This document shows, piece after piece, positions 1-57,126 of a DNA stretch of 57,126 bases. Each line of letters starts with the position of its first letter. Positions within the stretch are counted from its first letter, which is position 1. Origin of the DNA: a virus. Location: IMG/VR virus record IMGVR_UViG_3300033180_000002, positions 1 through 57,126 of that record; one strand, written 5' to 3'. The notes under the pieces were generated by a model. The model saw only the letters and a program-made list of their open reading frames with translations. It was not told where the DNA came from and made no database searches. The position numbers and the translations under genes are program-made.

Positions 1-127
1 GGGCTTCGCCTTGATCTCCGTCAGCAGGCGGCGGGGGATGGGTTTGCCCTGGGAGCGCAAGTCGGCGATGCGCTTCACGCGCCGGGCGTTGGCCTTCTCG
101 ACCCGGGCCTCTTCGATCTGCTTGTAC
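1..127. repeat. Exact terminal direct repeat, copy 1 (identical to 57000..57126)
   Basis: Bases 1-127 (gggcttcgccttgatctccg...cttcgatctgcttgtac) recur verbatim as the last 127 bases. This implies a circular or terminally redundant unit of about 56,999 bp. Confidence 0.9.
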
Positions 128-378
128 GTACCGGGGGAGACGGCGTGCAGGGTGCCTTTCCAGCCCTTGCAGGGGCCGGGGTGCAGCGGGTGACGGCAGG
201 CGGTCAGGGAGCACGGCTCGTGGGCGTCTTCGTCCTGGGCGATCCACGCCTGGACGCTGGCAACGATGTGCGACAGGTCGCCAAGGCTCGGGGCATGGGC
301 GCTGGCCAGCAGGGCAACCGAGGCGATGGCGCTGGCCAGGTCGGGGACGGGCTTAACCAGGCTCCCGAGCGTCGTCAT
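1..378 (-). CDS. 5' end (N-terminal 126 codons) of the giant repeat/Nudix/ADP-ribosyltransferase protein; continues at 52275..57077 across the window junction
   Basis: Hand translation of the minus strand from ATG 378..376 gives MTTLGSLVKPVPDLASAIASVALLASAHAPSLGDLSHIVASVQAWIAQDEDAHEPCSLTACRHPLHPGPCKGWKGTLHAVSPGTYKQIEEARVEKANARR then VKRIADLRSQ. GC3 is very high, there is no stop, and it is in frame with the GTG (78..76) that the ORF track uses as the start in the second repeat copy. Confidence 0.8.
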   Translation of the reverse strand, partial: MTTLGSLVKPVPDLASAIASVALLASAHAPSLGDLSHIVASVQAWIAQDEDAHEPCSLTACRHPLHPGPCKGWKGTLHAVSPGTYKQIEEARVEKANARRVKRIADLRSQGKPIPRRLLTEIKAKP

Positions 379-385
379 GCCTCGA

Positions 386-568
386 TCATACGGGTTGTTT
401 TTGATCTTGATTGCGCGGCTCGGCGGGCCACGTGAGCCCGGTGTTCTCATCCTCGTGCACGTCGTGCTGGCCGAGGAGCGTGCACCTGATCCAGTACGGA
501 TCAAGCTGCTCGGGGGTGAAATGCCACCACGAGTGGGTCTCTTCCGCGCACTCGTGGTCGCCGTCCAT
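386..568 (-). CDS. hypothetical acidic protein (60 aa)
   Basis: ORF track entry. The sequence looks protein-like (MDGDHECAEETHSWWHFTPEQLDPYW...). It is tightly packed between neighbouring minus-strand genes. Confidence 0.55.
   Translation of the reverse strand: MDGDHECAEETHSWWHFTPEQLDPYWIRCTLLGQHDVHEDENTGLTWPAEPRNQDQKQPV
397..406 (-). repeat. AT-rich motif copy (GATCAAAAAC)
   Basis: Context CAAGATCAAAAACAA; within CDS 386..568. Confidence 0.8.
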
Positions 569-572
569 CCGC

Positions 573-728
573 TTACGTGCCCCGATTCCAGGGCGTCTCG
601 GGTACGCCGGTAGCCGCCTTGCTGACCGCCTTGCGCCGGGCCTTGACGACCTCCCGCAGCGTCAGCCGCTTCCGCTGCGTCTGCGGGGTGGTGCTGGGCG
701 CCCAGCCGGAGCCGTCGGTGTTGGTCAT
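573..728 (-). CDS. hypothetical small protein (51 aa, below the ORF-track cutoff)
   Basis: Hand translation gives MTNTDGSGWAPSTTPQTQRKRLTLREVVKARRKAVSKAATGVPETPWNRGT*, which is GC3-rich. It starts 11 nt after the MuF stop, and its TAA lies 4 nt before the next ATG. Confidence 0.45.
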   Translation of the reverse strand: MTNTDGSGWAPSTTPQTQRKRLTLREVVKARRKAVSKAATGVPETPWNRGT

Positions 729-739
729 GTCGGCGAGCT

Positions 740-2176
740 TCATGCCCTGCCCGCCTGCTTCAGGGTCTTGTTCTGCTGGGCGGTGCGCTGCGCGGCAGCC
801 TTGGCCGCCCTCTGCTTGCGGTAGGCGGCGGCGTCCTTCTTCGACATCTTCGCCACTTTGGCCTGTTCGCGGCGGCGGGCAAGGATGGCGTCGGCGCGCT
901 TGCCGAGGGAGTCCTTCTTCCGCTGCTCCGCCTTGGCGTGCCGCTCGGCGCGGCGGTCCAGCACGTCCTGCTGCTTGACGTCCTGAACGCCGGTTGCCTT
1001 GGCTTTGGCGTTGGTCCCGGCGGCCTGCTTCAGGGTTTGCTGGTGTGGGGCGAGGGCCTTCTTGTACCCGGCGATGGCGCGGCGGGCCATGGCGGCAAGC
1101 TTCGGGTTGGTGGCGTTCTGCGCGGCGACGGCCTGGGCTTGGGCGATGGCCTGGGACAGGCCGTTGACGGCGGTCTGCGCCACCTGGACGGGGTTGGCCT
1201 TGGTGGCGTCCTGCTGGCCAGGTTCAGTGTCGCCGCGCTTCTGGCCTTTGCACAGGCCCGGCTTGTGGGTCTGCATGCAGAACTGGCCGTCGGTGCAGGC
1301 GGACTGCATGAGGCTCATCCCGGCGGCGCGCAGAGCCAGGATCCCCCGGTCTTTGTACTGGCGGTTGCCCATCTTGGTGGGCTCGTTTTTGATCTCCAGC
1401 AGCTCGACGCACCGGCAGTTGATCACCTCGTGCGGCGGCCCGTCCGGGTCGTGCGGGTGCATCATCTGGAAGCCGCCGACGACGAAGGGCTGCGCGAACG
1501 GGACGGTCTGGCCGTCGGCTTCGACATGGTCCGGCCGGGTGCGGGAGTCTTCGGTGGCGAGCCAGCGTTTCACCCACTCGGTGCCGGGATCGTTCTCGAC
1601 GATCATGGCGAAGGCGTCATGTAGCCCACCGTTGTAGGCGCCGACGACTTCGGTGCGGGCGACGGTGCGGGCGCGGTTCTTCCAGGTGGGGATGCTGGTG
1701 TCGCCGAACATCTGTTCGACTTGGGCAGTCACGTCGGGGATAGTTGCGCCGTTGACTGTTGCTGAGTCAATGATCTGCGAGACGAGGCCGTACACCTCGG
1801 TCGGGACGGCTGACAGCCGGTTCTCCCGCTGAGCAATCCAGTTCCGCACGAACGGCCGGGACTCGAATACCGTGCCGTCGGCAAACAGGTCCCGGTACGG
1901 GGCGGCCAGCACCTCGCGGGCCACCTGCGCGGTGTACTGCGCGGTCAGTGCCGTCCACTTCGGAGTCTGCGAGAAGACCGTCAGCGGATCGGGCACCAGG
2001 CCGAGCCGGGCTACACCTCCGGCGAACATGGCCGTCTTCACGGCGGCCATCCACTCCAGCATCATCTCCAGGTAAGCCTCATACAGGGACGGCTCGTACT
2101 GGGCGAACACCTCGGCGGCGGCCTGCTTCTGCGCGGTCGCGCTAGGCAGGGTTGTCGGCTGAGTCACGCTCGACAC
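740..2176 (-). CDS. MuF-like (SPP1 gp7 family) minor capsid / head morphogenesis protein
   Basis: Carries Mu F-domain style motifs TVARTEVVGAYNGG, WLATEDSRTRPDHVEADGQ and VINCRCV. It follows the portal gene after three small ORFs. The GTG at 2167, with GAGGAG 8 nt upstream, may be the real start. Confidence 0.8.
   Translation of the reverse strand: MSSVTQPTTLPSATAQKQAAAEVFAQYEPSLYEAYLEMMLEWMAAVKTAMFAGGVARLGLVPDPLTVFSQTPKWTALTAQYTAQVAREVLAAPYRDLFADGTVFESRPFVRNWIAQRENRLSAVPTEVYGLVSQIIDSATVNGATIPDVTAQVEQMFGDTSIPTWKNRARTVARTEVVGAYNGGLHDAFAMIVENDPGTEWVKRWLATEDSRTRPDHVEADGQTVPFAQPFVVGGFQMMHPHDPDGPPHEVINCRCVELLEIKNEPTKMGNRQYKDRGILALRAAGMSLMQSACTDGQFCMQTHKPGLCKGQKRGDTEPGQQDATKANPVQVAQTAVNGLSQAIAQAQAVAAQNATNPKLAAMARRAIAGYKKALAPHQQTLKQAAGTNAKAKATGVQDVKQQDVLDRRAERHAKAEQRKKDSLGKRADAILARRREQAKVAKMSKKDAAAYRKQRAAKAAAQRTAQQNKTLKQAGRA
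1385..1394 (-). repeat. AT-rich motif copy (GATCAAAAAC)
   Basis: Context GAGATCAAAAACGA; within MuF in sense, read E-I-K-N. Confidence 0.8.
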
Positions 2177-2321
2177 CTCCTCGCAGATTCTTGATGCCCC
2201 AGATCAGTCCGGCGACCTCGTCCGGGGTCAGCGTGCATCCTTGGCCCAGCTCTTCCTTGGCCTTCAGCGCACCGAGGGCGGTTGCGAAGCCGGTCACCTT
2301 GCGCATCTGCTCGGGCGTCAC
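2142..2321 (-). CDS. hypothetical protein (59 aa)
   Basis: Only the C-terminal part of ORF 2142..2474 looks protein-like (VTPEQMRKVTGFATALGALKAKEELGQG...). The GTG at 2321 overlaps the preceding stop as GTGA. Confidence 0.4.
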   Translation of the reverse strand: MTPEQMRKVTGFATALGALKAKEELGQGCTLTPDEVAGLIWGIKNLRGGVERDSADNPA

Positions 2322-2557
2322 CTCGACCACCACGCGATGAGCATCAGCAATCCGCCATCGGCGGCGAGGGTGAGGGCCAGGGCGGTGATGACGGCGGGGA
2401 TTCCGTGGGTGTCCAGGCGGGCTTTTGTTACGCGCCGTGACCGGCGATGGGTGCCAGCCCGGGGATCCGGGCACCTGTACTGGCGAGTAACATCCTTTTG
2501 CCCGTTTCCGGTCACGCTGCGTGCAGGATAGCCGGGCACGTACGGCACCCTGGTCAT
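2318..2557 (-). CDS. small protein (79 aa) with a C-terminal hydrophobic helix
   Basis: In-frame ATG at 2557 inside ORF 2318..2683 gives MTRVPYVPGY...IPAVITALALTLAADGGLLMLIAWWSR. The region upstream of that ATG is Arg-rich junk. Confidence 0.35.
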   Translation of the reverse strand: MTRVPYVPGYPARSVTGNGQKDVTRQYRCPDPRAGTHRRSRRVTKARLDTHGIPAVITALALTLAADGGLLMLIAWWSR

Positions 2558-2564
2558 CGTCCCA

Positions 2565-2837
2565 TCACAGCTTCTTGTCGACTTCCGACTTCGGCACCAG
2601 GTCATGCGCGCCGACCTTCGACTTCGTTTTCCCATGCCCCCGGTCACGCCACTCGACAGTCGCCGACACCTTGCCGCCCTCATGGTGGATCGCCGTGACC
2701 TTGCCGACTGCCGGGCGGGCGGAGGGCGACCCGTCCGGAGCGTGCGCCACCTCGGCGCCTACATGCAGCCACTTCCCGAACGGGTCACGGGCCTGGCCCG
2801 GGTTGAAGCTGAAGGCGGCTTCGCGCAGCGTGGGCAT
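2565..2837 (-). CDS. hypothetical protein (90 aa)
   Basis: ORF track entry. It begins just downstream of the portal stop, and the composition is protein-like. Confidence 0.6.
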   Translation of the reverse strand: MPTLREAAFSFNPGQARDPFGKWLHVGAEVAHAPDGSPSARPAVGKVTAIHHEGGKVSATVEWRDRGHGKTKSKVGAHDLVPKSEVDKKL

Positions 2838-2857
2838 CTACATCTCCTCGTTTCTGA

Positions 2858-4822
2858 TCATGGCGCGAGGTCCCCTCGGGTGACGTGCAGGGTGGACTTC
2901 AGCAGCTCCGGGTCGTGCGCGACGCCCCGGGTCATCAGCTCTGTGCAGTAGCCGCCCAGCAGCTCCTCTAAGGCGTCGGCGTCCACACCCAGTGCGGGGG
3001 CCTGCTCGCGGACGTGCGACCACGCACCGGCCAGCAGGGCGGGCACGCGGGAGCGGTCTGGGATGACCTGGGTATGCAGCTCATGCTTCGGTACCGCATA
3101 CCGGGCACGGGCCGGACCGGCGACGAGGCGGCCACCGGCCAGCTCCAGGGCGCGGCGCACGGCGCTGTCGGCGGCGTAGAACAGGGCGGAGCCGTCCAGG
3201 GTGCCGATGGACGCGGCGAGCTGCCCCAGCTTCTGCTTCTTCGGTGCCCCGACGTTGCCCTGCTCGGCGTCGGCGACGGACGGGAACTGCGGCAGGCCGC
3301 GCTGCCCGGCGTCGGCCGGTTCCGTACCAGCCGAGTCGTATCCGGGGTCGCCGGGCATCAGGTCACCCTGGCCAGGGAGCTGCGGCGGCGTGGGCGGGGC
3401 GGGCATGGAGATGTGCGGCAGCCCGAGGATCTTCTGTACCTCGGGGTCGCCCGCGTAGGCGGGCTGGGCCAGTACGAGGGCCTTGACCAGGCTGTACCGC
3501 AGCTCCTTGTCGTCGGGGGCGTCGTCGTCGGTGAAGGCGGCGTTGTCGCGGGCTGCCTTCGCGCTGATCAGCTCCTTCTCGGCGAACTGGAGTGCCTGGT
3601 CGGAGCGGTTGGGGCGGACGGTGAGGGCGGCGATGTCGAACCAGAGGGTCTTCTTCTCCGGGTTCTGGACGCCTGCGGCTTTGAGGGCGGGCTGGAAGTA
3701 GCCGAGGTTGAGGGCGTCGGCGAGCTGGATGAGTAGCGGCTCGATGTGGATCTTGATCGAGGACTCTTCGATCTGCCACGACGACCAGTGATTGCTGCCG
3801 CCCATGCCGGTCAGCACCTCGGGCGGGATGTCCAGCGACATCGCCATGCGCTCGACGGCGTCCTTACGCATCTGGGAGATGTGCTCCGAGATGGTCGAAT
3901 CGAACGTCAAGTGTTTGATCTTGTCCAGGGCCTCAGTGGCTACCTGGAGGATGATCGGCACCACGGCGGCGGCGTTGTCTCGCTGCTGCATCGACGTGGC
4001 CATGGTCCGCTGCAACAGCTCCGCGAAGCCCTCCACGCCCGTGCGCTGCGGCACCCCCGGCGTCTCCTGTGGCGGGCGCGGAAAGTCGATGTTGTCGGGC
4101 AGCAGCAGGATCCCGGCACCGGCAAGGCGGGAATCCAGCTCGGCGAACACCCGCTTTGTGCACTGCTCCAGCTCGCGCAGCACCGGCAGGATGGCCCGCA
4201 CGGTGGAGTCGGCCGCGTCGTGGCGGCGGGGGTGCGGGTTCCACACCCGGATCAGCAGATCCTTCTGCGGGTCCAGCTTGTAATTGCCCCCGCCGTGGGT
4301 GATGGACCGGCGGACCATGATGTCGTCGCCGCGCCGGAACACCTCCGACGACGAGCAGACATACCACTTGTCCTGGTCCGGGGTGCCGTCCTGACCGGTG
4401 TTCCGATACCCCTCGGCGACGATGAAGACATCCCCGGCGGTCATCATGTTGATGCCCATCAGGCGCTGGGCCTGGGCTTTCGCGGCGGGAGTGCCGAACA
4501 TGGTCTCGGCGATCATCTTCGCCTGGGCGTCGGCGGTCTCGTCGCCCACAGTGCCGTCGTCGGCGATGTCGGCCGCGTACATGCGGCAGCGGGAGATGGC
4601 GTTACCGATCCAGTTGACGACGAAGCGCATCTCCCCGCAGATGTCGTAGTGGCGCCACGCCTCCCACTGCCAGCGGTGGTCGCCCAGCTTGAACATCTGC
4701 CAGCTCGCGGCATCGCCGAGGTTGATGGGTACGGCGGCGGCGGTGAGGGCTGAAGGCCGCGTGCCGGGGCCGTCCAGCCCCCCGGCGGGGACCAGCTTCG
4801 GCTTCTTGGTCAACAGCCCCAC
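2858..4822 (-). CDS. portal protein
   Basis: 654 aa. The N-terminal pattern WQWEAWRHYDICGEMRFVVNWIGNAISRCRMY is typical of actinophage portals. It lies between the terminase region and MuF. Confidence 0.85.
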   Translation of the reverse strand: MGLLTKKPKLVPAGGLDGPGTRPSALTAAAVPINLGDAASWQMFKLGDHRWQWEAWRHYDICGEMRFVVNWIGNAISRCRMYAADIADDGTVGDETADAQAKMIAETMFGTPAAKAQAQRLMGINMMTAGDVFIVAEGYRNTGQDGTPDQDKWYVCSSSEVFRRGDDIMVRRSITHGGGNYKLDPQKDLLIRVWNPHPRRHDAADSTVRAILPVLRELEQCTKRVFAELDSRLAGAGILLLPDNIDFPRPPQETPGVPQRTGVEGFAELLQRTMATSMQQRDNAAAVVPIILQVATEALDKIKHLTFDSTISEHISQMRKDAVERMAMSLDIPPEVLTGMGGSNHWSSWQIEESSIKIHIEPLLIQLADALNLGYFQPALKAAGVQNPEKKTLWFDIAALTVRPNRSDQALQFAEKELISAKAARDNAAFTDDDAPDDKELRYSLVKALVLAQPAYAGDPEVQKILGLPHISMPAPPTPPQLPGQGDLMPGDPGYDSAGTEPADAGQRGLPQFPSVADAEQGNVGAPKKQKLGQLAASIGTLDGSALFYAADSAVRRALELAGGRLVAGPARARYAVPKHELHTQVIPDRSRVPALLAGAWSHVREQAPALGVDADALEELLGGYCTELMTRGVAHDPELLKSTLHVTRGDLAP

Positions 4823-4826
4823 TCAG

Positions 4827-5135
4827 TCACCCCTTCACGCGAGCCAGCGCACCGGCAGCGCCAGACAGGGCCAGCCCGAGGGCGGGCACGAACAGCCACG
4901 GCGAATCGCCGTAAGCGTAGATGATGGGGGCGGCGGGGACGGCCAGCCAGATGGACACGCACCAGGGACACAAGAGCAGGTAGGCGAGCATGTCGTGACC
5001 GCGTTCCTTGAGCGCGGTCACGGTGGCGTCGCGGGGGCGGGCCGTGATCATGTCCATCGTGATGAGCACGGTGAGGCGGGCGAACGCGAACAGGTAGACC
5101 GCGTATAAAACAGAGAAGCCGGGCATGGCCACCAT
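4827..5135 (-). CDS. DUF1360-like integral membrane protein
   Basis: 102 aa with three hydrophobic segments. It carries the LLLCPWCVSIW motif characteristic of DUF1360. Confidence 0.55.
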   Translation of the reverse strand: MVAMPGFSVLYAVYLFAFARLTVLITMDMITARPRDATVTALKERGHDMLAYLLLCPWCVSIWLAVPAAPIIYAYGDSPWLFVPALGLALSGAAGALARVKG

Positions 5136-5173
5136 CGTAGGTGGTCAGCCCGGCTTCGCCGGTAAGCGGTGGG

Positions 5174-5734
5174 TCAGCCCAGCAACTCTTCGATTGCTGC
5201 CGCGTACGTCTCCTGGTCGAAGATGACCAGGCGGACGACCTCCACGTCCGTGCTCGCGGAGCGCAGCGCCGTCAGGGCCTGCTTGACCGCGTCACCCTTG
5301 GGCCAGCCGTAGACACCGGCCGAGATGAGCGGGAAGGCGACCGTGCGCGCACCTACGACGTCGGCGGCGGACAGCGACCTGACGTAGCAGCTACGTAGCA
5401 CAGCCGAGCGGTCCTCGCGCGGGTTGAACATGGGGCCGACGGTGTGGACCACCCATCGTGCGGGGAGGGCGCCTGCGGTGGTGATCACGGCGTACCCGGC
5501 GGGGAGGCCGTTGGGCAGGTCGCGGCGCAGCTCCTTGCATTCCCGCAGGATGGCCGGGCCGCCCGCGTGGTGGATCGCCCCGTCCACTCCGCCGCCGCCG
5601 AGCAGGCTGGACTTAGCGGCGTTGACGATGACGTCGACCTTCTCGGTGGTGATGTCGCCCTGCACCAGCTCTATCCGCAGGGCCGGGCGGCGCCAGTTGC
5701 GCAGGCGTCGGGCAATCTTGCCGAATCCGAACAT
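5174..5734 (-). CDS. macrodomain protein (MacroD/YmdB-like ADP-ribose binding or hydrolase)
   Basis: Contains LVQGDITTEKVDVIVNAAKSSLLGGGGVDGAIHHAGGPAILRECK, the classic macro-domain signature. The ATG at 5734 overlaps the upstream stop (TGATG), whereas the ORF track start is 5752. Confidence 0.8.
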   Translation of the reverse strand: MFGFGKIARRLRNWRRPALRIELVQGDITTEKVDVIVNAAKSSLLGGGGVDGAIHHAGGPAILRECKELRRDLPNGLPAGYAVITTAGALPARWVVHTVGPMFNPREDRSAVLRSCYVRSLSAADVVGARTVAFPLISAGVYGWPKGDAVKQALTALRSASTDVEVVRLVIFDQETYAAAIEELLG

Positions 5735-5982
5735 CAGAACTTCACGGTCCATTCGCTGTCGGGGATGCTGGTGTCGGCGGCCATGATCTGAGCCAGCATG
5801 AGGGCAATTTCGCCGACCGGACGGCCGCTCATTATGGGGCCGAATGTGCGGGCCATTCCGACGGCGTCTCTACGGCTGAAGCCGTGCCAGCCGATCCGGC
5901 CGGTCGGGTCCTCAACGATGACGGAGTAAGTGGGCCGCCCGTACCAGGTGCGGCCTCGGCGGATGACGGTGATGGTCGGCAT
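5734..5982 (-). CDS. hypothetical protein (82 aa)
   Basis: The real part of the 403-aa ORF 5734..6945 is MPTITVIRRGRTWYGRPTYSVIVEDPTGRIGWHGF.... GAGGGAGG lies 6 nt upstream of the ATG at 5982. Confidence 0.6.
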   Translation of the reverse strand: MPTITVIRRGRTWYGRPTYSVIVEDPTGRIGWHGFSRRDAVGMARTFGPIMSGRPVGEIALMLAQIMAADTSIPDSEWTVKF

Positions 5983-5993
5983 CAGGGCCTCCC

Positions 5994-6140
5994 TCACTTG
6001 CTGAAGTTGTCGAGGCGGCGGGTGACGGCTGCCTTCGCGGTCTTGCTCTGCTCGGAGGCGTTCAGCCTGTTCAGATCCTGATACTTGCGGGTGAGGCGGC
6101 GGACTTTCAGGGCTTGCGCGGCGGCGGTGATGGGGTTCAT
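5994..6140 (-). CDS. hypothetical small protein (48 aa)
   Basis: Hand translation gives MNPITAAAQALKVRRLTRKYQDLNRLNASEQSKTAKAAVTRRLDNFSK*. GAGGAGG lies upstream of the ATG at 6140. Confidence 0.5.
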   Translation of the reverse strand: MNPITAAAQALKVRRLTRKYQDLNRLNASEQSKTAKAAVTRRLDNFSK

Positions 6141-6157
6141 GGCGTCCTCCTCGGTTG

Positions 6158-6199
6158 CTGTCTACGCACAGCCTACAGCCCCCCTGCCCATCAGGGCAA
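6158..6199 (-). promoter_or_regulatory. putative promoter (TTGCCC-N18-TAGGCT) with the conserved GTGCGTAGACAG leader box
   Basis: The minus strand reads TTGCCCtgatgggcaggggggctgTAGGCTGTGCGTAGACAGc. The 3' part matches the 22-mer shared by the plus-strand promoters at 19011 and 47467. Confidence 0.4.
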
Positions 6200-6248
6200 G
6201 AGGGCTGTAGCTTCCGGCGAACCGCCGGATCTGAGGGGATCACCCCGT

Positions 6249-6980
6249 CTAGTTGGCCACGGCCACATTGTCGGCGGCAGTGACCGTGGCCTCGTCGATG
6301 GGATCGGCGTTGGCGAGCTCGTACCCGGTGCGGCCGTTGTCCCAACGCCAGCCCGCCACGCGCTGCGCCGACATCTCGTCGAACGCCTCCACGGTCGTGC
6401 GCATGTCGGCCGCCACGGGGCGCGTGATCACGAACCTCTTGAGCGGCGGGATGGGGGCGAGCCCGTACGAGGCGAGCACCCGGTTGGCGCCCTGCTCGCA
6501 GTACTTGGGTCCGGCGATGTGCCCGAGCAGGATGATCTCGCGGAGCATGTCCAGGGTGGCCTGCATGGTGGCCGGGGCGTCCAGGTCGATCACGTTCGGG
6601 TCGGGGTCTTCCGGTCCGGCCGTGAACTTCGGGTCGTTCAAGGTGGCCTGCACGGACACCATCGTCTGCACGCCAGTGCTCACGCGGTCCTCGAACAGGG
6701 TCAGGGCCTCGGCGCGGGTTGCGGCCTGGATCCCGACCGACACCGTGCCGGAGACGGTGGCCTCCACGACGTACGTGCTGGTGAAGCCGATCAGGTTGGT
6801 GATGCCCAGCACGGTGAGTTTCTTGTTCGCCCACTCGGCGGTGATCTCCCCCGCGTTGCGCCAGTCCCGGGCCGTTGCGGCGATGTACTCGCGCAGGGCC
6901 AGCAGCTTGGTCGCCTCGTCCCGGTCCGCGTTGTTGGCCTCCCACTCGGTCCAGACAAGGGCCGGGTCTGCGTACTGCAT
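6249..6980 (-). CDS. hypothetical protein (243 aa)
   Basis: The ATG at 6980 (MQYADPALVWTEW...) is preceded by GGAGGAG. The upstream part of ORF 6249..7106 runs into a tRNA-like gene. Confidence 0.6.
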   Translation of the reverse strand: MQYADPALVWTEWEANNADRDEATKLLALREYIAATARDWRNAGEITAEWANKKLTVLGITNLIGFTSTYVVEATVSGTVSVGIQAATRAEALTLFEDRVSTGVQTMVSVQATLNDPKFTAGPEDPDPNVIDLDAPATMQATLDMLREIILLGHIAGPKYCEQGANRVLASYGLAPIPPLKRFVITRPVAADMRTTVEAFDEMSAQRVAGWRWDNGRTGYELANADPIDEATVTAADNVAVAN

Positions 6981-7058
6981 GTGATCTCCTCCAACGTGGT
7001 ATCTGTCGGCCCTCAGCTTACACGGTGCGCCGGGGGGCCGTCCAGCCGGAACGGACGG

Positions 7059-7146
7059 TGGCGAGGGCAGGATTTGAACCTGCGTCCCAGACCCCGATAG
7101 CCGCACTATCCGGGGTCCGTGCTCTAGGCCGCTGAGCTATCTCGCC
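7059..7146 (-). ncRNA. tRNA-like RNA (88 nt) with a 12-bp anticodon stem; apical loop GUGCGGC (would read anticodon GCG)
   Basis: Hand fold: GGCGAGA TA GCTC AGCGGCCTA GAGC A CGGACCCCGGATA GTGCGGC TATCGGGGTCTG GGAC GCAGG TTCAAAT CCTGC CCTCGCC A. The acceptor, D and T arms are canonical. The anticodon stem is about 7 bp too long and has one bulged G. Confidence 0.65.
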
Positions 7147-7279
7147 TGGAACCCTGCCGTGGAGGTACGCATTCGGACACCACCACAACGCCCGTGAGCC
7201 ACGATGGACCGCGTTCTGCGCCCAGCGCACGACAGGGTCAACAACATCCCCGGGGCGTAAGCCAGGGCGCCGGGGATCG

Positions 7280-7323
7280 TGGACCGGCGGGGAGTCGAAC
7301 CCCGTGATACCCAACTCCGGCCC
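7280..7323 (-). ncRNA. acceptor/T-arm minihelix (tRNA 3'-fragment-like) with a G3:U70 wobble
   Basis: Hand fold: GGGCCGG AGTTGGGTATCA CGGGG TTCGACT CCCCG CCGGTCC A. No D or anticodon arm could be found. It shares the 3' end CCGGTCCA with the element at 9138..9203. Confidence 0.3.
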
Positions 7324-7332
7324 GACCTTCAT

Positions 7333-7342
7333 GATCGAAAAC
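7333..7342 (+). repeat. AT-rich motif copy (GATCGAAAAC)
   Basis: Context CATGATCGAAAACGC; non-coding, 10 nt from the minihelix at 7280..7323. Confidence 0.8.
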
Positions 7343-7351
7343 GCCACGCTG

Positions 7352-7696
7352 TTATGTGCTGGCCTGCGGCCCCTGGACCTCGTCGACCAGCGGGGTGCCC
7401 GTGTCGGCGTGCTCCCGGTAGTTGTCGAGCAGATCGTCGAGGGCATACCAGACGCCCGTACGGCTGCCGTCGGACTCGCGGAACGAATCACGCCACCGCT
7501 TGATCCAGACGTCGATATCGCTGCCGCGCATTGGCCTGTGGGGCTCCACCAACGGCTGCGGCAGGGCGGGCGGGCGCCACCCCATGGTGAGAAGCGCCCG
7601 AATCGCAGCAAGAGCCTGAGAGTCGTCGAGTCCGGGGCGGATGGCCCGGACCTTCGTCGCGGCGATGCGTAGGGCTAAGTCGTCCATACCCCGCAC
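7352..7696 (-). CDS. hypothetical protein (114 aa) embedded in the tRNA-like array
   Basis: ORF track entry. The sequence looks protein-like (...VWYALDDLLDNYREHADTGTPLVDE...). An alternative ATG lies at 7687. Confidence 0.55.
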   Translation of the reverse strand: MRGMDDLALRIAATKVRAIRPGLDDSQALAAIRALLTMGWRPPALPQPLVEPHRPMRGSDIDVWIKRWRDSFRESDGSRTGVWYALDDLLDNYREHADTGTPLVDEVQGPQAST

Positions 7697-7700
7697 CCTT

Positions 7701-7841
7701 TCACTTGCTCTTCTTCGGGTTCTTCGCCTTGACCATCTTCTTGTCGCCGTACTTCGGTTTCTGCGCCTGCATGGGCGGGGTGGTCGCCCTGCTCGCCTTC
7801 TCCCCGGTGATGACGTTGCGGACGCTCTTGAAGAATCCCAC
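7701..7841 (-). CDS. hypothetical basic small protein (46 aa)
   Basis: Hand translation gives VGFFKSVRNVITGEKASRATTPPMQAQKPKYGDKKMVKAKNPKKSK*. AAGGGGG lies 7 nt upstream of the GTG. Confidence 0.4.
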   Translation of the reverse strand: MGFFKSVRNVITGEKASRATTPPMQAQKPKYGDKKMVKAKNPKKSK

Positions 7842-7843
7842 CG

Positions 7844-7966
7844 CTATGCCCCCTTCGGACCCCGTACGCGGTTGAGCCGGGCGGCGATGCTGTTGACCTG
7901 CTTGGTGCTGGCGTTGTTGCGAATGGCCTTGCCGAGTGCGGCCCAGATCTTGTCGACGTCGTTCAT
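7844..7966 (-). CDS. hypothetical small protein (40 aa)
   Basis: Hand translation gives MNDVDKIWAALGKAIRNNASTKQVNSIAARLNRVRGPKGA*. It has a strong GAGGAGGAG ribosome-binding site. Confidence 0.5.
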   Translation of the reverse strand: MNDVDKIWAALGKAIRNNASTKQVNSIAARLNRVRGPKGA

Positions 7967-8002
7967 GCCGTTCTCCTCCTCGTTTGGGGGGTTACGTGGT
8001 AG

Positions 8003-8064
8003 GTCGCCGGGACGCGAATCCACGCCGTGGCCACGGGGGATTCCCTCGGTGCATCCCGGCGACC
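8003..8064. other. hairpin closed by a perfect 11-bp stem
   Basis: GGTCGCCGGGA (8003-8013) pairs with TCCCGGCGACC (8054-8064). It lies between the 194-nt tRNA-like RNA and the next small gene. On the minus strand it is followed by TACCA. Confidence 0.55.
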
Positions 8065-8154
8065 CGCCGCCCAGCGTCCGGTAAGAGCCTTCGTCTGGGC
8101 GACAGCGGAGGGCTGAGGTCGGGGCGGGCCCGCTTTGCTCTCCTCCGCATCCGT

Positions 8155-8348
8155 GGTGACGGGTGGGCTCGAACCACCGGGGTCCTTCCGGCCTGGTCCC
8201 TGTCGGCCCGGATGATCTTCCGAGTTTTCAGGGGGGCCTTGGGGCCGCTCCTCCCCCTTCGCACCGGCTGAATCAGGCCGGGGGTCGCCGTTAGCCGTGC
8301 GCACGGCGCGGTCCGGCCGGGGGTGCTCTTCCTCTGAGCTACGTCACC
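8155..8348 (-). ncRNA. 194-nt tRNA-like RNA: canonical acceptor, D and T arms with about 144 nt in place of the anticodon/variable region
   Basis: The 5' part is GGTGACG TA GCTC AGAGGAA GAGC A, and the 3' part is GGTGG TTCGAGC CCACC CGTCACC A, giving a 7/7-bp acceptor. The insert holds several hairpins, a duplicated ACCCCCGGCC and a GGGGGAGGAG tract. Confidence 0.6.
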
Positions 8349-8466
8349 TTGTTCAGTTGTCGTGCCCACCTCGCCCGCCGGGCCGTCGCCATGACGGGCG
8401 AGGTGGTGCCATTTCTCGCTTGGGTCAGACACCGTCGTGAGTGAACAGCTAGGCATGGCTGCCTCC

Positions 8467-8536
8467 GTGCCGTGCGGGGAGTTGAACCCCGTCTTCCCCG
8501 GGTTAGGGGGCGCTCCACCTCCAGAGCTTCACGGCG
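8467..8536 (-). tRNA. tRNA-like gene (70 nt), C1:A72 mismatch, 4-bp anticodon stem, loop CUAACCC
   Basis: Hand fold: CGCCGTG AA GCTC TGGAGGTG GAGC G CCCC CTAACCC GGGG AAGA CGGGG TTCAACT CCCCG CACGGCA C. It is a paralogue of 8790..8861, and both are preceded by GTAC. Confidence 0.6.
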
Positions 8537-8789
8537 GTACTGAGCCAGCCCGGGTCTCCAGGGCATGTCCCCGGCTCACCGATTCTCCCGTGTCCGGGCG
8601 GTGGGTCCTTGCTGGCCTTTCCTGTTACCAGGCGCAACCTGTGCGCCACTACCCCCTGCGGGGCCTCCCGCTCTGCGGGCGTCACGGCCGTGTCAGGCCG
8701 TCCTCGGCGGCTTCCTGCGCGTCACAGCTGCTCACCCGGGAGGGTGGACTGTGTACGACCTGCGTGCAAGCCACGAAGCACTTTCGGTC

Positions 8790-8861
8790 GTGCCACGGGA
8801 GGACTCGAACCTCCGACTCAGGGCTTTGGGCCCCAGCTCTGGCCATCTGAGCTACGCGGCG
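8790..8861 (-). tRNA. tRNA-like gene (72 nt) with an initiator-like body (C1:A72, three G:C pairs in the anticodon stem) but loop CCCAAAG
   Basis: Hand fold: CGCCGCG TA GCTC AGATGGCCA GAGC TGGGG CCCAAAG CCCTG AGTC GGAGG TTCGAGT CCTCC CGTGGCA C. Position 33 is C rather than U, and there is no N26. Confidence 0.65.
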
Positions 8862-8954
8862 GTACTAGGCTTTCTTCCGCTTCGCGTGTCGACCCACTAG
8901 GCGGCGCCTGGCCTTTCCTTTTACCACCCCAGGTTGGCTATCTCCCGGGGGCCG

Positions 8955-9026
8955 TGACGTTGGACGGATTCGCACCGCCGACCTCCTGCCGTGAGGCAGG
9001 TGCTCTATCTGCTGAGCTACAACGTC
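8955..9026 (-). tRNA. tRNA-like gene (72 nt), Val(CAC)-like, with a 6-nt anticodon loop
   Basis: Hand fold: GACGTTG TA GCTC AGCAGATA GAGC A CCTGC CUCACG GCAGG AGGTC GGCGG TGCGAAT CCGTC CAACGTC A. The loop is one nt short, and the T-loop is TGC instead of TTC. Confidence 0.7.
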
Positions 9027-9137
9027 GGCCGCTTACTCAAGGCGACCACTCGGGTTGACGCCAGGGTGAGTGTCGGCAGTTTCCCGCATTGGGCCAATGG
9101 CCTTCCAGGTAGTGCCGTCCTCCAGCGTTCCTTCGCG

Positions 9138-9203
9138 TGGACCGGTGGCATCGAAGCCAGCAGGCGTGCGGGCCGCACATCTTCAAAACACCCTGCCCGG
9201 TCC
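9138..9203 (-). ncRNA. 66-nt tRNA-like element (7-bp acceptor, T-like arm with a 6-nt loop, no clear D or anticodon arm)
   Basis: Sequence: GGACCGGGCAGGGTGTTTTGAAGATGTGCGGCCCGCACGCCTGCTGGCTTCGATGCCACCGGTCCA. The ends GGACCGG/CCGGTCC pair perfectly. Confidence 0.3.
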
Positions 9204-9344
9204 CGGCCGCCCGCATATGTTCGGGTCATCTGTCGGCCGTCGTGCTGGTCGTGGCCTCATCCCCCGAGGCGTGGGGGCATCGTCCAGCACTTGCACCTGT
9301 GGTCGTCTTGGGGTGTCGCACCCGGTGCCCCGGTGCGTCTTCCG

Positions 9345-9412
9345 TGGGAAGAGCAGGAGTCGAACCTGCGTCTCTGTGCCGAAGCGTGGCTCTACCGTTG
9401 AGCTATCTCCCC
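9345..9412 (-). ncRNA. tRNA-like RNA (68 nt) with a truncated anticodon arm
   Basis: Hand fold: GGGGAGA TA GCTC AACGGTA GAGC [CACGCTTCGGCACAGAGAC] GCAGG TTCGACT CCTGC TCTTCCC A. Only 19 nt sit where about 22 are expected, and no 5-bp/7-nt anticodon hairpin can form. Confidence 0.55.
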
Positions 9413-9455
9413 GGGGCGCGGCATCCGAGCTCCTATCAGATGCCGCGCGGCCTGG

Positions 9456-9638
9456 TTACTTCTTGGGCTTGTCGCCGCCCTTGAAGACCACGACGATCTT
9501 GCCGAGCAGGGACTTGTCGGAGGTGCGGCCGTCACCAGCCGAGGCGCCGTGGCCACGGGGGTGACCTGTGCCGCGACCGAACCAGCGGTTGCTGGACTTG
9601 CCGGATTCGTTGCCGAGGTGCCGGGTCTTGTTGGTCAT
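9456..9638 (-). CDS. hypothetical basic protein (60 aa)
   Basis: ORF track entry. GGAGGAG lies upstream of the ATG. Confidence 0.55.
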   Translation of the reverse strand: MTNKTRHLGNESGKSSNRWFGRGTGHPRGHGASAGDGRTSDKSLLGKIVVVFKGGDKPKK

Positions 9639-9673
9639 CGGGTCTCCTCCGTTGCGGGCGGGCGGGGGGCCGG

Positions 9674-9877
9674 TCAGTAGGTGGGGTGCTGCTCCGTCTC
9701 GACCGTGAAGTCGACGCTGGTGCGCTTGACGGCGGTGGTGGCGACCTTCACCGGGTCGAGGTGGATGCTGCCGTCGTCGTCCTTCTCGGCGGTGTAGAAC
9801 TCGATGCCCTTGTCCACGATGCCGTCCAGGTTGACGCGGCCACGGGCATCGACGCGGTACAGGGTCAATTCGGGCAT
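9674..9877 (-). CDS. SpoVT/AbrB-like (swapped-hairpin) small DNA-binding protein, putative
   Basis: VDARGRVNLDGIVDKGIEFYTAEKDDDGSIHLDPVKV resembles the AbrB-fold pattern. GGAGGAA lies upstream of the ATG. Confidence 0.4.
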   Translation of the reverse strand: MPELTLYRVDARGRVNLDGIVDKGIEFYTAEKDDDGSIHLDPVKVATTAVKRTSVDFTVETEQHPTY

Positions 9878-10006
9878 GAGGGTGTTCCTCCAGGATGTGT
9901 GCCGGGGTGGAGGGGACCGGGTGGCCCTACCTCCCGAGCGGGACGGGGGGCCGACCGCTCGGGTTGACAGACCGGGGAGGCGTGAGCCAGTCCCGATCCC
10001 CTCCGT

Positions 10007-10372
10007 CTACTGAGACCCTACACCATCCCGCACGGGGGACTCTGCCACGCGTACGGAAGGGGTTTTCGGGTCACGGCGAGCCAGGATCTCGGCCCGGAAG
10101 TGGCTGAACAGGTTCTCCCAGTCGCAGTCGGCTGGGTGACCGTCGAAGTCGACGCCGGGCGTGCGGGCGGCCAGCATGCCGAACAGCCAGGCCCGATCCC
10201 CATCGGAGACGCTGTCGTTCTCGCCCATGAACGATCCCGCCATGTGGCAGAACTGCCAGCGCCTATCGGGCTCAATGTCCATGCCGCTATCGATCTGGTC
10301 GAGGCGCCGCGTGATGAGCTGCACGACGTGGCGGTTGAGCGTGTCGGCGATTCCTGCGTCCATGTGGAACAT
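10007..10372 (-). CDS. hypothetical protein (about 118-121 aa)
   Basis: ORF track entry. GGGAGG abuts the first ATG, so the ATG at 10363 is the more likely start. Confidence 0.6.
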   Translation of the reverse strand: MFHMDAGIADTLNRHVVQLITRRLDQIDSGMDIEPDRRWQFCHMAGSFMGENDSVSDGDRAWLFGMLAARTPGVDFDGHPADCDWENLFSHFRAEILARRDPKTPSVRVAESPVRDGVGSQ

Positions 10373-10398
10373 CCTCCCTGGTCGGTCTGTCGTCTCTC

Positions 10399-10427
10399 AG
10401 CTTAGTTGCGGCCATGGCGAGTGTCAA
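10399..10427 (-). promoter_or_regulatory. putative sigma-70-type promoter TTGACA-N17-TAAGCT
   Basis: The minus strand reads TTGACActcgccatggccgcaacTAAGCT, about 25 nt upstream of the 10372 gene, in a divergent intergenic region. Confidence 0.45.
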
Positions 10428-10517
10428 CCCCGGATAGACGATTAGCCCAGATTCCTGCTTGAACATCGGTCGATCTTCAGTCACCCTGGAACGTGAAGGA
10501 GGACAAGCCCGACGGAG

Positions 10518-10787
10518 GTGGCGGACGTGATGAGCGCGCAGGAGCTGGAGAAGGACGCATTCGAGCTGCCCACGGTCAACCCGTGGCGCCGGGCGCCGAG
10601 CCGGGAGCAGGCCCGCTTCGCCATGGACCTGTGCCGCACCGAGCTGCCCTACGCGGAGCGCACCGCCACCATCGCCACCTTCGACGCGCTGGACAGCCGC
10701 GCCATGTCCGAGCTGATCGACGAGCTGAAGGACTTGCGGGCGAAGCGCCTGGCGCGGCTGCGGCGCGCACGGCGACCGCGCCGGTAG
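10518..10787 (+). CDS. hypothetical protein (89 aa), plus-strand insert
   Basis: ORF track entry. GGAGGTGG lies upstream of the GTG, and an alternative ATG lies at 10530. Confidence 0.5.
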   Translation: MADVMSAQELEKDAFELPTVNPWRRAPSREQARFAMDLCRTELPYAERTATIATFDALDSRAMSELIDELKDLRAKRLARLRRARRPRR

Positions 10788-10796
10788 CATCGGCGC

Positions 10797-10842
10797 AGAG
10801 AGGCCCCCAATCCCACCCCCCGTGGGGATAGGGGGCCTCTCT
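10797..10842. terminator. stem-loop terminator (12-bp stem AGAGAGGCCCCC/GGGGGCCTCTCT)
   Basis: A perfect inverted repeat at 10797-10808 and 10831-10842, directly after the 10787 stop. Confidence 0.55.
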
Positions 10843-10885
10843 TCATGCCCGGACAGTTCAGCCTGGTGCGACGTCTGTAACGGGC

Positions 10886-11140
10886 GTGGAGACTCAGCGG
10901 TTCTACGTGATCATGGCGACTGACGGGGACGTGGCGGAGCGGGAGATCGGCGAGGCGCTAAACGCGCTCGGCTATCACGGCCTGCTCGTGCTGGATGCGG
11001 GGAAGGCGGACCCGCACGAATGCCCGTGCCCGTCACGGCGGTGCATCGAGCAGCTGCGGCGCGAGGGGCACGTCATCCCGGACGGTACGTCCTGCTGCAT
11101 CTGCTGGGCCAGGAACGCCCCGAGCCCCGGAGCGGGGTAG
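10886..11140 (+). CDS. hypothetical Cys-rich protein (84 aa)
   Basis: ORF track entry (GTG start). It contains CPCPSRRC...CCICW. Confidence 0.45.
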   Translation: METQRFYVIMATDGDVAEREIGEALNALGYHGLLVLDAGKADPHECPCPSRRCIEQLRREGHVIPDGTSCCICWARNAPSPGAG

Positions 11141-11235
11141 TCGGGGCGTCTTGAGTGTCGCGGCACTGCCGCGCTTCATCCCGGTGCCGATCCGTCAGGC
11201 CAGAGGCCGAACCGGACCCACTTTCCTCGAACAGC

Positions 11236-12714
11236 CTATCCGTACGCCGAGCTGGAGGGCATCCAGTCGTTGACGGACGGGGCGGCGATGCGGACCAGCC
11301 CCTTCTCTTTGCCCATCAGGAACAGTCCGGCCTGCACGAGGGCGTCGATGCGGTCGGGGCTCTTCGCATCCTCGGGGACCCACGTACAGCATTGGTCCTC
11401 CAGCTCGACGAAGGTGCCGACGTGGTGCCAGCGGTTCTGCTCGTAGCGGGAGGCGACCGGTTCGGCGCGCAGCTTCTTCCCGGCTAGGGAGGTGACTTCC
11501 TTGACCGGCGGCGGACCAGGGGGGAACAGGCAGCCTTGGCACCCCTCGTCCGGGTCGTCCTTGTCCGGGCCGGGGCAGCCCGGCTCGTGCTCCTTCTGCA
11601 TCTCCGCGTAGGCGTCGGTGACGACCTGCATGAGCCACTTCTTGCCCATGTTCGTTTCGATGATCAGCCAGGTGGCGTCGTAGCGCAGGAACATCTCCCA
11701 GGCGCGGCGGGCGGCGGCGTGCCCGACAATCTTCATCGTCCAGTCGGCTAGGACGTAGTCGTCGCCGTTGTAGCCGCGCCCGGCTGCGATCAGGCCGGTC
11801 TCGTCGCCCGCGCCAGTGGCGCCGGGGTCCATGGAGATGACGCGCATCTTCAGTTCGGGCAGGTCGGCAGCCTTGATGCGGTTGTTTTCGATCATGGTGC
11901 GGTTCCACAGTGCACCCTCGATCTCTTCGAGGAGGTGCCCGTACAACTCCTGCAACCCGGCGCGGGTGCCCTCGTAGATCTTCTTGAGCTGGTCGACGAC
12001 CTTCCGCGACAGGTTCATGATGTTGTCGAAGATCGAGCCGGTGGTGATGACGACCGTGCCGTCCGTCTCGTGCTGCCACTCGATCAGCAGCTTGATCGGC
12101 TTCGGGGTGGTGGTGACCACGGCGCGGGGGTGGTCGTCGATGAGCGGGGCGCGCAGCGACGGCAGGATGCCCTCGTACCAGGCGCTGTACGTGTAGCGCC
12201 ACTTGGCCAGCTCGTCGGCCCACAGCCCGGCCAGGTTGAAGCCTCGGCCGACGTCGGCGTTGTCGGCGCCCTCGAAGTAGATGACCTGACCGGACGTGAA
12301 TTCGATCATGAGCTTGGGCGACTTCCAGTACCGGAAGTCCTTGCCCTTCACGAGGCCCATGCGGTGCAGGATCGACAGGATGCCGGAGTTGCCCTCAAGG
12401 CAGGCGGTGCGGCAGTCGTTCAGCGTCTCGGCGATCACCAGCCACTCGGTGCGCTGGCCGAAGGCATCCACGGGATGGCGGAACACCCGGTCGAGGAGGT
12501 CTTCGGCGCCGGTGCGCGTTTTGCCCCAGCCGCGACCGGAGCGGATCAGCCAGACCAGCCAGTCCCCGGGCGGCTTGAACTGCTCGGGCCGCCCGACCCA
12601 CCACCAAGCGCCCTTCTGGATCTCCTCCAGCGTCTCGCGGTTCTGGGCCTGGAGCCATTGACGGCGCAGCGCGGGCGGCAGCAGGGCCAGCTTCTGGGCG
12701 GCGGACAGACTCAT
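11236..12714 (-). CDS. terminase large subunit
   Basis: 492 aa. It has the Walker A-like motif IRSGRGWGKTRTGAED, a C-terminal nuclease-like region, and the expected size and position. Confidence 0.85.
   Translation of the reverse strand: MSLSAAQKLALLPPALRRQWLQAQNRETLEEIQKGAWWWVGRPEQFKPPGDWLVWLIRSGRGWGKTRTGAEDLLDRVFRHPVDAFGQRTEWLVIAETLNDCRTACLEGNSGILSILHRMGLVKGKDFRYWKSPKLMIEFTSGQVIYFEGADNADVGRGFNLAGLWADELAKWRYTYSAWYEGILPSLRAPLIDDHPRAVVTTTPKPIKLLIEWQHETDGTVVITTGSIFDNIMNLSRKVVDQLKKIYEGTRAGLQELYGHLLEEIEGALWNRTMIENNRIKAADLPELKMRVISMDPGATGAGDETGLIAAGRGYNGDDYVLADWTMKIVGHAAARRAWEMFLRYDATWLIIETNMGKKWLMQVVTDAYAEMQKEHEPGCPGPDKDDPDEGCQGCLFPPGPPPVKEVTSLAGKKLRAEPVASRYEQNRWHHVGTFVELEDQCCTWVPEDAKSPDRIDALVQAGLFLMGKEKGLVRIAAPSVNDWMPSSSAYG
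11884..11893 (-). repeat. AT-rich motif copy (GATCGAAAAC)
   Basis: Context CATGATCGAAAACAA; within the large terminase in sense, read M-I-E-N. Confidence 0.8.
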
Positions 12715-12724
12715 GATCGAAAAC
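12715..12724 (+). repeat. AT-rich motif copy (GATCGAAAAC)
   Basis: Context CATGATCGAAAACTA; intergenic, abutting the large-terminase start codon. Confidence 0.8.
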
Positions 12725-12782
12725 TACGCGGGGATGGTGCGTGACCTGCGGGCTGAAGGCACGGGTCGTACATGCGCGGTGC

Positions 12783-12820
12783 CCGGAGGTCGCCCGTTTG
12801 CCCGGCGGGGCGACCTCCGG
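12783..12820. other. 13-bp perfect inverted repeat between the terminase genes
   Basis: CCGGAGGTCGCCC ... GGGCGACCTCCGG lies in the 118-nt gap between the small and large terminase genes. Confidence 0.5.
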
Positions 12821-12832
12821 CCGCGCTCGCCC

Positions 12833-13570
12833 TCACTGCGGAGGAGGTGCAGGAAGAGCGGCGTCCAGTTCGCGAGTCGCCTCCTCGGCGCTCGCGGTCA
12901 GCTCCTGGTACCCGGCAGTGATCTGCTCCGGGCTCATGCGCTGCACCATCGCGTCCAGGGTCTTCATGATGTTGTCGTGCTGCACACCGACCTCCACGCG
13001 CATCTCCGGCTTCCCGGCGGCGTCGGTCTTCGTGGTGGCGGCCACGGTGACGGAGGTCTGCGAGCTGGCGCCCTTGTTCAGCACTTCCAGGCCCAGTGCG
13101 GCGCGCTCGATGCGGGCGGCGGTGTCGAGCATCAACACCAGGGCGTGCGGGCTGATGGAGTCGACGTCGAGGGTCTTCAGCCGCTCTAGGGCCTTGTCCA
13201 TCAGCTTGCGGGCGGCGGCCTGGTGCTTGCGGGCCATTTCTTCGCGGGCGTCCTGGAGGCGGATTCCGGCGATGCGATCCTGTTCGGCGTCATACAGCCC
13301 GGCCCGCGCCGTCCACTTGTTGAAGCGGGCGATGCGGGCCGTAGCCGAGAACGAGAGCGGGGACAGGGCGGCGAGCTGCGCAACGGTACGGATCCGGCCC
13401 ATGTCCCGGTACATCAGGAACAGGCCGTAGTTGCGGGGCAGTTCGCCCGGCTGCCGCGCCCAGGCGTCGATTGTCGGGTCCAGCTCGATCTCTCGGCGGG
13501 ACAGGGCGTCGAGCACGTCGGGGGCGCGGGTGTGGTCGTTGCTGGTCTTGCGGTCCGGGCGGCGGGTCAT
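12833..13570 (-). CDS. terminase small subunit (putative)
   Basis: 245 aa, immediately upstream of the large subunit. The N-terminus is HTH-like (NYGLFLMYRDMGRIRTVAQLA) and a coiled-coil region follows. Confidence 0.6.
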   Translation of the reverse strand: MTRRPDRKTSNDHTRAPDVLDALSRREIELDPTIDAWARQPGELPRNYGLFLMYRDMGRIRTVAQLAALSPLSFSATARIARFNKWTARAGLYDAEQDRIAGIRLQDAREEMARKHQAAARKLMDKALERLKTLDVDSISPHALVLMLDTAARIERAALGLEVLNKGASSQTSVTVAATTKTDAAGKPEMRVEVGVQHDNIMKTLDAMVQRMSPEQITAGYQELTASAEEATRELDAALPAPPPQ

Positions 13571-13618
13571 GGTCTCCTCCTACGAGGGCCAGCCTACGGG
13601 ACGCCCGGAGACCTCTTC

Positions 13619-13807
13619 CTACTTGTCGTCGTCGCCGAACAGCATCCGCCAGATGCGGCGGGCCGCAAGATTCTCGGCGCCCGTGCCGATCCGCATCTGC
13701 CGGGACGGCACCTTGCCGGTCGCTTTGTACGCCTTGGCTCCGGACTGCGCGGCCTTGCCGCCGAAGAGGCCGCCGTCGGACCGCCTCTTATTGTCGGGGT
13801 TGCCCAT
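13619..13807 (-). CDS. hypothetical protein (62 aa)
   Basis: ORF track entry with protein-like composition. Confidence 0.5.
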   Translation of the reverse strand: MGNPDNKRRSDGGLFGGKAAQSGAKAYKATGKVPSRQMRIGTGAENLAARRIWRMLFGDDDK

Positions 13808-13880
13808 GCCATGTCTCCATTCAGTGAACTTCCAGCGGACGTACGTAAAGGTCGGGGAAACCCTCGTCGGGCCCAGACCT

Positions 13881-14249
13881 TCACAGGCCGGGCCAGAGCA
13901 GGGCGCCGTGCTTGATGAGCGACGTCAGACGCAGCAGCAGATCGGCGCCGTCGGCCCACGTCTCGGTGTCTTCGGCGATCAGCGGCGGGATCTCCTCGGG
14001 ACCGAGGCGGCGGCCGGTGGCCAGGTAGACCAGGGCGTCGGTGCGCCCCCGGTCCATGGTCACCTGACCGTGCCACTCGTACAGCCAGGCGGTGAAGCCC
14101 TGCGGGGACCAGCCGGACCACACGATCTGCGCGGGGGCGGCCAGGTTCGGCGGCAGGAAGGCCACCTCCTCGCCGTCGAACGGGCCACCGTACAGCCGCA
14201 GGCGGGCGTAGTTGCTGGCCGGAGTGTGCGGCCATGCCCAGTTAGCCAC
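13881..14249 (-). CDS. hypothetical protein (122 aa)
   Basis: ORF track entry with protein-like sequence. Confidence 0.55.
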   Translation of the reverse strand: MANWAWPHTPASNYARLRLYGGPFDGEEVAFLPPNLAAPAQIVWSGWSPQGFTAWLYEWHGQVTMDRGRTDALVYLATGRRLGPEEIPPLIAEDTETWADGADLLLRLTSLIKHGALLWPGL

Positions 14250-14430
14250 GTCGCAGCCCCGCGCGACGTGTCAACTCGCGGGAGACCACCCACCCCCAGT
14301 GCTCCAAGATATTCGAGAGGCTGACCACCTCGTCGTCCGTCAGCTTTTGGACATCCTCGCCCAGGGCATGGCCGCCGGTCCGGTCATCATCGCTGAGCAG
14401 CTTCGCCAGCCTGTCGGGGTGGATGGTCAT
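14242..14430 (-). CDS. hypothetical protein (62 aa)
   Basis: ORF track entry. It overlaps both neighbours by a few nt. Confidence 0.5.
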   Translation of the reverse strand: MTIHPDRLAKLLSDDDRTGGHALGEDVQKLTDDEVVSLSNILEHWGWVVSRELTRRAGLRRG

Positions 14431-14819
14431 CCTCGGCTCAGCTTCCTATCGTTTTGGATCATGTACTCGGGGCATCGGCTCCACCGGCACGGGTTTTCAC
14501 GGAACACATGCTCGTACATGTCGGCGTAGCGCTCCTCGTAGAACGCCCACTGCCGCACCCCGCCCTGATGGCCGCAGTGCGAGCGCACCCACCAGCTGAA
14601 CGAGTCGTCACGGGGTAGGCGCTGGTCGGCAGGCCACTGCCCGTCTGGCATGGGGCGTTTCAGCCAGACCACGCCGGGGCGCCCGACGGGGGCATCCCGA
14701 ATGATCCAGCGCTCGGTGTAGCGGGGGGCGGCCGGAGCCCGGCCCTCCGTGGGGAGAGCCGGGTTCTGGCGTTCCTGATTGCGCTCGTGGCGCTTGCGGC
14801 CCTCTGCGGTCACGACCAC
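14427..14819 (-). CDS. hypothetical protein (130 aa)
   Basis: ORF track entry. It is Trp/Cys-rich (WWVRSHCGHQGG...CRWSRCPEY). Confidence 0.5.
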   Translation of the reverse strand: MVVTAEGRKRHERNQERQNPALPTEGRAPAAPRYTERWIIRDAPVGRPGVVWLKRPMPDGQWPADQRLPRDDSFSWWVRSHCGHQGGVRQWAFYEERYADMYEHVFRENPCRWSRCPEYMIQNDRKLSRG

Positions 14820-15598
14820 TCGGGCAGCGCGGTGGTGCGACGGCGCTGGTTGTACAGGTTGGTGATGACCCGGGCGACCTGCTTGGACAGGTTGCCGGTA
14901 CGGGTGAGCTGCTGACCTCGGGCGTTGCCGACCAGTCCATCCGGGCCGCCGGGGACGCTGGCCAGCCGCTTCGCCAGGTCGTCCAGGTCAACATCGCGAC
15001 CGTACCTGGCGAGCATCCGGCCCAGGCCCTCCACCAGGGAACCCTGCACAGCGGCGGCGCGGTGGCCGAACGCGACGGTGAGCACGGCCAGGGTTCCGTC
15101 TGCTGCTTCGGGCGCCAAGGCGTAGACGCGTTCCAGGCTGCCGATGGCGGACAGCCGGGCCTCAACGGCTCCGCTGCCGACCGTCCAGCCGTGGTCGGCC
15201 AGGAACCCGGCCAGGCGCGTAGCGTCGGGGTTCTGCTCAACGCAGGCGATGAGGAACTGGTCGATGCGGGAGACCTTCTCGGTGGCATTGAGCAGCCGGA
15301 ACAGTGCGGCCTCTTCGGGGATGGCCAGCCCGTGGTACTCCATCGTCTGGATGGTGCCGGTGTGCGCGGCGGCCTCGGCGGCACGGTAGCGGTGCTGCCC
15401 GTCGATGACGTGGATCCGCTTCGGGGAGCGGTAGGAGGTGGTCAGCACGCCGAGCGCGTCGGGCCGGAAGTTGCCCGCCATGGCGTTGACGCGGGACTTC
15501 TTCAGGCTGCGCTGGACGTTGGGGTCGACCCACAGGTCCCCCACCTTGCGTTCGACCATCTCGTACGTGACGCGGTCGGTCGGCCTCGGGTTGCTCAT
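14810..15598 (-). CDS. ParB/Srx-like nuclease-domain protein
   Basis: Contains the VIDGQHRYRAAE motif preceded by VDPNVQRSL, which is typical of the ParB-like N-terminal domain. Confidence 0.65.
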   Translation of the reverse strand: MSNPRPTDRVTYEMVERKVGDLWVDPNVQRSLKKSRVNAMAGNFRPDALGVLTTSYRSPKRIHVIDGQHRYRAAEAAAHTGTIQTMEYHGLAIPEEAALFRLLNATEKVSRIDQFLIACVEQNPDATRLAGFLADHGWTVGSGAVEARLSAIGSLERVYALAPEAADGTLAVLTVAFGHRAAAVQGSLVEGLGRMLARYGRDVDLDDLAKRLASVPGGPDGLVGNARGQQLTRTGNLSKQVARVITNLYNQRRRTTALPEWS

Positions 15599-16482
15599 GA
15601 CGGGTTGCTCTCTTTCATCTGCTTGATGATCTTCTCCAGCTCACGGCGTACGGCCATGAGGCGGGTGTGTACCGGCCCGACCTGCTCCCAGGTCAGCTCG
15701 GCGTTGGGCGGGCCCAACTCGACGAGCCCGGCCACCAGCCCCTCCATCTGAGGCAGGGACCTGTGCCATGCGGTCCGCTGACGGGCGGCGGGGGCTGCTT
15801 CGGCAGTCTCGACCGGCCGTGGCCGCGTCACGGTGGTGCGGACACCCCTCAGCCGCTGATAGTTGGCCCAGACGTTGCCGCTCTCGTCGATGCCGCGCAT
15901 GACCTCACGGGCCAGCTCGCGCTTATCGTCCGGCACATCCGTGGCGCCGTAGCCGGTGTGGTAGACGACTTCGATGCGCCGGGCGGTGGCGGCGGAGATG
16001 TCGAACGGCTCGCAGATGACGCCAAGCACGTAGTCGTCGGTGCGGCTGCTCGACCGGCCCGGCTTGCGCTTGCCGGTCTGCGTCTGCTTGCGCAGCTCCA
16101 CACCCCGGCGCCGGGACGCATCAGCGCGCTTGGCGGCGGCGGGGGCGTCCAGGCGGCGCAGAACCTCCCACAGGCGGCAAACCTCGCTCCACTTCAGTGG
16201 CACGGAGAGGTGGTCGTCCTCGCCGTCGGCGAGCAACTGCTTCGCGGCATCTTCGATGTTGTCCACGAAGACGGCCTGGATCCGGGGCCTCTCCAGCAGC
16301 AGGTGCGCGAACAGCCGTCGGCTGCCGGAGATGAGGGTTCCGTCTCGCCAGAGGGTGATCGGGCGGCGCAGTCCGTCGTCGCGGATGCTGGCGAGCAGGG
16401 CGGCGCAACTGCCGTAGCTCTCGCGCGTGCGCGGAATGCGTATCGCCTCGGTCCGCACCGTGCGCTCGGACGGCTCCGTCAT
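15595..16482 (-). CDS. second ParB-like domain protein (295 aa)
   Basis: The real part of ORF 15595..16887 starts at ATG 16482 (MTEPSERTV...). It contains LASIRDDGLRRPITLWRDGTLISGSRRLFAHL, a ParB N-domain pattern. It has an ATGA overlap with the upstream gene. Confidence 0.6.
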   Translation of the reverse strand: MTEPSERTVRTEAIRIPRTRESYGSCAALLASIRDDGLRRPITLWRDGTLISGSRRLFAHLLLERPRIQAVFVDNIEDAAKQLLADGEDDHLSVPLKWSEVCRLWEVLRRLDAPAAAKRADASRRRGVELRKQTQTGKRKPGRSSSRTDDYVLGVICEPFDISAATARRIEVVYHTGYGATDVPDDKRELAREVMRGIDESGNVWANYQRLRGVRTTVTRPRPVETAEAAPAARQRTAWHRSLPQMEGLVAGLVELGPPNAELTWEQVGPVHTRLMAVRRELEKIIKQMKESNPS

Positions 16483-16868
16483 CGGATCGCGGCCATCTCG
16501 CGGGTATCCGGCTCCAGCACGCCGATGCGCTGCTCGAATTCTGTCAACGGCTGATGCCAGCTGGGTGCGATGAAGGCGGGCTGGGCGGCAACGAGGGCGG
16601 CGTAATCCCGGGTGAGCCGTTCGGCGGTGGCGGCTGCCCAGTCGTACCGGTACGGCTCGGCGACGAGGCCGAGACGGTGACGGCCGGGCGCCTTGGCGGG
16701 AGCCACAGCCCAGAGACTCGGGGCGTCGGTGTGCAGGAAGCGGTCGACGGCGTACAGGAAGACGGCCAGGGCGACCATGAAGGCCAGGGCCAGGGGCAGT
16801 GGAAGTACAACCGGGTCGAGCATCTTCGGTTCCTCCTCGGTGGTCTTGAACGGCTCCATCATGCACAC
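16479..16868 (-). CDS. membrane protein (first gene of the minus-strand series)
   Basis: Contains a hydrophobic helix (PVVLPLPLALAFMVALAVFLYAV). The start may instead be the internal MLDPVV. Confidence 0.5.
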   Translation of the reverse strand: MCMMEPFKTTEEEPKMLDPVVLPLPLALAFMVALAVFLYAVDRFLHTDAPSLWAVAPAKAPGRHRLGLVAEPYRYDWAAATAERLTRDYAALVAAQPAFIAPSWHQPLTEFEQRIGVLEPDTREMAAIR

Positions 16869-16877
16869 GCCCGGCGC

Positions 16878-16960
16878 CCGCTGTCAACCAAGACTCTACA
16901 GAGCACGTCAGGCCGGGTGTTGACCATGGCTGGCGGGAGATCGGTACTGTATGCTGCTAA
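16878..16960. promoter_or_regulatory. divergent promoter region between the minus-strand and plus-strand blocks
   Basis: The inverted -35-like hexamers GTCAAC (reading TTGACA on the minus strand) and TTGACC are about 30 nt apart. A TATGCT box at 16950 resembles the -10 of the conserved promoters. Confidence 0.4.
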
Positions 16961-16995
16961 CTGACGGACACCCGGCACAGAGGTGAGGAACAGAT

Positions 16996-17337
16996 ATGCC
17001 CAGTTATAAAACGATGTGGCAGGAGGCGAGCCAGGAGATCGACCGGCTGACAGCCGAGATCAGGAGGTTGAAGAACGCCATCCTGACCGGACCCGACGAC
17101 ACCCTGCGCGAGCTGGAGCGGACCCGGCAGATCGTGGACCTGGCCGGTATCGCCCGGCACATGCGCGTCGAGCGGTTCACCCCGCAGCAGTGGAAGCAGC
17201 GCGACCACCTGCCCCCGGTGGACTTCCCCGAGATCAAGGAACCGCTCTGGTACGCCTCCACGATCCGGGAGCAGTTCGCCAAGCGGACGCAGCGGGTCTG
17301 GTACGACCACCCCGAGGAGCTGTCACCCGCAGCCTGA
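16996..17337 (+). CDS. HTH DNA-binding protein (excisionase/MerR-like), first early gene
   Basis: An N-terminal coiled coil is followed by VDLAGIARHMRVERFTPQQWKQR...PLWYASTI, which resembles an Xis/AlpA-type HTH. The ribosome-binding site is GAGGTGAGGA. Confidence 0.45.
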   Translation: MPSYKTMWQEASQEIDRLTAEIRRLKNAILTGPDDTLRELERTRQIVDLAGIARHMRVERFTPQQWKQRDHLPPVDFPEIKEPLWYASTIREQFAKRTQRVWYDHPEELSPAA

Positions 17338-17485
17338 CGGGGTGTAGAAATAGAGCAACGCCCCGGGCTGGCTGGCCCGAGGCGTTGAAATGCTCTCAAC
17401 TCGTACTCGTCGTCACCCCGGAGTCTACCGACGCCATACAGGCGCGGCAACTCCCGAGGGTGCCCTATCTGAAAAGGGTCACCTT

Positions 17486-18271
17486 TTGACAATCACCATC
17501 AGGCGCGGTCCGCTGCCGACCGACCACTTCACGATCATCTCTAACGCCTGGGTGCGGGACGACTCGCTGTCCTGGGCGGCGCGCGGCTTGCTGGCTTGGA
17601 TGCAGAGCCACGCCGACGGCTACCCGATCACCGAAGAGGGGATCATCGCGGCGGGGCCCGGAGAACGCGCGGCCGTACGGACCATGACCCGCGCCCTTGA
17701 AGAGGCCGGGTATCTGCGCCGCGAACGGACCCCCATCGTCACTGGCGGATCGAGCGTCAGCTACGTACTGACTGACCCCCGAGAGGGCGAAAACAGCCCC
17801 CTCGGGAACGGCGGAAAAACGCCCCCTCGGTCTGACCAGGGAGAACAGGACGTTTCCGCAGGTAAACCGAACGGCGGAAAAACGCCCCCTCGTTCCTCTC
17901 TAGAAGACCAGAAGAAAACTAAGACTCCTTCGGAGTCTTCACGCGCGACGAGAGTCCCCCCGAACTTCATGCCCGACGAGCAGATGCGGACCTGGTTCGC
18001 CGGTGAGCAGTTGGCGGCAGTGATCGACGGGAAGCGCGAGCACGAGAAGTTCATGGACTACTGGTTGGGCTGCCCCGGCGTGAAGGCCCGCAAGGTGGAC
18101 TGGCCTGCCACGTGGCGCAACTGGATGCGCACGGCGGCCGAGAGGGCTCCCCGGCGGCCCGGCAACGGCCTGGTCCCGACGTCCGGTGCGCCGTACCGGC
18201 CGAGCACGACTGATCAGCGAGTCGGGCAAGCGCTCGACATCGCCCGCAAGTACGAGGAGCAGGGACTGTGA
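17486..18271 (+). CDS. putative replication initiator / replisome organiser (winged-helix N-domain)
   Basis: Contains FTIISNAWVRDDSLSWAARGLLAWMQSH...ALEEAGYLRRE. The region upstream of the TTG at 17486 has poor codon bias, so I prefer that start over the ORF-track start at 17390. The gene contains direct DNA repeats. Confidence 0.45.
   Translation: MTITIRRGPLPTDHFTIISNAWVRDDSLSWAARGLLAWMQSHADGYPITEEGIIAAGPGERAAVRTMTRALEEAGYLRRERTPIVTGGSSVSYVLTDPREGENSPLGNGGKTPPRSDQGEQDVSAGKPNGGKTPPRSSLEDQKKTKTPSESSRATRVPPNFMPDEQMRTWFAGEQLAAVIDGKREHEKFMDYWLGCPGVKARKVDWPATWRNWMRTAAERAPRRPGNGLVPTSGAPYRPSTTDQRVGQALDIARKYEEQGL
17787..17895 (+). repeat. three direct repeats GCG(G)AAAAC(A/G)(G)CCCCCTCG (iteron-like) inside the initiator-like gene
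   Basis: The copies are at 17787-17806, 17807-17832 and 17870-17895. The last two share 24 of 26 nt (aacggcggaaaaacgccccctcg) and are 63 bp apart. Confidence 0.7.
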
Positions 18272-18813
18272 ACCTTTCCGAGACTGCACGCCTTCTGGGC
18301 GCCATGGCAGCGTTTGACCGCCGGACCGTCGGCGACGGTGACGTGATCGCCTGGCAGGCCGTCCTTCCCGATGCGGCTTTTGAGGATTGCCTGGAGGCCG
18401 TCAAGGACCACTACGCCGAGCAGACCGACTGGATGATGCCCGCGCATGTCCGGCGCGCAGTCCGGGACATCGTGGCGGCGCGCAATGTCTCCCCGTGGGC
18501 GCCCGGCCAGTACGGCACGCCTCGGGATGAAGCGGAGCCGGAGGTGACCACCGGCGGGCGGCTGGCTTTGAGCGATCTTCCGGCGGCCGTGGCCGAGCTG
18601 GTGGCCCGCGTACGGGCCGACCTGCCGGAGGGCTCCAGGGAGGCGCTGATGCCCCGCACGGTGGCTTGGGAGCGGGAGCACGCCGCGTTCCGGCGGCAGC
18701 AGGACGCCGAGCCGAACCCGCGCTACCAGCCGAGGGTGGTCGAGTGCGCCGACCCGGAGAACTGCTACGCGGTGAATCACGCGCACAACTACCCGGAGGA
18801 GGACGCCAGGTGA
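18268..18813 (+). CDS. hypothetical protein (181 aa)
   Basis: ORF track entry. It overlaps the upstream stop. Confidence 0.6.
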   Translation: MNLSETARLLGAMAAFDRRTVGDGDVIAWQAVLPDAAFEDCLEAVKDHYAEQTDWMMPAHVRRAVRDIVAARNVSPWAPGQYGTPRDEAEPEVTTGGRLALSDLPAAVAELVARVRADLPEGSREALMPRTVAWEREHAAFRRQQDAEPNPRYQPRVVECADPENCYAVNHAHNYPEEDAR

Positions 18814-18989
18814 AGGTCACCGTCTATTACCTGATCGATGGCCTCGTCCAGCGGCAGTCCCACCGGGGTAGGAAGATTCGCGTGCACATCCACGACGACG
18901 CCGGGGCGCACAAGCGCGGCTATGTCCGCGTAGGCAGCGTCGAACACCTCTACGGCAGCGTCATCAAGATCAGAAGGAACAGGAAGTGA
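18810..18989 (+). CDS. hypothetical protein (59 aa)
   Basis: The GTG overlaps the previous stop as GTGA. Translation gives VKVTVYYLIDGLVQRQSHRGRKIRVHIHDD..., which is mostly GC3-rich. Confidence 0.4.
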   Translation: MKVTVYYLIDGLVQRQSHRGRKIRVHIHDDAGAHKRGYVRVGSVEHLYGSVIKIRRNRK

Positions 18990-18992
18990 TGG

Positions 18993-19032
18993 TTGACGGG
19001 TGGCGCCCCTCGTGTATGCTGTGCGTAGACAG
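18993..19032 (+). promoter_or_regulatory. promoter TTGACG-N16-TATGCT plus the conserved leader box GTGCGTAGACAG
   Basis: The 22-mer cgtgtatgctgtgcgtagacag (19011-19032) is identical to 47467-47488. It lies about 20 nt upstream of the ERF gene's ribosome-binding site. Confidence 0.55.
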
Positions 19033-19052
19033 TCCACCAGGAAGGTACGCAC

Positions 19053-20012
19053 ATGACAGAGACCGCAACCCCGAAGGTCTGGGACAACGGAACCGCCCCG
19101 CACATCAGCCTCGCCGAGGCGCTGGCCGCATTCCAATCCGAGCTGCCCAAGCTGCTCAAGGACGAGAAGGCCAAGGTCAAGGGTGAGACGAAGGACGGAC
19201 GCAGTTACGACCGCTCCTACGGCTACGCCGACCTGGCCCAGGTTGTCGAGACGGTGCTACCGGCACTCGGCAAACACGGCCTGTCCGTGACCTCGAAGAG
19301 CGTCCTTGACCCGACCGGCGGCTTCATCCTGGAGGTGTCGCTGCTGCACGAGGCCGGGGAGCGGGAGACCGGCTTCTGGCCGCTGCCCGACCCGCGCCGG
19401 TCCGGCCCGCAGGACATCGGATCGGCGATGACGTACGGCCGCCGCTACCTGACCCTGGCCCTGTCCGGCACCTACCCCGGCGGCGAGGACGACGACGGAC
19501 AGAAGGCGCAGGCGTCGGCGCGGGAGAGCTGGGACGACGCCCGGCCCCGGACGGAGCAGGCGTTCGACCAGCACCGCCGGGGCGTCAACGCTGATGGGCC
19601 GCAGGAGCCGCCGAAGCCGCCGAAGACCTCCTGGACCGACACCGAGGTCCGCACCCAGCATGACAAGCTGGCGACCCTGGAGCTGGACAAGACGGTCAAG
19701 CTGTACGACTGGATGGCCGGGAAGAGCCTGCACAACCGCAAGGTCTCCGACCCGGGCGCCGACCCCGCCCTGCCGCCGCGTAGCGCGACGGATGTTCTGG
19801 CCGGACGGCTGGGAGACGAGGCCCTGGCCCCCGACAACTCCGTCAGCGGCATCGAGGGCCTGAAGGTCATAGCCGAGGCCCGGGGTCTCCTGAAGATTCA
19901 GGTGTCCGACACGGAAACCCTGGACCAGGTGCTGTACGAGGCCCGAGAGCTGGCCGTGCACGCGGCGACCGAGCAGGCCAAGCGCACCACCCCGGACCCG
20001 CAGGCGCAGTGA
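19053..20012 (+). CDS. ERF-family single-strand annealing recombinase
   Basis: Contains YGYADLAQVVETVLPALGKHGLSV and IGSAMTYGRRYLTLALSG, which are typical ERF motifs. Confidence 0.7.
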   Translation: MTETATPKVWDNGTAPHISLAEALAAFQSELPKLLKDEKAKVKGETKDGRSYDRSYGYADLAQVVETVLPALGKHGLSVTSKSVLDPTGGFILEVSLLHEAGERETGFWPLPDPRRSGPQDIGSAMTYGRRYLTLALSGTYPGGEDDDGQKAQASARESWDDARPRTEQAFDQHRRGVNADGPQEPPKPPKTSWTDTEVRTQHDKLATLELDKTVKLYDWMAGKSLHNRKVSDPGADPALPPRSATDVLAGRLGDEALAPDNSVSGIEGLKVIAEARGLLKIQVSDTETLDQVLYEARELAVHAATEQAKRTTPDPQAQ

Positions 20013-20224
20013 TGAAGGCCAGCTCGGCGCTGTGCCGGACGTTCGAGCGGGCCGGGTTCACCCTGGTCCGCTCGAACAAGCACCAGATCTGGCGCTGCCC
20101 CTGCGGGCACACCCAGGTCACATCCCCCGCCACGCCCGGCAAGGGCCGGTCGGTGGAGAACATGCGAGCCGAGATCACCCGCACACTGCGCATCTGCAAC
20201 CAACCGATGGAGGAGTGCGCGTGA
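20009..20224 (+). CDS. HicA-like small protein
   Basis: The pattern L..FERAGFTLVRSNKHQIW....G...VTSP is HicA-fold-like. Confidence 0.4.
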   Translation: MMKASSALCRTFERAGFTLVRSNKHQIWRCPCGHTQVTSPATPGKGRSVENMRAEITRTLRICNQPMEECA

Positions 20225-20400
20225 CGTCCGAGAAGGAAGGTCCGCTGAAGCGCCTTGCCAAGGCGCTAGGTCTGGGCAAGGCCACCGGCGGCAGTCGCAT
20301 CCCCTACGAGGGCTGCTGGGCGTGCTCGCTGGGCAAGCACGGACAGATGTTCGACAACGCCTGCACCTGTTGCAGGAACAACCACACCGGATTGCGCTGA
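20221..20400 (+). CDS. Cys-rich small protein (59 aa)
   Basis: It has a GTGA overlap with the previous stop. Translation gives ...YEGCWACSLGKHGQMFDNACTCCRNNH. Confidence 0.4.
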   Translation: MTSEKEGPLKRLAKALGLGKATGGSRIPYEGCWACSLGKHGQMFDNACTCCRNNHTGLR

Positions 20401-20409
20401 GGAGCAGGC

Positions 20410-20940
20410 ATGACAGACGACATCCCCGAGGCCGCCGTGATCGGCAACTCGCCGGGACTGACGGACGCGGAGAAGCTGGCCGCACTGGAGACATACCTGA
20501 AGGTGCTGGACCCGCTGGCCAAGGCGCTGCGGGTGAAGGTGACCGAGGACATGGGGGTGCGGCGCGTGGAGCGCGTCGGTGCCTACCTGCCCGACGGCAC
20601 CAAGCTGGCCTCAGTGGGCTACTCGGGCGGCCGGACCACCGCGAAGGTGACCGACCCGGAGGCGGCCCTGAAGTGGTGCCTCAAGCAGTACCCCGACGAG
20701 ATCGTGAAGGCGATCAACCCCGCCTTCCTGAAGGCGCTCACGGACTACGCGAAGAAGGTCGGGAACGTCGGGGAGCCCGGCGTGGACCCGCGCACCGGCG
20801 AGGTGCTGGACTTCATCGAGGTCGTCCAGGGCAGCCCGTACGTCACCGTCACCACCACAGAGCCGGGCGTCGACCGCATGGCTGGCCTCGCTGGCGGCTT
20901 CGTGGCAATGCTGGAGGGGGCGCCAGAGGATCGGATCTAG
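20410..20940 (+). CDS. hypothetical protein (176 aa)
   Basis: ORF track entry with clean protein-like sequence. Confidence 0.6.
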   Translation: MTDDIPEAAVIGNSPGLTDAEKLAALETYLKVLDPLAKALRVKVTEDMGVRRVERVGAYLPDGTKLASVGYSGGRTTAKVTDPEAALKWCLKQYPDEIVKAINPAFLKALTDYAKKVGNVGEPGVDPRTGEVLDFIEVVQGSPYVTVTTTEPGVDRMAGLAGGFVAMLEGAPEDRI

Positions 20941-21020
20941 CGGAGTCCGGGCGGGCCGCTCCAACTGCGGCGGCCCCCCGGTCTGCGGCCCGGCCCGGCG
21001 GGTTCCGCGCACCGGGGTTC

Positions 21021-21112
21021 GGGCCTGTAGCTCAACGGCAGAGCGCGTCATCCCACCGGGCATCACCCGGGTTCGGCAAGACGAGGCGCGGGTTCGACTC
21101 CCGCCAGGACCA
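21021..21112 (+). ncRNA. tRNA-like RNA (92 nt) with an expanded, irregular anticodon arm
   Basis: Hand fold: GGGCCTG TA GCTC AACGGCA GAGC G [42 nt: CGTC A TCCCA CCGGG CATCA CCCGG GTTCGGCAA GACG AGGC] GCGGG TTCGACT CCCGC CAGGACC A. It has a G3:A70 mismatch. Confidence 0.55.
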
Positions 21113-21236
21113 CGCACAGACCCCCGACCTATCCAGGCCGGATGACCCGGGGGTTTCTCAGCCGACGCCGGTTCGGGTGCACACCGGCACGGGCGGCCTG
21201 GAAGGCGACATCCAGGCCGCCCGCCATCCCGAAGTC

Positions 21237-21246
21237 GTTTTTGATC
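21237..21246 (-). repeat. AT-rich motif copy (GATCAAAAAC)
   Basis: Context CATGATCAAAAACGA; intergenic, overlapping the ribosome-binding region of the Ltp-like gene. Confidence 0.8.
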
Positions 21247-21260
21247 ATGGAGGAGAAGAT

Positions 21261-21749
21261 ATGAGCAAGATCCGCACCCTGGCCGTGGTCGGCGCGGCAG
21301 TACTCGCCCTGGCTGCCGGGGTTGCCTGCGGCGGCGGCGCCACCCCGACGCCCGGCCCCACCAGCATCCCGACTCAGCCCACCACCACCCGGCCCACTAC
21401 CGCACCGACGAGCCGCCCGCCGGTCTCCTCCGCCCCGCCGGTCAGCGTGGAGCAGCGCAACGCCGCACGGGACGCACAGAGCTACCTGAACATGGAGGGC
21501 TTCTCCCGTAAGGGCCTGATCCACCAGCTCTCCTCGGATTCGGGGGACGGCTACACGGTCAAGGCCGCAACGGCAGCCGTCGACTCGCTGCACATCGACT
21601 ACAACGAGCAGGCCGCCCGTGCGGCCAAGGGCTACCTGGAGATGCAGCCGTTCTCCCGCAGCGGGCTCATCCACCAGCTGGAGGCCAGCGCGGGCGACGG
21701 GTTCACGCACTCCCAGGCCGTCTACGGCGTCACCAAGGCCGGACTCTGA
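21261..21749 (+). CDS. Ltp-like surface lipoprotein (superinfection-exclusion type), two Ltp repeats
   Basis: The signal peptide plus lipobox is LALAAGVAC. The two repeats are AQSYLNMEGFSRKGLIHQLSS and AKGYLEMQPFSRSGLIHQLEA. The ribosome-binding site is GGAGGAG. Confidence 0.65.
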   Translation: MSKIRTLAVVGAAVLALAAGVACGGGATPTPGPTSIPTQPTTTRPTTAPTSRPPVSSAPPVSVEQRNAARDAQSYLNMEGFSRKGLIHQLSSDSGDGYTVKAATAAVDSLHIDYNEQAARAAKGYLEMQPFSRSGLIHQLEASAGDGFTHSQAVYGVTKAGL

Positions 21750-21919
21750 TGGCCGTCGAGGACAAGCTGCGCCCCGCTGAACGTCTCAGGCTCGAAGCGC
21801 TCGCGCAGGCGATCGTGGCGAGCGGCGCCGCAGCCGGTCGGGTCTCGGCTAGCGGAGACATCCTCCGACGCGCCAAGGCGTTCGAGGAGTACATCGTCTC
21901 GGGCGAAGTTTCCCGTTGA
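21749..21919 (+). CDS. hypothetical small protein (56 aa)
   Basis: Hand translation gives MAVEDKLRPAERLRLEALAQAIVASGAAAGRVSASGDILRRAKAFEEYIVSGEVSR*. The ATG overlaps the upstream TGA. Confidence 0.4.
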   Translation: MAVEDKLRPAERLRLEALAQAIVASGAAAGRVSASGDILRRAKAFEEYIVSGEVSR

Positions 21920-22011
21920 GCGGCGCGGCCCTGCTGGTGATGGTCGTCTGCATTCCGGGCATCGTTGCGGCGGTCGGGCGGGTCGGGCGGTACTGGCCGT
22001 AGCCTGATCGC

Positions 22012-22302
22012 ATGCAGCTTGCGCAGCTCGCCCGCGACCTCGGGTACGCCATCCGCTCCTCCTTCGCCGTCACCCCGAAAGGTGCGGCGGGGGAGGCGCG
22101 GCTGGACGCTTACTGGACCTCCGGGGAGGGCGCGGCGAAGATTCGATGGGCCGAGCCGTGCGCGTTCTGCCGCTGCCTGGACCATCTGGGCAAGTACGTC
22201 AACCCGAAGCAGGTCAAGGGGCACTGCGCGAACCTGGAGAAGCGGGCCACCGGCCACTTCCCGAACCCTCAGCACAGCAAGACCAAGCACTGCCCCTGCT
22301 GA
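22012..22302 (+). CDS. hypothetical Cys/His-rich protein (96 aa)
   Basis: ORF track entry. It contains GEGAAKIRWAEPCAFCRCLDHLGKYVNPKQVKGHCANLEKRATG. Confidence 0.5.
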   Translation: MQLAQLARDLGYAIRSSFAVTPKGAAGEARLDAYWTSGEGAAKIRWAEPCAFCRCLDHLGKYVNPKQVKGHCANLEKRATGHFPNPQHSKTKHCPC

Positions 22303-22338
22303 CATCCCTGGGTGTACGCTGGTGGCATACAGGAGGAG

Positions 22339-22548
22339 ATGGACAGGATGGACACCACCAGGCGCATCCAGATCTACGGGCGGAAGATCACCAGCCGCCA
22401 GCGCCGCAGGCTGATCAAGAAGGCCGGACGTGACCCGCACGCCATCGTCACCCGCGATGACGGCATGGGCTACCCGCCCGCCATGCAGGGATACAAAGAG
22501 CTGATCAGCTTCCGGCGCCCCGAGCCCGGCGCACCCGAGCCGTCCTGA
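22339..22548 (+). CDS. hypothetical basic protein (69 aa)
   Basis: The ATG at 22339 is preceded by AGGAGGAG (MDRMDTTRRIQIYGRK...). Confidence 0.5.
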   Translation: MDRMDTTRRIQIYGRKITSRQRRRLIKKAGRDPHAIVTRDDGMGYPPAMQGYKELISFRRPEPGAPEPS

Positions 22549-22549
22549 C

Positions 22550-23014
22550 ATGACGTTCGAGGCGGCTAAAGCCCTCGCGCAGGCCCGCTCATACGGGGCC
22601 TGCGAGGGCTGCCGCGCGTTCACGGCCCTCGACCCGCACCACCGGATGACACGCGGCTCTGGGGGCGTACACAGGGCCGCGTCGGACGTGTCGAACGATC
22701 CCCGCAACCTGCTGATGTTGTGCCGGTCCTGCCATGATCGGACGCTGAACGATGCGGGCCCGTGTATCGAGATCGGCTGGGTGATCGAACGCCGCGCCGG
22801 GGTCGACCCGCGCGAGGTCCCGGCGAAGATCCACACCGTGAACGGGTACGGCTGGTGGTATCTGACCGAGGAGGGCGGCTATCGATGGGCCGACGCCCTG
22901 AATCTGGATCTCAACTACAAGATCGAAAACAACTCGACCGAGTGCTGCTCGGATGCGACCTGCCGGTGTGAGCCCGGCGAATGCTACTGCGAGGAGAAGG
23001 AAGAAACCGCATGA
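22550..23014 (+). CDS. HNH endonuclease
   Basis: Contains CEGCRAF...LDPHHRMTRGSGG...NLLMLCRSCHDR, the HNH/zinc-finger core. The C-terminal tail is Cys-rich. Confidence 0.7.
   Translation: MTFEAAKALAQARSYGACEGCRAFTALDPHHRMTRGSGGVHRAASDVSNDPRNLLMLCRSCHDRTLNDAGPCIEIGWVIERRAGVDPREVPAKIHTVNGYGWWYLTEEGGYRWADALNLDLNYKIENNSTECCSDATCRCEPGECYCEEKEETA
22921..22930 (+). repeat. AT-rich motif copy (GATCGAAAAC)
   Basis: Context CAAGATCGAAAACAA; within the HNH gene in sense, read K-I-E-N. Confidence 0.8.
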
Positions 23015-23397
23015 CGAATCCCGCCTACGGCACTGCCGACCACGCCCGCATGATCACCTTCGGACGCGACCCCGGCGTCCAGACCGCGATGGCCTGGCTG
23101 GCGTTCTCCCACCTGCCCGAGAAGCTTCAGAGCCTGTCCCGGCCCACCTACGAGGTCGCCGCCGACCTTCTGCGCCGCATCCCGAACGACTCGGCCGAGC
23201 TGACCACCGCGCTCAACAGGCTCGTCGAAGCGAAGGACTGGTTCATGCGTGCGGGCATCCGCAGCGACCAGGGTATGCCCGGCCCGGTGCCGCGCCCGGC
23301 CACCGTCGTGGACCCTCCCGCAGTGCCCCAGGTGCGGACCACCCGGGATCTCCCGACGTTCGGGGCACGCCCGATCCAGGATCGGCCTCAGGCGTGA
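23011..23397 (+). CDS. hypothetical protein (128 aa)
   Basis: The ATG at 23011 overlaps the HNH stop as ATGA (MTNPAYGTADHARMITFG...). Confidence 0.5.
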   Translation: MTNPAYGTADHARMITFGRDPGVQTAMAWLAFSHLPEKLQSLSRPTYEVAADLLRRIPNDSAELTTALNRLVEAKDWFMRAGIRSDQGMPGPVPRPATVVDPPAVPQVRTTRDLPTFGARPIQDRPQA

Positions 23398-23399
23398 GC

Positions 23400-23885
23400 A
23401 TGCCCATCGTTCACCAGCACGGTCAGCACGACTGGCACACGCACACAGGCGACGACTACCGGACGCACCAGGAGCCCCTGGACGACGAGCGGGGGCCGAT
23501 GCCTGTCGTCAAGGGCCACCCGGCGCAGCTCACCGACGGCTTCCACACGATGGAGGAGCTGTACGACCATCGTCGCGCGCTCACGGCGACGCTGGCCGCT
23601 GAGCGCGCCGACATCTCCTGGCGGTCCAAGGCGCACCACCCCAACGACGGCCCCATGTTCGAGGGCGGCTACTTCATCGTGGGGATCGACACGCCCCACG
23701 GCACGATCACCTACCACTACAAGCTGTCGCACTGGGACGACTTCGCCGAAGTGCCCGAGGTGGAGCACGCGCCCAAGTGGGACGGTGCGACGGCGGGCGA
23801 CACCGTGACCCGGCTTCTGGACTGGGCGCGCGGCGCCGGGGTGGTGCCACTGAGCATGACGGCCGACACGCCCCGGACGCGGTGA
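23400..23885 (+). CDS. hypothetical protein (161 aa)
   Basis: The ATG at 23400 lies inside ORF 22953..23885 (MPIVHQHGQHDWHTH...GTITYHYKLSHWDDF). Confidence 0.5.
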   Translation: MPIVHQHGQHDWHTHTGDDYRTHQEPLDDERGPMPVVKGHPAQLTDGFHTMEELYDHRRALTATLAAERADISWRSKAHHPNDGPMFEGGYFIVGIDTPHGTITYHYKLSHWDDFAEVPEVEHAPKWDGATAGDTVTRLLDWARGAGVVPLSMTADTPRTR

Positions 23886-24022
23886 ACAGTCGGGGCCGAC
23901 GGACGCAGCGCCGGGCGGAGGAGCGGCACGCCGCTACCGCCCGGCGTCTGGAACTGCTGCCGCTCCAGCGGTCCTACCGGCCCAAGCGCCGCAAGGGCAA
24001 GATCAAAAACGACAGGGGGTAG
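23882..24022 (+). CDS. small basic protein (46 aa), tentative
   Basis: It has a GTGA overlap with the previous stop and is very Arg/Lys-rich. Confidence 0.3.
   Translation: MNSRGRRTQRRAEERHAATARRLELLPLQRSYRPKRRKGKIKNDRG
24001..24010 (+). repeat. AT-rich motif copy (GATCAAAAAC)
   Basis: Context CAAGATCAAAAACGA; at the end of the plus-strand block. Confidence 0.8.
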
Positions 24023-24170
24023 GCCGGTGGCCAGAATGCTGGGCAAGTCGTACGCCGTCTGGGCCCGCATCAAACTCCCGGACGGCGGCGCCGTCTACGG
24101 TGCCCGGATCGGACAGCGGCGGAGCCGCCGGATCAAGCGAGCGCGAGAGGCGGCCGAGCTGCGGCGCGGC

Positions 24171-24524
24171 CTACGGGCCGAGCAGTGAATACGGGGCAAC
24201 CTTGAGCTGCGTGGAGTCAACATTCCACAGGAGCTGCGATCCGTAGAACTGGATCGGGAACGGGCCGACAAGCTGCGTGCCGCTAGCCGACGTCGGGATC
24301 GTGTACGAACGCGGCCCCGCCGTCAGCCCGTCCACACCGGACACCACCGTCACGGTCAGGCCGTGCGTGGAGCCCGCATCGGAGTTGAGCACAGCGAGCA
24401 TGGTCGCCCCGTCGTTCGGGCTGACGTTGCCGTTGGTCACATCCCCGGCCACCGAAGGCGCCGGGAAGGCCGTCAGCGCGGTGCGGGTCACGCTGGTCAC
24501 GCTTGTCGGGGTACGCCCGGCCAT
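24171..24524 (-). CDS. hypothetical protein (117 aa), last gene of the minus-strand late series
   Basis: The ATG at 24524 (MAGRTPTSVTSVTRTALTAF...) is preceded by GAGGGG. The upstream part of ORF 24171..24671 is junk. Confidence 0.5.
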   Translation of the reverse strand: MAGRTPTSVTSVTRTALTAFPAPSVAGDVTNGNVSPNDGATMLAVLNSDAGSTHGLTVTVVSGVDGLTAGPRSYTIPTSASGTQLVGPFPIQFYGSQLLWNVDSTQLKVAPYSLLGP

Positions 24525-24591
24525 GGCCCCTCGTTTCGGATAGTCGCTGCGGTCCGCCCCCGGCCAGGTTCTGGCCAGGGGCGGCCTCAGT

Positions 24592-24879
24592 CTAGAAGGA
24601 GTTCGGCGGCGGCTTCGTGATGCCATGGCCCGGCACAAGGTGCTCCGGCACAAGCTTGCGGCCGAGGTCATCCTTCGGGTTCGCCACCGGGGTCGTGTGC
24701 TGCCGTGCGTACGCGGTCAGCACCACCTGGAGCACCCCGGCGGCAACGTCCGCCCAGTGCGCCACGGTGCCCGTGAGCACGCCGCTGGACTGGAGCACCA
24801 CCAGGACCGCAAGGACCGTGGTGGCCCACACGACCAGCGTGGCGATCGGCGCCTTCTTGAACGGGTTCACCCCTGCCAC
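24592..24879 (-). CDS. membrane protein, holin-like (two hydrophobic helices)
   Basis: Translation gives KAPIATLVVWATTVLAVLVVLQSSGVLTGTVAHWADVAAGVLQVVLTAYA. It lies directly after the endolysin. Confidence 0.5.
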   Translation of the reverse strand: MAGVNPFKKAPIATLVVWATTVLAVLVVLQSSGVLTGTVAHWADVAAGVLQVVLTAYARQHTTPVANPKDDLGRKLVPEHLVPGHGITKPPPNSF

Positions 24880-25736
24880 CTCACGCCCATCTGACCCCAG
24901 GTCACCCTGCCGACCTCACCGTCGACCTTGACGCTGCGCATGTCCTGGTACCACCGGACACCCGCCGCCGTCTTGGCGCCGTACTTACCGTCGGCCGGAC
25001 CGCAGTGCTTCGAGCCGATGAAGCGCTGGACGAACGTCACGTCCGGCCCGACCATGTCCGGGTTGGCGGACTTGAGCGTGCGCGTGCCGGGGGCGTGGGT
25101 GCCCGGCTTGACCGGCGGCTTCGGCGCGGGCGGCTTCGGCGCCGGGCACGGGTTGAAGACCGGCGTGCCGCCCTGCGCGGACAGGTCATAGCCGGTACAG
25201 GTCGCGCTGTTGCTGTGCGAACTGCCATGCTTGCCGGAGATGTGCACGTGGCTGGTGTGCGGGTCGGAGCCGAGGTACGTACGGGCCGCCCAGCCGACCG
25301 TGACCGACCAGATCACCCTGTTGTGGATCACGTACTGAAGGTCGCCCGGGTGCCCCAAGCACTCATCCACGATGGCCTGCGCGCGAGTGCCCGTCACCAT
25401 CGGGTCGATGGCGTGCACCACCCCGGACGAGTCCTTGTTGTGGTCAGAGCATTCGGCCTGGTGTGCGGCGTCGCCGATCCAGCCGATGACGATGCCGGTA
25501 CCCCAGCACGCCCAGATCTTCTGCCGCCGCACGTCGAGGTTGTGCGCAAGCGTCGCCGTGGCGGCCATCGGGACGGCGAAAATGCTCAGGTCGAACGTGT
25601 CGACCACGGCCGGGTATTCACCGAACGGGTCGTGGGCGGGGGCATCCGGACCGATGTACTGCTCGTAGCCGCCGCCGCCCTGGTCCGTGGTCGGGCCGGT
25701 GAAGTCGGCCAGCGTGATCGTGTCGTCAGGCTGCAT
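24867..25736 (-). CDS. endolysin: putative zinc-peptidase-like catalytic domain plus a C-terminal peptidoglycan-binding domain
   Basis: The ATG at 25736 has a GAGGAGGAG ribosome-binding site. The catalytic region has HQAECSDH...SHVHISG, and the C-terminus GPDVTFVQRFIG...DGKYGAKTAAGVRWYQ...VDGEVGRVTW is PG_binding_1-like. Confidence 0.65.
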   Translation of the reverse strand: MQPDDTITLADFTGPTTDQGGGGYEQYIGPDAPAHDPFGEYPAVVDTFDLSIFAVPMAATATLAHNLDVRRQKIWACWGTGIVIGWIGDAAHQAECSDHNKDSSGVVHAIDPMVTGTRAQAIVDECLGHPGDLQYVIHNRVIWSVTVGWAARTYLGSDPHTSHVHISGKHGSSHSNSATCTGYDLSAQGGTPVFNPCPAPKPPAPKPPVKPGTHAPGTRTLKSANPDMVGPDVTFVQRFIGSKHCGPADGKYGAKTAAGVRWYQDMRSVKVDGEVGRVTWGQMGVRWQG

Positions 25737-26094
25737 GTGTCTGCGTCTCCTCCTCGTCAGCCGGTCGGCTGTCTGCCTCACCGTACGCCCCGGCCTGTCG
25801 GTACCGGCGGAGAAGCTGAAGATCGAAAATGATCCAGGCACGCCACGCGAGCACCACCGGCATCCCCACGGTGAGCGAGCCCGCGCGCAGCCAGGCGAAC
25901 CAGGGTGCGTCGCCGAACAGGACGCGGACCACGGCGAGGTCGAGCACCCACGTGAGCACCAGCATGTACCAGAAGACATGCCAGCCGCCCCGGGAGCGCC
26001 AGAAGCGGGCCAGGGTCGTGAAGCCGATGAGGCCGACGGTGGAGAAGGCGGCCGAGATGTAGACGCCTACAGTGCCGAGCTGTTCGGGGGTCAC
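25726..26094 (-). CDS. multi-pass membrane protein (holin candidate)
   Basis: 122 aa with about four hydrophobic segments. It lies immediately upstream of the endolysin. Confidence 0.5.
   Translation of the reverse strand: MTPEQLGTVGVYISAAFSTVGLIGFTTLARFWRSRGGWHVFWYMLVLTWVLDLAVVRVLFGDAPWFAWLRAGSLTVGMPVVLAWRAWIIFDLQLLRRYRQAGAYGEADSRPADEEETQTHAA
25821..25830 (+). repeat. AT-rich motif near-copy (GATCGAAAAT)
   Basis: Context GAAGATCGAAAATGA; antisense to the holin-like gene. Confidence 0.7.
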
Positions 26095-26300
26095 TCGCCA
26101 CCTCGCAAAACTGCATCGATCAGTGGGCCGAGATGGTTCTCCGCGCGCAGCCTTTGCAGGGAGGCGGTCACGGCATCCACGCGCGGGGCGATCCTCTCGA
26201 CCTGGCGCTGCTGCTCCTCGGCGTCATCGCGCAGGCGTTCAGCCTGGCGCACCGCCTCCTCGGCCTGCTCCAGCTTCCTACGCCACCGACGCCACGTCAC
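26091..26300 (-). CDS. coiled-coil small protein (69 aa)
   Basis: ORF track entry. It is charged and helical, and has 4-nt overlaps with both neighbours. Confidence 0.5.
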   Translation of the reverse strand: MTWRRWRRKLEQAEEAVRQAERLRDDAEEQQRQVERIAPRVDAVTASLQRLRAENHLGPLIDAVLRGGE

Positions 26301-26611
26301 GAGGTACCACCTCGGCCTCTAGTGTCCCCCCGGGCGGCACGCTGGTGCAGGGCCTTAAGGACTTTGTCCTGATTCTCCGCAAGCACCATCAGCTTCCCCA
26401 CCGAGTCCACGAGTGATTCGACGCTCTTAGTATTGGCGGCCACTCCGGTTTCGGCGATCTCGGCCCGCTTTTCGGCACCCTCCCGCAGCAGATCGGCCAC
26501 ACGGCTGGAAAGAATCTTCCCCCTAAGCAGGGAATAGAACACCGTGAGCAGTGCCGAAACCAGGACTCCGATCAGATACCAGGGCAGATTCTGCGCGTTC
26601 ACCAAGGTCAT
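26297..26611 (-). CDS. N-terminally anchored membrane protein (104 aa)
   Basis: LPWYLIGVLVSALLTVFYSLL is followed by a helical region. Confidence 0.5.
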   Translation of the reverse strand: MTLVNAQNLPWYLIGVLVSALLTVFYSLLRGKILSSRVADLLREGAEKRAEIAETGVAANTKSVESLVDSVGKLMVLAENQDKVLKALHQRAARGDTRGRGGTS

Positions 26612-26665
26612 GATGCCCCGTTCCCCTAATCCAGATAGATCATCCTTTCATAAAGGTCTGATGAA

Positions 26666-27292
26666 TCAGCCGACGGTGGGCAGCCCGACCATCAACAGGC
26701 TGAGGGTAGGCGGGATCACATTGTCCGTATTGAACGGCCCCGCCGGGGTACCCGTCCAGAACATCTTCAGCTCCAGGAAGTCGCCCGCCGCAAGCTTCCA
26801 CATCGAGATAGCCGATGCCCACTGCTGGCCCGTCACCGTGCTGATCGGGCCCCACTTCGTCCCCTGCACGTTGGGGGCGCCCGTAGCGCCGTTCAAGGCG
26901 ATCGTGGCCTGGATGCACCCGGCCGTGCCCAGCGCGGAGCCCAGGTTGATACCGGCGAAGGCGGTAGCCAGCACCACACACGGGGCGGGCGCGGTCAGCC
27001 TGGTCGGCGCCGCCGCGTTATACCAGGATCCATTGGCCAGCGGACTATTCGCCCCGTTGTTCAGCCCAACCGTGTCGAAGGTGATCGTGGTCAAGGTGCC
27101 CTTCGTGATGCTCTGCACCGCGCCACGCGAAACCGAGACCGATGAGAGCCGCGTGAAGTTGGCGGCCAGCGTCGCAGTCGCGACCAGCCCCTGATCGATG
27201 TCCTGCGCCATCGACTGCACATCCGTGGCGGAGACGACATCATCCGTCCAGGGGTAACGCAGCCGCAGATACGGGGTCCTACGCATCGTCAT
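26666..27292 (-). CDS. minor tail protein (fibre/receptor-binding type)
   Basis: The N-terminus LRLRYPWTDDVVSATDVQSMAQDIDQGL parallels the N-terminus of the upstream gene. The body is beta-rich and Gly/Thr/Ala-rich. Confidence 0.55.
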   Translation of the reverse strand: MTMRRTPYLRLRYPWTDDVVSATDVQSMAQDIDQGLVATATLAANFTRLSSVSVSRGAVQSITKGTLTTITFDTVGLNNGANSPLANGSWYNAAAPTRLTAPAPCVVLATAFAGINLGSALGTAGCIQATIALNGATGAPNVQGTKWGPISTVTGQQWASAISMWKLAAGDFLELKMFWTGTPAGPFNTDNVIPPTLSLLMVGLPTVG

Positions 27293-27293
27293 A

Positions 27294-27890
27294 TCAGGTC
27301 ACCGGCCCCAGATACATGCCCCAGAAACGCGAGCCACTTTGGACCGCCTTCTGAGTGCTTCCGTTGAGCAGGAGCGTCGCATCGGCCGACCCCTGATAGA
27401 TGGGCGCCATGGCGAACAGATTGATCCACTCACCGTTGGTGTTGGTCTCGTCGTTCCGCTGGTAGAAGTTGGTCGTAGAAACGACCGTTGTCACCTGGTC
27501 GGTCGTGTTGACAGCAATCTTCCCCATGCACATATCGCCGACCACCGGCGTGCCCGAGACGATATTGACCAGGATCGTGGCACCGAACATCCACCACGAA
27601 GGCTGCTCACTGAACGGCTGATTCCACGTGGAGTCGCCGACCGTGAGCCCCCCCGTGTTGTCCCACTCGACGGCACCGACAACCAGATTCTGCGAGCCCG
27701 CGATGAACCCGCTTCCCGTGGCCGTCTGCCGTCCGATGAACGACGGGCGGCCCAGGAACGCCCGGAAGGGCGCCTGCTCGGCGCGCAAGTCAGCATCGAT
27801 CGCCATCGCCAGCCGGAAGGAGTCCTGCACGTCCGCGAAGTCGGTCGTGAAGGGATACGGGTAGCCCTCAGTGGGGGTGGTTCCGCTCAT
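27294..27890 (-). CDS. minor tail protein (198 aa)
   Basis: The ATG at 27890 overlaps the upstream stop as ATGA. Translation gives GYPYPFTTDFADVQDSFRLAMAIDADL. Confidence 0.55.
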   Translation of the reverse strand: MSGTTPTEGYPYPFTTDFADVQDSFRLAMAIDADLRAEQAPFRAFLGRPSFIGRQTATGSGFIAGSQNLVVGAVEWDNTGGLTVGDSTWNQPFSEQPSWWMFGATILVNIVSGTPVVGDMCMGKIAVNTTDQVTTVVSTTNFYQRNDETNTNGEWINLFAMAPIYQGSADATLLLNGSTQKAVQSGSRFWGMYLGPVT

Positions 27891-29116
27891 ATGAAGTAGT
27901 CCGAGACCTTGATGGCGGACAGGGCCATGTATTCGATGACGTATGTCGTCGCGAGGTTGTTCGGAAAGAACGACAGGCCGCATCGGATCGGCGCCGTCGG
28001 ATCAGAGGAGTAGGTCAGAGCGGACGCATGCCCGCACCCGCCGACGCCCTCATCGTTTGACTGCACCGCATTGGACCGCATGTCGAATGCGACCTTCCCA
28101 AAGGTCGGGCCTCCGAAGAAGAATACGGAGAAGTAGTTGCTCGCGGCCTCAACAAGCCTAATCTCGAAGGTCGTAAGCCAGATGCCGACCGGCAGATAAA
28201 GCGCCCTGTTGTCGTACCCGAGATTGGTATTCGAGCCGATGTTGAACTCGGTCGTATTGAACGTGAGGCCACTGAACGTAGACGTATCGATGGTGACATT
28301 GCTGTTGCTGATACGCACGCGCGGGAACAACCCGGCAAGCGAGGTCAGCGGGTCAATGGTCGCCACTGCCGTGTCGGCCGCGCTGGCAAGCGACTGGAGG
28401 GCCGCCTGCTTCGGATACGTCACGGCCGGGTCGAAGCACATCGGGTCCGAGGTGGCAGGCATCGGCAGGCTGTACGAGTTGACCAGGACACTGCGGTACT
28501 TGGTGGTGATCGTCCCCACCACTGTGGACTCATCGCGGCCCATGATTCCGACCGATGTGCCCGAGCTGTAATCGGTGAGCGCCGCGTCGGTGCTGGACGC
28601 CATCCAGCCGCCCGGCTGCGTCGTGCCGACCGCCCACAGCTTCATCAACATGACGTTCGTCTGGAGGGGTCGGCTCCAGCGGATCGAGTACCGCAGGTTG
28701 TAGAAGGTGTTCGCGACATATGTCAGCCCGGTCACCAGGGTTGTCGAGATGGTGGAGAGACCTCCGCCGATGCGCTTGGAGAAGCGCAGCGAGACGGCAC
28801 CACCGGCGGCGACCATCATGGTTGCGACGTAGTAGTTGGAGGTGCTGGACAGCTTCGCGATGAAACCGGCGGTGGCCAGGTTGGTAATCGGGATCGCGGA
28901 CAGGGCCACCTGCGCGGTGATGTCGACGTCCTGCGTCAGGAGGTCGACATAGCCGAGGTTGTCCCCGGCTGCGGAGATCGCGATGTTGGCCGTGTTCGGC
29001 GCCACGCTGAACTGGGTAGCGACACCAGCCAGCGTGTACACCTGCCCCGAGGTGGCCGAGCCGAGGCCATTGGAGACGGTTCGGCCGAAGGTGTCGCTAT
29101 ATCCAGTGGTGACCAT
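27887..29116 (-). CDS. minor tail protein (409 aa)
   Basis: It lies in the tail-tip gene block and has a Ser/Thr/Gly/Ala-rich, beta-type composition. Confidence 0.55.
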   Translation of the reverse strand: MVTTGYSDTFGRTVSNGLGSATSGQVYTLAGVATQFSVAPNTANIAISAAGDNLGYVDLLTQDVDITAQVALSAIPITNLATAGFIAKLSSTSNYYVATMMVAAGGAVSLRFSKRIGGGLSTISTTLVTGLTYVANTFYNLRYSIRWSRPLQTNVMLMKLWAVGTTQPGGWMASSTDAALTDYSSGTSVGIMGRDESTVVGTITTKYRSVLVNSYSLPMPATSDPMCFDPAVTYPKQAALQSLASAADTAVATIDPLTSLAGLFPRVRISNSNVTIDTSTFSGLTFNTTEFNIGSNTNLGYDNRALYLPVGIWLTTFEIRLVEAASNYFSVFFFGGPTFGKVAFDMRSNAVQSNDEGVGGCGHASALTYSSDPTAPIRCGLSFFPNNLATTYVIEYMALSAIKVSDYFI

Positions 29117-29133
29117 TACTGCCTCAGGCCCCC

Positions 29134-29706
29134 TTATCCGATCAGGTTGTCGAGGAAGTATGAACCAGCGAACTGGAGGATGCCGGTAACCGAGTTGTCA
29201 TAGAGCCGCAGATTGCCCGACGCGTCTACGTGCAAGCTTGGCCGGGTGGTGCCCTGCGCACAGATGATGCCGCCCATCTCGCCGGGCGGCACCGGCAACC
29301 CGCTCACGATGATGAGGGAGCTCGCCGGGGCGACCGCAACGGTGATTTGCCCGACCATCTGGACCTCGGTGGCGGTAACCCGGTACTGGCCCGGCGGGTA
29401 GACGGTGCCCCGGTCTGACCATCCGTTCTGGTAGCCGCCGGGGAGGCTGGAGAATCGCACCCAGTTGCCCGCCGGGGAGGCTGCCGTGGGGCCGAGGATC
29501 AGCCAGGAGGAGTCCTGCCGGAACACGGCGACCACATCGCCCACCACCGGCGCGTACGAGGTGAGCACCCCGACCCCGGCCGTGAACTCCCCACCGGACA
29601 CGGAGATCGTGACGGAAGTGCCGGAGACGGCGGTGATGGTGGCCGTGCGCATCCCGTTGGGGATGCCAGCGGTCTTCTGTGTCTGGTGCGCCAGCCTGGT
29701 CGTCAC
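29134..29706 (-). CDS. minor tail protein (190 aa)
   Basis: Called from its position and composition. Confidence 0.5.
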   Translation of the reverse strand: MTTRLAHQTQKTAGIPNGMRTATITAVSGTSVTISVSGGEFTAGVGVLTSYAPVVGDVVAVFRQDSSWLILGPTAASPAGNWVRFSSLPGGYQNGWSDRGTVYPPGQYRVTATEVQMVGQITVAVAPASSLIIVSGLPVPPGEMGGIICAQGTTRPSLHVDASGNLRLYDNSVTGILQFAGSYFLDNLIG

Positions 29707-30845
29707 GATGTCACCGGGGCGTACGCGCGCAGGCTCAAGGACATCTCTCCGGTCTCGCGCAACGGCAACGTGAACCCGACGATCACCTGCGTGCTCGCGG
29801 CGCCCTCGGCGTTCATGGCGATCAGGTCGCCCAGCTCCAAGGACGCGTCAGGAACGATCGACACCGGATCCCAGGTCTGGGTGATGGCGGTCGCGGCTTT
29901 CAGGGCGCTCTGGGCGGCTTGCAGGCACTGCGACTGCGTCAGCGCCGACTGGTTCTGGATCAGGAGCGGCTTGCGGCCGAAGTTGCCCAGGTAGTTGGTG
30001 GGGCTCCCCGCCGTGACGTCGCGGACCGTGGCGAAGACCGGCGCCGTACCGTCCTGCCGCTCCGAGGCGAAGACCACCGAGTTGTAGACGCCCGTCCGGG
30101 ACACGGTGATCGTCCAGTCCGCGACGGCGTTATTCACTCCCGGCGCCGCGTTGGTGCCGTCCGCCAGCGTCACCTGCGCGACCTGGCCCGGCTTCGTCCA
30201 CGGCACGAACCGCTGCACGAACGATCCGTCGGCCAGCGGATACCACAGCATCGCGACGGTCGCGCTCATGTCGTCCAGGGCCTGCGCCCGGTCACTCTGC
30301 CACGCCAGCGGCGGGATCAGCACGCCCGTCAGGTCGCTGGTGCCGAACGTGGCGTCGGACAGCGCGCCGCTCACGAGCCTGCGGAACTCGGTGCTGATCG
30401 TGTTGGCAGGAATCGACGACTGCGGAGTCTCGAACTGTGCGTCCACCACGTCGGCGGCGAGGTCGTTGGCGCTCACACTGACTTGCCCGTTGCGGCCCAT
30501 CTGAACCTGCTCGATGCGCCCGTAAAACACCGGGAAGGACGCCTGAGAGCCGTCCCCGTAGAGGATCCCCCGGGAGGCGCGCAGCCGATTCCCGAACGGG
30601 GTCAGCAGGCCGCCTGTATCGATGCTCCCGTTGCTCGCGAGCGGGAACCAGGACCGGGCTACCGACAAGCCCAGAACGCGCGCTACGCGGCTGTTCAGGG
30701 TGGCGCGCACACTGCCGTCGATGATCGGCAGGTTGGACAGCAGGACGTTGCCCTGCCGGTCGAGTACGTCGATCTGGTTGAAGACCGTGTGCGGGCGCGT
30801 CAGTGCGTCCCGGTACTGCGCGTCTAGACCCCCGGCCCACACCAT
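29703..30845 (-). CDS. minor tail protein (tail-tip/Tal-like N-domain)
   Basis: 380 aa, the second gene after the tape measure. Confidence 0.55.
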   Translation of the reverse strand: MVWAGGLDAQYRDALTRPHTVFNQIDVLDRQGNVLLSNLPIIDGSVRATLNSRVARVLGLSVARSWFPLASNGSIDTGGLLTPFGNRLRASRGILYGDGSQASFPVFYGRIEQVQMGRNGQVSVSANDLAADVVDAQFETPQSSIPANTISTEFRRLVSGALSDATFGTSDLTGVLIPPLAWQSDRAQALDDMSATVAMLWYPLADGSFVQRFVPWTKPGQVAQVTLADGTNAAPGVNNAVADWTITVSRTGVYNSVVFASERQDGTAPVFATVRDVTAGSPTNYLGNFGRKPLLIQNQSALTQSQCLQAAQSALKAATAITQTWDPVSIVPDASLELGDLIAMNAEGAASTQVIVGFTLPLRETGEMSLSLRAYAPVTS

Positions 30846-32137
30846 CAGCCCGCCAGCCCGTCCAGAACCTGAGTCCAGGTCAGCCCGGCGGCGTTGACGG
30901 CCGCCCAGGTCGCGTACCGGTTGCAGGTGTCCTGCCAGCGGACCCCCACAGTGCCCTGCATGGGGCCGCCCGGGGAGCTGACGACCGCGTGCGGCAGCGA
31001 GAACACCCGGATGGGGAACCTGTGGTCAGGCAGCACCCGACTCTTCGTCACGGCCCCCACGGACACGTACCGGTCCGGCAGGCCGTATTCGTCGGGGGCC
31101 TGGAACAGCAGCGGCGACCCCGGCGCCAACAGTGCGTCCAGCCGGTCACGATCGGGGAAGGTGCGGCTGACCAGCGTCAGGGTCGACGTGACCGAGCTGC
31201 GCTGCTTCGAGACGACAACCGGATTCGGCTGGTTGTTGATGTTGAACGTCGCCGCGTTGGCAGCCTGGTCCTCGGTGTCCAGGCTCTGCCAGAAGACACC
31301 CTCCGCCGGGATGCACAGCGGGTTCGGGTCGAACGCGAAGTCGACCCGCACGTTGTTGCCGGGCCGTAGCGGATCCTTGAACCGGCAGGCGCCCAGCGAC
31401 GGCAGGAGCACCCCGCCCGAGGTCGCCGAGCCCGCATTGTTCGCGAGGATGATCGAGCTGACGCTGACCACGACCGTGGCGGCCGGAGTGCCGACCATCT
31501 GAATGAACATCCGAACCGCCACCGTGTTGGCCGGGGCGGCGGCGGTGGCGGTGATGGTGGTCGCGGCGAGCACGGTAGCGGTGCTGGATCCCCCGCCGAG
31601 GACGGCGCCCGTGGCGTCGAGGAAGTCGAAGCCCACCGTGACGGACTGCGAAACGTTGGCCGAGACGATGGCCGTCACGGTGAAGGTGGCGCCCGGGGTG
31701 GCCGCGACATCCTCCGCGCGGATCGTCGGAGTGCCCACGGTGCCGTCAGTGAAGAAGGCCATGAAGTCGGCCCCGGACTGCGAGGAGGTGGGCCGGATGG
31801 TGGCGGCCGTGTTGGTCGGAACCCACGGATCGGTGTAGCCGCCCGAGAACGTCGGGTTGGCGTTCAGGGTCGCCACGGGGGCGGTGACGGTGTAGTAGAC
31901 CGCGCCGTCCAGCGGCGCCTCCGTGTCGTACAGGACCGCCTTGTACCCGGCCTGCATGGGCGCGTACGCCACACCGGCGATGGTCGTCGAGGAGCCGTGG
32001 CCGCGCACCTGCGTGGCCGCCCCAGTGACCGGATCGACCCGGTTCACGAGGGCATACGGGGCGTCGATGTCGCTGAAATCCAGGTCGAGCCGGACTTGCG
32101 CCTTCGCTACATCGACGGTCGCGACGATCGTGGACAC
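30845..32137 (-). CDS. minor tail protein (distal-tail-protein position)
   Basis: 430 aa, immediately after the tape measure. Confidence 0.55.
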   Translation of the reverse strand: MSTIVATVDVAKAQVRLDLDFSDIDAPYALVNRVDPVTGAATQVRGHGSSTTIAGVAYAPMQAGYKAVLYDTEAPLDGAVYYTVTAPVATLNANPTFSGGYTDPWVPTNTAATIRPTSSQSGADFMAFFTDGTVGTPTIRAEDVAATPGATFTVTAIVSANVSQSVTVGFDFLDATGAVLGGGSSTATVLAATTITATAAAPANTVAVRMFIQMVGTPAATVVVSVSSIILANNAGSATSGGVLLPSLGACRFKDPLRPGNNVRVDFAFDPNPLCIPAEGVFWQSLDTEDQAANAATFNINNQPNPVVVSKQRSSVTSTLTLVSRTFPDRDRLDALLAPGSPLLFQAPDEYGLPDRYVSVGAVTKSRVLPDHRFPIRVFSLPHAVVSSPGGPMQGTVGVRWQDTCNRYATWAAVNAAGLTWTQVLDGLAG

Positions 32138-32141
32138 CCGC

Positions 32142-34544
32142 TCACCTCGTCCCGTATGCCAGCTCGTTGGCCTGGTCGTTCATCTTCTTGTCAATGCGCA
32201 CGTCGAGGATATCGGTGATCTCCCTGGTGCCGAGGTAGACCTTGATCAGCGTGGTGCCGACGTTGCCCATCTTGCTGCCGAGGATGTCGAGCAGGCCCGT
32301 GCTCTTGGCGACCGCAGCCGCCCTGGCCGGATCGCTCATCGGGATGACCGCCTCCGGTCCGGCCTCGCCGACGACCGCCAGGGTGGGAGCGTTGACCAGG
32401 CCGCCGGATGCCAGCATCGGAATGTGCGGCAGTCCGATGTGGATGAGGCTGCCCACCCGGTCGATGCCGGAGTTGAATCCGCTGATTACGGAGTTGATCC
32501 CGGACTTGAGCCCGGACAGGATGTCGTGCCCGACGTTGCTCATGAAGCCGGAGACCCGGCCGGGCAGCTTCCTCACGAAGTCGACTACGGCGTCAGCACC
32601 GTCGCGCACCTCACGCTTCGCCCAGTCCCACGCACTGCGGAACGCGCCGCCGATGATGCCCGGGAGGCGGTTCATGAACCCGGCGATCTTGCCGGGCAGC
32701 TTGGTGAAGACGAAGACTATGGCGTCGACCTCGGTATTGAGGATCACCTTGCCGAGCGAGAAGGCCAGATTCCACAGGTCGACGAACAGGTGCCCGATGG
32801 CCTTGACCGCGCCCCAGACCAGGCCCGGCATCTCGATGAAGTACGCGATGATCAAGCCGACCCCGATACCGATCGCCATACCGGCCGCATGCAGGGCGTC
32901 GAGGAAGAGCTGCGCGAGCAGCGCGGGGAGCGCGCTCAGGGCAGCCCAGATCCGGCCGGGGATGCTGGCGAAGAAGGCAGGCAGGGTGACCGTGAACCAG
33001 TTGCCGATGTCCTTGCCGACCGAGACGATCCAATGCCAGATCCCCTCGAAGAACCCGGCGATTGCGCCCCCGGCGGACTTCAGTGCGTTGGTGACCGCAC
33101 TCCAGTTCTTGTAGATCAGGTATGCACCTGCGGCGATGGCGGCCACGGCGAGAATGATCCAGCCGACCGGGTTGAGTGCGTCCACGATCGCCTCATATAC
33201 GGCGACTGCGATCAGGGCGCCCCGGTACACCATCCATGCGGCTGCGGCTGCCGCCAGCAGGTCAGGGTGCCTGGCGAGCACGTCGGCGACACTCACCAGG
33301 AACGGCGTGATCTTGATGAGGGCGTCGGCGAGCTGCCCGGCGAATACCCCCGCCAGCTGAACGACCATCGGCAGCAGGGGTGTCAGCACCTGCTCCATGG
33401 TGCTCAGCGCGGTGTTCAACAGCAGGAAGAGATTCGCCAGCACCTCCTTGCCCTGCGCGGTGGCGAAGAAGGCGGCGAGCTGACCGACCAGATCGGACAG
33501 GAACCCGAGGGCCTGCGCGCCGTCTGCCTGGAGGGCCGAGATGATTGCCGTGACAAGATCAAAAACGTTGCCCAGGAAGCCACCGACCTGCTTCAGGATC
33601 ACCAGGGCATCACTGAAGAACTGCGCTAGCGCGCCCGAACTACGCGCCTGCTCGATGAACTGCGAGAACATCAACAGCAGGTTCGCGAAGCCGCCGGAAA
33701 GGCTGGCGAACAGCGGACCACCCACGGCGGCAAGGGAGATGAACGCGCCAGCGACCGCAGCCAGCGCCGGAATGAACGGCTTGATCGCCTGGTGTGCGGC
33801 GGTGAAGATCGAGGCGATGTCGGCCTTGCGGTTGCCGAAGGCGCGCAGGAAGTTGTCAGCGATCTTGCCCAGGTCCACCGAGATCCCGATGAAGCCCGTG
33901 TGCAGGGTTGGCAGGAGCTGGCGGGAGACCCGGGACAGCGTTCCTTCGAGCTGGTTGAAGAAGACCTGTTGCACGTCCTGCTGCAACTGGTGAAACGCCG
34001 GGTGCAGCGCCTGGATCTCCTTCACGAACGCCCGCGCGGACGGCGAAAGCTTCTTCATGGCCGCGTCGAACTGCGCGGCCCGCGCCGGGTCGAAGGCGTT
34101 CTTGAGGGCGTCGCCGACGCCAGAGAAGGCCAGCTTGAGCGTGACCGCCGCGCCGATGGCGGTCAGCATGGCGGCGGGCAGCGTCGCGGCCAGCGCGGTG
34201 ACGGCCGGGGCGAGGGCGGCGACCAGCTCGACGGCGAGGGCGATCAGGGTTGGCAGGAAGAGGCCGACGGCGGCCGAGAGCCCAGAGGAGAGACCCTTCC
34301 AGAGCGAGGATCCGCCCTTCCTGCCCTCCTTCTTCATGTTGTTTTCGATCTTGGAGTCGACGCCCTTGGCCAGCTCGTCGGCAGCCTGCTCGCCAGCCTT
34401 GGTCGCCGACTTGTCCAGCTCCTCGAACCGCAAACCCTTGGTCTGCTCGTCGAGCGCCTTCTTGATGTTCTGCCTCAGGCCGGGCGTGAACTTCGACAGG
34501 TCGGCGAACACCTGCACGAACGCCCGCCCCAGAACTCCAGCCAT
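32142..34544 (-). CDS. tape measure protein
   Basis: 800 aa with long Ala/Gly/Leu-rich helical and hydrophobic tracts. It sits in the classic position after the chaperone. Confidence 0.85.
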   Translation of the reverse strand: MAGVLGRAFVQVFADLSKFTPGLRQNIKKALDEQTKGLRFEELDKSATKAGEQAADELAKGVDSKIENNMKKEGRKGGSSLWKGLSSGLSAAVGLFLPTLIALAVELVAALAPAVTALAATLPAAMLTAIGAAVTLKLAFSGVGDALKNAFDPARAAQFDAAMKKLSPSARAFVKEIQALHPAFHQLQQDVQQVFFNQLEGTLSRVSRQLLPTLHTGFIGISVDLGKIADNFLRAFGNRKADIASIFTAAHQAIKPFIPALAAVAGAFISLAAVGGPLFASLSGGFANLLLMFSQFIEQARSSGALAQFFSDALVILKQVGGFLGNVFDLVTAIISALQADGAQALGFLSDLVGQLAAFFATAQGKEVLANLFLLLNTALSTMEQVLTPLLPMVVQLAGVFAGQLADALIKITPFLVSVADVLARHPDLLAAAAAAWMVYRGALIAVAVYEAIVDALNPVGWIILAVAAIAAGAYLIYKNWSAVTNALKSAGGAIAGFFEGIWHWIVSVGKDIGNWFTVTLPAFFASIPGRIWAALSALPALLAQLFLDALHAAGMAIGIGVGLIIAYFIEMPGLVWGAVKAIGHLFVDLWNLAFSLGKVILNTEVDAIVFVFTKLPGKIAGFMNRLPGIIGGAFRSAWDWAKREVRDGADAVVDFVRKLPGRVSGFMSNVGHDILSGLKSGINSVISGFNSGIDRVGSLIHIGLPHIPMLASGGLVNAPTLAVVGEAGPEAVIPMSDPARAAAVAKSTGLLDILGSKMGNVGTTLIKVYLGTREITDILDVRIDKKMNDQANELAYGTR
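33557..33566 (+). repeat. AT-rich motif copy (GATCAAAAAC)
   Basis: Context CAAGATCAAAAACGT; antisense to the tape measure. Confidence 0.8.
34341..34350 (-). repeat. AT-rich motif copy (GATCGAAAAC)
   Basis: Context CAAGATCGAAAACAA; within the tape measure in sense, read K-I-E-N. Confidence 0.8.
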
Positions 34545-34547
34545 AAG

Positions 34548-35117
34548 TCAGGATCCTACGGGGGCAGGCGGCTGAGCCTGTCCCATCAGGGCCGCAAACG
34601 CCGACTCGGCCGCGCGCTGGTCGTACATCTCCTCCGGCTTCACACCTTCCACGCCGATCGGCGGGAGCCTCAGGTCGATGTCGAACTTGTTGCGCTCCTT
34701 CTCGTCCATCGTGCGCACACAGATCACGTAGATGGCGTTCAGGGCCGCCGCGAGACTCACCGTGCCCAGGTCTACCCCGAGCCGGGTCAGCTCCCCGCCG
34801 ATGATGTGCCAGCTCGCGCCCGACGAACGGATCAGCCGGTCAGCCTCCCACCACGGCCGCCCCGCCGCAGCGGTCAGCAGCTCACGGGAGCGCACGGCGA
34901 TCTCCTCGGCGGTCAGCTCACCGTCAAGGAGCAGGTCGGCCACACGCTCCTCTGCGTCGCCGCCCATCAGGCCCGGGATCAAGGGCAGCGGCACATCCTC
35001 TTCGAGGATGGCCAGGAACCATTCGACCGCTGGCCGAGGAGGAACCACGAAGGTCTCCCCGGCCAGCTCTACCTCAAGCGCCCAGATCCGCAGCGCGGCA
35101 AGGGCGTCAGCGGCCAT
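34548..35117 (-). CDS. tail assembly chaperone
   Basis: 189 aa, directly upstream of the tape measure. It contains the pattern ...AAGRPWWEADRLIRSS..WHIIGGEL..LGVD..., which is seen in actinophage chaperones. Confidence 0.6.
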   Translation of the reverse strand: MAADALAALRIWALEVELAGETFVVPPRPAVEWFLAILEEDVPLPLIPGLMGGDAEERVADLLLDGELTAEEIAVRSRELLTAAAGRPWWEADRLIRSSGASWHIIGGELTRLGVDLGTVSLAAALNAIYVICVRTMDEKERNKFDIDLRLPPIGVEGVKPEEMYDQRAAESAFAALMGQAQPPAPVGS

Positions 35118-35544
35118 CGACCATGCTGTCGTTGATGCAACTCACCCACTGAGCCGCCTTGGCGAGACCGGGCCGGAGATCCGAGACCGCACTGCCAGCG
35201 GCCTGCTCGCGCAGCATTGCTGCCGCCTCTTCGACGGTCGCCCTCCGTCCGGCGCTATAGCCATTCGCGTGGCCCTCTCCGCGCCCGAGCGTCCGGCCCG
35301 TCTCGAATGCGATCTTGCGCAGATGGTCGTGCCGCCAGAAGTGGAACGGCAGCCACGTCGCGAGCACCACATACGCGAGGAGCTGGACCGGCCACGGCAC
35401 GTACCGGGCGATGTACTCCGTCCAAGGGATCGTCCAGCCGGTCGGATGCCACAACCCCGCGACCAGCTCCATAACGATCCCTATCAGGGTGACCCCGAGG
35501 AACACTATCGACCAGATCAGTCGCGCCCGCTTCAGGCCCGTCAC
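35107..35544 (-). CDS. membrane protein (145 aa) within the tail-chaperone region
   Basis: Has three hydrophobic segments (LIWSIVFLGVTLIGIVMELVAGLW..., PVQLLAYVVLATWLPFHFW). Confidence 0.5.
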   Translation of the reverse strand: MTGLKRARLIWSIVFLGVTLIGIVMELVAGLWHPTGWTIPWTEYIARYVPWPVQLLAYVVLATWLPFHFWRHDHLRKIAFETGRTLGRGEGHANGYSAGRRATVEEAAAMLREQAAGSAVSDLRPGLAKAAQWVSCINDSMVDGR

Positions 35545-35897
35545 CGGAGACGCCGGACCGGAGTCGCCCTCTTGGCGGGTGCCGTCTGGCCGTTGAACTT
35601 CTCGCCCGCCAAGCGGATCACGCCGAACACGTCCTCGGCCTTCACATCCCCGGCGATCATCGCGTCGTCGAGCCAGTCCTTGTCGTCGTCCTTGACGATC
35701 ATGCCCTCGACGACCTTGCCGAGAGTGCCGAGGTTGCGGATCAGGCGATCCCGCATCTCATCCGACAACTCCGCAGCGTTTTCGATCTTGGGCAGTCCCC
35801 GGCTCACCCGGGCCAGGACGACCAGCGCGCCTTCCGTCGGCTTGCGCATCTCGACCTGCCGACCGCCCAACTCGACCATCACCGTCAGCTCGCTCAT
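35541..35897 (-). CDS. hypothetical protein (118 aa), possible second chaperone-like protein
   Basis: The ATG at 35897 (MSELTVMVELGGRQVEMRKPTEG...) lies inside ORF 35541..35999. Confidence 0.45.
   Translation of the reverse strand: MSELTVMVELGGRQVEMRKPTEGALVVLARVSRGLPKIENAAELSDEMRDRLIRNLGTLGKVVEGMIVKDDDKDWLDDAMIAGDVKAEDVFGVIRLAGEKFNGQTAPAKRATPVRRLR
35778..35787 (-). repeat. AT-rich motif copy (GATCGAAAAC)
   Basis: Context CAAGATCGAAAACGC; within CDS 35541..35897 in sense. Confidence 0.8.
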
Positions 35898-36793
35898 GAG
35901 AGGCCCATCTCGGCGCCCCAGGCATTCAGCGCCCTGGCGGCCTGCACGATGTGCGGCACCACGTGATGGTCGTGCCGGAACGGCGCGGTGTCCGCCCACA
36001 TCTCGGCGTCGGCCATGCTCGGCGACGGGTCGGACGGGTCCGGAACGGGGGTCGGGCCAGGCTGAGACTTCGCCGTCCAGAAATAGACGTCACCGTCCCG
36101 CTTGCGCAGCTCCCACCAGTCCGATGCCCGCAGGTACCAGCGGCCCTGCGCACCCCACGCCGAGCCCCACGAGTTGTTGCCGCCGACCAGCAGCACGCCG
36201 GTGCCGTTGCCTGGCGCGTTGGCGGCCACGATCTCGTCCACGACCAGCTCATGGCCGCCCGCGAGACCCGACGGCACGCTGACCTCGATCAGGCCCGACG
36301 ACGGCGCGTCGAACATGCTGTTGAACCAGGGCAGGCCAGTGACCCCCGGGCGGTCCATCAGGGCCTGCAACGACGAGTCGAGGTCGAGGGCCGCCTGATA
36401 GCCGGACGCGATGCCCGCCTGGACGGCCATCTTCGACGAGGTGAGCCCGTCGGAGCCGGTGTCGTCCGGGACGTACGTGCCGGGGAAGCCGTCATTGGCG
36501 GTGTTGTCGTGGTACCAGGCGACCGCGCCCGCCTCGTCCGGCGCGTACCGCCAGGGCTGGCCGCCGGGCGCATAGAACGGCTCGTGATAGGCGCACGAGG
36601 TCGCGGCGTTGCCGGTGCACGAGCCGATCTGGCCCTGGTCGAGGACCGCGATGTGCTGGGCGTGCCGGACCGACGTGAGGATCCCCGTCGGCGGCTGAAG
36701 GGCGTACGCCTTCGACCGGCTGTCGAGGTTGACGTTGCGGCCCAGCAGCGGGTGCATGGGCAGCCGCTCCCGGTAGATGCTGACGACGCTCAC
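35894..36793 (-). CDS. papain-family (C1) cysteine peptidase
   Basis: Contains LDQGQIGSCTGNA (Gln/Cys), GGHELVV (His) and NNSWGSAWGAQGRWYL (Asn-Ser-Trp-Gly). The GTG at 36793 overlaps the upstream stop as GTGA. The N-terminal 170 aa of ORF 35894..37312 are an artefact. Confidence 0.7.
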   Translation of the reverse strand: MSVVSIYRERLPMHPLLGRNVNLDSRSKAYALQPPTGILTSVRHAQHIAVLDQGQIGSCTGNAATSCAYHEPFYAPGGQPWRYAPDEAGAVAWYHDNTANDGFPGTYVPDDTGSDGLTSSKMAVQAGIASGYQAALDLDSSLQALMDRPGVTGLPWFNSMFDAPSSGLIEVSVPSGLAGGHELVVDEIVAANAPGNGTGVLLVGGNNSWGSAWGAQGRWYLRASDWWELRKRDGDVYFWTAKSQPGPTPVPDPSDPSPSMADAEMWADTAPFRHDHHVVPHIVQAARALNAWGAEMGLS

Positions 36794-36987
36794 GCCTGCA
36801 CCTCGATCTCGACGGCCGAGATCAGCCGCTGCTCGGGGATGACCAGGCAGATCCCGGATCCCGTCTTGAAGATGAGCGTGTCGCCGACCGCGCCGATCTG
36901 CGCGGCTGCCGGGATATCGGCCGTGGCCGTCGGCGAGTCGTCGGTGTTCCAGGACCCGGACAGCCAGGTCACCTTGAGCTTCCTCAC
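36790..36987 (-). CDS. hypothetical protein (65 aa)
   Basis: The GTG at 36987 is preceded by AGGAGGAG. Translation gives VRKLKVTWLSGSWNTDDSPTATADIPAAAQ.... Confidence 0.45.
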   Translation of the reverse strand: MRKLKVTWLSGSWNTDDSPTATADIPAAAQIGAVGDTLIFKTGSGICLVIPEQRLISAVEIEVQA

Positions 36988-36998
36988 TGCTTCTCCTC

Positions 36999-37454
36999 CT
37001 ACGTGTCGCCGCCGCCGCTGGCGTCTGCTGCGGCGGCGCTTTGCATCTTCCAGCCCTCGCTTGTCGCGACCTCGCGCAGTGCGTCCCGCAGCCATGGCTT
37101 ACCGCGCCGGGCAGGCTGGTGGACCCATCTACGCACCATCGGCTGGCCGTGCCAGACGAATGCGAGGGCCTTCTTCTTCTTCGGGTAGATGACGAGGGCG
37201 CGGCGTCCCTCGTGCACGGCGAGCGCGTATTTGACCTTGGTGAACACCTCACCCGAGATCTTGTTGGCGCCGTTCGTGATCTTGAACTGGTGACTAGACC
37301 GCAGATTGCCATGGTCCACGGGCACCAACACCCGGGAACGGTTGAGCACCTTCAGCGTCGTCTTCACGACCTCGCGGCCCACATCGTCCTGCAAGATCCC
37401 CTGAATGACCGGCTGGAACAGGTCAACCCTGACCGACTTCACCCCGCCCGGCAT
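36999..37454 (-). CDS. HK97 gp10-like head-tail joining / tail completion protein
   Basis: VLVPVDHGNLRSSHQFKI...VKYALAVHEG matches the gp10-family pattern. Confidence 0.6.
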   Translation of the reverse strand: MPGGVKSVRVDLFQPVIQGILQDDVGREVVKTTLKVLNRSRVLVPVDHGNLRSSHQFKITNGANKISGEVFTKVKYALAVHEGRRALVIYPKKKKALAFVWHGQPMVRRWVHQPARRGKPWLRDALREVATSEGWKMQSAAAADASGGGDT

Positions 37455-37620
37455 CCGGAACCTCCTCCGTCACATCCCGAAGATAGCCGGTCTCGACATG
37501 CTGCGTGGCCCAGCCCAGGTCGTCCGCGTCCTGCTTGAACCGGTCGCCGACGTCGAGGGCGCTGAAACTCACCAGCACCTCGAACGTGCGCGGCGTGGCC
37601 TTACGGCTCGTACCGGACAT
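37423..37620 (-). CDS. hypothetical protein (65 aa), connector region
   Basis: ORF track entry in the connector region. Confidence 0.45.
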   Translation of the reverse strand: MSGTSRKATPRTFEVLVSFSALDVGDRFKQDADDLGWATQHVETGYLRDVTEEVPDAGRGEVGQG

Positions 37621-37630
37621 GGGGTCCTCC

Positions 37631-38956
37631 TCAACAGTCTGCGCACGGCGCCATCACCGACACGGTGACCAGCAGCTTACCGCCGGTGCAGCCGCCTTCG
37701 ACCGGCAGCGGCGTCCACTCCCCGACCGCCCGACGCTGCGTCGGCCGGAAGCAGCACGCCGCCGTACGCCGCATCAACGTCTGATGCACCATCTGCGTGT
37801 TGAACGCCGACGCCCAGTCGGCCGAGCTCGGCGGGTCGATGTTGTCGAACGAGTCACCCGAGTCCGACCAGGGCATACAGAACGAGACGCCCATCTCCAG
37901 CACCACGGCGTACGCCAGCGGGCCGCACGGCAGCCAGGTGTTGTCCGGCGCCGGGAAGCTGTCCCAGCTCGGATAGATGTTGGCGATGCGGATCCAGGCC
38001 AGCCCGGCGCAGCACTCGTCGACGTTCGCGCCGATCAGCGGCCCGGTCTCCTGGCCCACCCGCAATTGGATGTACCTGGGCGGCACCGGCAGGGTCGAGA
38101 GCTGATCCACGAAGCACGCCATCAGCTCCTCGGCGACCGGCGTGCCGATCGGATCGGTCGGACCGATAGTGGGCAAGCTGAACACGGCCGACATCCCCCC
38201 GGTGGCAGTCAGATTTGCGGACAGGAACACCGTATCCGGACCCAACACCGCGTCCATGCTGCCCGTGGCGGTCAGGTCCGCAGCCAGGTCGACTACGGCG
38301 GAGGTGGCCGCCTTGATCTCCACCCCGGAGATCGTCCAGTTCAACGATCCGGCGGGCACGGTCAAATCGATGGTGGTCGCACCGGCGGTCGGCTCTGGCG
38401 CGTACGCGAAATACTGCACGGTGTTCGACCCGATATGTCCGTCGAACAACCCATCTTCCACCGTGGTGATCGGCGCATACGTGTGCCCGGCGGGGTCGCG
38501 GCTGTTCTCCTCCGTCAACGCGAACGAGATCACCGAGTTGGCGGCCGTCGTGGTGAACGGGGCGGACATGGTGGCCGTGGTGCCGTGGGTGGCGGTGAAC
38601 ACGGCCGGTGTAGCGGCGAGGAGCGCGCTACCCCAACGCTCGACGACCATCGAATGCCGGGACGCCGCCGAAGGGGTGCTGGTGATCGAAAACGATGCGG
38701 GAGATCCCGCCACGGTGCACACCCACGTCCCGGACCAGCCAGCGAATCCGCCCGGCGCGACGAGCTGAACGGCCTGATACGTCTGGCCGCCGCCCGACGG
38801 CGTGCCCATCGACGTGCCGGTATCCCAGGTGCACGCCTTGACCACGATCACGTCCCCGTTGGAAGGGGAGACGGTGGCCGCCGAAGAGGTCAGCGTGGAT
38901 GCGTCGGCGCCGGGCGAGTACTGGGCGTCGGAGGCGATCAGAGATGGGCCCGGCAT
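37631..38956 (-). CDS. structural protein (441 aa): Thr/Ser/Ala-rich N-domain plus a Cys-rich C-domain
   Basis: ORF track entry. The C-terminal half contains DECCAGLAWIRIANIYPSW...CGPLAYAVVLEMGVSFC. Confidence 0.5.
   Translation of the reverse strand: MPGPSLIASDAQYSPGADASTLTSSAATVSPSNGDVIVVKACTWDTGTSMGTPSGGGQTYQAVQLVAPGGFAGWSGTWVCTVAGSPASFSITSTPSAASRHSMVVERWGSALLAATPAVFTATHGTTATMSAPFTTTAANSVISFALTEENSRDPAGHTYAPITTVEDGLFDGHIGSNTVQYFAYAPEPTAGATTIDLTVPAGSLNWTISGVEIKAATSAVVDLAADLTATGSMDAVLGPDTVFLSANLTATGGMSAVFSLPTIGPTDPIGTPVAEELMACFVDQLSTLPVPPRYIQLRVGQETGPLIGANVDECCAGLAWIRIANIYPSWDSFPAPDNTWLPCGPLAYAVVLEMGVSFCMPWSDSGDSFDNIDPPSSADWASAFNTQMVHQTLMRRTAACCFRPTQRRAVGEWTPLPVEGGCTGGKLLVTVSVMAPCADC
38684..38693 (+). 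repeat. AT-rich motif copy (GATCGAAAAC)
   Basis: Context GGTGATCGAAAACGA; antisense to CDS 37631..38956. Confidence 0.8.
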
Positions 38957-38966
38957 GGCCGCCGCC

Positions 38967-39365
38967 TCACTGCATTGTCAGGGTGAGCTGTCCCGCAAGG
39001 ATGCGAAGCGTGTCGCCCAGGTTGGTCGTCTTCGGCAGGACCGACGGACCCCACCACCAGCGGAACGGGGTTCCCGCGCTGTCCCAGATCTCCAGGCCGA
39101 CAATCGTGGCGGCAGGCATGTTGGTGAACACCACGTCGGCACTGTTCACCGTCGAGGTGGTGCCCGTGGCCGCCGGGAAGGTAACCGTCTGCGCCGCGTA
39201 CGTCGAGCCACCCGCGTTGACGACCTCAGTACCAGCAGCCGAGTCGGACCCGTTGACTGTCATCAGCCGCACCTTCAGCGGCGCCGTGGGTGCCGTCGCG
39301 GGGGCGTTGCCGGTCAGGAAGTTGAGGATCCGGGCCTCGGCGCCGTCTGTCAGGTTGTCGGACAT
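38967..39365 (-). CDS. virion structural protein (132 aa)
   Basis: Contains ARILNFLTGNAPATAP...VNAGGSTYAAQTVTFPAA...IVGLEIWDSAGTP, a pattern common in small phage structural proteins. Confidence 0.45.
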   Translation of the reverse strand: MSDNLTDGAEARILNFLTGNAPATAPTAPLKVRLMTVNGSDSAAGTEVVNAGGSTYAAQTVTFPAATGTTSTVNSADVVFTNMPAATIVGLEIWDSAGTPFRWWWGPSVLPKTTNLGDTLRILAGQLTLTMQ

Positions 39366-39373
39366 CTGCTACC

Positions 39374-40186
39374 TCACGGCCAGGTGGTGATGCGGTTCGG
39401 GGACTGGTCCATCGAGAACACCTTCGGCGACTGCGTCAGACGTCCCGGGTTGAACTGCACCACAAGCTGGTCAACCTCGTTGAGGCCGGTCAACCCCCGA
39501 TCAAGGTAGGTGTTGACACCGGGGAACTGGACGGAAACGCCCGCCCGGGTCAGCGACTGCATCCGCTGCGGCAGGCGGCACGGCTGGCCCGCGATAGACT
39601 TGCCGATCTCGCACGCCAGGATGCTGGCCGCGTCCAGGGCCTCCTGCGGCACTACGCGGCCGAACATGCCGGTCACGCTCCAGGTACTGGCCGCGCCCGC
39701 GTTCTTGTTCAAGTCCTGGCACTGCGGCCAGCAGGCGCCGTCAGTGCGGACCAGTAGAAACCCGTTGTCGATCCGGTAGGCGCTCGGGTCCACGGTGGCG
39801 CCGTCAACGATGACGGAGGTGATGGAGACGGTCTTAGGCAACTCCACCTCGCAGGAGGCGCCGCAGCAGTTGATCCCCGCGCATCCCGCGTTGTGCCACA
39901 CGCCGTTCTGGATGTAGAGCGGGTAATAGCTGTTGCCCTCGTCGGTACCCCACGGGTTGATCAGGTTCACCGGGTAGACCTGGTACAGCGGCGGCAGGCC
40001 GGGGGCATTGCACGGCCTGAGCGTGAGCGTGGCGGTCCCGAACTGCCGACCCGTCAGTGTGTACACGGTGAACGCTGCCAGGCGTAGAGCGAAGGTCTGC
40101 TGGTCGGCGGACAGGCTCGCCCACGTCGCCGAGCAGGCCGGGAAGTTCGTGACGGTCCAGCCGTCCGGTACCGCGCTGACCATCAC
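39374..40186 (-). CDS. head-to-tail adaptor-like structural protein (270 aa)
   Basis: Called from position. It is Cys-rich, with ACWPQCQD...LACEIGKSIAGQPCRLPQR. Confidence 0.35.
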   Translation of the reverse strand: MMVSAVPDGWTVTNFPACSATWASLSADQQTFALRLAAFTVYTLTGRQFGTATLTLRPCNAPGLPPLYQVYPVNLINPWGTDEGNSYYPLYIQNGVWHNAGCAGINCCGASCEVELPKTVSITSVIVDGATVDPSAYRIDNGFLLVRTDGACWPQCQDLNKNAGAASTWSVTGMFGRVVPQEALDAASILACEIGKSIAGQPCRLPQRMQSLTRAGVSVQFPGVNTYLDRGLTGLNEVDQLVVQFNPGRLTQSPKVFSMDQSPNRITTWP

Positions 40187-40244
40187 CCCTCCTCGTGGAG
40201 CGGGAGCCGCCGAACCAGCGACTCCCGCTTTACCCGATCGTTGC

Positions 40245-40937
40245 TCAGGCCGCGCAGCCGCAGGATGCGGTGGGCGGTGCGAGGTACGTCCACTGAAGGT
40301 GCCGATGCGTGTCGTTCGGCAGGGCGATCAGCAGCTTCTCCGCCGCCCCGGTCGTCATGTTGGCGAGGGCGTTCTTGGGGCCGGTGCCCCAGTTGGTGCC
40401 CTGCTTGGTGCGGCCCGCCACCGTGAACGAGATCGCACCGTTTTCGATCTTGAGGTCGCCGACGGTCCCCTCGATCACGTTCGGGAGCAGGAAATACCCG
40501 TACGGCACCAGCGAGAACGTGCCGAGCGTGACGCACTGAGGCTGCGACATGTTCGACCACACCTCCAGGCCGAACGCGCCCGCCGCGTAGTTGCTCGTCC
40601 GCGTCTGGAAGCCCACGGCCGACGGGGAGGCGGCGTCGTTCAGCACCAGCGTGGAGCCGGTGATCAGCCCGAACAGCTCCGGGTCGACGTTGCAGAAGGT
40701 GATCGTGACATCGATCCACTTGAGCTGCTTCGGCGACTTCTCGTTGACGCACATCACGCCAGCCGCGTTCAGGACCACGATTTCCTGACCCGATTCGACC
40801 TGGTCTTGCATCTCCACCGAGACGAAGCCGGTCGAGACGGCCGACACGCAGGAGCCCACCTTGGGCGTACCGCACGCGTCGATCGACTGGACCCGCATGG
40901 TGGTGCCCTGAATAGGGGCCTGACATACGGCCGTCAT
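40245..40937 (-). CDS. putative major tail protein (230 aa)
   Basis: The size and beta-rich composition fit, but the assignment is tentative because of its early position. Confidence 0.3.
   Translation of the reverse strand: MTAVCQAPIQGTTMRVQSIDACGTPKVGSCVSAVSTGFVSVEMQDQVESGQEIVVLNAAGVMCVNEKSPKQLKWIDVTITFCNVDPELFGLITGSTLVLNDAASPSAVGFQTRTSNYAAGAFGLEVWSNMSQPQCVTLGTFSLVPYGYFLLPNVIEGTVGDLKIENGAISFTVAGRTKQGTNWGTGPKNALANMTTGAAEKLLIALPNDTHRHLQWTYLAPPTASCGCAA
40440..40449 (-). repeat. AT-rich motif copy (GATCGAAAAC)
   Basis: Context CAAGATCGAAAACGG; within CDS 40245..40937 in sense. Confidence 0.8.
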
Positions 40938-40940
40938 CTG

Positions 40941-41222
40941 CTACTCCCTGGCCTTGCCCGGCCGCGACTTGCGGACCGGAGGGGTGTTCGGGTCTCCATC
41001 GTCGTCCATCACGTCCTCGGGGACCGGCCAGCGTTCGACACGCTCCGCGTCGAACGCCTCGGCCACATCCTCCGGCACGCTGAAGGACAGCGCGGCGTCG
41101 TGCTCGCCGCGCTGCGCCACGACGGTCCGGGCGCTGTGGCCCTTCTCGGCGGCCAGCTCCAGTAGGCGCCCCGCCACCTCGCCGTGCGGCTCGTGCTCGT
41201 TGACGATCACGATTCCAGTCAT
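40941..41222 (-). CDS. hypothetical acidic protein (93 aa)
   Basis: ORF track entry. Confidence 0.5.
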   Translation of the reverse strand: MTGIVIVNEHEPHGEVAGRLLELAAEKGHSARTVVAQRGEHDAALSFSVPEDVAEAFDAERVERWPVPEDVMDDDGDPNTPPVRKSRPGKARE

Positions 41223-41232
41223 GGTCAGCTCC

Positions 41233-42162
41233 TCAGTACAGCGTCGCGGCAGTCGTGGTACCGGTGCCCCGTGTCATGCTGTCCAACTCGACCAGCACGA
41301 AGAAGGCTACGCAGTCGACCGTGGTGGCGTACGCCTGCTGAGCGGTCGCCTGCCAAGCGTTACCTGACCGATCGAACTCCCGCTCCGGAGGAGTCACGAA
41401 CACATGACCATCACGCCAGACAGTCACCGAGCCGGTGGCCACGATGTACGTGGTACCGGCGGCGGGGGCCGACGCGTCGTTGTTCGGCTTGTTGCCGCTG
41501 TAGCCCCGCCCGAAGGACCAGACGTTACCCATCGGGGTGTACTGCACGCCGGTGAGGCCCTTGGCCATCCGCTGCGGGAGCGGCATCATCTGCCGCTCGA
41601 CGAGGTACGGCGTCACGACCGGGCGGCAATGAAGGACGCCCGGGTAGCTGTACGCCGACAGGGCATCTTCGAGCAGCCCCACGCCGTATTCGATCGTGAC
41701 GGCGGTGCCCGGCGTCGGGGTGACGTCCAGGATGCCGGTGCCGCCGTTCAGCTCGGCCCGCACGAGGGCGGCCTGGACGTCCGCGTTGCCGCCCCAGAAC
41801 GCCGTCTCCGCCACGTACTGCGCGTTGTCGTTGAGCCGGATGCGTAGGCGCCGCTCAACCTCGGTCGAGTCGTACGGGAACGCGCCCGCCTTCAGGGTGG
41901 CCCCGACCTGGTACGGCAACCCGATCGCCGTGCCGTCGCAGCCGTCAAGGGTGGCGAGGGTGACGGTCGGGTTGGAGCAGGAGGCTGCCGCGATCAGGTG
42001 GGCCTGGCCGCAGTGCTCCTCCAGGTACTGCACGCCGCCGACGTCACCGTGGTCCGGCATCGGGAACGGGCCGTTGGCGGCCGAGAAGAGGCCGTATCGG
42101 ATGTTGCCGACCGCAGGCTGATCTACGTAGACCGGCCCGGTCATCGGCGTAAGGGCTACCAC
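41233..42162 (-). CDS. capsid-associated protein, possibly a second HK97-fold protein (309 aa)
   Basis: It follows the capsid gene. AQYVAETAFWGGNADV resembles capsid-family motifs. The C-terminus is Thr-rich (TRGTGTTTAATLY). Confidence 0.4.
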   Translation of the reverse strand: MVALTPMTGPVYVDQPAVGNIRYGLFSAANGPFPMPDHGDVGGVQYLEEHCGQAHLIAAASCSNPTVTLATLDGCDGTAIGLPYQVGATLKAGAFPYDSTEVERRLRIRLNDNAQYVAETAFWGGNADVQAALVRAELNGGTGILDVTPTPGTAVTIEYGVGLLEDALSAYSYPGVLHCRPVVTPYLVERQMMPLPQRMAKGLTGVQYTPMGNVWSFGRGYSGNKPNNDASAPAAGTTYIVATGSVTVWRDGHVFVTPPEREFDRSGNAWQATAQQAYATTVDCVAFFVLVELDSMTRGTGTTTAATLY

Positions 42163-42228
42163 CGGGTTGTCCCTCCTTCCCGTAGGTGGGTTCCCGGGGG
42201 CCGCCGAAGCGACCCCCGGGAGTCTCGG

Positions 42229-44112
42229 TTACGGGTTGGTCGGGAAGGTGCCGGAGGTGGTGGAGGTCGCCGCCGCCTGTGCGTTCAGGGCGAACGAGTT
42301 GGCGCCGTCCGGGATCAGGCCGCCCACGGTGTTGCCGATGGTGTAGACCCGGCTGTCGAAGCAGGTCTTCGCCGCCAGGATGCCCTGCTCGGTGAAGAGC
42401 TGGGTCGTCTTGTTCTGCGCCAGCAGCGTCGAGTCGTACACGGTGTCCAGGGTGATGATGTCGGCGTTGCCGCGCACCCAGGTCCCGGCCGCGTAGACCA
42501 GCACCTGAAGCGTGTGCGGCCAGTCCTGCACGAAGTCCGTAGAGGTCGGGCTCGCGCCGAACTGCTGCCACGCGGACGGCGCGCCGGTCGGGTAGGCCGC
42601 CCAGTAGAAGGCGTCCTGCCAGTCGTACACCCACTGGACGCGGGCGCCGCGAACGGCCAGCCAGTCCTGCATCTTCTGCATGGTGACCGCGAACTGGTCG
42701 ATGCCGTTGTCGCCGTCGTAGAACGACCGGCGGGTGACGTCCGCACGGATCCACGACTGCACCCAGTACGGCATGACCACTTCGAGGGTCGAAGCGAGCT
42801 GCATCCGCTGCCGGTACTTGTAGTCGACGATCGCCATTTCGAGGGCGCCCAGCAGCGTGGCCACCACAGAGTGGTCGGTGTACCAGGTGGTGCCCAGGCC
42901 CGGGGTGTGGCTGGTGACGTTGGACGGCAGCGCGAGCGCGGTCGAGCCGGTCACCAAGGCGTTGATCATGAACTGGTTGATCTTGTGCGTGTGCGCGACC
43001 ATCGCGCCCCGCACGAACCGGGCGATCAGCTCCGGATAGCCGCGAAGCTGGAGCAGGTCCGCCTGGATGGCCAGACCGTCCGCCTCCAACCGGGTGTCCG
43101 TGAACGACGGGCACGGCACGGCCATGGTCGGCTTCGTGACACCCGAGATGATCTGCGCCTCGGTGTAGTGGAAGAACCCCGCACCCGAGTAGATCGACGA
43201 GAAGTCCGGACCGGTCGTGTACTTGATGCCGCCCCGGGAGACGTTGATCTCCGGGATGTCCAGCAGGCCGTCAGACGACTCCAGCTCGCACAGGTCGTAG
43301 ATGACCTCGGACGGGGCACACCAACCGGCACCGGCGGCCGTCAGGCTGTTCGGCGCGCTGTTCGTCTTCGCCTTGCGGGCGATGTCGAGCGATGCGAGCA
43401 GGGAGCCGCCCGGGAGGCGCTTCTCGCTGGCCGCGTAGTCGATGACCCGCGTCGCGTCCTCGGCGAGACCACCCGAGGCGGTCAGCTCGGCCGGATACTC
43501 CAGCTTGAACTGAGCGATCGGGTCACGCCGCGAACCGCCAGCGCCGCCGAAGGCGGAATACTGGAGGAACCGCTTCTCGACTGCCGCGCCGACCCGGTCC
43601 CAGGACAGCTCTTCGCCGACCTGGAAGTCGGAGTTGTTGGCCCCGGCGAGGATGACGGCCGGGGTCCGATTCGACACCTGGTCGGCCGGGACGGCGGGGG
43701 TGGTCCGGGAGGCCACAGCAGCAACACTCGGGGCGGTCGGCTTGGCCGCCGCCGCCGTGGTGGTCACTACGGGGGTCTCCGGGGTGCCGGTCCCCTCGGC
43801 GCCCGCGCCGGAGGTGTCCGTGTCGTCGTCCGTGTCGTCGTCCTCGCCGAGGGCGTCAGAGAGGGCAGCGAAGGAGCCAGCGGCGCCGCTGCGGCGCCCG
43901 CGCTCCTTGTCGACACCCTGGACGATCTTGGTCAGCTCGCGCATCGTCTCGATGTCGTCGCCCGACACATCGGAGACGTCCATCTCCGCGTACGTGGCTG
44001 CGGCATCACGCGCCTGCGAGCGAATCGAAGTCAAGTCCTCGGTCGACATCCCCGCGAAGGCGTACGAGCCATCGTCGGCAGTCGGAACCGTGAACGGCAG
44101 GTTCACTGTCAC
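42229..44112 (-). CDS. major capsid protein with an N-terminal scaffold-like extension
   Basis: 627 aa. The N-terminal part is acidic and helical, and AAGAGWCAPSEVIYDL is typical of actinophage HK97-fold capsid proteins. The C-terminal tail is AQAAATSTTSGTFPTNP. Confidence 0.7.
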   Translation of the reverse strand: MTVNLPFTVPTADDGSYAFAGMSTEDLTSIRSQARDAAATYAEMDVSDVSGDDIETMRELTKIVQGVDKERGRRSGAAGSFAALSDALGEDDDTDDDTDTSGAGAEGTGTPETPVVTTTAAAAKPTAPSVAAVASRTTPAVPADQVSNRTPAVILAGANNSDFQVGEELSWDRVGAAVEKRFLQYSAFGGAGGSRRDPIAQFKLEYPAELTASGGLAEDATRVIDYAASEKRLPGGSLLASLDIARKAKTNSAPNSLTAAGAGWCAPSEVIYDLCELESSDGLLDIPEINVSRGGIKYTTGPDFSSIYSGAGFFHYTEAQIISGVTKPTMAVPCPSFTDTRLEADGLAIQADLLQLRGYPELIARFVRGAMVAHTHKINQFMINALVTGSTALALPSNVTSHTPGLGTTWYTDHSVVATLLGALEMAIVDYKYRQRMQLASTLEVVMPYWVQSWIRADVTRRSFYDGDNGIDQFAVTMQKMQDWLAVRGARVQWVYDWQDAFYWAAYPTGAPSAWQQFGASPTSTDFVQDWPHTLQVLVYAAGTWVRGNADIITLDTVYDSTLLAQNKTTQLFTEQGILAAKTCFDSRVYTIGNTVGGLIPDGANSFALNAQAAATSTTSGTFPTNP

Positions 44113-44217
44113 TGCGGTCTCTCTTCAACTTCGAGCGCTCGGCCGGACCGTGGCAGCACCGATACACCTGGTGGGGATCATAGCGGTAGTCTGCGGGTTC
44201 ACGGAGGAGGAGGCCGT

Positions 44218-45897
44218 ATGGAGTCGAACGACGCCAACTTTCTGATCGGTACGCCCGGGGCTTACCAGGCCCGCCAGGAGCTGGAGAAGGCCATCAACCC
44301 ACGCGCGGGGGAGAAGGTCTGCATCGGGGTGCCGCACCTGAACGATGCCGGATGGAACTTCACCGAGTCGGTCCTGCGGATGGTCGCCTACGACAAGGCC
44401 CACGGTGATCACCTACTGCACAATTCGGGCCTCATGAACAATGGCGCCCTGGCCCCGGTGTGGGGCCGCTCGATGGAGCTCTCCCACGCGCGCAACACCG
44501 CGACTGCCGCATTCCTGGCCAGCGACTCAGACTGGCTGCTCTGGTGGGACACCGACATCGGAGCCGAGCCGGACGCCCTGGAGAGGCTGCTCGAAGTCGC
44601 CGACCCGGTGACCGCGCCCATCGTCGGCGGCCTGTGCTTCATCGAGGGCGACTTCGCCCACGACTTCCGGGGCGGCCTGCGCTCCAGCCTGGCCCCCACG
44701 CTGTACGACTGGGCGTGGATCGAACCGAAGTCGGGGATGCCCGGCACGTACAAGATGCTGGCCCGGCAGGAGTGGAACGGCGAGATGACCCGGGTCGGCG
44801 CGACCGGATGCGGCTTCCTGCTGGTGCACCGCTCAGTGTTCGAGAAGATCGCCGAATGGCTCCGGGACCACGGCGCCCCGCCGCACATCTGGTTTGAGCG
44901 CATCCCCGGAGCCGACGGAGAGCTGTGCGGGGAGGACATCTCGTTCTGCCTGCGGGCGCACCAGGTCGGGCTGCCCGTCATGGTGCACACCGGCGTCGTC
45001 ACCACGCACCAGAAGACCGTCTGGTACGGCAGTGAGGACTACCGGATGAAGCCGTTCACGCCGCCCGCCGCGAACATGCGACTGCTGCCGCCGGACCAGT
45101 GGCCAAAGCTGGAGATCAACCGGAACGCCGCCGAGCAGGCCGCGCGCACCTCGCCGATACGCAACAAGCAGGTCCCGGAGGCGACCGAAGAGGTCGCCAT
45201 CGTCGTGCCCGTGGCGCACCGGGACAACGCTTTCACGTTCATGGACTCGCTGATGGCCAGCCTGACCCCCGGGCAGCGCGAGCGGGTGTGGGTGCACGTG
45301 ATGACGGACACCAACGACGCGGCCACGAAGGCGAGCTGGGACGCTCAGGCGCTGCACTACGACAACGTCATAGTCGACCAGCACCGCTACCTGCGGGAGA
45401 TGGGCAGCTTCGCGGAGAAGGTCAACCGGGCCTTCGAGGTATCCGACGAGCCTTGGCTGTTCATCGTCGGGGACGACGTGCGGTTCCATCCGGGCTGGCT
45501 GGACCAGGCGATGGAGGTCAGCCACGGCCCCAACGTGCACGTGGTCGGAACCAACGATCTTGGCAACGCGGCGGTGATGGCTGGCGAGCACGCAACGCAC
45601 CTGTTCATCAGCCGCGCGTATGTCGAACACCTCGGGGCGAGCCTGGACGGGCCGGGCATCGTCTGCCACGAGGGCTACCGGCACTGGTACGTCGACAACG
45701 AGATCGTCGAGCTGGCGAAGAAGCGCAAGGTGTGGGCGCCGTGCCTGGCGTCGCACGTCGAACATCTGCACCCGCTGTTCCGCAAGGGTGCGATGGATGC
45801 GGTGTATGCGATCGGGCAGGCGGCGGCCGAGACGGACCGGGCGTTGTGGCAGCAGCGACACCGGACCATGATCGAAAACGAGGGCGTAGATGCATGA
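44218..45897 (+). CDS. two-domain GT-A fold glycosyltransferase (559 aa)
   Basis: The ATG at 44218 follows GGAGGAGGAGG. Domain 1 has LWWDTDIGAEPD, GCGFLLVHRSVFEKI and GEDISFCLRA. Domain 2 has VAIVVPVAHRD and FIVGDDVRFHPGW. The remaining upstream part of ORF 41998..45897 is antisense artefact. Confidence 0.7.
   Translation: MESNDANFLIGTPGAYQARQELEKAINPRAGEKVCIGVPHLNDAGWNFTESVLRMVAYDKAHGDHLLHNSGLMNNGALAPVWGRSMELSHARNTATAAFLASDSDWLLWWDTDIGAEPDALERLLEVADPVTAPIVGGLCFIEGDFAHDFRGGLRSSLAPTLYDWAWIEPKSGMPGTYKMLARQEWNGEMTRVGATGCGFLLVHRSVFEKIAEWLRDHGAPPHIWFERIPGADGELCGEDISFCLRAHQVGLPVMVHTGVVTTHQKTVWYGSEDYRMKPFTPPAANMRLLPPDQWPKLEINRNAAEQAARTSPIRNKQVPEATEEVAIVVPVAHRDNAFTFMDSLMASLTPGQRERVWVHVMTDTNDAATKASWDAQALHYDNVIVDQHRYLREMGSFAEKVNRAFEVSDEPWLFIVGDDVRFHPGWLDQAMEVSHGPNVHVVGTNDLGNAAVMAGEHATHLFISRAYVEHLGASLDGPGIVCHEGYRHWYVDNEIVELAKKRKVWAPCLASHVEHLHPLFRKGAMDAVYAIGQAAAETDRALWQQRHRTMIENEGVDA
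45870..45879 (+). repeat. AT-rich motif copy (GATCGAAAAC)
   Basis: Context CATGATCGAAAACGA; within the glycosyltransferase in sense, read M-I-E-N. Confidence 0.8.
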
Positions 45898-46447
45898 GCA
45901 GGCGTTGAGCTGGGTCGGCCAGTTCCGGACCACCGACGACCTGGCCGTCCTCGACATCGGCGGGCGCGACCTCAACGGCAACACGCGCGGCCTCTTCCCG
46001 AACGCCAACCCGTACCACGTGATCGACATCCGCCCCGGCAAGGGCGTCGACATCGTGGCAGACGCCGCCGACTGGCGGTCGGAACGCGCCTACGATCTGG
46101 TGGTCACCACCGAGACCTTCGAGCACGCCGAGAAGTGGCGGGAGATCATCCTGACCGCCTGGGAGTCACTACGGCCGGGCGGCTGGCTGATCTTCACCTG
46201 CGCCGGACCGGGGCGCCCGCCCCACTCCGGCGTCGAAGCGGTGTGGGGTCTGATCGGCGACGAGTGGTACGCCAACGTGTCGCCACAGGAGATCGCCGAC
46301 GAGCTGACAGACCAGGGCTGGACGGAGATCGAGGCGCACCAGCTCGGCCTGGACACGCGGGGCAAGGCCGTCAAGCCGCTGGCCCCGCGTGAGGTACTTC
46401 TCGGGGCCACGCTGTCCCGGACAGCGGCAGGCGACCCGAACGCCTGA
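45890..46447 (+). CDS. class I SAM-dependent methyltransferase
   Basis: Contains VLDIGGRDLNGN (motif I-like), VVTTETFEHAEKW and LRPGGWLIFTCAG. Confidence 0.6.
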   Translation: MHEQALSWVGQFRTTDDLAVLDIGGRDLNGNTRGLFPNANPYHVIDIRPGKGVDIVADAADWRSERAYDLVVTTETFEHAEKWREIILTAWESLRPGGWLIFTCAGPGRPPHSGVEAVWGLIGDEWYANVSPQEIADELTDQGWTEIEAHQLGLDTRGKAVKPLAPREVLLGATLSRTAAGDPNA

Positions 46448-46499
46448 CCGCAGCAAAGAGGCCCCCACCGAGCCGGTGGGGGCCTCTTTGCTGCGGTCA
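46443..46499. terminator. bidirectional terminator: 25-bp perfect stem with a 7-nt loop
   Basis: CTGACCGCAGCAAAGAGGCCCCCAC cgagccg GTGGGGGCCTCTTTGCTGCGGTCAG lies between convergent genes. Confidence 0.7.
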
Positions 46500-46607
46500 G
46501 GAGCCGTAGGACCACCAGAAGGCGAGGGCCACGAACAGCAGCGCGGGCAGTATGAGCGTTGGCAGATCGGCTGGCCTCAGGTCCAGCCAACCGGCAGGGT
46601 CCTTCAT
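46497..46607 (-). CDS. small membrane peptide (36 aa)
   Basis: Hand translation gives MKDPAGWLDLRPADLPTLILPALLFVALAFWWSYGS*. It has an ATGA overlap with the upstream gene. Confidence 0.4.
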   Translation of the reverse strand: MKDPAGWLDLRPADLPTLILPALLFVALAFWWSYGS

Positions 46608-46789
46608 CCGGACTCGACCGCCGTCCGGATGGTCCTGCGCTTACGGGCATTGTGGGGGGCGGCCAGCACGGTGCGCACCCCGTCCGTCTGGCCGTTGACC
46701 ACGGTACCGCTCAGGGAGAAGCACGGCTCGCCCATCTCGGCGCGGCACACCTGCGAGCATTTGCGGTACTCCGACCAGTCGACGCTCAT
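46604..46789 (-). CDS. hypothetical protein (61 aa)
   Basis: The ATG at 46789 overlaps the upstream stop as ATGA (MSVDWSEYRKCSQVCRAEMGEPC...). Confidence 0.45.
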   Translation of the reverse strand: MSVDWSEYRKCSQVCRAEMGEPCFSLSGTVVNGQTDGVRTVLAAPHNARKRRTIRTAVESG

Positions 46790-46989
46790 CGGCGTAGTCC
46801 TTTCCGTTGGCACGCCGGGCAGATCCTGACGTGTAGTTCCTTGCCGGTCAGAGAGGTCCCGTCAAAGGCGATCCAGCCGCGCACCCGGAGCCTGTCGTTG
46901 GACGCCCACGCCCCGATAAGGCACCGATCGCACGCCTGGTGCTCGCGGCCCGGGTCGTCCTGCTCCACCTCGAACAGGGGCTCGGTCAT
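46786..46989 (-). CDS. zinc-ribbon-like small protein (67 aa)
   Basis: Translation gives MTEPLFEVEQDDPGREHQACDRCLIG...VRICPACQRK. It has an ATGA overlap. Confidence 0.45.
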   Translation of the reverse strand: MTEPLFEVEQDDPGREHQACDRCLIGAWASNDRLRVRGWIAFDGTSLTGKELHVRICPACQRKGLRR

Positions 46990-47222
46990 CCGTCGTACCA
47001 GACGGAGTCGGCGTGCGACTCCCATCCGGCGTCCCGGGCGTGCTGCTGGTCGGCGCACCACTCGTCCACAATCTGCCGGACGGCCGCCGCGCTCAACCCG
47101 AACCCCTTGATGAACGATTCCAGCTCGGCGCGCGACCGGGGGCCGGTCCGCTCTGGCCGTTGGCCGACGCTGGCCACGGCGTCCCGGGCGTGCTGGATGG
47201 TCTTCTCGTACGACCTGCTCAT
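46986..47222 (-). CDS. hypothetical protein (78 aa) sharing a C-terminal module with the DUF1810 gene
   Basis: FGLSAAAVRQIVDEWCADQQHARDAGWESHADSVWYDG parallels CGLSGAALRLMVGAWMADQDRSYDAGWNAHADANAYNG at 48250-48366 on the plus strand. Confidence 0.5.
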   Translation of the reverse strand: MSRSYEKTIQHARDAVASVGQRPERTGPRSRAELESFIKGFGLSAAAVRQIVDEWCADQQHARDAGWESHADSVWYDG

Positions 47223-47404
47223 CGCTTTCCTCCCCTGCGTACGAAGTCGGCATTTCCGCTGACCACACACATCACGACTACGGCTGCGTAGACCGCCAGG
47301 ATCAGCAGGGCTGCGGCCAGCAGGTACGGGCCGAAGACCAGCAAGGTCAGGAAGGTCACCACGGGGTGGCGCCTGGTCTGGTACTGGGTCATTCCGCTGC
47401 GCAT
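47219..47404 (-). CDS. membrane protein (61 aa)
   Basis: The ATG at 47404 follows GGAGGAG. It has a hydrophobic core VVTFLTLLVFGPYLLAAALLILAVYAAVVVMCVV. Confidence 0.45.
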   Translation of the reverse strand: MRSGMTQYQTRRHPVVTFLTLLVFGPYLLAAALLILAVYAAVVVMCVVSGNADFVRRGGKR

Positions 47405-47446
47405 CTCACTCCTCCGGGGTTCCTGTCTGCCATCAGAGTACACCTG

Positions 47447-47488
47447 TTGCGCTGGCCTGCATAGACCGTGTATGCTGTGCGTAGACAG
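47447..47488 (+). promoter_or_regulatory. promoter TTGCGC-N18-TATGCT plus the conserved leader box
   Basis: It contains the same 22-mer as 19011-19032, about 15 nt upstream of the GGAGGAGGG ribosome-binding site of the 47504 gene. Confidence 0.55.
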
Positions 47489-47503
47489 ACGGAGGAGGGC
47501 ACG

Positions 47504-47665
47504 ATGTCGACCGAAGAGCGCATCAAAGAGCTGCTGGAGCGGTACGCCTACATCGAGAACGGCGAGCAGATGCAGTGCATGAACATCAACGAGGTCGACG
47601 GCCTCATCGCGGAACTCGCCGAGCTGGTCAACGAGCCCAGCAGGGGGAAAAGGCGGCGGCCGTGA
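47504..47665 (+). CDS. hypothetical small protein (53 aa)
   Basis: Translation gives MSTEERIKELLERYAYIENGEQMQCMNINEVDGLIAELAELV.... It has a strong ribosome-binding site. Confidence 0.55.
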   Translation: MSTEERIKELLERYAYIENGEQMQCMNINEVDGLIAELAELVNEPSRGKRRRP

Positions 47666-48366
47666 GCATCCTGGCGGAACGCGCGCAGGCCCTGGAGCGG
47701 TTCCATGTCGCCCACGCCCACAAGGGCATCTTCCGGCAGGCGCTCCTGGAGATTCGGGCGGGAGAGAAGCGCAGCCACTGGATGTGGTTCGTCTTCCCGC
47801 AGATGATCACCAGCGAGAGCGCCAGCAGTATGAGCCGCCAGTACGCCATCGCGAACCGGGCCGAGGCCGCTGCATACCTCGCCGATCCGATCCTGCGGCT
47901 GCGGCTGTACAACTGCACGGTCGGAGTACTCCAGCACAACCGGCTGATGTTCCAGCACCCCGACAACCGCAAGCTGCGGTCCTCTATGACCCTGTTCGCG
48001 CAGGTCGCCGAGGACCCGGCGATGCTGAATGCGGTGCTGGGCAAGTTCTTCGACGGCCCTGACCAGCACACCCTGGACCTGCTACAAGCGCAGCAAGAGG
48101 GCACCGAGGACGCGTACTGGGAGAAGGTTCGCCAGGCGCGGCCGAAGCCGAAGCCGCACCTTGAGGCGCTTTTCCCGGAACCGGACCGGGAAACTCAGGA
48201 GGAATTCGATCCGTGGACTGAGGCGCGGGTGCGGGAGTTTGTCAGGAGATGCGGGCTCAGTGGGGCGGCCCTACGCCTGATGGTGGGCGCGTGGATGGCA
48301 GATCAGGATCGTTCGTACGACGCGGGCTGGAATGCCCACGCCGACGCGAACGCATACAACGGATAG
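47662..48366 (+). CDS. DUF1810-family protein fused to a C-terminal module shared with 46986..47222
   Basis: Contains EKRSHWMWFVFPQ, YAIANRAEAAAYLADPIL and DNRKLRSSMTLFAQ, which are DUF1810 hallmarks as I recall them. The GTG at 47662 overlaps the upstream stop. Confidence 0.6.
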   Translation: MSILAERAQALERFHVAHAHKGIFRQALLEIRAGEKRSHWMWFVFPQMITSESASSMSRQYAIANRAEAAAYLADPILRLRLYNCTVGVLQHNRLMFQHPDNRKLRSSMTLFAQVAEDPAMLNAVLGKFFDGPDQHTLDLLQAQQEGTEDAYWEKVRQARPKPKPHLEALFPEPDRETQEEFDPWTEARVREFVRRCGLSGAALRLMVGAWMADQDRSYDAGWNAHADANAYNG

Positions 48367-48377
48367 GAGGGAGAGGT

Positions 48378-48593
48378 ATGGCGAGGAGGAACGAGCCTGG
48401 CCCGTTCGGGGCGGGCAGGCGCCCGCCTCGGGTGCGCCGCGCATCCGAGGTCGGCGGCAGCGCCACCCCGACGGGCTGCCAGTGCCCGATGGGGGCGGCC
48501 GTCCGCTCGGCCCGAAGAGGCAGGTTCCGGCTGGCACGGCGCTACGCGGCGATGTCGGTCCGGTTGATCGCAGCGAGGCTCGCATGGGCGTAG
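48378..48593 (+). CDS. Arg-rich small protein (71 aa), tentative
   Basis: The ATG follows GGAGGGAGAGG. The composition is unusual. Confidence 0.3.
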   Translation: MARRNEPGPFGAGRRPPRVRRASEVGGSATPTGCQCPMGAAVRSARRGRFRLARRYAAMSVRLIAARLAWA

Positions 48594-48793
48594 AGAAGAC
48601 CGTACGGATCTGGCACGGCTGCAAGGTCGTGCTGTTGCTGAGCGTGGACGAGTCCGGCGGTTATTCGACGATGGGCGCGGCGGGCGGAGCGGCCAACTCG
48701 ACTCAGGTCGACATCGAGATCGATCCGTGGGCTGGACTTCTCGTCGAGAACGGCACAGGAAACAGCCCGGTCGTGTACCGCGACGTCGTCTAA
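48584..48793 (+). CDS. hypothetical protein (69 aa)
   Basis: Translation gives MGVEKTVRIWHGCKVVLLLSVDESGGYSTMGAAGG...PVVYRDVV. This is the protein-like tail of ORF 48332..48793. Confidence 0.4.
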   Translation: MGVEKTVRIWHGCKVVLLLSVDESGGYSTMGAAGGAANSTQVDIEIDPWAGLLVENGTGNSPVVYRDVV

Positions 48794-48959
48794 GGTCGTG
48801 TATGCTTAGGGCCGACAGACATTGGGTTGCCGGTGAACAACGTCTTTAAAGGTGGAAACCGGTCGGGTGCGGGGTGCGGTGGTGCCGGGTGAGCCGGTGA
48901 ACGAGGCAGTCTATGACCCGCCCACCCCGCACATTCCTATCGAGGAGCGAGGGCAAAGA

Positions 48960-49406
48960 ATGAAGCGCAAGATCACCATCGGATTGGTCGCCCTGGCGGC
49001 GATGCTCGGCCTGTTCGTCATCCAGCCCGGGTCGGCGTCGGTGGCCGAGAAGCCGAGCGGCAACCCGGTGGTCCAGGTCATCCACCTGATCACCCCGCAG
49101 CGAGCCGAGGCGGTGGCCTGCGCGTCGGGCTACATCTGCGGCTTCCCCTGCTCGGCGTCGGCATCCTGCGGCTTCTACTACCAGGTGTCGCAGACGGTGA
49201 CCCTGAACCAGTACATCAGCCTGCACCTGAACTCCGGCGATGACATCTACTCCATCCACAACAACACCGGACACCAGTGGAGGGTCTACCACTACGACCT
49301 GTTCCACGGCGGCTGCGGGAGCGCCAGTGCGCTGGTCTACGCCAACACCAAGGGCAACATGAGCTCGGAGTGGCAGCTCCAGCATTGCATCAAGCGCATC
49401 TCGTAG
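48960..49406 (+). CDS. secreted Cys-rich protein (148 aa) with a signal peptide
   Basis: Translation gives MKRKITIGLVALAAMLGLFVIQPGSASVAEKP.... It has six or more Cys residues. The region upstream of the ATG at 48960 is poor coding sequence. Confidence 0.55.
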   Translation: MKRKITIGLVALAAMLGLFVIQPGSASVAEKPSGNPVVQVIHLITPQRAEAVACASGYICGFPCSASASCGFYYQVSQTVTLNQYISLHLNSGDDIYSIHNNTGHQWRVYHYDLFHGGCGSASALVYANTKGNMSSEWQLQHCIKRIS

Positions 49407-49412
49407 CGGACA

Positions 49413-49457
49413 ACACGAAGGCCCGGCCCCTCTTCCCTGAGGGCCGGGCCTTCGTGT
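49413..49457. terminator. bidirectional terminator (17-bp stem)
   Basis: ACACGAAGGCCCGGCCC ctcttccctga GGGCCGGGCCTTCGTGT lies between convergent genes. Confidence 0.65.
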
Positions 49458-49460
49458 GTT

Positions 49461-49619
49461 TCAGGACGTCTTGCGCCAGGTGGCGCCGGGCGTCTTCGCC
49501 GCGAACACCTTGGCCTCAGTCTCCCGCACCGCAGTGAAGCGCTTGAGCGTGTTACCGCTGGCGTCCTTCACCTCGTAGTTGCCGAGACCGGACCCGCCGC
49601 CCCCGCAGTTGCATCCCAT
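49461..49619 (-). CDS. hypothetical small protein (52 aa)
   Basis: The ATG at 49619 follows AGGAGGAGG. Translation gives MGCNCGGGGSGLGNYEVKDASGNTLKRF.... Confidence 0.5.
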   Translation of the reverse strand: MGCNCGGGGSGLGNYEVKDASGNTLKRFTAVRETEAKVFAAKTPGATWRKTS

Positions 49620-49638
49620 CGGTGGACCTCCTCCTACC

Positions 49639-51681
49639 TCACTCCTGGACCAGGGCGACGAGAAGATCACCCATGGCGTCATCGTAATCGGCGCTGCGGT
49701 CCACCGTCGTGGCCGCAGCAACCAGCTCGCCCCATTCGGCCGCCCGCGCGTCCCGGGCCTTCGCCTCCTGCTGCTCGGCGAGCATCCCCCGGGCGATGGC
49801 CCGGCCGAGGGCGTCGGTGTCGAGCGGCGCCGCCCCGGCCATCACCGTCTCGTCCTCGTCACCGACGAGCGGCAGGGCCCCGGCGGCAACGAGGCTGATC
49901 ACCTGCTCCTCCTCGTCGAAGGGAGCGGAGCCGTCCAGCGCTGACGCCGTCATGGCGCGGGGGATCGGGAACCCCGGCGTGATGACGTGCAGGGCGGCCA
50001 TCATCTCCAGGTTTCCGCCGATGCGCCGCCAGTCGCCGGACAGCGGGGTGGCCCGCATGGTGCGCACCGCCGCATCGTCAGCCTCGGGGACGAGGGCACC
50101 GGCCACCCAGATGCCGAACTGGTCTTCGCCCGCGCGCACGAGGGCGCCCAGGCTGGTGGTGCTGTCGTAGTGCTCGGCCGCCGCCCGGTAGCCCAGGTTC
50201 GGCCCGGCATGGCCACCCTTGCCGTACGACAGGCGGCCCACGGGGATGCGGGCGCCGTCGGCAGTGGCCACCTCGCCGGTGTGGAAGTAGGCGTAGTCGG
50301 TGCGCGACTTCGGGGCAACCGTGCAGGAGTCGCCGATACCGACGTGGCAGGTGTCCCAGGCGGCAAGGTGGCCGTACACGCGGCCGTCGTCGGCGATGTG
50401 CAGCGGTGTCGGGCCGGACAGTTTCGGGTCGTCGAACCATTCCTTCGGCGGGGCGTCCGGGGCGGCCCCGGCCAGGAGTGCGGCCATCTTCGCTCCGGCC
50501 TTCCAGTTGTCGGGCAGGCTACCTTCGCAGCCCTTGCGTTTGGCGATGGCGGTCAGCCGGGCCTTGAACTTCGCGTAGGGAATCTGCGGCTTGGCGCGGC
50601 CGTAGGAGCTGACGGCGTCGGGGATGTCGGCGCAGGTGGCGATCGGGAACCGGCGGCCGTCCGGGTCGACGAAATCGGCGTCGTCGAGCTCGCTGCGGAC
50701 GCCCGCCTTGGTGACGTCCGGCGCGGCGTAGGTGCCGCCGCCCATGCCGCCGCCGCCCTGACCCTGCTCGCCGTCGCCACCGGGCGTCTCCGCCCCGCCG
50801 GACTTCTGCTTGGTCTGGGAGGGGAGGCGCCGCTTGGCGAACTCCTCATCGGACAGCTCGATGCCGGATCCCTCGTCGGCCATCTCCTGCGTGTCCTGGG
50901 AGCCGTCCACGTTGGGCTTCTTCTTGGTCTTGCGATTGGGAATGGGGCTGACTGCCTTGCCAGGGGCGACCGCGCCGTCCGACAGCACGTTCCCGGCCAT
51001 CTCGGCGTCGTTTTCGATCTTGGCGTCCCAGACCACATCAGCCCAGTCGAGCTCGACGAGGGCGCCAGCGACCATCGCGGACGAGGTCGTGCCGTCCACA
51101 TTCGGGTCGGACGAGTCGATCGGGATCAGCTTCGCGTGGCCGGACAGCTCGGCGAACGCGGGGATGTGCACGAGGGTGGCGGAGGCGACCCGGCCGGAAC
51201 GGACCATCTTCAGGTGCGGCCCGTCGTAGCCCTCAGCGGCCATGACGGGGCCGCCGCAGCCGCAGTCGCCACCGTGGGCCATCTTCGCGGCCTTCAGCTT
51301 GCCCGCCTGCGCCTTCTTCCAGACGGCGTACGCCTTCGGCTCGGGCACCCGCTCCATCTCGGCGGTGTCGAGGTCGACGGACGGACCGATCACCTTGTTC
51401 TGGGTGAACTTCATCGCGGCCGTGGCGGCGTTGCGCACATCCTCCGGCCACGACTCGTCGTCGTAGAACTCGCCCTTGGCCGGAAGCATCCCGGCCTTCT
51501 CCTTGCCGATGCTGGCGATGTGCCCGACGATCACGGCGTTGGCGTGCCCGCCGGAGTCGCTGGCCACGTACCGCAGGGGCAGCGGCAGGTCGCGGTGGGA
51601 CAGGGCGCCAGCGTCGAACTGGCGGCCGTCACCGGTCGGCTTACCGATGACGGCGATTGGCATCTGCCAGGCGGTTCCCAT
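49639..51681 (-). CDS. capsid maturation protease (680 aa)
   Basis: The N-terminus PIAVIGKPTGDGRQFDAGALSHRDLPLPLRYV and the later YGHLAAWDTCHVGIGDSC resemble actinophage prohead proteases. It sits upstream of the capsid region. Confidence 0.6.
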   Translation of the reverse strand: MGTAWQMPIAVIGKPTGDGRQFDAGALSHRDLPLPLRYVASDSGGHANAVIVGHIASIGKEKAGMLPAKGEFYDDESWPEDVRNAATAAMKFTQNKVIGPSVDLDTAEMERVPEPKAYAVWKKAQAGKLKAAKMAHGGDCGCGGPVMAAEGYDGPHLKMVRSGRVASATLVHIPAFAELSGHAKLIPIDSSDPNVDGTTSSAMVAGALVELDWADVVWDAKIENDAEMAGNVLSDGAVAPGKAVSPIPNRKTKKKPNVDGSQDTQEMADEGSGIELSDEEFAKRRLPSQTKQKSGGAETPGGDGEQGQGGGGMGGGTYAAPDVTKAGVRSELDDADFVDPDGRRFPIATCADIPDAVSSYGRAKPQIPYAKFKARLTAIAKRKGCEGSLPDNWKAGAKMAALLAGAAPDAPPKEWFDDPKLSGPTPLHIADDGRVYGHLAAWDTCHVGIGDSCTVAPKSRTDYAYFHTGEVATADGARIPVGRLSYGKGGHAGPNLGYRAAAEHYDSTTSLGALVRAGEDQFGIWVAGALVPEADDAAVRTMRATPLSGDWRRIGGNLEMMAALHVITPGFPIPRAMTASALDGSAPFDEEEQVISLVAAGALPLVGDEDETVMAGAAPLDTDALGRAIARGMLAEQQEAKARDARAAEWGELVAAATTVDRSADYDDAMGDLLVALVQE
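51010..51019 (-). repeat. AT-rich motif copy (GATCGAAAAC)
   Basis: Context CAAGATCGAAAACGA; within the protease in sense, read K-I-E-N. Confidence 0.8.
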
Positions 51682-51709
51682 GCGCTACCCCTTTTCGTTG
51701 CTGCTCAGG

Positions 51710-51826
51710 TTACAGCCAGAGCGCGCCACTCTGGCCACCGACGATCAGGGCCAGTCCGGCGATGATGACCAGGGCGCCGGGGGCGAGGTCCACGGCCAGC
51801 CCGATTGCGTTGGCGATCCGCTTCAC
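51710..51826 (-). CDS. small membrane peptide (38 aa)
   Basis: Hand translation gives VKRIANAIGLAVDLAPGALVIIAGLALIVGGQSGALWL*. It has a GTGA overlap. Confidence 0.35.
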   Translation of the reverse strand: MKRIANAIGLAVDLAPGALVIIAGLALIVGGQSGALWL

Positions 51827-52002
51827 TTCGACCACACGCCGTTCTTGTCGCAGGTCAGGTGCAGGGTGCGGTGGGCGTAGACGCTACCGGGGGTAGGGCA
51901 GGGCTGCCCGGCGGCCGGGCCGTTGTCGCATCCGGCCAGGATGACCAGCAGCAGCGCGAACAGTCCGGTGCTCGTGGGCCACGGCCGAGGGTTGGGGTTC
52001 AT
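51823..52002 (-). CDS. small lipoprotein (59 aa)
   Basis: Hand translation gives MNPNPRPWPTSTGLFALLLVILAGCDNGPAAGQPCPTPGS.... It has the lipobox LAGC and a GAAGGAGG ribosome-binding site. Confidence 0.5.
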   Translation of the reverse strand: MNPNPRPWPTSTGLFALLLVILAGCDNGPAAGQPCPTPGSVYAHRTLHLTCDKNGVWSK

Positions 52003-52041
52003 GACGTCCTCCTTCTGTCAGCTCACACCATACGGCCGCTG

Positions 52042-52278
52042 TCAAATGCCCTGCTGGTCGGGCAGGTCGGCTGGATCATCCCAGGACTGACGGGGACGCT
52101 GCTCGATCTGTGTGACGAGGTGCTGCACGCCGAGCGGCAGCTTCTCCCACGTGGCCGCATCCTGGCCGCCCGCAGCGGTCCACGCCGCGATGATCTGCGC
52201 GCGCTCGTCAGGGTGCACGTCGGTGCTCCCCAGGGCCTCGCCGAGACGGAGGAACAGCTTGCCTACGGAACTACTCAT
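52042..52278 (-). CDS. hypothetical protein (78 aa)
   Basis: ORF track entry. It has an ATGA overlap with the giant gene's stop. Confidence 0.55.
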   Translation of the reverse strand: MSSSVGKLFLRLGEALGSTDVHPDERAQIIAAWTAAGGQDAATWEKLPLGVQHLVTQIEQRPRQSWDDPADLPDQQGI

Positions 52279-55200
52279 CCCGGCTCCTTCTGGAGAATCA
52301 ACACAGAACGGTTCAGCCAGTTGAAGGCGGGCTTGCCGGGCTGGGCAACGTGGCGGGCGCCGCCGCCAGGGGACATGTGGTGCGTTTCGATCTCGATACC
52401 GTCGATACCCTTCGCTGCGGCGTAGCGGCCCGGGTCGTAGAAAGTGGAGTCCTCGTAGCCGCCACCCTTGGCTTTCGACGCGCGAGGGTTGGCGTGCGAC
52501 TTCTTCGCCACCTTGTCGTACTTCTCGGTGACCGCACTCTTCGGGATGAGCAGGCGCACGATGGATCCCTTGGTGCTGTCCGCGTACTGGGTGGCCACCG
52601 ACTTTTGCGTTGCCAGGTAGTAGCCGTTCCCGAAGATGCCCTTGCCGTAGTAGGCGGGGCCGGAGCGCATCTCCTCGTTGATCTCCTCGGCGGTCTTGCC
52701 GTTCGACCGACCGCTACGCCAGTTGCGTCCACCGGCGCCGGACGTGCCGCGCCACGCCTCGATGTAGTCGCCAGTCGCGAGCAGCCGGTCGATCTCCTTC
52801 TTGTCGAGCACGGTCGGGGTGTCGTCGAAGCCCTGCTGGGCGCCGATCGCGGCCAACCGGCCGTCGGCGGTCTTGCCGTCGTACAGCTTGCGGTCGTTCT
52901 TGATCGTCTGCCGCTGGGCGTCGAACGTGGCCTTGTCGGGGATCAGATCCTTCCCCTTCGACTGCTTGTGGGCGTGCGGCCAGGCGTTGAACGTGGCGGG
53001 TGCCTGACGGCCGCCGGACGGCATGCGGAGCCGCCCCAGCCGCTTGGTGACCGGGCCGGGCCGGGCGATCTGGCCCAGCGTCGTGCCCGTGGCGCCCTGC
53101 GGGAACAGGGAGATGACGTTCGTTTCCAGCTTGCCGCCCGCGATGGGGTGATGCAGCTTGCCGCTGGCGTCGAGAGCCTTGATCTCGGCCTCGGTCATCC
53201 ACTTCGCGTCGGAGGTCTCCGCGCGGGCGTGGGCCGTCGACAGGTCCGGCTTGATCATCGTCGGGACCGAGGCGGCCACCGTCGTGTACTTCCACGGGTG
53301 GCCCGGGACCGAGAACGTGTGGTCGCCGTGCACGAGGGCGTCCTTGAACACGTCGTCCTTGAGGCCCAGCTCCTCGATCGTCTCGCGGGTGGCGCCCTGG
53401 TGCGGGGTTTCCTTCGAGTCGCTGGCGCCGCCGGGGAACGTCCACTTGCCGGGGTCGCTGATGGCGGGGCCGCGCTGGACCATCAGGTAGCGCTTCTCGC
53501 CGGTCTGCGGGTCGGTGTGCTGGAGGAGCAGCCCGGCCGCGCCGTGCGCCCCCCAGACCCGGCCGCCGCCGGGGAGGCTGATCCACCTGTCGCCGGACTG
53601 GCCGCTGTCCTTGGCCTTCTCTAGGCCCTTGAGCGGGGTGGCGTAGCGGACCTGGCCGGGGACCGCATTGGCCGGGGGGATGATCGCGCCGGTCGGGACC
53701 TGGCCGGACGGGGTACCGGCCGGGGTGAACCGGTCGATCAGCTTGCGGGCCTTGTCGGCGGAAGGCCCCTTCGCCGTGGTCGCGATGAACGACAGGTCGC
53801 CGAGGAGGTGGCCCTGCTCCTGGCCGTTGAGCGCGCTGAAGTCGGAGCCGCGCAGCGCACCGTACGTGGAGAGCTGGTGGGCCATGGTGTGCGACTTGCC
53901 GGACGCGTGGACGCCGTAGATGGTGTCCAGGGCGGCCTGCACGTGCGGCGGCACGTTCGCCTGCACGGTCGTCGGCGTGAACCCGGACGGGCTGGCAGCC
54001 GGGGCCGCCGGGTGGAACTTCGCGTTCAGGGCCTGCTGAGATGCGCCGGGGAGCGCTTTGATCCGCTCGTCGATGGCGTCGCGGTACGTCTTGTCCAGGG
54101 AGTCGAAGTCGGCCTTGGGGAGGTCGGTGAGTGTCATCTCCACGGCGAAGTCGCTGAAGGCGCCGCCCGGAGCGGACTGGGAGATGGCGTCGATCTGGTC
54201 GATGTTGAGCTGAGCTGCGGCGTCGCCGAGGTTGAAGTCTTTTGTCCGTAGCGCGTTGTATCGGATCGGGAGGGGAAGGCTCCCGTCGTGTGCGATCTTG
54301 TCCAGGTCGGCGTGAATCAGATCTTGGTCGCCCTGGCTCATGGTGCGGAATTTCGAGATCGGTACGTCGGCGTACACCCGGGTACGGTCGAACGGATTGA
54401 TGATCTTCGTTCCGAAGTTGGCGATGTCCGAAGCGGCCCGCACATCGCGGTCAGCGTAGGAGGTCCGCATCCCCTGGAGGTGGTCAACCAGGGTGGAGGG
54501 CATCACCTTGAACGGGTTGTCCTGCGGCGACCAGGTGAGGACGGGCCCGCCACGCTCGGCGCGGACCTGCGCCTCCTCCAGATGGGAGGTGATGGCGGCC
54601 TGGGTGAACGAGGGTAGCGACTGGTAGTCAGCCGGATCCAGCCTGCGGTAGGTGTCGACAAGCCCCGTGGAAATGAACGGCTTGGCGGCGGCCTGGGCAG
54701 CATCGAGCTGGGCCCCGGTGAACGGGTGCCCCTGCAACTGCCGCAGGGCGATCTGCGTGCCGGTCTTCGCGTGATTGTTGCCCTGCGACAGGATCCGGTC
54801 GGCGAGCGCCCTGCGGACGTTCATCTTCGCGGCGTCGGACAGCGCGTTGAACTCGTCGAGGCGTTCCTGCGGCACTTCGACGTCGCTGCTGGAGATGTGC
54901 AGGAGGTTGTCCACCACGTGGTTGCGGGTGGCCAGCGACCAGGGGCTGCCGGTGGGCACGCCCGGGTCGCCGCGTAGCCCCGTTTCGATGAGGTGCAGGC
55001 GCAGCGCTTTGACGGCTTCGGCGTGGATCGGGTGGGAGGAGGTCAGGTCGGCTTCGGAGGCCCGGAAGATGGCCGTGATGTCGGATGAGGTGAGCCGGGG
55101 GGCGGGCTCGTAGTTGTGCTTGTTTTGCGCCATCTGGATCGAGTTGTACTGCGGGCCGCCGTACGGGCTTTCGATCATGGAGGCGCGCAGCCAGAGCGGC

Positions 55201-57077
55201 AGCGTCGGGTTGTCCTCGGCGACCCGACGCGCTTCCTTCGCCAGGACGGCGCCGGGGGACGTGGGGTCGCCGTACTTCGTCGGGGCCTGGACCCGGGCGT
55301 GCAGGAATTCCGACCACAGCGCGTCGGCATCGACCTTGCCCGCACGGAAGTCCGCCTCGGCCTGCCGCATCCGGTGGACGCCTGGGTGCAGGCCGGTGTA
55401 CTTCGTGATGGCCGCTTCGGCGTCCTTGTCGGCGGGCGCACTGCTGTGCAGCTCCTGTAGCGCGTCGGTGATCTTGCGCTGTTCCTCCGGCTTGGCGGCG
55501 TCAAACTGCGGCTTCGACAGGGCGGAGAGCGCCTTGACTCGGTCGGCGCGCGGAATGGTGAGGAGGTTCGCCGACCGGATGGCGTCGGACAGCGCCGCCG
55601 CGTCCTTGGCGCCCCTGGTCTGCGCCTCGGCGTGCAGCTCGTTCAGCGACGGCTCGTGGTCGCGCTTGGTGCTGTCGGGCTGCGGCCCGGCGTCGATCAT
55701 CTTCTTCAGAGCGGCGGCGCGGAAGGCGGTGTGCGGGGTGGACGACTTGTGGTTCGCGATGAAGTCGAGCCGGGCGGTGATGGTCCGGCGGTCGGCTGCG
55801 TCGAGCCTGCCGATCGAAGTATGGCTGAGCTGCCCGACCCGTTTGATCACATCATCCGAGGGGGCGGCGCTGGCTGCCGCCTTGACGGCTTCGTTCATCG
55901 GGTCGCTGTAGCCCTTGGCGGTGGGAGATGCCGGGCTGACCGGGGCCGGGTGTCTTGATCCAAAACGATCGAGGAGATCCGTCGCGGCCTGCCGCTTCTT
56001 CGGGTCGAGGAACTTCGCCTTGGCGTTGGCGAGGTCGTCGCGGATCGCCTTCTGCTCGGCCGGGGCGAGGCTGTCGAACTCGGCCTTGGACAGCTTGCCG
56101 TACGCGTCGAGGTGGGTCTTGGCCATCTGCGCCTTGGGGGCGCTGCGGTTGGCTACGGCGTTGGCGTGCTGGACGTGCGCGGCGGTGCCCGGCGCGAGGG
56201 GAGCGGACGGGGTGGGGCCGGACGGGGCGCCAGGGGCGGCCGGTGGTGGCGGCGCCGTCGGGGGCAGAGCGTTGCCGCCGTGGGTGTTGGCATGGTCGTG
56301 GGCGTACTTCTCCAGGGCGGCCTGCGTCGAGCTGGTGCGGATCAGCTTCCCGTTGTGCTTGAGGCTGTAGCCCGCGCTGTCGCGGGTGATCCGGTAGCCG
56401 CTGGGCAGGCCCACCGAGGTCGAGGAGACGGAGCCGCCAGGGAGTGGCTTGTTCAGGATGCCGTTTTGATCGCGGGTGCCCCTGCTGGGCGAGGGGGCCG
56501 GAGCGGGCAGTTGCGGCGTCTTGGCGGCCTGGCCGAGGCTGACCTTGCCCGGCGTCGGGACGGGGTGGGAGCCGGGCGCCTTACCGCCGGGCGCGGCGGA
56601 AACGCTCGGGGCGGGCAGCTTGGCCAGCAGGGCTTCGGCCTTGGTCTGCTGCGGGCCGAAGCCGCGCGCCTTGATGGCGGTCAGCTCGTTGCGGATGGTC
56701 GTCTTGTCGGCGTCGGGTAGGCCAGCCCACTCCTGCGGGGTGATCTTGTCGGCCTTGTCCAGCTTGTAGGTGTCGGTGACCTTCGGCTGGGTGATGACGA
56801 ACGCGGGGCCGCGACCGGCGACGGTCGGCTTCTTCTGCTTCGGCCCGAGCGGTAGCGGCGGGGGCGTCTTGACCTGGACGCCTGCCGCCTTGGTGACGGC
56901 CTGCCCGGCGGTGTGTGCCTGCCCTCCGGCGAGGTCAGCCTTCTGGTTGACCTGCCCGAGCGGTACGGCCTGCGCGTTGTGGGCCGGGTGGGTGGGGGCG
57001 GGCTTCGCCTTGATCTCCGTCAGCAGGCGGCGGGGGATGGGTTTGCCCTGGGAGCGCAAGTCGGCGATGCGCTTCAC
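52275..57077 (-). CDS. giant protein, main body (1,600 of about 1,700 aa): degenerate helical repeats + Nudix hydrolase domain + C-terminal ADP-ribosyltransferase domain
   Basis: The Nudix box is GGASDSKETPHQGATRETIEELGL (about 53361-53432). The ART-like R/S-T/ExE elements are YIEAWRGTS, GYYLATQKS and GIDGIEIE (about 52275-52890). The true start is the ATG at 378 in the first repeat copy. Confidence 0.8.
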   Translation of the reverse strand: MKRIADLRSQGKPIPRRLLTEIKAKPAPTHPAHNAQAVPLGQVNQKADLAGGQAHTAGQAVTKAAGVQVKTPPPLPLGPKQKKPTVAGRGPAFVITQPKVTDTYKLDKADKITPQEWAGLPDADKTTIRNELTAIKARGFGPQQTKAEALLAKLPAPSVSAAPGGKAPGSHPVPTPGKVSLGQAAKTPQLPAPAPSPSRGTRDQNGILNKPLPGGSVSSTSVGLPSGYRITRDSAGYSLKHNGKLIRTSSTQAALEKYAHDHANTHGGNALPPTAPPPPAAPGAPSGPTPSAPLAPGTAAHVQHANAVANRSAPKAQMAKTHLDAYGKLSKAEFDSLAPAEQKAIRDDLANAKAKFLDPKKRQAATDLLDRFGSRHPAPVSPASPTAKGYSDPMNEAVKAAASAAPSDDVIKRVGQLSHTSIGRLDAADRRTITARLDFIANHKSSTPHTAFRAAALKKMIDAGPQPDSTKRDHEPSLNELHAEAQTRGAKDAAALSDAIRSANLLTIPRADRVKALSALSKPQFDAAKPEEQRKITDALQELHSSAPADKDAEAAITKYTGLHPGVHRMRQAEADFRAGKVDADALWSEFLHARVQAPTKYGDPTSPGAVLAKEARRVAEDNPTLPLWLRASMIESPYGGPQYNSIQMAQNKHNYEPAPRLTSSDITAIFRASEADLTSSHPIHAEAVKALRLHLIETGLRGDPGVPTGSPWSLATRNHVVDNLLHISSSDVEVPQERLDEFNALSDAAKMNVRRALADRILSQGNNHAKTGTQIALRQLQGHPFTGAQLDAAQAAAKPFISTGLVDTYRRLDPADYQSLPSFTQAAITSHLEEAQVRAERGGPVLTWSPQDNPFKVMPSTLVDHLQGMRTSYADRDVRAASDIANFGTKIINPFDRTRVYADVPISKFRTMSQGDQDLIHADLDKIAHDGSLPLPIRYNALRTKDFNLGDAAAQLNIDQIDAISQSAPGGAFSDFAVEMTLTDLPKADFDSLDKTYRDAIDERIKALPGASQQALNAKFHPAAPAASPSGFTPTTVQANVPPHVQAALDTIYGVHASGKSHTMAHQLSTYGALRGSDFSALNGQEQGHLLGDLSFIATTAKGPSADKARKLIDRFTPAGTPSGQVPTGAIIPPANAVPGQVRYATPLKGLEKAKDSGQSGDRWISLPGGGRVWGAHGAAGLLLQHTDPQTGEKRYLMVQRGPAISDPGKWTFPGGASDSKETPHQGATRETIEELGLKDDVFKDALVHGDHTFSVPGHPWKYTTVAASVPTMIKPDLSTAHARAETSDAKWMTEAEIKALDASGKLHHPIAGGKLETNVISLFPQGATGTTLGQIARPGPVTKRLGRLRMPSGGRQAPATFNAWPHAHKQSKGKDLIPDKATFDAQRQTIKNDRKLYDGKTADGRLAAIGAQQGFDDTPTVLDKKEIDRLLATGDYIEAWRGTSGAGGRNWRSGRSNGKTAEEINEEMRSGPAYYGKGIFGNGYYLATQKSVATQYADSTKGSIVRLLIPKSAVTEKYDKVAKKSHANPRASKAKGGGYEDSTFYDPGRYAAAKGIDGIEIETHHMSPGGGARHVAQPGKPAFNWLNRSVLILQKEPG

Positions 57078-57126
57078 GCGCCGGGCGTTGGCCTTCTCGA
57101 CCCGGGCCTCTTCGATCTGCTTGTAC
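57000..57126. repeat. Exact terminal direct repeat, copy 2
   Basis: Identical to 1..127. The offset of 56,999 is derived from the ORF-track end 57077 versus the GTG at 78..76. Confidence 0.9.

Follow-up and report, generated by a model that had tools for sequence, protein, structure and literature searches.

Dispersed copies of an asymmetric DNA motif, conserved within one uncultured phage lineage, as candidate protein-binding sites

The stretch of DNA analysed here (IMG/VR record IMGVR_UViG_3300033180_000002; 57,126 nucleotides, referred to as the window) represents a complete phage genome, circular and 56,999 bp long, and carries about 20 copies of an asymmetric element with a length of 15-25 bp. 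The copies are under selection at the DNA level, are conserved at syntenic positions in close relatives, are restricted to this lineage, are enriched at gene starts and are absent from the early region. The best explanation, which we put forward tentatively, is that one DNA-binding protein specific to the lineage uses them as dispersed operators or roadblocks on double-stranded DNA, the stoperators of mycobacteriophages being the closest parallel.

All 15 exact GATC[G/A]AAAAC cores listed in a first-pass annotation of the sequence were found at the coordinates and on the strands given there, eight on the plus and seven on the minus strand. Dinucleotide shuffling gave an expectation of 0.05 copies of GATCRAAAAC (shuffle maximum, 1), in line with the earlier rough estimate of far less than one chance copy, and the enrichment is about 300-fold. 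Codon-preserving shuffles, proposed at the time as a check, do not reach the observed counts either: shuffling whole codons within genes regenerated about 0.07 of the 11 genic copies, and shuffling synonymous codons with the proteins kept about 1.6. The near copies reported at 25821+ (ending AAAAT), 14451- (GATCCAAAAC), 3911- (GATCAAACAC) and 56463- (GATCAAAAC) were recovered as well, as was a plus-strand copy of GATCCAAAAC, the core of which lies at 55957 and not, as annotated, at 55956. Two further degenerate copies, at 2850- (GATCAGAAAC) and 55167- (GATCGAAAGC), match the positions of perfect copies in relatives and therefore bring the total to about 20 sites (15 exact and about six degenerate).

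With its flanks, the consensus reads y-C-A-W-GATCRAAAAC-G-A-y followed by a downstream box, which upholds and extends the flanking consensus of about 15 bp described before. In full, the element comprises yCAWGATCRAAAACGA and, some two helical turns further downstream, a weaker box rich in purines, GGAGAT(G/C). This second box was found in about 40% of the sites and in all positional classes, including antisense copies; its GAT is kept in about 40% of sites, while a T-tract is absent. The conservation footprint runs from -3 to +11, with a weaker signal out to about +21. Apart from GATC, the logo is asymmetric and shows no dyad symmetry, which agrees with the earlier observation that the motif is not palindromic beyond this tetramer. 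Read as its reverse complement, CGTTTTTGATCW, it agrees with GGTTTTTGATAA, the half-site of Hin, in 10 of 12 positions, and CGTTTT(T/C)GATCW resembles pixL GGTTTTCGAGAG and bixL GGTATTCGATAA among the half-sites (hix, gix, pix, bix) of Din-family invertases (PMC3241671, Table 3). Invertase sites, however, are made of two inverted half-sites around a 2-bp core and are paired, flanking an invertible segment, whereas here one strong half-site, with at most a vestigial GAT 17-19 bp away, recurs in about 20 scattered copies; no Resolvase family match that would indicate a resolvase or invertase gene appeared in any scan. The Hin half-site is bound by a single helix-turn-helix domain and a minor-groove arm, and the A/T tract beside GAT that is common to the motif and hix fits this type of recognition, as known from the Hin-DNA structure.

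Close relatives in IMG/VR have TerL proteins 74-87% identical to that of the window. All 16 assembled relatives carry between nine and 16 exact copies, sharing one consensus and syntenic positions. In 138 comparisons of orthologous copies, 111 showed exact retention, while the identity of the flanks predicts 13; antisense and intergenic copies were retained just as well as sense copies. The motif is absent from 53 more distant phages and from TerL relatives at 37% identity or less. Among the matches listed for GTDB genomes, no prophage copies or relatives were found, and a scan of these genomes with the 15-mer yielded, among at least 120 stretches listed, only single matches in unrelated taxa. 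A host genome-wide oriented or uptake signal of the Chi, DUS or KOPS type is not supported, the GTDB matches listed showing no high copy number.

Nine of the 10 sense copies are read in the frame xxG-ATC-RAA-AAC, giving (K/M)-I-(E/K)-N, as the first-pass annotation had it. The coding copies use the rare codons GAA and AAA: GAA makes up only 17% of the Glu codons, and yet seven of the eight Ile-Glu-Asn tripeptides in the proteome are encoded by ATC-GAA-AAC. Between relatives, the R position switches the residue between Glu and Lys. Because antisense copies are kept equally, rare codons are used and Glu and Lys are interchanged, the comparison of these sequences indicates that selection is acting on double-stranded DNA; the earlier statement that conservation concerns the DNA rather than a peptide is upheld, non-coding copies, too, being conserved as strongly as sense copies.

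Sense copies within genes include those in the MuF-like gene (1383-1397, minus strand; read E-I-K-N; exact in 12 of 18 orthologues, with G and A alternating between relatives) and in terL (11882-11896, minus; T-M-I-E-N; between the ATPase and nuclease parts), the latter being exact in 21 of 22 orthologues and lying, in 26 of 27 loci, at +820 as counted from the start of terL. Others lie in the HNH endonuclease gene (22918-22932, plus), in a region variable among relatives, near the 5' end of the gene for an 800-aa tape-measure-like protein (34339-34353, minus; K-I-E-N; 10 of 16 orthologues exact), in gene 35541-35897 (35776-35790, minus; 14 of 15 exact) and in gene 40245-40937, encoding a 230-aa virion-region protein (40438-40452, minus; 14 of 18 exact, the other four with one mismatch each). 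A 680-aa gene carries a copy at 51008-51022 (minus), read K-I-E-N-D-A-E-M, followed by GAGATG as second box and exact in nine of 10 well-anchored orthologues; the degenerate copy GATCGAAAGC in the giant gene (55165-55179, minus, sense) is exact in some relatives. Antisense copies were found in the holin-like gene (25818-25832, plus; variant GATCGAAAAT, present as variant or exact in 15 of 16 orthologues), in the tape-measure-like gene (33554-33568, plus; gene strand N-V-F-D-L; 11 of 14 exact), in gene 37631-38956 (38681-38695, plus; five of six exact) and in the giant gene (55954-55968, plus), where GATCCAAAAC is followed by GGAGATCC and the same variant is kept in relatives. The copy at 7330-7344 (plus) is also antisense to local transcription, and an uncalled ORF on the minus strand (7018-7332) takes its start codon from the CAT of this copy.

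Of 292 distinct site contexts, 28% fall, whatever their orientation, 0-25 nt before a start codon, compared with 6.7% expected at random, an enrichment of about four-fold; by orientation, 18% are forward (9-25 nt upstream) and 11% reverse. Still, 72% of the contexts fall outside the 45 nt preceding a start codon, most of them being mid-gene, and 189 of the 292 are inside genes. Near-start sites of the window comprise the degenerate copy GATCAGAAAC at the 3' end of the portal gene (2848-2862, minus; next ATG 12 nt downstream; perfect in relatives), the degenerate GATCCAAAAC at the 3' end of gene 14427-14819 (14449-14463, minus; next ATG 20 nt downstream; perfect in most relatives), a copy at the end of the rightward gene block (23998-24012, plus), 25 nt ahead of the small gene 24036-24188, and one at the 3' end of the glycosyltransferase gene (45867-45881, plus), 10 nt ahead of the ATG of a methyltransferase-like gene. 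At 21235-21249 (minus), a reverse copy is located directly 5' of the Shine-Dalgarno sequence of the Ltp-like lipoprotein gene (GTTTTTGATCATGGAGGAGAAGATATG), and reverse copies adjoining a Shine-Dalgarno sequence occur in relatives, too.

Such positions might suggest that the element works in RNA, as an A-rich translation enhancer or stand-by site, a processing site, or by sense-antisense pairing within polycistronic mRNAs; the 13-nt copy at the terL start, for example, is perfectly complementary to the one 820 nt inside terL. The forward contexts 9-25 nt upstream of starts are in favour of this, as are an about 20-fold enrichment of a Shine-Dalgarno-like GGAG at +15 and of ATG at +19, and the presence of both motif orientations within each transcription unit. 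The 26-32 nt that follow the motif were also less stably folded than random windows. However, GGAG directly followed by ATG without a spacer is an unworkable ribosome-binding geometry, reverse copies near starts would give the mRNA the complement of the motif, the majority of copies lie at a distance from starts, and those antisense to strongly supported genes are equally well conserved. Neither strand shows a signal of local structure (z about -0.1), and we regard a function in RNA as very unlikely. An intrinsic terminator or structured RNA is not supported on the same grounds (mean structure z -0.11 and -0.13 on the two strands), and terminator-like matches were no more frequent than in shuffles.

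At two starts, the motif overlaps -10-like hexamers of predicted leaderless genes, an arrangement conserved in relatives. The copy CAAGATCAAAAACAA at 395-409 (minus) is followed by 4 nt, TATGAT, 6 nt and the ATG of the giant gene, and from this spacing it would occupy about -32 to -18 (forward) of a predicted leaderless promoter; the same arrangement is repeated in eight relatives. At the terL start, which the copy at 12712-12726 (plus; exact in 10 of 11 well-anchored orthologues) abuts in reverse orientation, the minus strand reads TAGTTTTCGATC-ATG, the motif itself supplying TAGTTT as the -10-like hexamer 6 nt before the ATG, so that its predicted place is -13 to +3. A Shine-Dalgarno sequence is absent here, an in-frame TAG lies 12 nt upstream, and relatives keep TA at +10/+11 of this site, where other sites usually have GA. 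That the motif is itself a promoter, of the host sigma-70 type or phage-specific, is not supported, as -10-like elements do not accompany it with constant spacing and in the direction of the downstream genes: a TAnnnT comes after the motif in just two settings, the giant gene and one gene family of the relatives, the terL copy is reversed, no general TA signal exists at +16/+17 downstream, and one third of the copies are antisense. Separate canonical promoters are present elsewhere in the genome. Relative to transcription, 14 of 21 sites are sense and seven antisense (two-sided binomial p about 0.19), consistent with the lack of orientation bias noted before.

The copies are concentrated in structural (virion) and late genes, and two zones are free of the motif throughout the lineage, namely the early replication/ParB-like region (zero copies in about 115 kb of relatives' DNA) and the stretch 1-5 kb downstream of the terL start (about 7.7-11.7 kb of the window; zero copies in about 108 kb). 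The first zone contains, beside terS, two ParB-like genes that are core to the lineage (11 of 11 assemblies): 14810-15598, with PHROGs ParB-like matches and DUF6551, and 15595-16482, with PHROGs ParB-like matches and a weak match to 4UMK (E = 0.02). The sites might load these two proteins in the manner of KorB, Noc or parS systems, with clamps that spread and thereby silence the genome, segregate it or organise it for packaging. The number and spread of sites (about 20 on 57 kb) resemble those of RK2 with its 12 KorB sites, and the failure to find an integrase would agree with a prophage of the plasmid-like type. On the other hand, the sites known for ParB, KorB and Noc are palindromes bound by dimers; a palindromic site of 13-16 bp was not found here, the motif having no dyad symmetry beyond GATC, even though a ParB-family protein is encoded. 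A ParA-like ATPase was not detected, and the ParB likeness is weak, the second protein giving only the 4UMK match and the first no structure match, so that we consider this reading rather unlikely. Pfam and PHROGs scans of the phage proteins revealed no repressor, integrase, ParA or other recognisable transcription factor, many small proteins having no family assignment in these scans; for the annotated Xis-like helix-turn-helix candidate (16996-17337), neither a DNA-binding family nor a solved-structure match was found.

The first-pass annotation had left several functions open, of which protein binding fits best. Recombination is hardly credible, with the copies as short conserved linkers promoting homologous exchange of modules between co-infecting relatives, perhaps via the ERF-family recombinase encoded by the phage. 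Although the copies at 2850, 14451, 7333 and 24001 lie exactly at junctions of conserved and variable genes, about half of all copies are within uniformly conserved genes, and 15 bp is short for recombinase-mediated exchange. Break-points were not enriched beyond gene boundaries, a break fraction of at least 0.6 being found at 41% of motif sites but at 57% of ordinary gene starts. Base modification centred on the embedded GATC is equally improbable. A class I methyltransferase-like gene is present (45890-46447), but it resembles small-molecule or protein methyltransferases, adjoins the glycosyltransferase gene and occurs in only five of 11 relatives, and no DNA methyltransferase family was detected among the encoded proteins. 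As GATC alone occurs 392 times in the genome, a context of 15-25 bp would be unusual for a methyltransferase, and modification leaves the enrichment at gene starts unexplained. Nicking by a site-specific nickase, producing localised single-strand interruptions in virion DNA as in T5, phiKMV-like and tf/LUZ24-like phages, appears distinctly unlikely. The short asymmetric consensus, 10-20 copies per genome, synteny and lineage specificity do mirror nick sites, which form about 4-14 conserved positions per genome (PMC3517423), and an HNH endonuclease is encoded at 22550-23014. Yet the sites of those phages all lie on one strand (PMC3517423), so that eight plus- and seven minus-strand copies depart from every described case. 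Moreover, the HNH gene was found in only seven of 11 relatives, the element is longer than the 7-9 bp nick consensus of T5 and tf, and gene-start enrichment is not among the described features of nick sites.

The earlier remark that no motif of this kind has been described was too strong. Cluster A stoperators and Cluster K start-associated sequences (SAS), P1 C1 operators and the conserved inverted repeats of phiC31 are all dispersed phage motifs of the same general kind. In P1 (asymmetric 17-bp C1 operators), RK2 (KorB) and phiC31, one regulator serves a dozen or more sites over a replicon of 40-90 kb, some of them far from promoters, as here; KorB and phiC31 sites are palindromic and P1 operators overlap promoters, both unlike our motif. 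No homologue of these three regulators was detected among the encoded proteins. The Cluster K SAS/ESAS, repeats of 13 bp, are likewise asymmetric, specific to one cluster, associated with gene starts and conserved across subclusters, but they are placed 3-7 bp from start codons, have the Shine-Dalgarno core within them and occur in one orientation and in non-structural genes only (PMC3203893), whereas only about 28% of our contexts are near starts (0-25 nt), in both orientations, with the motif 5' of the Shine-Dalgarno sequence and in structural and late genes.

The closest likeness is to the stoperators and operators of Cluster A mycobacteriophages, bound by the L5 gp71-type repressor and also reported for relatives of Streptomyces phage R4: they, too, are short, asymmetric and syntenic with a lineage-specific consensus, number 20-30 over a genome of actinophage size and lie within promoters in some cases but mostly not (PMC6550527, PMC10276819). 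This precedent of dispersed asymmetric 13-bp repressor sites in actinobacteriophages (PMC6550527) argues for operators. Stoperators, however, are oriented with transcription (PMC6550527), while the sites described here are not (14:7) and their antisense copies are equally conserved. They are found mainly in short intergenic gaps and in both genome arms, while ours are mostly inside genes, absent from the early region, longer and equipped with a second box. Cluster A phages also have a recognisable repressor and an integrase or parABS, which Pfam and PHROGs did not reveal here despite the two ParB-like genes. In those phages, elongation of transcripts is blocked where the repressor is bound. 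Further points against operators are the 72% of contexts away from start codons, the inconsistent geometry at predicted promoters and the lack of prophage copies among the GTDB matches listed.

From the pattern of sites, we infer that a protein binds them and influences transcription. This protein is probably encoded by the phage itself, in the early region free of the motif, and the asymmetric box with its second box would suit a monomer that contacts the DNA twice, or a helix-turn-helix combined with an arm in the minor groove of the A-tract. When bound, the protein may control how late, virion, lysis and accessory genes are expressed: at a small number of promoters (giant gene, terL) it would occlude the -35 or the -10/start region, and inside and between genes it could serve as a roadblock or an architectural mark. 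A more far-reaching version, possible though on the unlikely side, is genome-wide control in a lytic or non-integrating phage, with about 20 orientation-independent docking sites in virion genes, recoded to rare codons, where an early protein silences late genes or organises the DNA until replication titrates it. If true, this would be a copy-number timer and not an immunity system, a kind of control previously undescribed.

In metagenomes, the motif is a near-diagnostic marker by which phages of this lineage can be spotted. Codon preference and even amino-acid charge give way to the DNA signal, and operator sites of this type would provide a clean case of dual coding, together with a compact protein-DNA pair of 25 bp that could serve high-GC synthetic biology. 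With them, the stoperator idea would also no longer be confined to temperate phages like those of Cluster A. If the sites do bind a regulator, an abundant lineage of uncultured soil-type phages would control or organise its late genes via sites in coding sequence.

The GATC[G/A]AAAAC motif is a genuine and highly significant feature of the DNA, and it is under evolutionary constraint. The 57,126-base window has a G+C content of 68% throughout and contains 15 exact copies of the 10-mer on both strands (8 plus, 7 minus), all matching the coordinates and strands of the first-pass annotation, whose near copies are present as well. Dinucleotide-preserving shuffles of the window yielded a mean of 0.05 copies and a maximum of 1. 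With gene calls from a codon-usage method that had learned from the long ORFs of high GC3 in the window, whole-codon shuffling within genes regenerated about 0.07 of the 11 genic copies and synonymous-codon-only shuffling about 1.6. These shuffles, which that annotation had proposed as a check, rule out chance or a codon artefact together with the codon-choice test described below. Two extra degenerate copies, 2850- and 55167-, stand at positions where the copies of relatives are perfect, and the site total in the genome is about 20. Four of 15 inter-site gaps measure 0.78-1.08 kb against about one expected, a size window picked post hoc and not relied on. Opposite-orientation pairs lie within terL (11884(-) with 12715(+), 831 bp apart) and within the tape-measure-like gene (33557(+) with 34341(-), 784 bp apart); the two terL copies make up a perfect inverted repeat of 13 nt (CATGATCGAAAAC), which nearly all relatives share.

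The window ends, 1-127 and 57000-57126, form an exact 127-bp direct repeat, indicating a circular assembly with a true genome length of 56,999 bp. Family searches revealed genes for structure and packaging (MuF-like, portal, TerS, TerL, an 800-aa tape-measure-like protein, tail proteins), lysis (lysin/holin), and replication and recombination (ERF recombinase, replication initiator), as well as two ParB-like proteins, an HNH endonuclease, an Ltp-like lipoprotein, a macro-domain protein and a glycosyltransferase. ORF 1-378(-) runs on into 52275-57125(-) across the circular junction; the resulting giant ORF (about 1,700 aa) immediately follows the MuF-like gene, and its sole recognisable domain is NUDIX (residues about 1210-1317). 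It is poorly conserved, just 3 of 11 relatives aligning across at least half its length, and together with the separately encoded macro-domain protein (5174-5734(-)) it suggests ADP-ribose-related counter-defence cargo. The replication-initiator gene (17486-18271(+); PHROGs 1408 and 270) is found in 4 of 11 relatives with its neighbours conserved, and NCBI contig JAWVGZ010006763 (relative locus L148) carries different 280- and 309-aa genes at this position, so that the locus looks like a replaceable replication module. Weak matches to a HicA toxin (20009-20224(+); E = 0.001, below the Pfam cut-off) and to an AbrB/antitoxin (9674-9877(-)) belong to unlinked genes, conserved in 9-10 of 11 relatives.

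No nucleotide match to the window was found among GenBank phages, where the best TerL identity was 36%, and a search of one genome per GTDB species yielded no prophage relatives. About 30 relatives are present in IMG/VR, on contigs of 54-59 kb and with TerL 74-87% identical; identity then falls from 74% to at most 37% at the next relatives, leaving the lineage isolated. The motif follows this boundary. Every close-relative locus has 0.14-0.43 copies per kb, while 53 loci from more distant phages, several of them at about 70% G+C, have essentially none, nor is any other word over-represented in them to a comparable degree. Searching IMG/VR with the motif brought up lineage members and chance matches only, and the G+C-rich stretches with several copies all belong to the lineage. 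In 16 partly or fully reassembled relatives, 9-16 exact copies each share one common consensus. Two routes to the cognate protein were rejected: no sub-lineage motif variants that might co-vary with a protein exist among these 16, and the TerL gap (74% to 37%) stood in the way of profiling and of finding analogous motifs in distant relatives.

Positions are conserved as well: 23 of 25 loci have a copy directly at the terL start, and 26 of 27 have another 820 bp into the gene. Copies are kept in related phages, the exact 10-mer being retained in 111 of 138 orthologue comparisons against 13 predicted from flank identity (54-87%). Retention was as good for copies that are antisense to strongly supported genes or non-coding (12715, 33557, 38684, 7333) as for sense copies (11884, 35778, 51010). 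Among orthologous coding copies, R is G in some and A in others, which switches Glu and Lys, and seven of the eight Ile-Glu-Asn tripeptides in the proteome use ATC-GAA-AAC, though GAA makes up just 17% of Glu codons. Conserved antisense and intergenic copies and the Glu/Lys flips rule out conservation at the peptide level, and the earlier claim that the conserved unit is DNA is upheld. Taken together with the codon choice, these comparative data show that the selected object is double-stranded DNA, neither a peptide nor a single RNA strand.

Pooling 293 distinct site contexts in 141 flank-similarity groups gave the logo y-C(0.89)-A(0.95)-W-G-A-T-C-R-A-A-A-A-C-G(0.83)-A(0.73)-y. The conservation footprint among orthologues spans -3 to +11, with a weaker signal out to about +21. 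This downstream stretch is purine-rich: GGAG begins at +15 in 17% of contexts, GAT at +18 to +21 in about 43% (background about 4%), and ATG at +19 in 19%. Since this second box is found in all positional classes, antisense intragenic copies included, it is part of the DNA element and not a by-product of ribosome-binding sites. A 30-bp oligonucleotide carrying the element (ATC, A-tract and second box) reads CAAGATCGAAAACGACGCGGAGATG. The motif has no dyad symmetry beyond GATC and no local secondary-structure potential on either strand, and terminator-like matches do not exceed those in shuffles; a hairpin, terminator or structured RNA was rejected for want of a stability signal. Modification centred on the embedded GATC, one option raised earlier, is not borne out either, as no DNA methyltransferase family was detected among the window's genes and GATC occurs 392 times in the genome.

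Relative to genes, forward copies 9-25 nt ahead of a called start codon make up 18% of 292 distinct contexts (random 3.3%) and usually sit 2-6 nt 5' of the Shine-Dalgarno sequence; another 11% lie 0-20 nt upstream of a start in reverse orientation (random 3.4%), and the remaining 72% are elsewhere, mostly mid-gene. With 14 sense and 7 antisense copies, orientation relative to transcription shows no significant bias, in agreement with the first-pass annotation. At the giant gene, the order in all relatives is motif, 6-7 nt, a hexamer TAnnnT (in the window TATGAT), 6 nt, ATG. Actinobacterial leaderless promoters are laid out in this way, and the motif would cover about -32 to -18 of the predicted promoter. 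The copy at terL is reversed and gives TAGTTTTCGATC-ATG; a stop codon lies in frame 12 nt upstream, and there is no Shine-Dalgarno sequence. Here, and at no other site, relatives keep TA, not GA, at +10/+11, creating a -10-like TAGTTT hexamer. A gene family found only in relatives shows the motif, 6-7 nt, TAGGAT, 6-7 nt and ATG. The differing geometry at these three gene starts argues against the motif as the promoter element itself and is compatible with a bound protein occluding promoters. A general promoter element was likewise rejected, as there is no fixed -10, orientation is mixed, and a separate canonical promoter family exists instead.

This second repeated element, (TTGAC..)-N17-(gTG)TAnnCT followed by a conserved GnGnGn(A/C)GACAG, looks like a host sigma-A-type promoter family with a conserved initial transcribed region or operator; one example, TGTATGCTGTGCGTAGACAG, has three nearly identical occurrences. 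It was found at 6158-6175(-), 7003-7020(-), 10387-10404(-), 16881-16898(-), 47423-47440(-), 52015-52032(-), 19015-19032(+), 47471-47488(+) and 48801-48818(+), and at its sole non-intergenic position, 25769-25785(-), inside the holin-like gene. It is co-directional with the downstream gene, and no copy adjoins a GATCRAAAAC site. Further leaderless-like starts without the motif are those of 32142-34544(-) (TAGGAT 8 nt upstream of ATG) and 22012-22302(+) (TAGCCT 6 nt upstream of ATG). A high-GC3 ORF of 104 aa missed by the gene caller, 7018-7332(-), starts at the ATG from the motif's CAT; the ARAGORN 'tRNA-???' with a 4-base anticodon inside it (7057-7146(-)) is probably spurious.

In all relatives, two zones are free of the motif, namely 5.5 kb with the ParB-like genes, the divergent early intergenic region, the replication initiator and ERF, and a 4-kb block of small genes and tRNAs. 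Summed over the relatives, these zones amount to about 115 kb and 108 kb without a single copy, against about 29 and 27 expected.

Two further roles suggested at first reading were not supported. In T5, phiKMV-like and tf-like phages, the consensus sites for nicks are all on one strand (PMC3517423), whereas the motif occurs on both, and the HNH endonuclease gene is present in just 7 of 11 relatives, which speaks against a nicking target. As for recombination, an alignability break fraction of at least 0.6 was found at 41% of motif sites, 22% of random positions and 57% of ordinary gene starts; break-points are thus not enriched beyond gene boundaries, and junctions or linkers were dismissed for lack of a specific association. 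Among the GTDB matches listed, the 15-mer occurs in bacterial genomes as single matches in unrelated taxa, with neither a host-wide signal nor prophage copies.

The motif sequence itself is not discussed in searchable literature, where only primers matched. Among described systems, the repressor and stoperators of Cluster A mycobacteriophages come closest, with 13-bp asymmetric sites at 20-30 per genome, few of them in promoters (PMC6550527), also reported in Streptomyces R4-like phages (PMC10276819). In contrast to stoperators, our motif shows no orientation bias and sits mainly inside genes, and the window yielded no recognisable repressor, integrase or parA; the motif is therefore not classed as such a system. 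The Hin half-site is read by a single helix-turn-helix domain and a minor-groove arm on the A/T tract. The reverse complement of the motif, CGTTTT(T/C)GATCW, agrees with this half-site (GGTTTTTGATAA) at 10 of 12 positions and is similar to those of pix and bix (PMC3241671, Table 3), but it lacks an inverted partner half-site, and no serine recombinase gene was found. A dispersed, lineage-specific, asymmetric phage motif is a kind already known; what is unusual here is that the copies lie within coding sequence even though codon preference suffers, that they are indifferent to orientation and that they carry a second box.

Core non-structural proteins, defined by presence in 10-11 of 11 assemblies, are the candidate binders: TerS, the two ParB-like proteins, the products of 16996-17337, 14427-14819, 13881-14249, 10007-10363 and 10530-10787, and the AbrB/antitoxin-like protein (9674-9877). 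The replication initiator (4/11) and the HNH endonuclease (7/11) are not core, and no DNA-binding families were detectable among the small core proteins. The 113-aa early protein 16996-17337, proposed as an Xis-like helix-turn-helix binder, has 190 homologues, all apparently from the lineage; this assignment was not supported, with no Pfam or PDB match and a low-confidence AlphaFold2 model (pLDDT 59) too poor for structure search.

On the most likely reading, the roughly 20 copies would be docking sites where a single protein recognises the sequence in duplex DNA. How much information the main box carries, its tolerance of W and R and its indifference to orientation fit this reading, as do syntenic conservation, proximity to starts and promoters, and the site-free early region. 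We infer that the docked protein would influence how late and accessory genes are expressed, occluding promoters at a few sites and serving elsewhere as a roadblock or an architectural mark.

Follow-up and report, generated by a model that had tools for sequence, protein, structure and literature searches.

MacroD-type macrodomains hydrolyse ester-type ADP-ribose (ADPr) linkages and enzymes of the ARH/DraG type hydrolyse arginine-ADPr, the chemistry of R-S-E ADP-ribosyltransferases (ARTs) and ARH-type erasers being linked to arginine-ADPr reversal. In the DarT/DarG system an ART is accompanied by a macrodomain that undoes its product; DarG has a TARG1/ALC1-like macrodomain, with its catalytic lysine elsewhere than the lysine described below, and a toxin-binding C-terminal domain, and its gene adjoins that of DarT. 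MuF polymorphic toxins are said to carry their toxin C-terminal to an N-terminal MuF domain, the next gene downstream being a small one for immunity (Jamet et al. 2017). Head-packaged ARTs and other polyvalent proteins, such as T4 Alt, are large multidomain proteins that combine an ART fold with other enzymes, are encoded in the portal/MuF neighbourhood and are predicted to be injected (Iyer et al. 2017, PMC5512222); they were described without a cognate phage eraser, the word 'Macro' being absent from that text. Stand-alone macrodomains among virion genes, Nudix domains fused to head-associated proteins and a general tendency of ADPr-processing domains to occur together in DNA viruses have also been noted (Iyer et al. 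2022, PMC9503650). Thus, head-associated polyvalent ARTs and stand-alone macro or Nudix genes near morphogenesis genes are already known. In the same comparative work only some 1% of siphoviruses were found to have macros; host small-molecule signals were favoured as their substrates, phage macros being read mainly as degraders of low-molecular-weight ADPr compounds, and toxin-antitoxin systems were named as the one setting with direct evidence that macros remove ADPr from macromolecules (PMC9503650). Finally, orphan erasers of T4-like phages and chimalliviruses are likewise phage-borne ADPr erasers captured from cellular systems, and are reported to counter host DarT (PMC11825919, PMC13309987).

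The locus described here lies in an actinophage-like genome of 57.1 kb and 67.8% GC (the window, i.e. the whole stretch of DNA analysed). By sequence comparison this is a phage without a close cultured relative: megablast of positions 2800-9000 against 50,697 phage records gave no match. GTDB genomes, searched with the portal for a clue to the host, yielded no relatives. The features on which the argument turns are these:

740..2176, minus strand: MuF-like head morphogenesis protein, 478 aa
2858..4822, minus strand: portal, 654 aa, used as neutral anchor for collecting relatives
4827..5135, minus strand: DUF1360-like membrane protein, 102 aa, between macro and portal
5174..5734, minus strand: macrodomain gene, 186 aa, MacroD/YmdB type
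5734..5982, minus strand: 82-aa gene, function not assigned, no Pfam or NCBIfam match
6249..6983, minus strand: 243-aa protein, upstream of a 48-aa ORF, the 82-aa gene and the macro
11236..12714, minus strand: large terminase (TerL), head of the late gene block and second backbone marker
52275..57077, minus strand: multidomain ('polyvalent') protein, 1600 aa, at the opposite end of the window from the macro
53175..53498, minus strand: NUDIX domain of this giant protein (aa 1194-1301; Pfam PF00293)
52278..52940, minus strand: divergent ART-superfamily domain (ARTc) at its C-terminus, about aa 1380-1600

With the MacroD-type enzymes (E. coli YmdB, OiMacroD, human MacroD1/2) the window macro has in common the fold, the family and the GGGGVDGAIH and G-V-Y-G-W-P loops, but it differs from them in a lysine at the NAAN asparagine (N30 of OiMacroD), an added N-terminal amphipathic helix and its location in a phage structural operon. 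The analogy to DarT/DarG drawn in the sequence-only reading holds for the functional logic and fails for the family, the window macro being a single-domain MacroD-type protein, not of the DarG/TARG1 type, encoded kilobases from the ART-like domain, and no DarT was found in the window. The window MuF protein differs from the MuF polymorphic toxins in lacking a C-terminal toxin; the effector has a gene of its own, and the macro gene precedes the portal. The giant protein has the layout of a polyvalent effector, with at least two effector domains encoded together with portal, MuF and head genes, although its packaging is presumed by likeness to the described proteins. The system that recalls DraT/DraG and the ARH erasers, a pairing of an R-S-E exotoxin-type ART with an ADP-ribosylglycohydrolase, belongs to relatives of the phage and not to the window, and serves as a natural control for the macro pairing. 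In contrast to what is reported for the orphan erasers, the co-variation described below points to the phage's own effector. A type-matched swap of macro and ARH is absent from the account of Iyer et al. 2022 (PMC9503650), and our literature search found no description of a strict type-matched alternation of writer and eraser on a shared backbone, nor of a Lys-variant, membrane-tethered MacroD clade or its derivation from a host NrtR-ARG-Macro operon.

The macro reading frame is a real gene. Its codon-position GC content (0.70/0.50/0.89) is usual for coding sequence in the window, and GC3 falls to 0.51 when that frame is followed upstream past the ATG; therefore the ATG at 5734 is the correct start. 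The product matched Pfam Macro PF01661 with its residues 37-152 (E=6.4e-36; 123.3 bits, cut-off 22), in an alignment that takes in positions 1-117 of the 118 in the profile, and reached 230.5 bits against the NCBIfam equivalog NF001664 (O-acetyl-ADP-ribose deacetylase; cut-off 200). Its top solved-structure relatives among PDB sequences were Oceanobacillus MacroD (OiMacroD, 5l9k; E=2.6e-40), E. coli YmdB (5cb3, 1spv) and human MacroD1/2, and by these matches it is a protein of the MacroD/YmdB subfamily, not of the TARG1, PARG or DarG type. The macro signature had been called unambiguous from the letters alone. This is borne out by the profiles and by the GGGGVDGAIH and SAGVYGWP loops, which are intact and invariant across the clade to which the protein belongs, but needs qualifying at the NAAN motif, which reads NAAK in the window (Asn to Lys at K41, nt 5612-5614). 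In Macro domains the NAAN asparagine contacts the distal ribose. The N30A mutation of OiMacroD lowers kcat/Km by 72%, with ~28% retained (PMC5413906), so that K41 has to be taken as a variant and not as proof of inactivity; a tuning of substrate binding is more likely than a loss of activity, and the protein is predicted to be an active-looking ADP-ribosyl hydrolase. Its N-terminus is short, basic and amphipathic (MFGFGKIARRLRNWRR).

On the minus strand TerL is followed by small ORFs, four tRNAs (9412-7059), the 243-aa gene, the 48-aa ORF, the 82-aa gene, the macro, the DUF1360-like gene, the portal, a 90-aa ORF and MuF, the macro thus sharing a same-strand block with terminase, portal and MuF. 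It had been placed beside the portal, which is nearly right, the DUF1360-like gene intervening between the two. The reported TGATG coupling to the 82-aa ORF is present in the sequence, where the TGA stop of the latter overlaps the macro ATG, and the ORF is a genuine gene on account of its GC3 (0.83), a strong GGGAGG ribosome-binding site and homologues in relatives. These homologues were found only in relatives without a macro or with a macro that could not be scored (L032, L036 and L041), which rules out the 82-aa protein as a macro partner and argues that the overlap reflects ordinary operon packing rather than a macro-specific partnership. The 243-aa protein was modelled by AF2 with a pLDDT of 91.5; a fold search with the model returned no PDB match, and its fold is apparently new. 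The C-terminus of MuF was considered as a possible ART and ruled out because it matched no domain and by its sequence, the C-terminal third of the protein being low-complexity or coiled. Scans of the window for ARH and NADAR domains found none.

The sequence-only reading had announced a set of writer, eraser and Nudix in one phage. All three are represented, although Nudix and the putative ART are domains of a single 1600-aa protein, whose N-terminal ~1150 aa contain repeats and have no family match. In all relatives the giant gene comes after MuF on the same strand, and in the closest relative it spans the contig ends; therefore the window is a circularly permuted genome, and after permutation the giant gene lies 5-10 kb downstream of the macro, with DUF1360, portal and MuF between them. 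The NUDIX match is clear (E=3.7e-12; 46.8 bits, cut-off 21.1). The Nudix box has the consensus G-x5-E-x7-R-E-U-x-E-E-x-G-U, and that of the giant protein (GASDSKETPHQGATRETIEELGL, aa 1217-1239, nt 53361-53429) is intact.

The ART of that set is a more divergent matter, its identity being carried by fold matches and sub-threshold profiles without a family-level match. The ARTc domain reached E=0.006 against PARP PF00644 (16.6 bits, below the gathering score of 26.7) and E=0.02 against ART-PolyVal PF18760 (16.1 bits, below 31.2); among distant members of its family 1 of 61 matched each of these profiles, the family being essentially missing from Pfam. Nearly all of the 50 PDB matches listed for its AF2 model (pLDDT 80.6) were PARP1/2 catalytic domains, with weak scores (E 5e-3, prob 0.94, TM 0.28). 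Among the viral models of BFVD it matched large uncharacterised phage proteins with E down to 2e-10, and in addition ART-PolyVal-like proteins and one annotated as 'PolyVal ADP-ribosyltransferase' (E 6.5e-4, prob 0.98). A profile of the family gave ART toxin and tankyrase matches in the PDB, all sub-threshold, and retrieved from 1.84 billion representatives a family of 1419 clusters, many of them in giant proteins. The sole phmmer match of the region in the PDB, pyruvate carboxylase, was judged spurious, and a tblastn search of cultured phages with the Nudix-ART region gave only two weak matches, both to Nudix. The NAD-binding and catalytic motif triads of ARTs are built of R or H, then Y or S-T-S, then E or [QE]-x-E. 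The family shows the motifs h-h-[FWY]-R-G-V, G-x-G-h-Y-G-N-G-x-Y-h-[ST] and L-N-R-[ST]-A-h-h-V-[EQ]-E, represented in the window by AWRG (aa 1441), GNGYY/GNGYYLAT (aa 1483), LNRSV (aa 1588) and LQKE (aa 1595), whose residues are plausible candidates for an ART triad. ARTc is therefore likely a divergent domain of the ART-superfamily fold and a putative transferase.

These features bear on the proposal of a metabolic or RNA-repair chain, in which a KptA/Tpt1-like or NAD-consuming ART-fold domain would yield ADPr-phosphate, the macro would dephosphorylate ADPr-1''-phosphate and Nudix would convert the product to AMP and ribose-5-phosphate. The several invariant arginines of ARTc could bind phosphates, fusions to 2H phosphoesterase (2/61) or Nudix domains (2/61) occur now and then in the family, and the phage carries a tRNA cluster. 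KptA enzymes have an Arg-His-Arg-Arg tetrad, and ARTc is without its conserved histidine. Moreover, the fold matches of ARTc are PARP catalytic domains and PolyVal ARTs rather than KptA, and neither an RNA ligase nor a 2H gene was found in the window. Macro domains are indeed the classical Appr-1''-p phosphatases (PMC9503650), but such a chain leaves the parallel exotoxin/ARH pair of the relatives unexplained and we regard it as very improbable.

The more decisive evidence came from the comparison of about 50 related IMG/VR contigs. Relatives were collected as 54 IMG/VR loci with the portal as anchor (69-89% portal identity, 10-kb flanks), and a further 25 loci were obtained with the Nudix-ART region as anchor. 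Their giant proteins fall into two clusters by their C-termini: type A ends, as in the window, with Nudix and the ART-like domain, and type B ends with a classical exotoxin-type ART (ADPrib_exo_Tox PF03496, E 1e-13 to 1e-20). A combined HMM and tblastn scan detected the macro in 13 of 13 type-A contigs whose upstream region was covered and in 0 of 13 type-B contigs (Fisher p about 1e-7, a value that ignores relatedness; some of the 26 scored contigs are near-duplicates, so that independent observations number fewer than 26). Conversely, an ADP-ribosylglycohydrolase (ADP_ribosyl_GH PF03747, E 1e-56 to 1e-60) sits 1-1.5 kb downstream of the giant gene in all eight type-B contigs with downstream coverage, and in none of the 23 covered type-A contigs nor in the window. 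No discordant contigs were seen among the scored relatives. This suggests that each phage may keep a matched writer-eraser pair. The DUF1360-like protein is kept in all relatives, with both effector types. In one type-B relative, L053, a NADAR gene was observed in the slot that the macro occupies.

It could be argued that this association merely follows the descent of two clonal lineages. This was ruled out, since mean pairwise identity is equal within and between types for five backbone genes: portal (0.796 within A, 0.794 within B, 0.795 between), TerL (0.832, 0.826 and 0.832, in the same order), MuF (0.774, 0.765, 0.762), DUF1360 (0.768, 0.768, 0.769) and a 245-aa protein (0.723, 0.691, 0.708). 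Shared ancestry thus fails to explain the link between macro and effector, and in the portal tree macro-plus and macro-minus states are interleaved. Among nine type-A contigs the identity matrix of the macro was correlated with that of the Nudix-ART region (rho 0.67, Mantel p 0.0035) and uncorrelated with that of the intervening portal (rho 0.11). Therefore, the backbone recombines freely while the macro stays with the Nudix and ART-like effector and ARH with the exotoxin-type effector. The earlier statement that sequence cannot decide among the possible roles of the macro proved too cautious: the comparison it had called for does discriminate, the macro following effector type on a backbone without type signal, which favours the first of the three options it had listed, a functional link with the effector of the phage itself, the other two being the reversal of host ADP-ribosylating defences and the degradation of ADPr-derived signals.

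A host-derived accessory macro that is not specifically tied to the effector, and is associated with it only through recombination breakpoints that package neighbours, would be in keeping with the mosaic nature of actinophage genomes, with the roughly 70% identity of the macro to common YmdB-like proteins of actinobacteria, and with the adjacent 243-aa gene, which is also type-associated (identity 0.49 and 0.40 within types, 0.30 between). However, macro and effector C-terminus lie 4-8 kb from each other and are separated by DUF1360, portal and MuF, which assort freely, and there were zero discordant contigs; the correlated divergences of macro and Nudix-ART, the mirrored ARH/exotoxin pairing, which speaks against chance, and the signs of adaptation after capture described below also count against a passenger, an explanation to which we give little credence. 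What the type-associated 243-aa gene and the co-variation of the whole giant gene do imply is that the selected unit could exceed macro and ART.

The origin of the gene can be traced in some detail. The window macro is 65-70% identical to ordinary actinobacterial YmdB-like proteins and 45-57% identical, over the whole domain, to bacterial MacroD-type members. The 27 closest homologues with the NAAN Asn to Lys change form one clean clade of phage and Rhodococcus proteins, whose basal or sister member is a chromosomal Rhodococcus macro; its gene overlaps the stop of an ADP-ribosylglycohydrolase (ARG) gene and lies next to an NrtR-like regulator. Two Asn-type cellular homologues have unrelated gene contexts. 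The phage macros were thus derived from a cellular macro in an NrtR-ARG-Macro operon, a type of operon predicted to remove macromolecular ADPr adducts (Iyer et al. 2022, PMC9503650). All 26 non-basal members carry an N-terminal extension, with a predicted TM helix and basic residues in 18 of them and a short amphipathic basic helix in the other 8, the window protein included; this clade-specific helix and the fixed K41 point to adaptation after capture. Several of the N-terminally extended members are encoded on contigs of ~56-58 kb. With this Lys-variant, membrane-anchored MacroD clade a phage gene would thereby be connected to a host system predicted to counter ADP-ribosylation.

Capture from the host would also suit an eraser aimed at host defences, in which the macro and the injected Nudix, as a toolkit against NAD-based immunity and not against the ART of the phage, would act on host ADP-ribosylation of the DarT or CmdT type or on ADPr-derived immune signals or toxins, candidate substrates being ADPr-1''-phosphate, OAADPr and cyclic ADPr variants; in a possible variant, Nudix, ARTc and macro would jointly process one host signal. 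No MacroD-type enzyme is known to reverse DarT thymidine adducts, DarG being TARG1-like. Nor would anti-defence alone predict that the macro pairs exclusively with Nudix and ARTc and never with the exotoxin type, or that the exotoxin type constantly has ARH on a freely mixing backbone. On the other hand, phage Macro, NADAR and Nudix genes close to morphogenesis genes have been read in this way by default in the literature (PMC9503650), phage orphan erasers that defeat DarTG are reported from experiments (PMC11825919, PMC13309987), and the NADAR gene in the macro slot of the type-B relative would fit it. We consider it a serious but rather unlikely explanation of the locus as a whole.

We favour instead, as the probable though by no means secure reading, that the macro is a putative dedicated eraser for the phage's own Nudix and ART-fold effector, because effector ending and eraser are exchanged as a match, because the backbone shows no structure by type and because of the established chemistry of both eraser families. 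Against it weigh the replacement, at K41, of a conserved Asn that binds substrate, the divergence of the ART domain and the ARTc loci without an eraser described below. The giant protein would be packaged in the head and then injected, as is thought for T4 Alt and other polyvalent proteins, and its ART domain would make a macro-labile linkage, e.g. an ester on Asp/Glu or on phosphate. The macrodomain, made late together with the effector, would strip adducts in the producing cell before packaging, either from components of the phage or the cell or from the effector if it modifies itself, and Nudix could then degrade the freed ADP-ribose. The place where the eraser acts would be restricted by its N-terminal helix, whether membrane-spanning or amphipathic. 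In type B, ARH would play the same eraser role for the exotoxin-type ART. It is tempting to speculate further that this soil actinophage group possesses two interchangeable, chemically matched cassettes, Nudix and ART-like domain with a membrane-tethered Lys-variant MacroD versus exotoxin ART with ARH, swapped as units on a freely recombining backbone; this we put forward tentatively, as a possibility that may well prove wrong. If true, these phages would keep a cognate 'self-immunity' eraser for an injected ADP-ribosylating weapon, much like the immunity genes of polymorphic toxins, and the membrane tether might site the eraser at assembly or at effector entry, for example blunting the effectors of superinfecting relatives. 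Were the cassettes matched, the identity of the eraser would predict the linkage made by the ART, and the pairing would give a rule for guessing the chemistry of the uncharacterised ARTc family (about 1400 representative clusters). In any case the group offers a natural experiment, one backbone carrying either the ART-like and Nudix effector with a macrodomain or the exotoxin ART with ARH, and with two pairings and no mixed cases the idea of an eraser for the phage's own writer becomes directly testable with four genes.

Beyond this group, 77 other IMG/VR loci with ARTc-family domains were searched, six of them with a Nudix box in the ORF of the ARTc domain; none had a macro or an ARH within the fetched +-10 kb, so that the ARTc domain does not in general call for an eraser. 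A macro was also missing from the +-10 kb around the Nudix-ARTc proteins of two more distant phages, L076 and L078. When cultured phages were searched with the macro by tblastn, only 10 distant matches appeared, none of them in actinophages. The search was also made from the other side, by examining about 60 other macro-bearing IMG/VR loci for a nearby ARTc. The only one to have it was L132, where TerL, a Mu-type portal, MuF, an 803-aa protein, a Zeta-toxin-like kinase, Macro and ADP_ribosyl_GH follow one another and the 803-aa head-associated protein is made up of an XkdF protease, ADPrib_exo_Tox and ARTc. This unrelated phage would therefore bring both predicted writers and both erasers together, as an independent case of the association.

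The exact slot of the type-A macrodomain gene is held in L053, a type-B relative, by a NADAR gene found among the relatives in this locus only, and Macro and ADP-ribosylglycohydrolase genes also lie together in an unrelated phage (L132, 58% GC) and on a Rhodococcus chromosome (L158):

L053 8916-9368 (+), NADAR gene (PF08719, E=2e-24)
L132 115-10334 (+), run of head and ADP-ribose genes
L132 7754-8272 (+), Macro
L132 9483-10334 (+), ADP_ribosyl_GH
L158 4249-6510, operon of NrtR-like regulator, ADP_ribosyl_GH and Macro

The gene order in L132 is TerL, Mu portal, MuF, an 803-aa protein (XkdF protease, ADPrib_exo_Tox and an ARTc-family domain), Zeta-toxin-like kinase, Macro and ADP_ribosyl_GH. Sister to the clade of phage macros is a cellular one, the L158 Macro, which is of Lys-type (Lys replacing the NAAN asparagine) and whose start overlaps the stop of the glycohydrolase gene, the NrtR-like regulator being divergent; operons of this kind are predicted to counter viral ADP-ribosylation.

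Further features lie in the window and in its closest relative, L001:

5672-5734 (-), N-terminal helix region of the macrodomain protein
6249-6983 (-), 243-aa protein
45890-46447 (+), methyltransferase gene
49639-51681 (-), 680-aa protein
53630-57077 (-), repeat-bearing N-terminal part (~1150 aa) of the giant protein
L001 16400-17817, methyltransferase and NAD-dependent epimerase

Comparison of the macrodomain protein with its homologues (P0002-P0082) revealed a predicted N-terminal TM helix in 18 of the 26 phage macros and a short amphipathic basic helix in the remaining 8, the window protein included; cellular homologues have neither. The type of effector and eraser co-varies with the sequence of the neighbouring 243-aa protein, whose 62 homologues all fall within this phage group. 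Its AF2 model is confident (pLDDT 91.5) and contains what looks like an internal duplication, and a PDB fold search with it returned no match.

The C-terminal ~305 aa of the 680-aa protein share 75% identity with a separate ~306-aa gene of the type-B relative L036, where the N-terminal ~375 aa find no match. This N-terminal part, which is devoid of ARH signal, lies where type-B phages have the ARH gene. L001 differs from the window in carrying its methyltransferase and epimerase genes between MuF and the giant gene. The first ~1150 aa of the giant protein match no family; in them the unit LSKxEFDxL...EQxxIxDxL recurs at aa 329, 520 and 813, besides looser copies.

A portal search of 185,579 GTDB species genomes retrieved no relatives. 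Among cultured phages none is close, those of Microbacterium and Actinoplanes coming nearest with a capsid identity of ~40%, and the window phage is unlikely to be a common prophage. Five tRNA genes pass the Rfam tRNA threshold:

7059-7146, 8790-8861, 8955-9026 and 9345-9412 (-), cluster between terminase and macro block
21021-21112 (+), lone tRNA outside the cluster

That at 9345-9412 (-) was not called by ARAGORN, and the same program indicated unusual anticodon loops in two of the window tRNAs.

Follow-up and report, generated by a model that had tools for sequence, protein, structure and literature searches.

What does a phage do with a row of tRNA-shaped RNAs that cannot read codons? The question is raised by the stretch of viral DNA analysed here (the window, 57,126 nucleotides), in which positions 7059–9412 of the minus strand form a 2.4 kb non-coding island. 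It contains six tRNA-like elements (E1 to E6) and two minihelices consisting of an acceptor stem and a T arm (mh1 and mh2), none with a standard anticodon arm according to ARAGORN, Rfam and ViennaRNA. An initial annotation, based on hand folding, had listed these eight elements and offered two readings, a decaying tRNA cluster or a family of non-decoding mimics. All eight were indeed present on the minus strand, and the three programs agreed that every anticodon arm is non-canonical.

Location and conservation of the island

The phage (~57 kb) belongs to a soil lineage known from metagenomes only. Across 54 related viral contigs the array always lies between the terminase and portal genes, and all complete arrays (29/29) have kept an island of 2.3–4.7 kb; portal proteins of the island-bearing genomes are just 69–89% identical. 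Two to eight or more modules are present per array. Our structural detector found seven elements within the 2.4 kb, all on a single strand; over both strands of the other ~55 kb it picked up only one more tRNA-like element (21021–21112, plus strand) and one probable false positive. The clustering is well above what chance would give.

The island shares the strand of the flanking late genes, and a scan of it for internal promoters or terminators gave no signal above chance; its transcription is probably part of that of the late operon running from terminase to portal. Frame-specific GC3 revealed a coding signal only at 7352–7966, the one part of the island that had been taken for real genes. 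Three small ORFs are located there on the minus strand, p40 (7844–7966), the lysine-rich p46 (7701–7841) and p114 (7352–7696), with tblastn homologs in subsets of loci; searches of Pfam and PHROG assigned them no function. The sequence between the elements had been dismissed as junk, which proved wrong: it is conserved structured RNA, and conserved, covarying non-coding structure amounts to about 1.8 kb of the island. The surrounding accessory zone is variable and also contains a Macro domain (24 loci), a NADAR domain (L050), MazG and WhiB. Macro and NADAR are both ADP-ribose-removing folds.

tRNA-like elements and their decoding ends

The gathering score of the Rfam tRNA model was passed by E2 (59 bits), E1 (48.5 bits), E6 (46.7 bits) and E3 (41.3 bits). 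ARAGORN reported a 4-nt 'anticodon' for E6 (as 7057–7146), a 2-nt one for E2 (as 8954–9026), Val-AAC for E4 and Leu-CAA for E3. Refolding with ViennaRNA likewise produced no ordinary anticodon arms, in agreement with the hand folds. E1 (9345–9412) has the acceptor GGGGAGA/UCUUCCC with A73, and its ordinary D and T arms flank a 19-nt centre that has no anticodon arm and forms only a 2-bp UUCG mini-hairpin; in its orthologs the centre measures 9–66 nt, and some have a 28-nt extra arm. E2 (8955–9026) has a tRNA-Arg-type body, with A20 in the D arm and the T arm GGCGG-UGCGAAU-CCGUC. Its anticodon arm, hand-folded with a 6-nt loop CUCACG, forms a stem of 6 bp with a UCAC loop. With 30 loci detected by nhmmer, E2 is the most widespread module and represents an 'empty' chassis, of which the D and T arm sequences are almost invariant; this suggests that the body itself may bind a specific partner.

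E3 (8790–8861) and E4 (8467–8536) form family C, characterized by a C1×A72 mismatch and C73. The fold bore out C33 in the E3 loop CCCAAAG, where a closable C32–G38 pair would leave a 5-nt loop, as well as the 4-bp stem and C37 of E4, with its 6/7-nt loop CUAACCC. In E6 (7059–7146) the long arm was real and longer than the reported 12-bp stem: the MFE fold is a 14-bp helix, interrupted by a single bulge, that closes a 3-nt loop, while the 12-bp version leaves a 5-nt loop. The element folds with z = −3.7, and its long arm recurs in L013 and L052, where a single G-C to A-U change keeps the pairing. E5 (8154–8348), recognized by the structural detector and by folding, is a tRNA body with a conserved, structured insert of 146 nt from D arm to T arm. 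The canonical distance being 22–23 nt, about 123 nt are extra; the 'about 144 nt' previously counted as inserted (8155–8348) corresponds to the whole centre rather than to the surplus. The insert shows 82% column identity in L008, L010 and L019 (alignment A4), is also found in L021/L022 and has no Rfam match, group I introns included.

Both minihelices were present at the listed positions, one more convincing than the other. mh1 (7280–7323), again identified by detector and fold, is clean: its 7-bp acceptor GGGCCGG/CCGGUCC, with G3·U70 and A73, is joined by a 12-nt linker to a T arm, without D or anticodon arm. G3·U70 and A73 constitute the alanine identity set. Two Rfam models aligned to mh1 with scores under their gathering thresholds: tmRNA, at both of its ends (26.5 bits, threshold 47), and mascRNA (28 bits, threshold 42.5). 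The possible minihelix mh2 (9138–9203; acceptor GGACCGG/CCGGUCC, A73) has a weak 4-bp T-like stem with a 6-nt loop, folds with z = −2.2 and is conserved in just three to four loci, which makes it the weakest member.

The loss of canonical loops extends to the whole lineage. Only 8 of the 176 detected elements passed even a relaxed canonical test, compared with 18/28 in phage Bxz1 and 80/80 bacterial tRNA-Arg genes having the same D and T arms, both run through the same pipeline. Of the ARAGORN calls, 43/93 were non-triplet in the lineage versus 0/25 in Bxz1; triplet anticodons, one CUA among them, accounted for the other 50/93. Hairpin loops of tRNA-sized centres range from 3 to 8 nt, most commonly 4, and U33 is mostly missing. 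Many centres are tetraloops, 14-bp helices, armless stretches of 0–19 nt or 146-nt domains, and some modules carry hairpin inserts in the D loop. Canonical loops are kept by a few relatives (L028 Arg-CCU, L036 Arg-GCG and a GCA family). Between close relatives the anticodon end turns over fast in length and sequence, whereas D and T arms are near-invariant; within a single orthologous family both the sequence and the length of the loop (4–8 nt) differ between members, with covarying stems. Because the decoding end is replaced by tetraloop-capped stems, long helices or RNA domains, these modules could not read codons.

The rest of the body is under different constraints. Acceptor, D, T and replacement 'anticodon' helices are 97–99% paired with strong covariation, all covariation counts in this analysis being uncorrected for phylogeny. 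The E2 alignment (A1) is 98.9% paired, with 11 pairs changed on both sides and 6/6 anticodon-stem pairs covarying; for family C (A5), the values are 97.1% and 10/15 pairs changed on both sides. The elbow contact 18–55 covaries as well, being G18/U55 in 16 cases, A18/G55 in 11 and mixed in none, and the body consensus includes U8 (72%), A14 (74%) and the D-loop GG (83%). Many pairs are G·U, which places the RNA on the sense strand. Since acceptor stem, D arm, T arm and D/T elbow are all kept, an L-shaped tRNA fold is expected. The modules are descended from real tRNAs, one family clearly from tRNA-Arg, and a class of minihelices bears alanine identity. CCA is encoded in 11/147 elements, so that host 3' processing would be needed; we found no tRNA-handling enzyme encoded in the phage.

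Leaders and other structured RNAs

Each main family possesses its own conserved structured leader, which ends at or no more than 6 nt from position −1. The E2 leader (9027–9071, minus strand, as are all features of this section) is an H-type pseudoknot with S1 ACUCA/UGAGU and a 6-bp S2 that runs right up to position −1 of E2; among 19 sequences (A9) it is 97.1% paired versus 28–38% in slid controls, and 5/6 pairs of S2 changed on both sides. The E3 leader (8862–8945) carries a shared GGUAAAAGGAAAGGCCAG box, and its 3' end AGUAC directly precedes C1. Similarly, the E4 leader (8537–8640, about 95 nt) combines an invariant GGUAACAGGAA box and compensated hairpins with an invariant AAGUAC abutting C1; it is conserved in 10 loci, with 19 pairs predicted by RNAalifold, 9 of them compensatory (A6). 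The E6 leader (7147–7279, 133 nt; 11 loci) comprises a hairpin and a closed multi-stem domain (CCCUGYCG...CGGCAGGG) ending 5 nt before G1, with 38 pairs, 9 compensatory (A7). From E1 to mh2, a spacer RNA (9204–9344) is conserved in 6 loci, and 7 of its 29 RNAalifold pairs show compensatory changes.

The most conserved non-tRNA feature of the island is a new 65-nt hairpin RNA (8001–8065). In it, a 7-nt internal loop separates the 15-bp P1 from the 6-bp P2, which is capped by the invariant 16-nt loop CCCGUGGCCACGGCGU. The hairpin occurs in 31 loci, one copy per array, is 97.7% paired with 17/20 pairs changed on both sides (A2) and has no Rfam match. It is situated just upstream of the ribosome-binding site of p40; E6, too, lies directly upstream of a ribosome-binding site. 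The leaders, the conservation of the 146-nt insert and this once-per-array hairpin had all been overlooked in the initial annotation.

Possible roles of the tRNA-shaped modules

The island suggests that the tRNA shape serves this phage in a role outside translation. We tentatively prefer, at somewhat less than even confidence, the explanation that host enzymes process the tRNA bodies, which would provide a polycistronic set of small RNAs with handles for maturation and stability. Each product would be a composite of a structured RNA and a tRNA-shaped module: host RNase P would cleave at +1, while the 3' end would be trimmed after the discriminator by RNase Z or exonucleases and capped by the host CCA-adding enzyme. 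The body, presumably kept because host tRNA enzymes recognise it, would act as a built-in processing site and nuclease-resistant chassis, allowing leaders, grafted inserts and the neighbouring hairpin RNA to be freed from one long transcript and stabilised. We favour this option because the leaders end at or within 6 nt of −1, the inserts are conserved and internal promoters and terminators were not detected; a further point in its support is that the anticodon limb is dispensable and minihelices are sufficient. Against it, punctuation needs one site, yet arrays hold many modules; the commonest of them, E2, is 'empty'; and the family B leader helix abuts +1 with no single-stranded nucleotide, an arrangement that might obstruct RNase P instead of guiding it.

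Several known systems resemble parts of this scheme. Bacterial and mycobacteriophage YrlA Y RNAs are tRNA-mimicking partners of Ro60/Rsr, found in Actinobacteria and their phages; the M. smegmatis RNA, with an acceptor of 7 bp, undergoes RNase P cleavage and receives a CCA tail (PMC4201824). They share with the island the mimicry of acceptor, D and T arms and the exchange of the decoding part for another module, but their defining features are a helix that binds Ro60 and an rsr gene nearby, while the island has 5–10 different modules per genome, in tandem and with their own leaders. The phage encodes no TROVE/Rsr protein, and the Rfam YrlA model scored 16 bits against the island (gathering score 69). 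In MALAT1-mascRNA, MEN-beta menRNA and Arabidopsis GUT15, RNase P cuts at a tRNA-like module and in doing so gives the RNA upstream its mature end (PMC8457004, PMC6152437). There, too, the module lacks a functional anticodon arm and directly follows a structured non-coding RNA, but these are eukaryotic, nuclear, single-module and non-homologous cases, and for the island such processing is only predicted. The TMERs of MHV-68 (Murid gammaherpesvirus 68) are viral arrays of non-aminoacylated tRNA-like elements fused to pre-miRNA hairpins. They likewise join a virus-encoded array to small structured RNAs and rely, as the island would, on host tRNA-processing enzymes, but they are transcribed by eukaryotic Pol III and carry their hairpins on the 3' side of the tRNA-like portion, whereas the island RNAs lie mostly 5' or inside, in a bacterial operon. 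In the 'tRNA scaffold' engineered for expressing recombinant RNA, the desired RNA replaces the anticodon arm, is processed by the host and is protected by the tRNA fold (PMC3753655). The 146-nt graft of E5 and the D-loop inserts resemble natural versions of this synthetic device, of which no natural phage counterpart is described in the literature searched. Polycistronic tRNA-gRNA arrays, in which the RNA of interest is flanked by tRNAs, are host-processed in the same manner. Finally, phage tRNA clusters may have point mutations in anticodon loops, changes that have been linked to host defences (PMC10264068). These are also clustered, tRNA-derived phage genes with altered loops, but they retain 7-nt loops and decode, while the island alters both loop size and arm and has almost no canonical tRNA left. 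In the T4 cluster, stable 'species 1 and 2' RNAs are co-processed with the tRNAs.

The main rival to processing handles, in our opinion unlikely, is that the modules are decoys or sponges whose bodies, mimicking host tRNAs (Arg, Ala and others), would bind defence proteins that recognise the body or acceptor end, for example anticodon nucleases, nucleotidyltransferase/pyrophosphokinase toxins of the CCA end, or ADP-ribosyltransferases modifying structured RNAs. With the target loop gone, such decoys would be uncleavable and unusable. The mimicry is specific (a tRNA-Arg body including A20), near-invariant D and T arms with a fast-changing anticodon end fit an arms race, the accessory zone holds the ADP-ribose-related domains, MazG and WhiB, and evasion of anticodon nucleases by loop changes has already been proposed for phage tRNAs (PMC10264068). 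However, the decoys would be outnumbered by competing host tRNAs, whose pool is very large, and leaders, insert and hairpin RNA are left unexplained. Known anticodon nucleases, moreover, recognise the anticodon loop, which is missing here. We regard it as improbable that the modules are cis-acting mRNA punctuation only, uncoupling expression of terminase, small ORF and portal/head genes and releasing RNAs without function: the constant terminase–portal position, the ribosome-binding sites downstream of E6 and the hairpin RNA and the lack of detectable internal promoters or terminators would agree with it, but the extent of conserved structure, including the graft and the invariant loop, exceeds the need, and most modules precede another RNA, not an ORF.

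It seems quite improbable, too, that a subclass would be charged independently of the anticodon, above all by AlaRS, either for non-ribosomal donation or, as mimics of the tmRNA tRNA-like domain, in competition with tmRNA for AlaRS/SmpB. G1-C72, G2-C71, G3·U70 and A73 are kept in 9–10 elements while pairs 4–7 covary, mh1 aligns to both ends of the tmRNA model, and a phage enzyme modifying DNA with Gly-tRNA is known (PMC13219725). Yet the Ala set occurs in only about 7% of elements, searches of the phage turned up no aminoacyl-tRNA-dependent transferase (GNAT/Fem/Mom-like), no SmpB and no synthetase, and CCA is rarely encoded. The tRNA-Arg-type body also lacks C35, which is required by ArgRS. 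That frameshift (8-nt loop), suppressor or other non-standard tRNAs still work on the ribosome is very improbable; the triplet calls, the CUA and the few canonical loops speak for such decoders, but loop size drifts within one orthologous family and many centres offer no loop of this kind. Hardly credible is a decaying cluster without current function, despite the clear tRNA descent and the eroded look of mh2, and this first reading of the initial annotation was rejected. Damage is limited to the decoding end; compensatory changes preserve every other helix in orthologs from as many as 30 relatives, the tertiary contact covaries, every complete array retains the island, and members missed by the detector are structurally intact, not broken. 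The non-standard arms characterise the phage lineage as a whole and do not reflect decay, and the second reading, non-decoding mimics selected for structure, is supported at the structural level by the same compensated helices and covarying contact.

The element at 21021–21112 (plus strand) lies outside the array, downstream of an ERF recombinase module, and has a 43-nt centre (Rfam, 48 bits). Relatives also have non-canonical tRNA-like elements at this site, several of them with G3·U70 and A73.

The island and the loss of decoding ends

The window represents an essentially complete tailed-phage genome of high GC content (68%), whose minus strand carries TerL (11236–12714), the array of tRNA-like elements, a 243-aa ORF, a Macro-domain protein, a small membrane protein, the portal gene (2858–4822) and MuF. 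No cultured close relative was found (megablast returned nothing, and blastn only 59-nt tRNA matches in Vibrio phages), the best cultured portal match being Actinoplanes phage phiAsp2 at 38%. In IMG/VR, 54 related contigs were detected, with portal proteins 69–89% identical; all relatives are metagenomic, and the lineage is known here from sequence alone. The gene order TerL–p121–p67–(p60)–array–p243–(Macro)–p102–portal is conserved throughout. The 29 complete arrays span islands of 2.3–4.7 kb (median 3.2 kb) with two to eight modules each, a lower bound set by strict detection. One relative has a WhiB gene, which suggests that the host is actinobacterial. A promoter and terminator scan gave no signal above chance.

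ARAGORN called four tRNA-like genes on the minus strand between 7.06 and 9.03 kb. Two of them received impossible anticodons (4 nt at 7057–7146, 2 nt at 8954–9026), and the other two were nominally assigned as Val-AAC and Leu-CAA. Four array elements (8955–9026, 9345–9412, 7059–7146 and 8790–8861) scored above the Rfam tRNA gathering score; at a permissive threshold tRNA was the sole model to pass, while tmRNA, mascRNA, YrlA and plant-virus TLS remained below their gathering scores. Folding with ViennaRNA reproduced the hand folds of the initial annotation. All on the minus strand, the arm is wholly absent from 9345–9412, replaced by a 6-bp stem with a UCAC loop in 8955–9026 (E2), by an arm with C33 and a closable 32–38 pair in 8790–8861 (E3), by a 4-bp stem with a 6/7-nt loop in 8467–8536 (E4), by a 146-nt centre in 8154–8348 (E5) and by a 14-bp bulged arm in 7059–7146 (E6). 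None of nine window elements combined a 5-bp stem, a 7-nt loop, U33 and R37. The observation that standard anticodon arms are missing throughout was confirmed. By frame-specific GC3, coding signal within the array is confined to three small ORFs (7352–7966).

We also used a custom structural detector, for which a 7-bp acceptor and a T arm are obligatory, the D arm is optional and the centre is unrestricted. It recovered seven array elements; the minihelix at 9138–9203 is a weak member. The rest of the 57-kb window yielded one more element (21021–21112, +) and one probable false positive. The additional element is non-canonical and tRNA-like, and lies outside the array on the opposite strand, downstream of the ERF recombinase module. 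Relatives (L293–L298) carry a non-canonical tRNA-like element at the equivalent site, several of them combining G3·U70 and A73 with loops of 3 or 6 nt or with G33.

Across the lineage, 43 of 93 ARAGORN calls had "anticodons" of 2 or 4 nt, compared with 0 of 25 in the tRNA cluster of mycobacteriophage Bxz1. Even under a relaxed definition of canonical (stem of at least 4 bp, 7-nt loop, U33, R37), only 8/176 lineage elements qualified, against 18/28 in Bxz1 with the same classifier. In a normal tRNA 22–23 nt separate the D and T stems; here the distance ranged from 0 to 232 nt, and tRNA-sized centres had hairpin loops of 3–8 nt, most commonly four. Canonical loops are retained in a few relatives (L028 Arg-CCU, L036 Arg-GCG and a small GCA family), so that almost none, rather than none, of the elements can be said to decode. 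The L036 case (5251–5323) is an E2 ortholog in a more distant relative, with the 7-nt loop AUGCGAU and anticodon GCG (Arg), and may preserve the ancestral, decoding state. Among 147 unique elements from the window and the related loci, CCA was encoded in 11, and CG(A/G/C/U) directly followed the discriminator in 76. The family with a C1×A72 mismatch (E3 and E4; family C) would match this A-CG pattern if read alternatively, with a 6-bp acceptor and A73 followed by CG.

Selection on the tRNA body

Like canonical tRNAs, the elements have a 7-bp acceptor, a D arm, a T arm with a GTTCRA-type loop and the nucleotides of the tertiary fold (U8, A14, G18G19, G53-C61, T54-A58). All alignments were made with MAFFT. 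In that of the E2 family (16 genomes), 98.9% of cells were paired, as opposed to 31–51% in slid controls, and 11 of 22 pairs had changed on both sides; since acceptor and T-stem pairing was a detection criterion, covariation in these two stems is partly circular, while this criterion has no bearing on D stems, anticodon stems, leaders, the hairpin RNA or the tertiary pair. The stem that replaces the anticodon stem, which the detector does not require, covaried in all six of its pairs. A sequence-only nhmmer search found the E2 family in 30 loci, and the members missed by the detector were intact, differing by a variant T loop or a single additional wobble pair. In the C1×A72 family (19 sequences) 97.1% of cells were paired and 10/15 pairs had changed on both sides. 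Elbow positions 18/55 were G/U in 16 members, A/G in 11 and mixed in none (Fisher p = 8×10⁻⁸, a statistic that, like our shuffles, ignores phylogeny). Together with U8 (72%), A14 (74%) and the D-loop GG (83%), this covariation supports an L-shaped fold, and the frequent G·U pairs indicate an RNA on the sense strand. The initial annotation had considered a decaying tRNA cluster as one reading of the array. With 97–99% of cells paired, many double-sided changes and intact members found by sequence, random decay is excluded, and decay of the cluster in general is a less likely explanation.

As to origins, the D and T arms of E2 were used as a query against bacteria, represented by one genome per species, with the centre left free at 18–30 nt. 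All 80 retrieved bacterial genes were canonical tRNA-Arg (CCU 41, UCG 32, ACG 5, CCG 1, UCU 1), from which it can be inferred that E2 is a tRNA-Arg body, including A20, with a collapsed anticodon loop. The alanine identity set (G1-C72, G2-C71, G3·U70 and A73) is preserved in the minihelix class and in the second-site elements, while their pairs 4–7 covary. In family C, the C1×A72 mismatch and C73 are invariant.

Structured RNAs and genes of the island

The stretches between the elements, regarded as junk in the initial annotation, are conserved structured RNA that it overlooked. The arrays of 31 loci each contain a single copy of a 65-nt hairpin RNA (8001–8065, −), which invariably lies a short way upstream of the RBS of a small ORF. 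Its 15-bp P1 is separated by an internal loop from a 6-bp P2, which is capped by an invariant 16-nt loop, CCCGUGGCCACGGCGU. It was 97.7% paired, 17 of 20 pairs had changed on both sides, and no Rfam family matched it. A scan of IMG/VR with the 15-mer of the hairpin loop returned mostly chance matches in GC-rich contigs; the full hairpin context was present in 13 of 116 matches, nearly all from the same lineage. We rejected pairing of the loop (CACGGCG) with the family-C acceptor strand (CGCCGUG), as no covariation was detected and L011 alters the acceptor while its loop is unchanged.

The leader of the tRNA-Arg-type E2 family (family B) is an H-type pseudoknot, the second stem of which runs exactly up to −1; this leader was 97.1% paired, with five of six second-stem pairs changed on both sides. 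The family C leader (about 95 nt) contains an invariant GGUAACAGGAA box, and its AAGUAC abuts C1. The element at 7059–7146 has a 133-nt leader of hairpin-plus-multistem form, and the spacer 9204–9344 is structured too. Inside the modules, the 146-nt centre of E5 is a domain conserved in six genomes, and a subfamily of family B carries a hairpin of about 33 nt in the D loop (L019 4184–4289, L021 586–690, L031 1186–1292, L045 6124–6230, L048 5749–5853), which differs in sequence between lineages yet always forms. Given that each main family has its own leader and that the inserts are conserved, the island consists of consecutive units, in each of which a structured RNA is joined to a tRNA-shaped module.

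No phage-encoded partner enzyme was detected among about 40 proteins by Pfam and 10 by PHROGs; specifically, RNA ligase, CCA-adding enzyme, RNase, synthetase, Rsr/TROVE and aa-tRNA transferase were not found in the scanned window proteins. Only Macro, NUDIX, SAM methyltransferase, ERF and structural proteins were recognised. The gene directly after the array, p243 (6249–6980, −), is conserved in most relatives and has 58 homologs, all within the lineage. Its AlphaFold model is confident (pLDDT 89) and displays an internally duplicated α/β fold, for which there was no match in Pfam, PHROGs or among solved structures (best E 1.8). The array-to-portal zone is a variable accessory island. In 24 loci the array is followed by a Macro-domain protein (5174–5752, −, in the window); L050 lacks a Macro homolog and encodes a NADAR-domain protein (8916–9371) in the same zone. 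Macro and NADAR folds both remove ADP-ribose, and their position beside the island suggests counter-defence against ADP-ribosylating toxins. Accessory genes of individual relatives encode NADAR, MazG, WhiB, Rv2179c-like 3'–5' exoribonuclease and WDGH proteins; those in or beside the arrays include the Rv2179c-like exoribonuclease (L019 6963–7577), the WhiB regulator (L020 1005–1268) and a MazG-like pyrophosphohydrolase (L001 405–710).

We treated p60 (9456–9638, −) as coding because of its protein-level homologs (39–82% identity, some located elsewhere in the genome) and high GC3 (0.87). A second exact copy of the hairpin motif GTGGCCACGGCG lies inside p60 at 9556 (−), where it encodes HPRGHG; the same frame across the hairpin RNA would read PRGHG. 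Two small proteins in or next to the island are very basic, the lysine-rich p46 (7701–7841, −) and the glycine/arginine-rich p60, and both are candidate RNA-binding partners. Elsewhere, the ORF at 52275–57077 (−) is unusually large (1600 aa), with NUDIX (residues about 1194–1301) as its sole recognisable domain.

Possible roles and relation to known RNA families

Phage tRNA genes are almost always treated as decoders, serving codon compensation or escape from anticodon nucleases. The lineage described here has 5–10 tRNA-derived genes per genome which are structurally selected while hardly any is able to decode, and this indicates that a bacterial virus uses the tRNA fold for something other than translation. 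The parts conserved in the elements (acceptor/T minihelix, elbow, discriminator) are those recognised by RNase P, RNase Z and the CCA-adding enzyme. What varies freely is the decoding end, which a tRNA needs only for decoding and for most synthetases. As leaders end at or within 6 nt of −1 and the body accommodates grafted RNA domains, the simplest interpretation is that the tRNA bodies quite possibly serve as handles, processed by the host, for the maturation and stability of small RNAs encoded as a polycistronic set. A wider proposal, conceivable though doubtful, is a previously unrecognised phage system, a polycistronic "small-RNA factory". In it the disarmed bodies would recruit host tRNA-maturation enzymes, by which effector RNAs, varying in composition, would be released and stabilised, and some of these RNAs or the bodies themselves would neutralise defences targeting tRNA or structured RNA, alongside the neighbouring ADP-ribose-removing enzymes.

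The main rival explanation, that the elements are decoys or sponges for host factors targeting tRNA or structured RNA, we consider unlikely. It would agree with the near-invariant D and T sequences, mimicry specific to Arg and Ala, fast turnover of the decoding end and the ADP-ribose hydrolases adjoining the island; however, it leaves the leaders and inserts unexplained. For a subclass, alanine carriers or mimicry of the tmRNA tRNA-like domain might be envisaged, and this is less likely. The elements are not tmRNAs themselves: the minihelix at 7280–7323 corresponds to the tRNA-like domain only (47 nt), without a tag ORF, and reaches 26.5 bits in Rfam against 47 for tmRNA. An ARAGORN "tmRNA*" in L005 is a permuted-model call overlapping three tRNA-like elements. 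It is also less likely that the elements act purely as mRNA punctuation, or that they are odd decoders, the canonical loops of a few relatives being set beside many elements with no anticodon loop of normal size. Intron-containing tRNAs were rejected, since the short centres (tetraloops, 9–19 nt) are beyond repair by splicing and no group I intron or any other ribozyme was matched at E <= 10.

In their working, YrlA, mascRNA/MALAT1, herpesvirus TMERs and engineered tRNA scaffolds appear most similar to the handles proposed here. Nevertheless, the island RNAs fall outside these families, because the defining features were looked for and not found. No TROVE domain is present in about 40 window proteins, and the Rfam YrlA score was 16.3 bits compared with 69. 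Homology to mascRNA/menRNA (RF01684) reached 28 bits, the gathering score being 42.5; there, RNase P cleavage matures the upstream ncRNA, and the position of our leaders would match that architecture. Plant-virus TLS sit at the 3' end of RNA genomes, whereas the island belongs to a dsDNA phage that encodes terminase, portal and MuF, and Tymo_tRNA-like scored 20 bits against 40. No account of an array of this kind in phages emerged from literature searches, and there is a real chance that it represents a new type of phage RNA system. Should the tRNA bodies prove to be handles, they would do naturally what engineered tRNA scaffolds and tRNA-gRNA arrays do, and would parallel mascRNA and TMERs in a bacterial setting; should they prove to be decoys, phage counter-defence would gain a mechanism based on RNA mimicry. 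The island also adds new, strongly covarying motifs (the 65-nt hairpin, the pseudoknot leader, the 95- and 133-nt leaders and the 146-nt grafted domain), and annotation pipelines that take over ARAGORN calls would log false tRNA-Val, tRNA-Leu and tRNA-Gly genes here.

Finally, the structural detector found three elements that are unannotated in the Bxz1 record (95001–145000, L055), at 284–338, 4845–4961 and 5363–5492. They have tRNA-type acceptor and T arms and no standard centre, and comprise a 55-nt minihelix and elements of 117 and 130 nt, the last with a G3·U70-like acceptor. These may be the YrlA or tmRNA-like RNAs of Bxz1, and their presence suggests that tRNA-shaped non-decoders may be commoner in actinophages.
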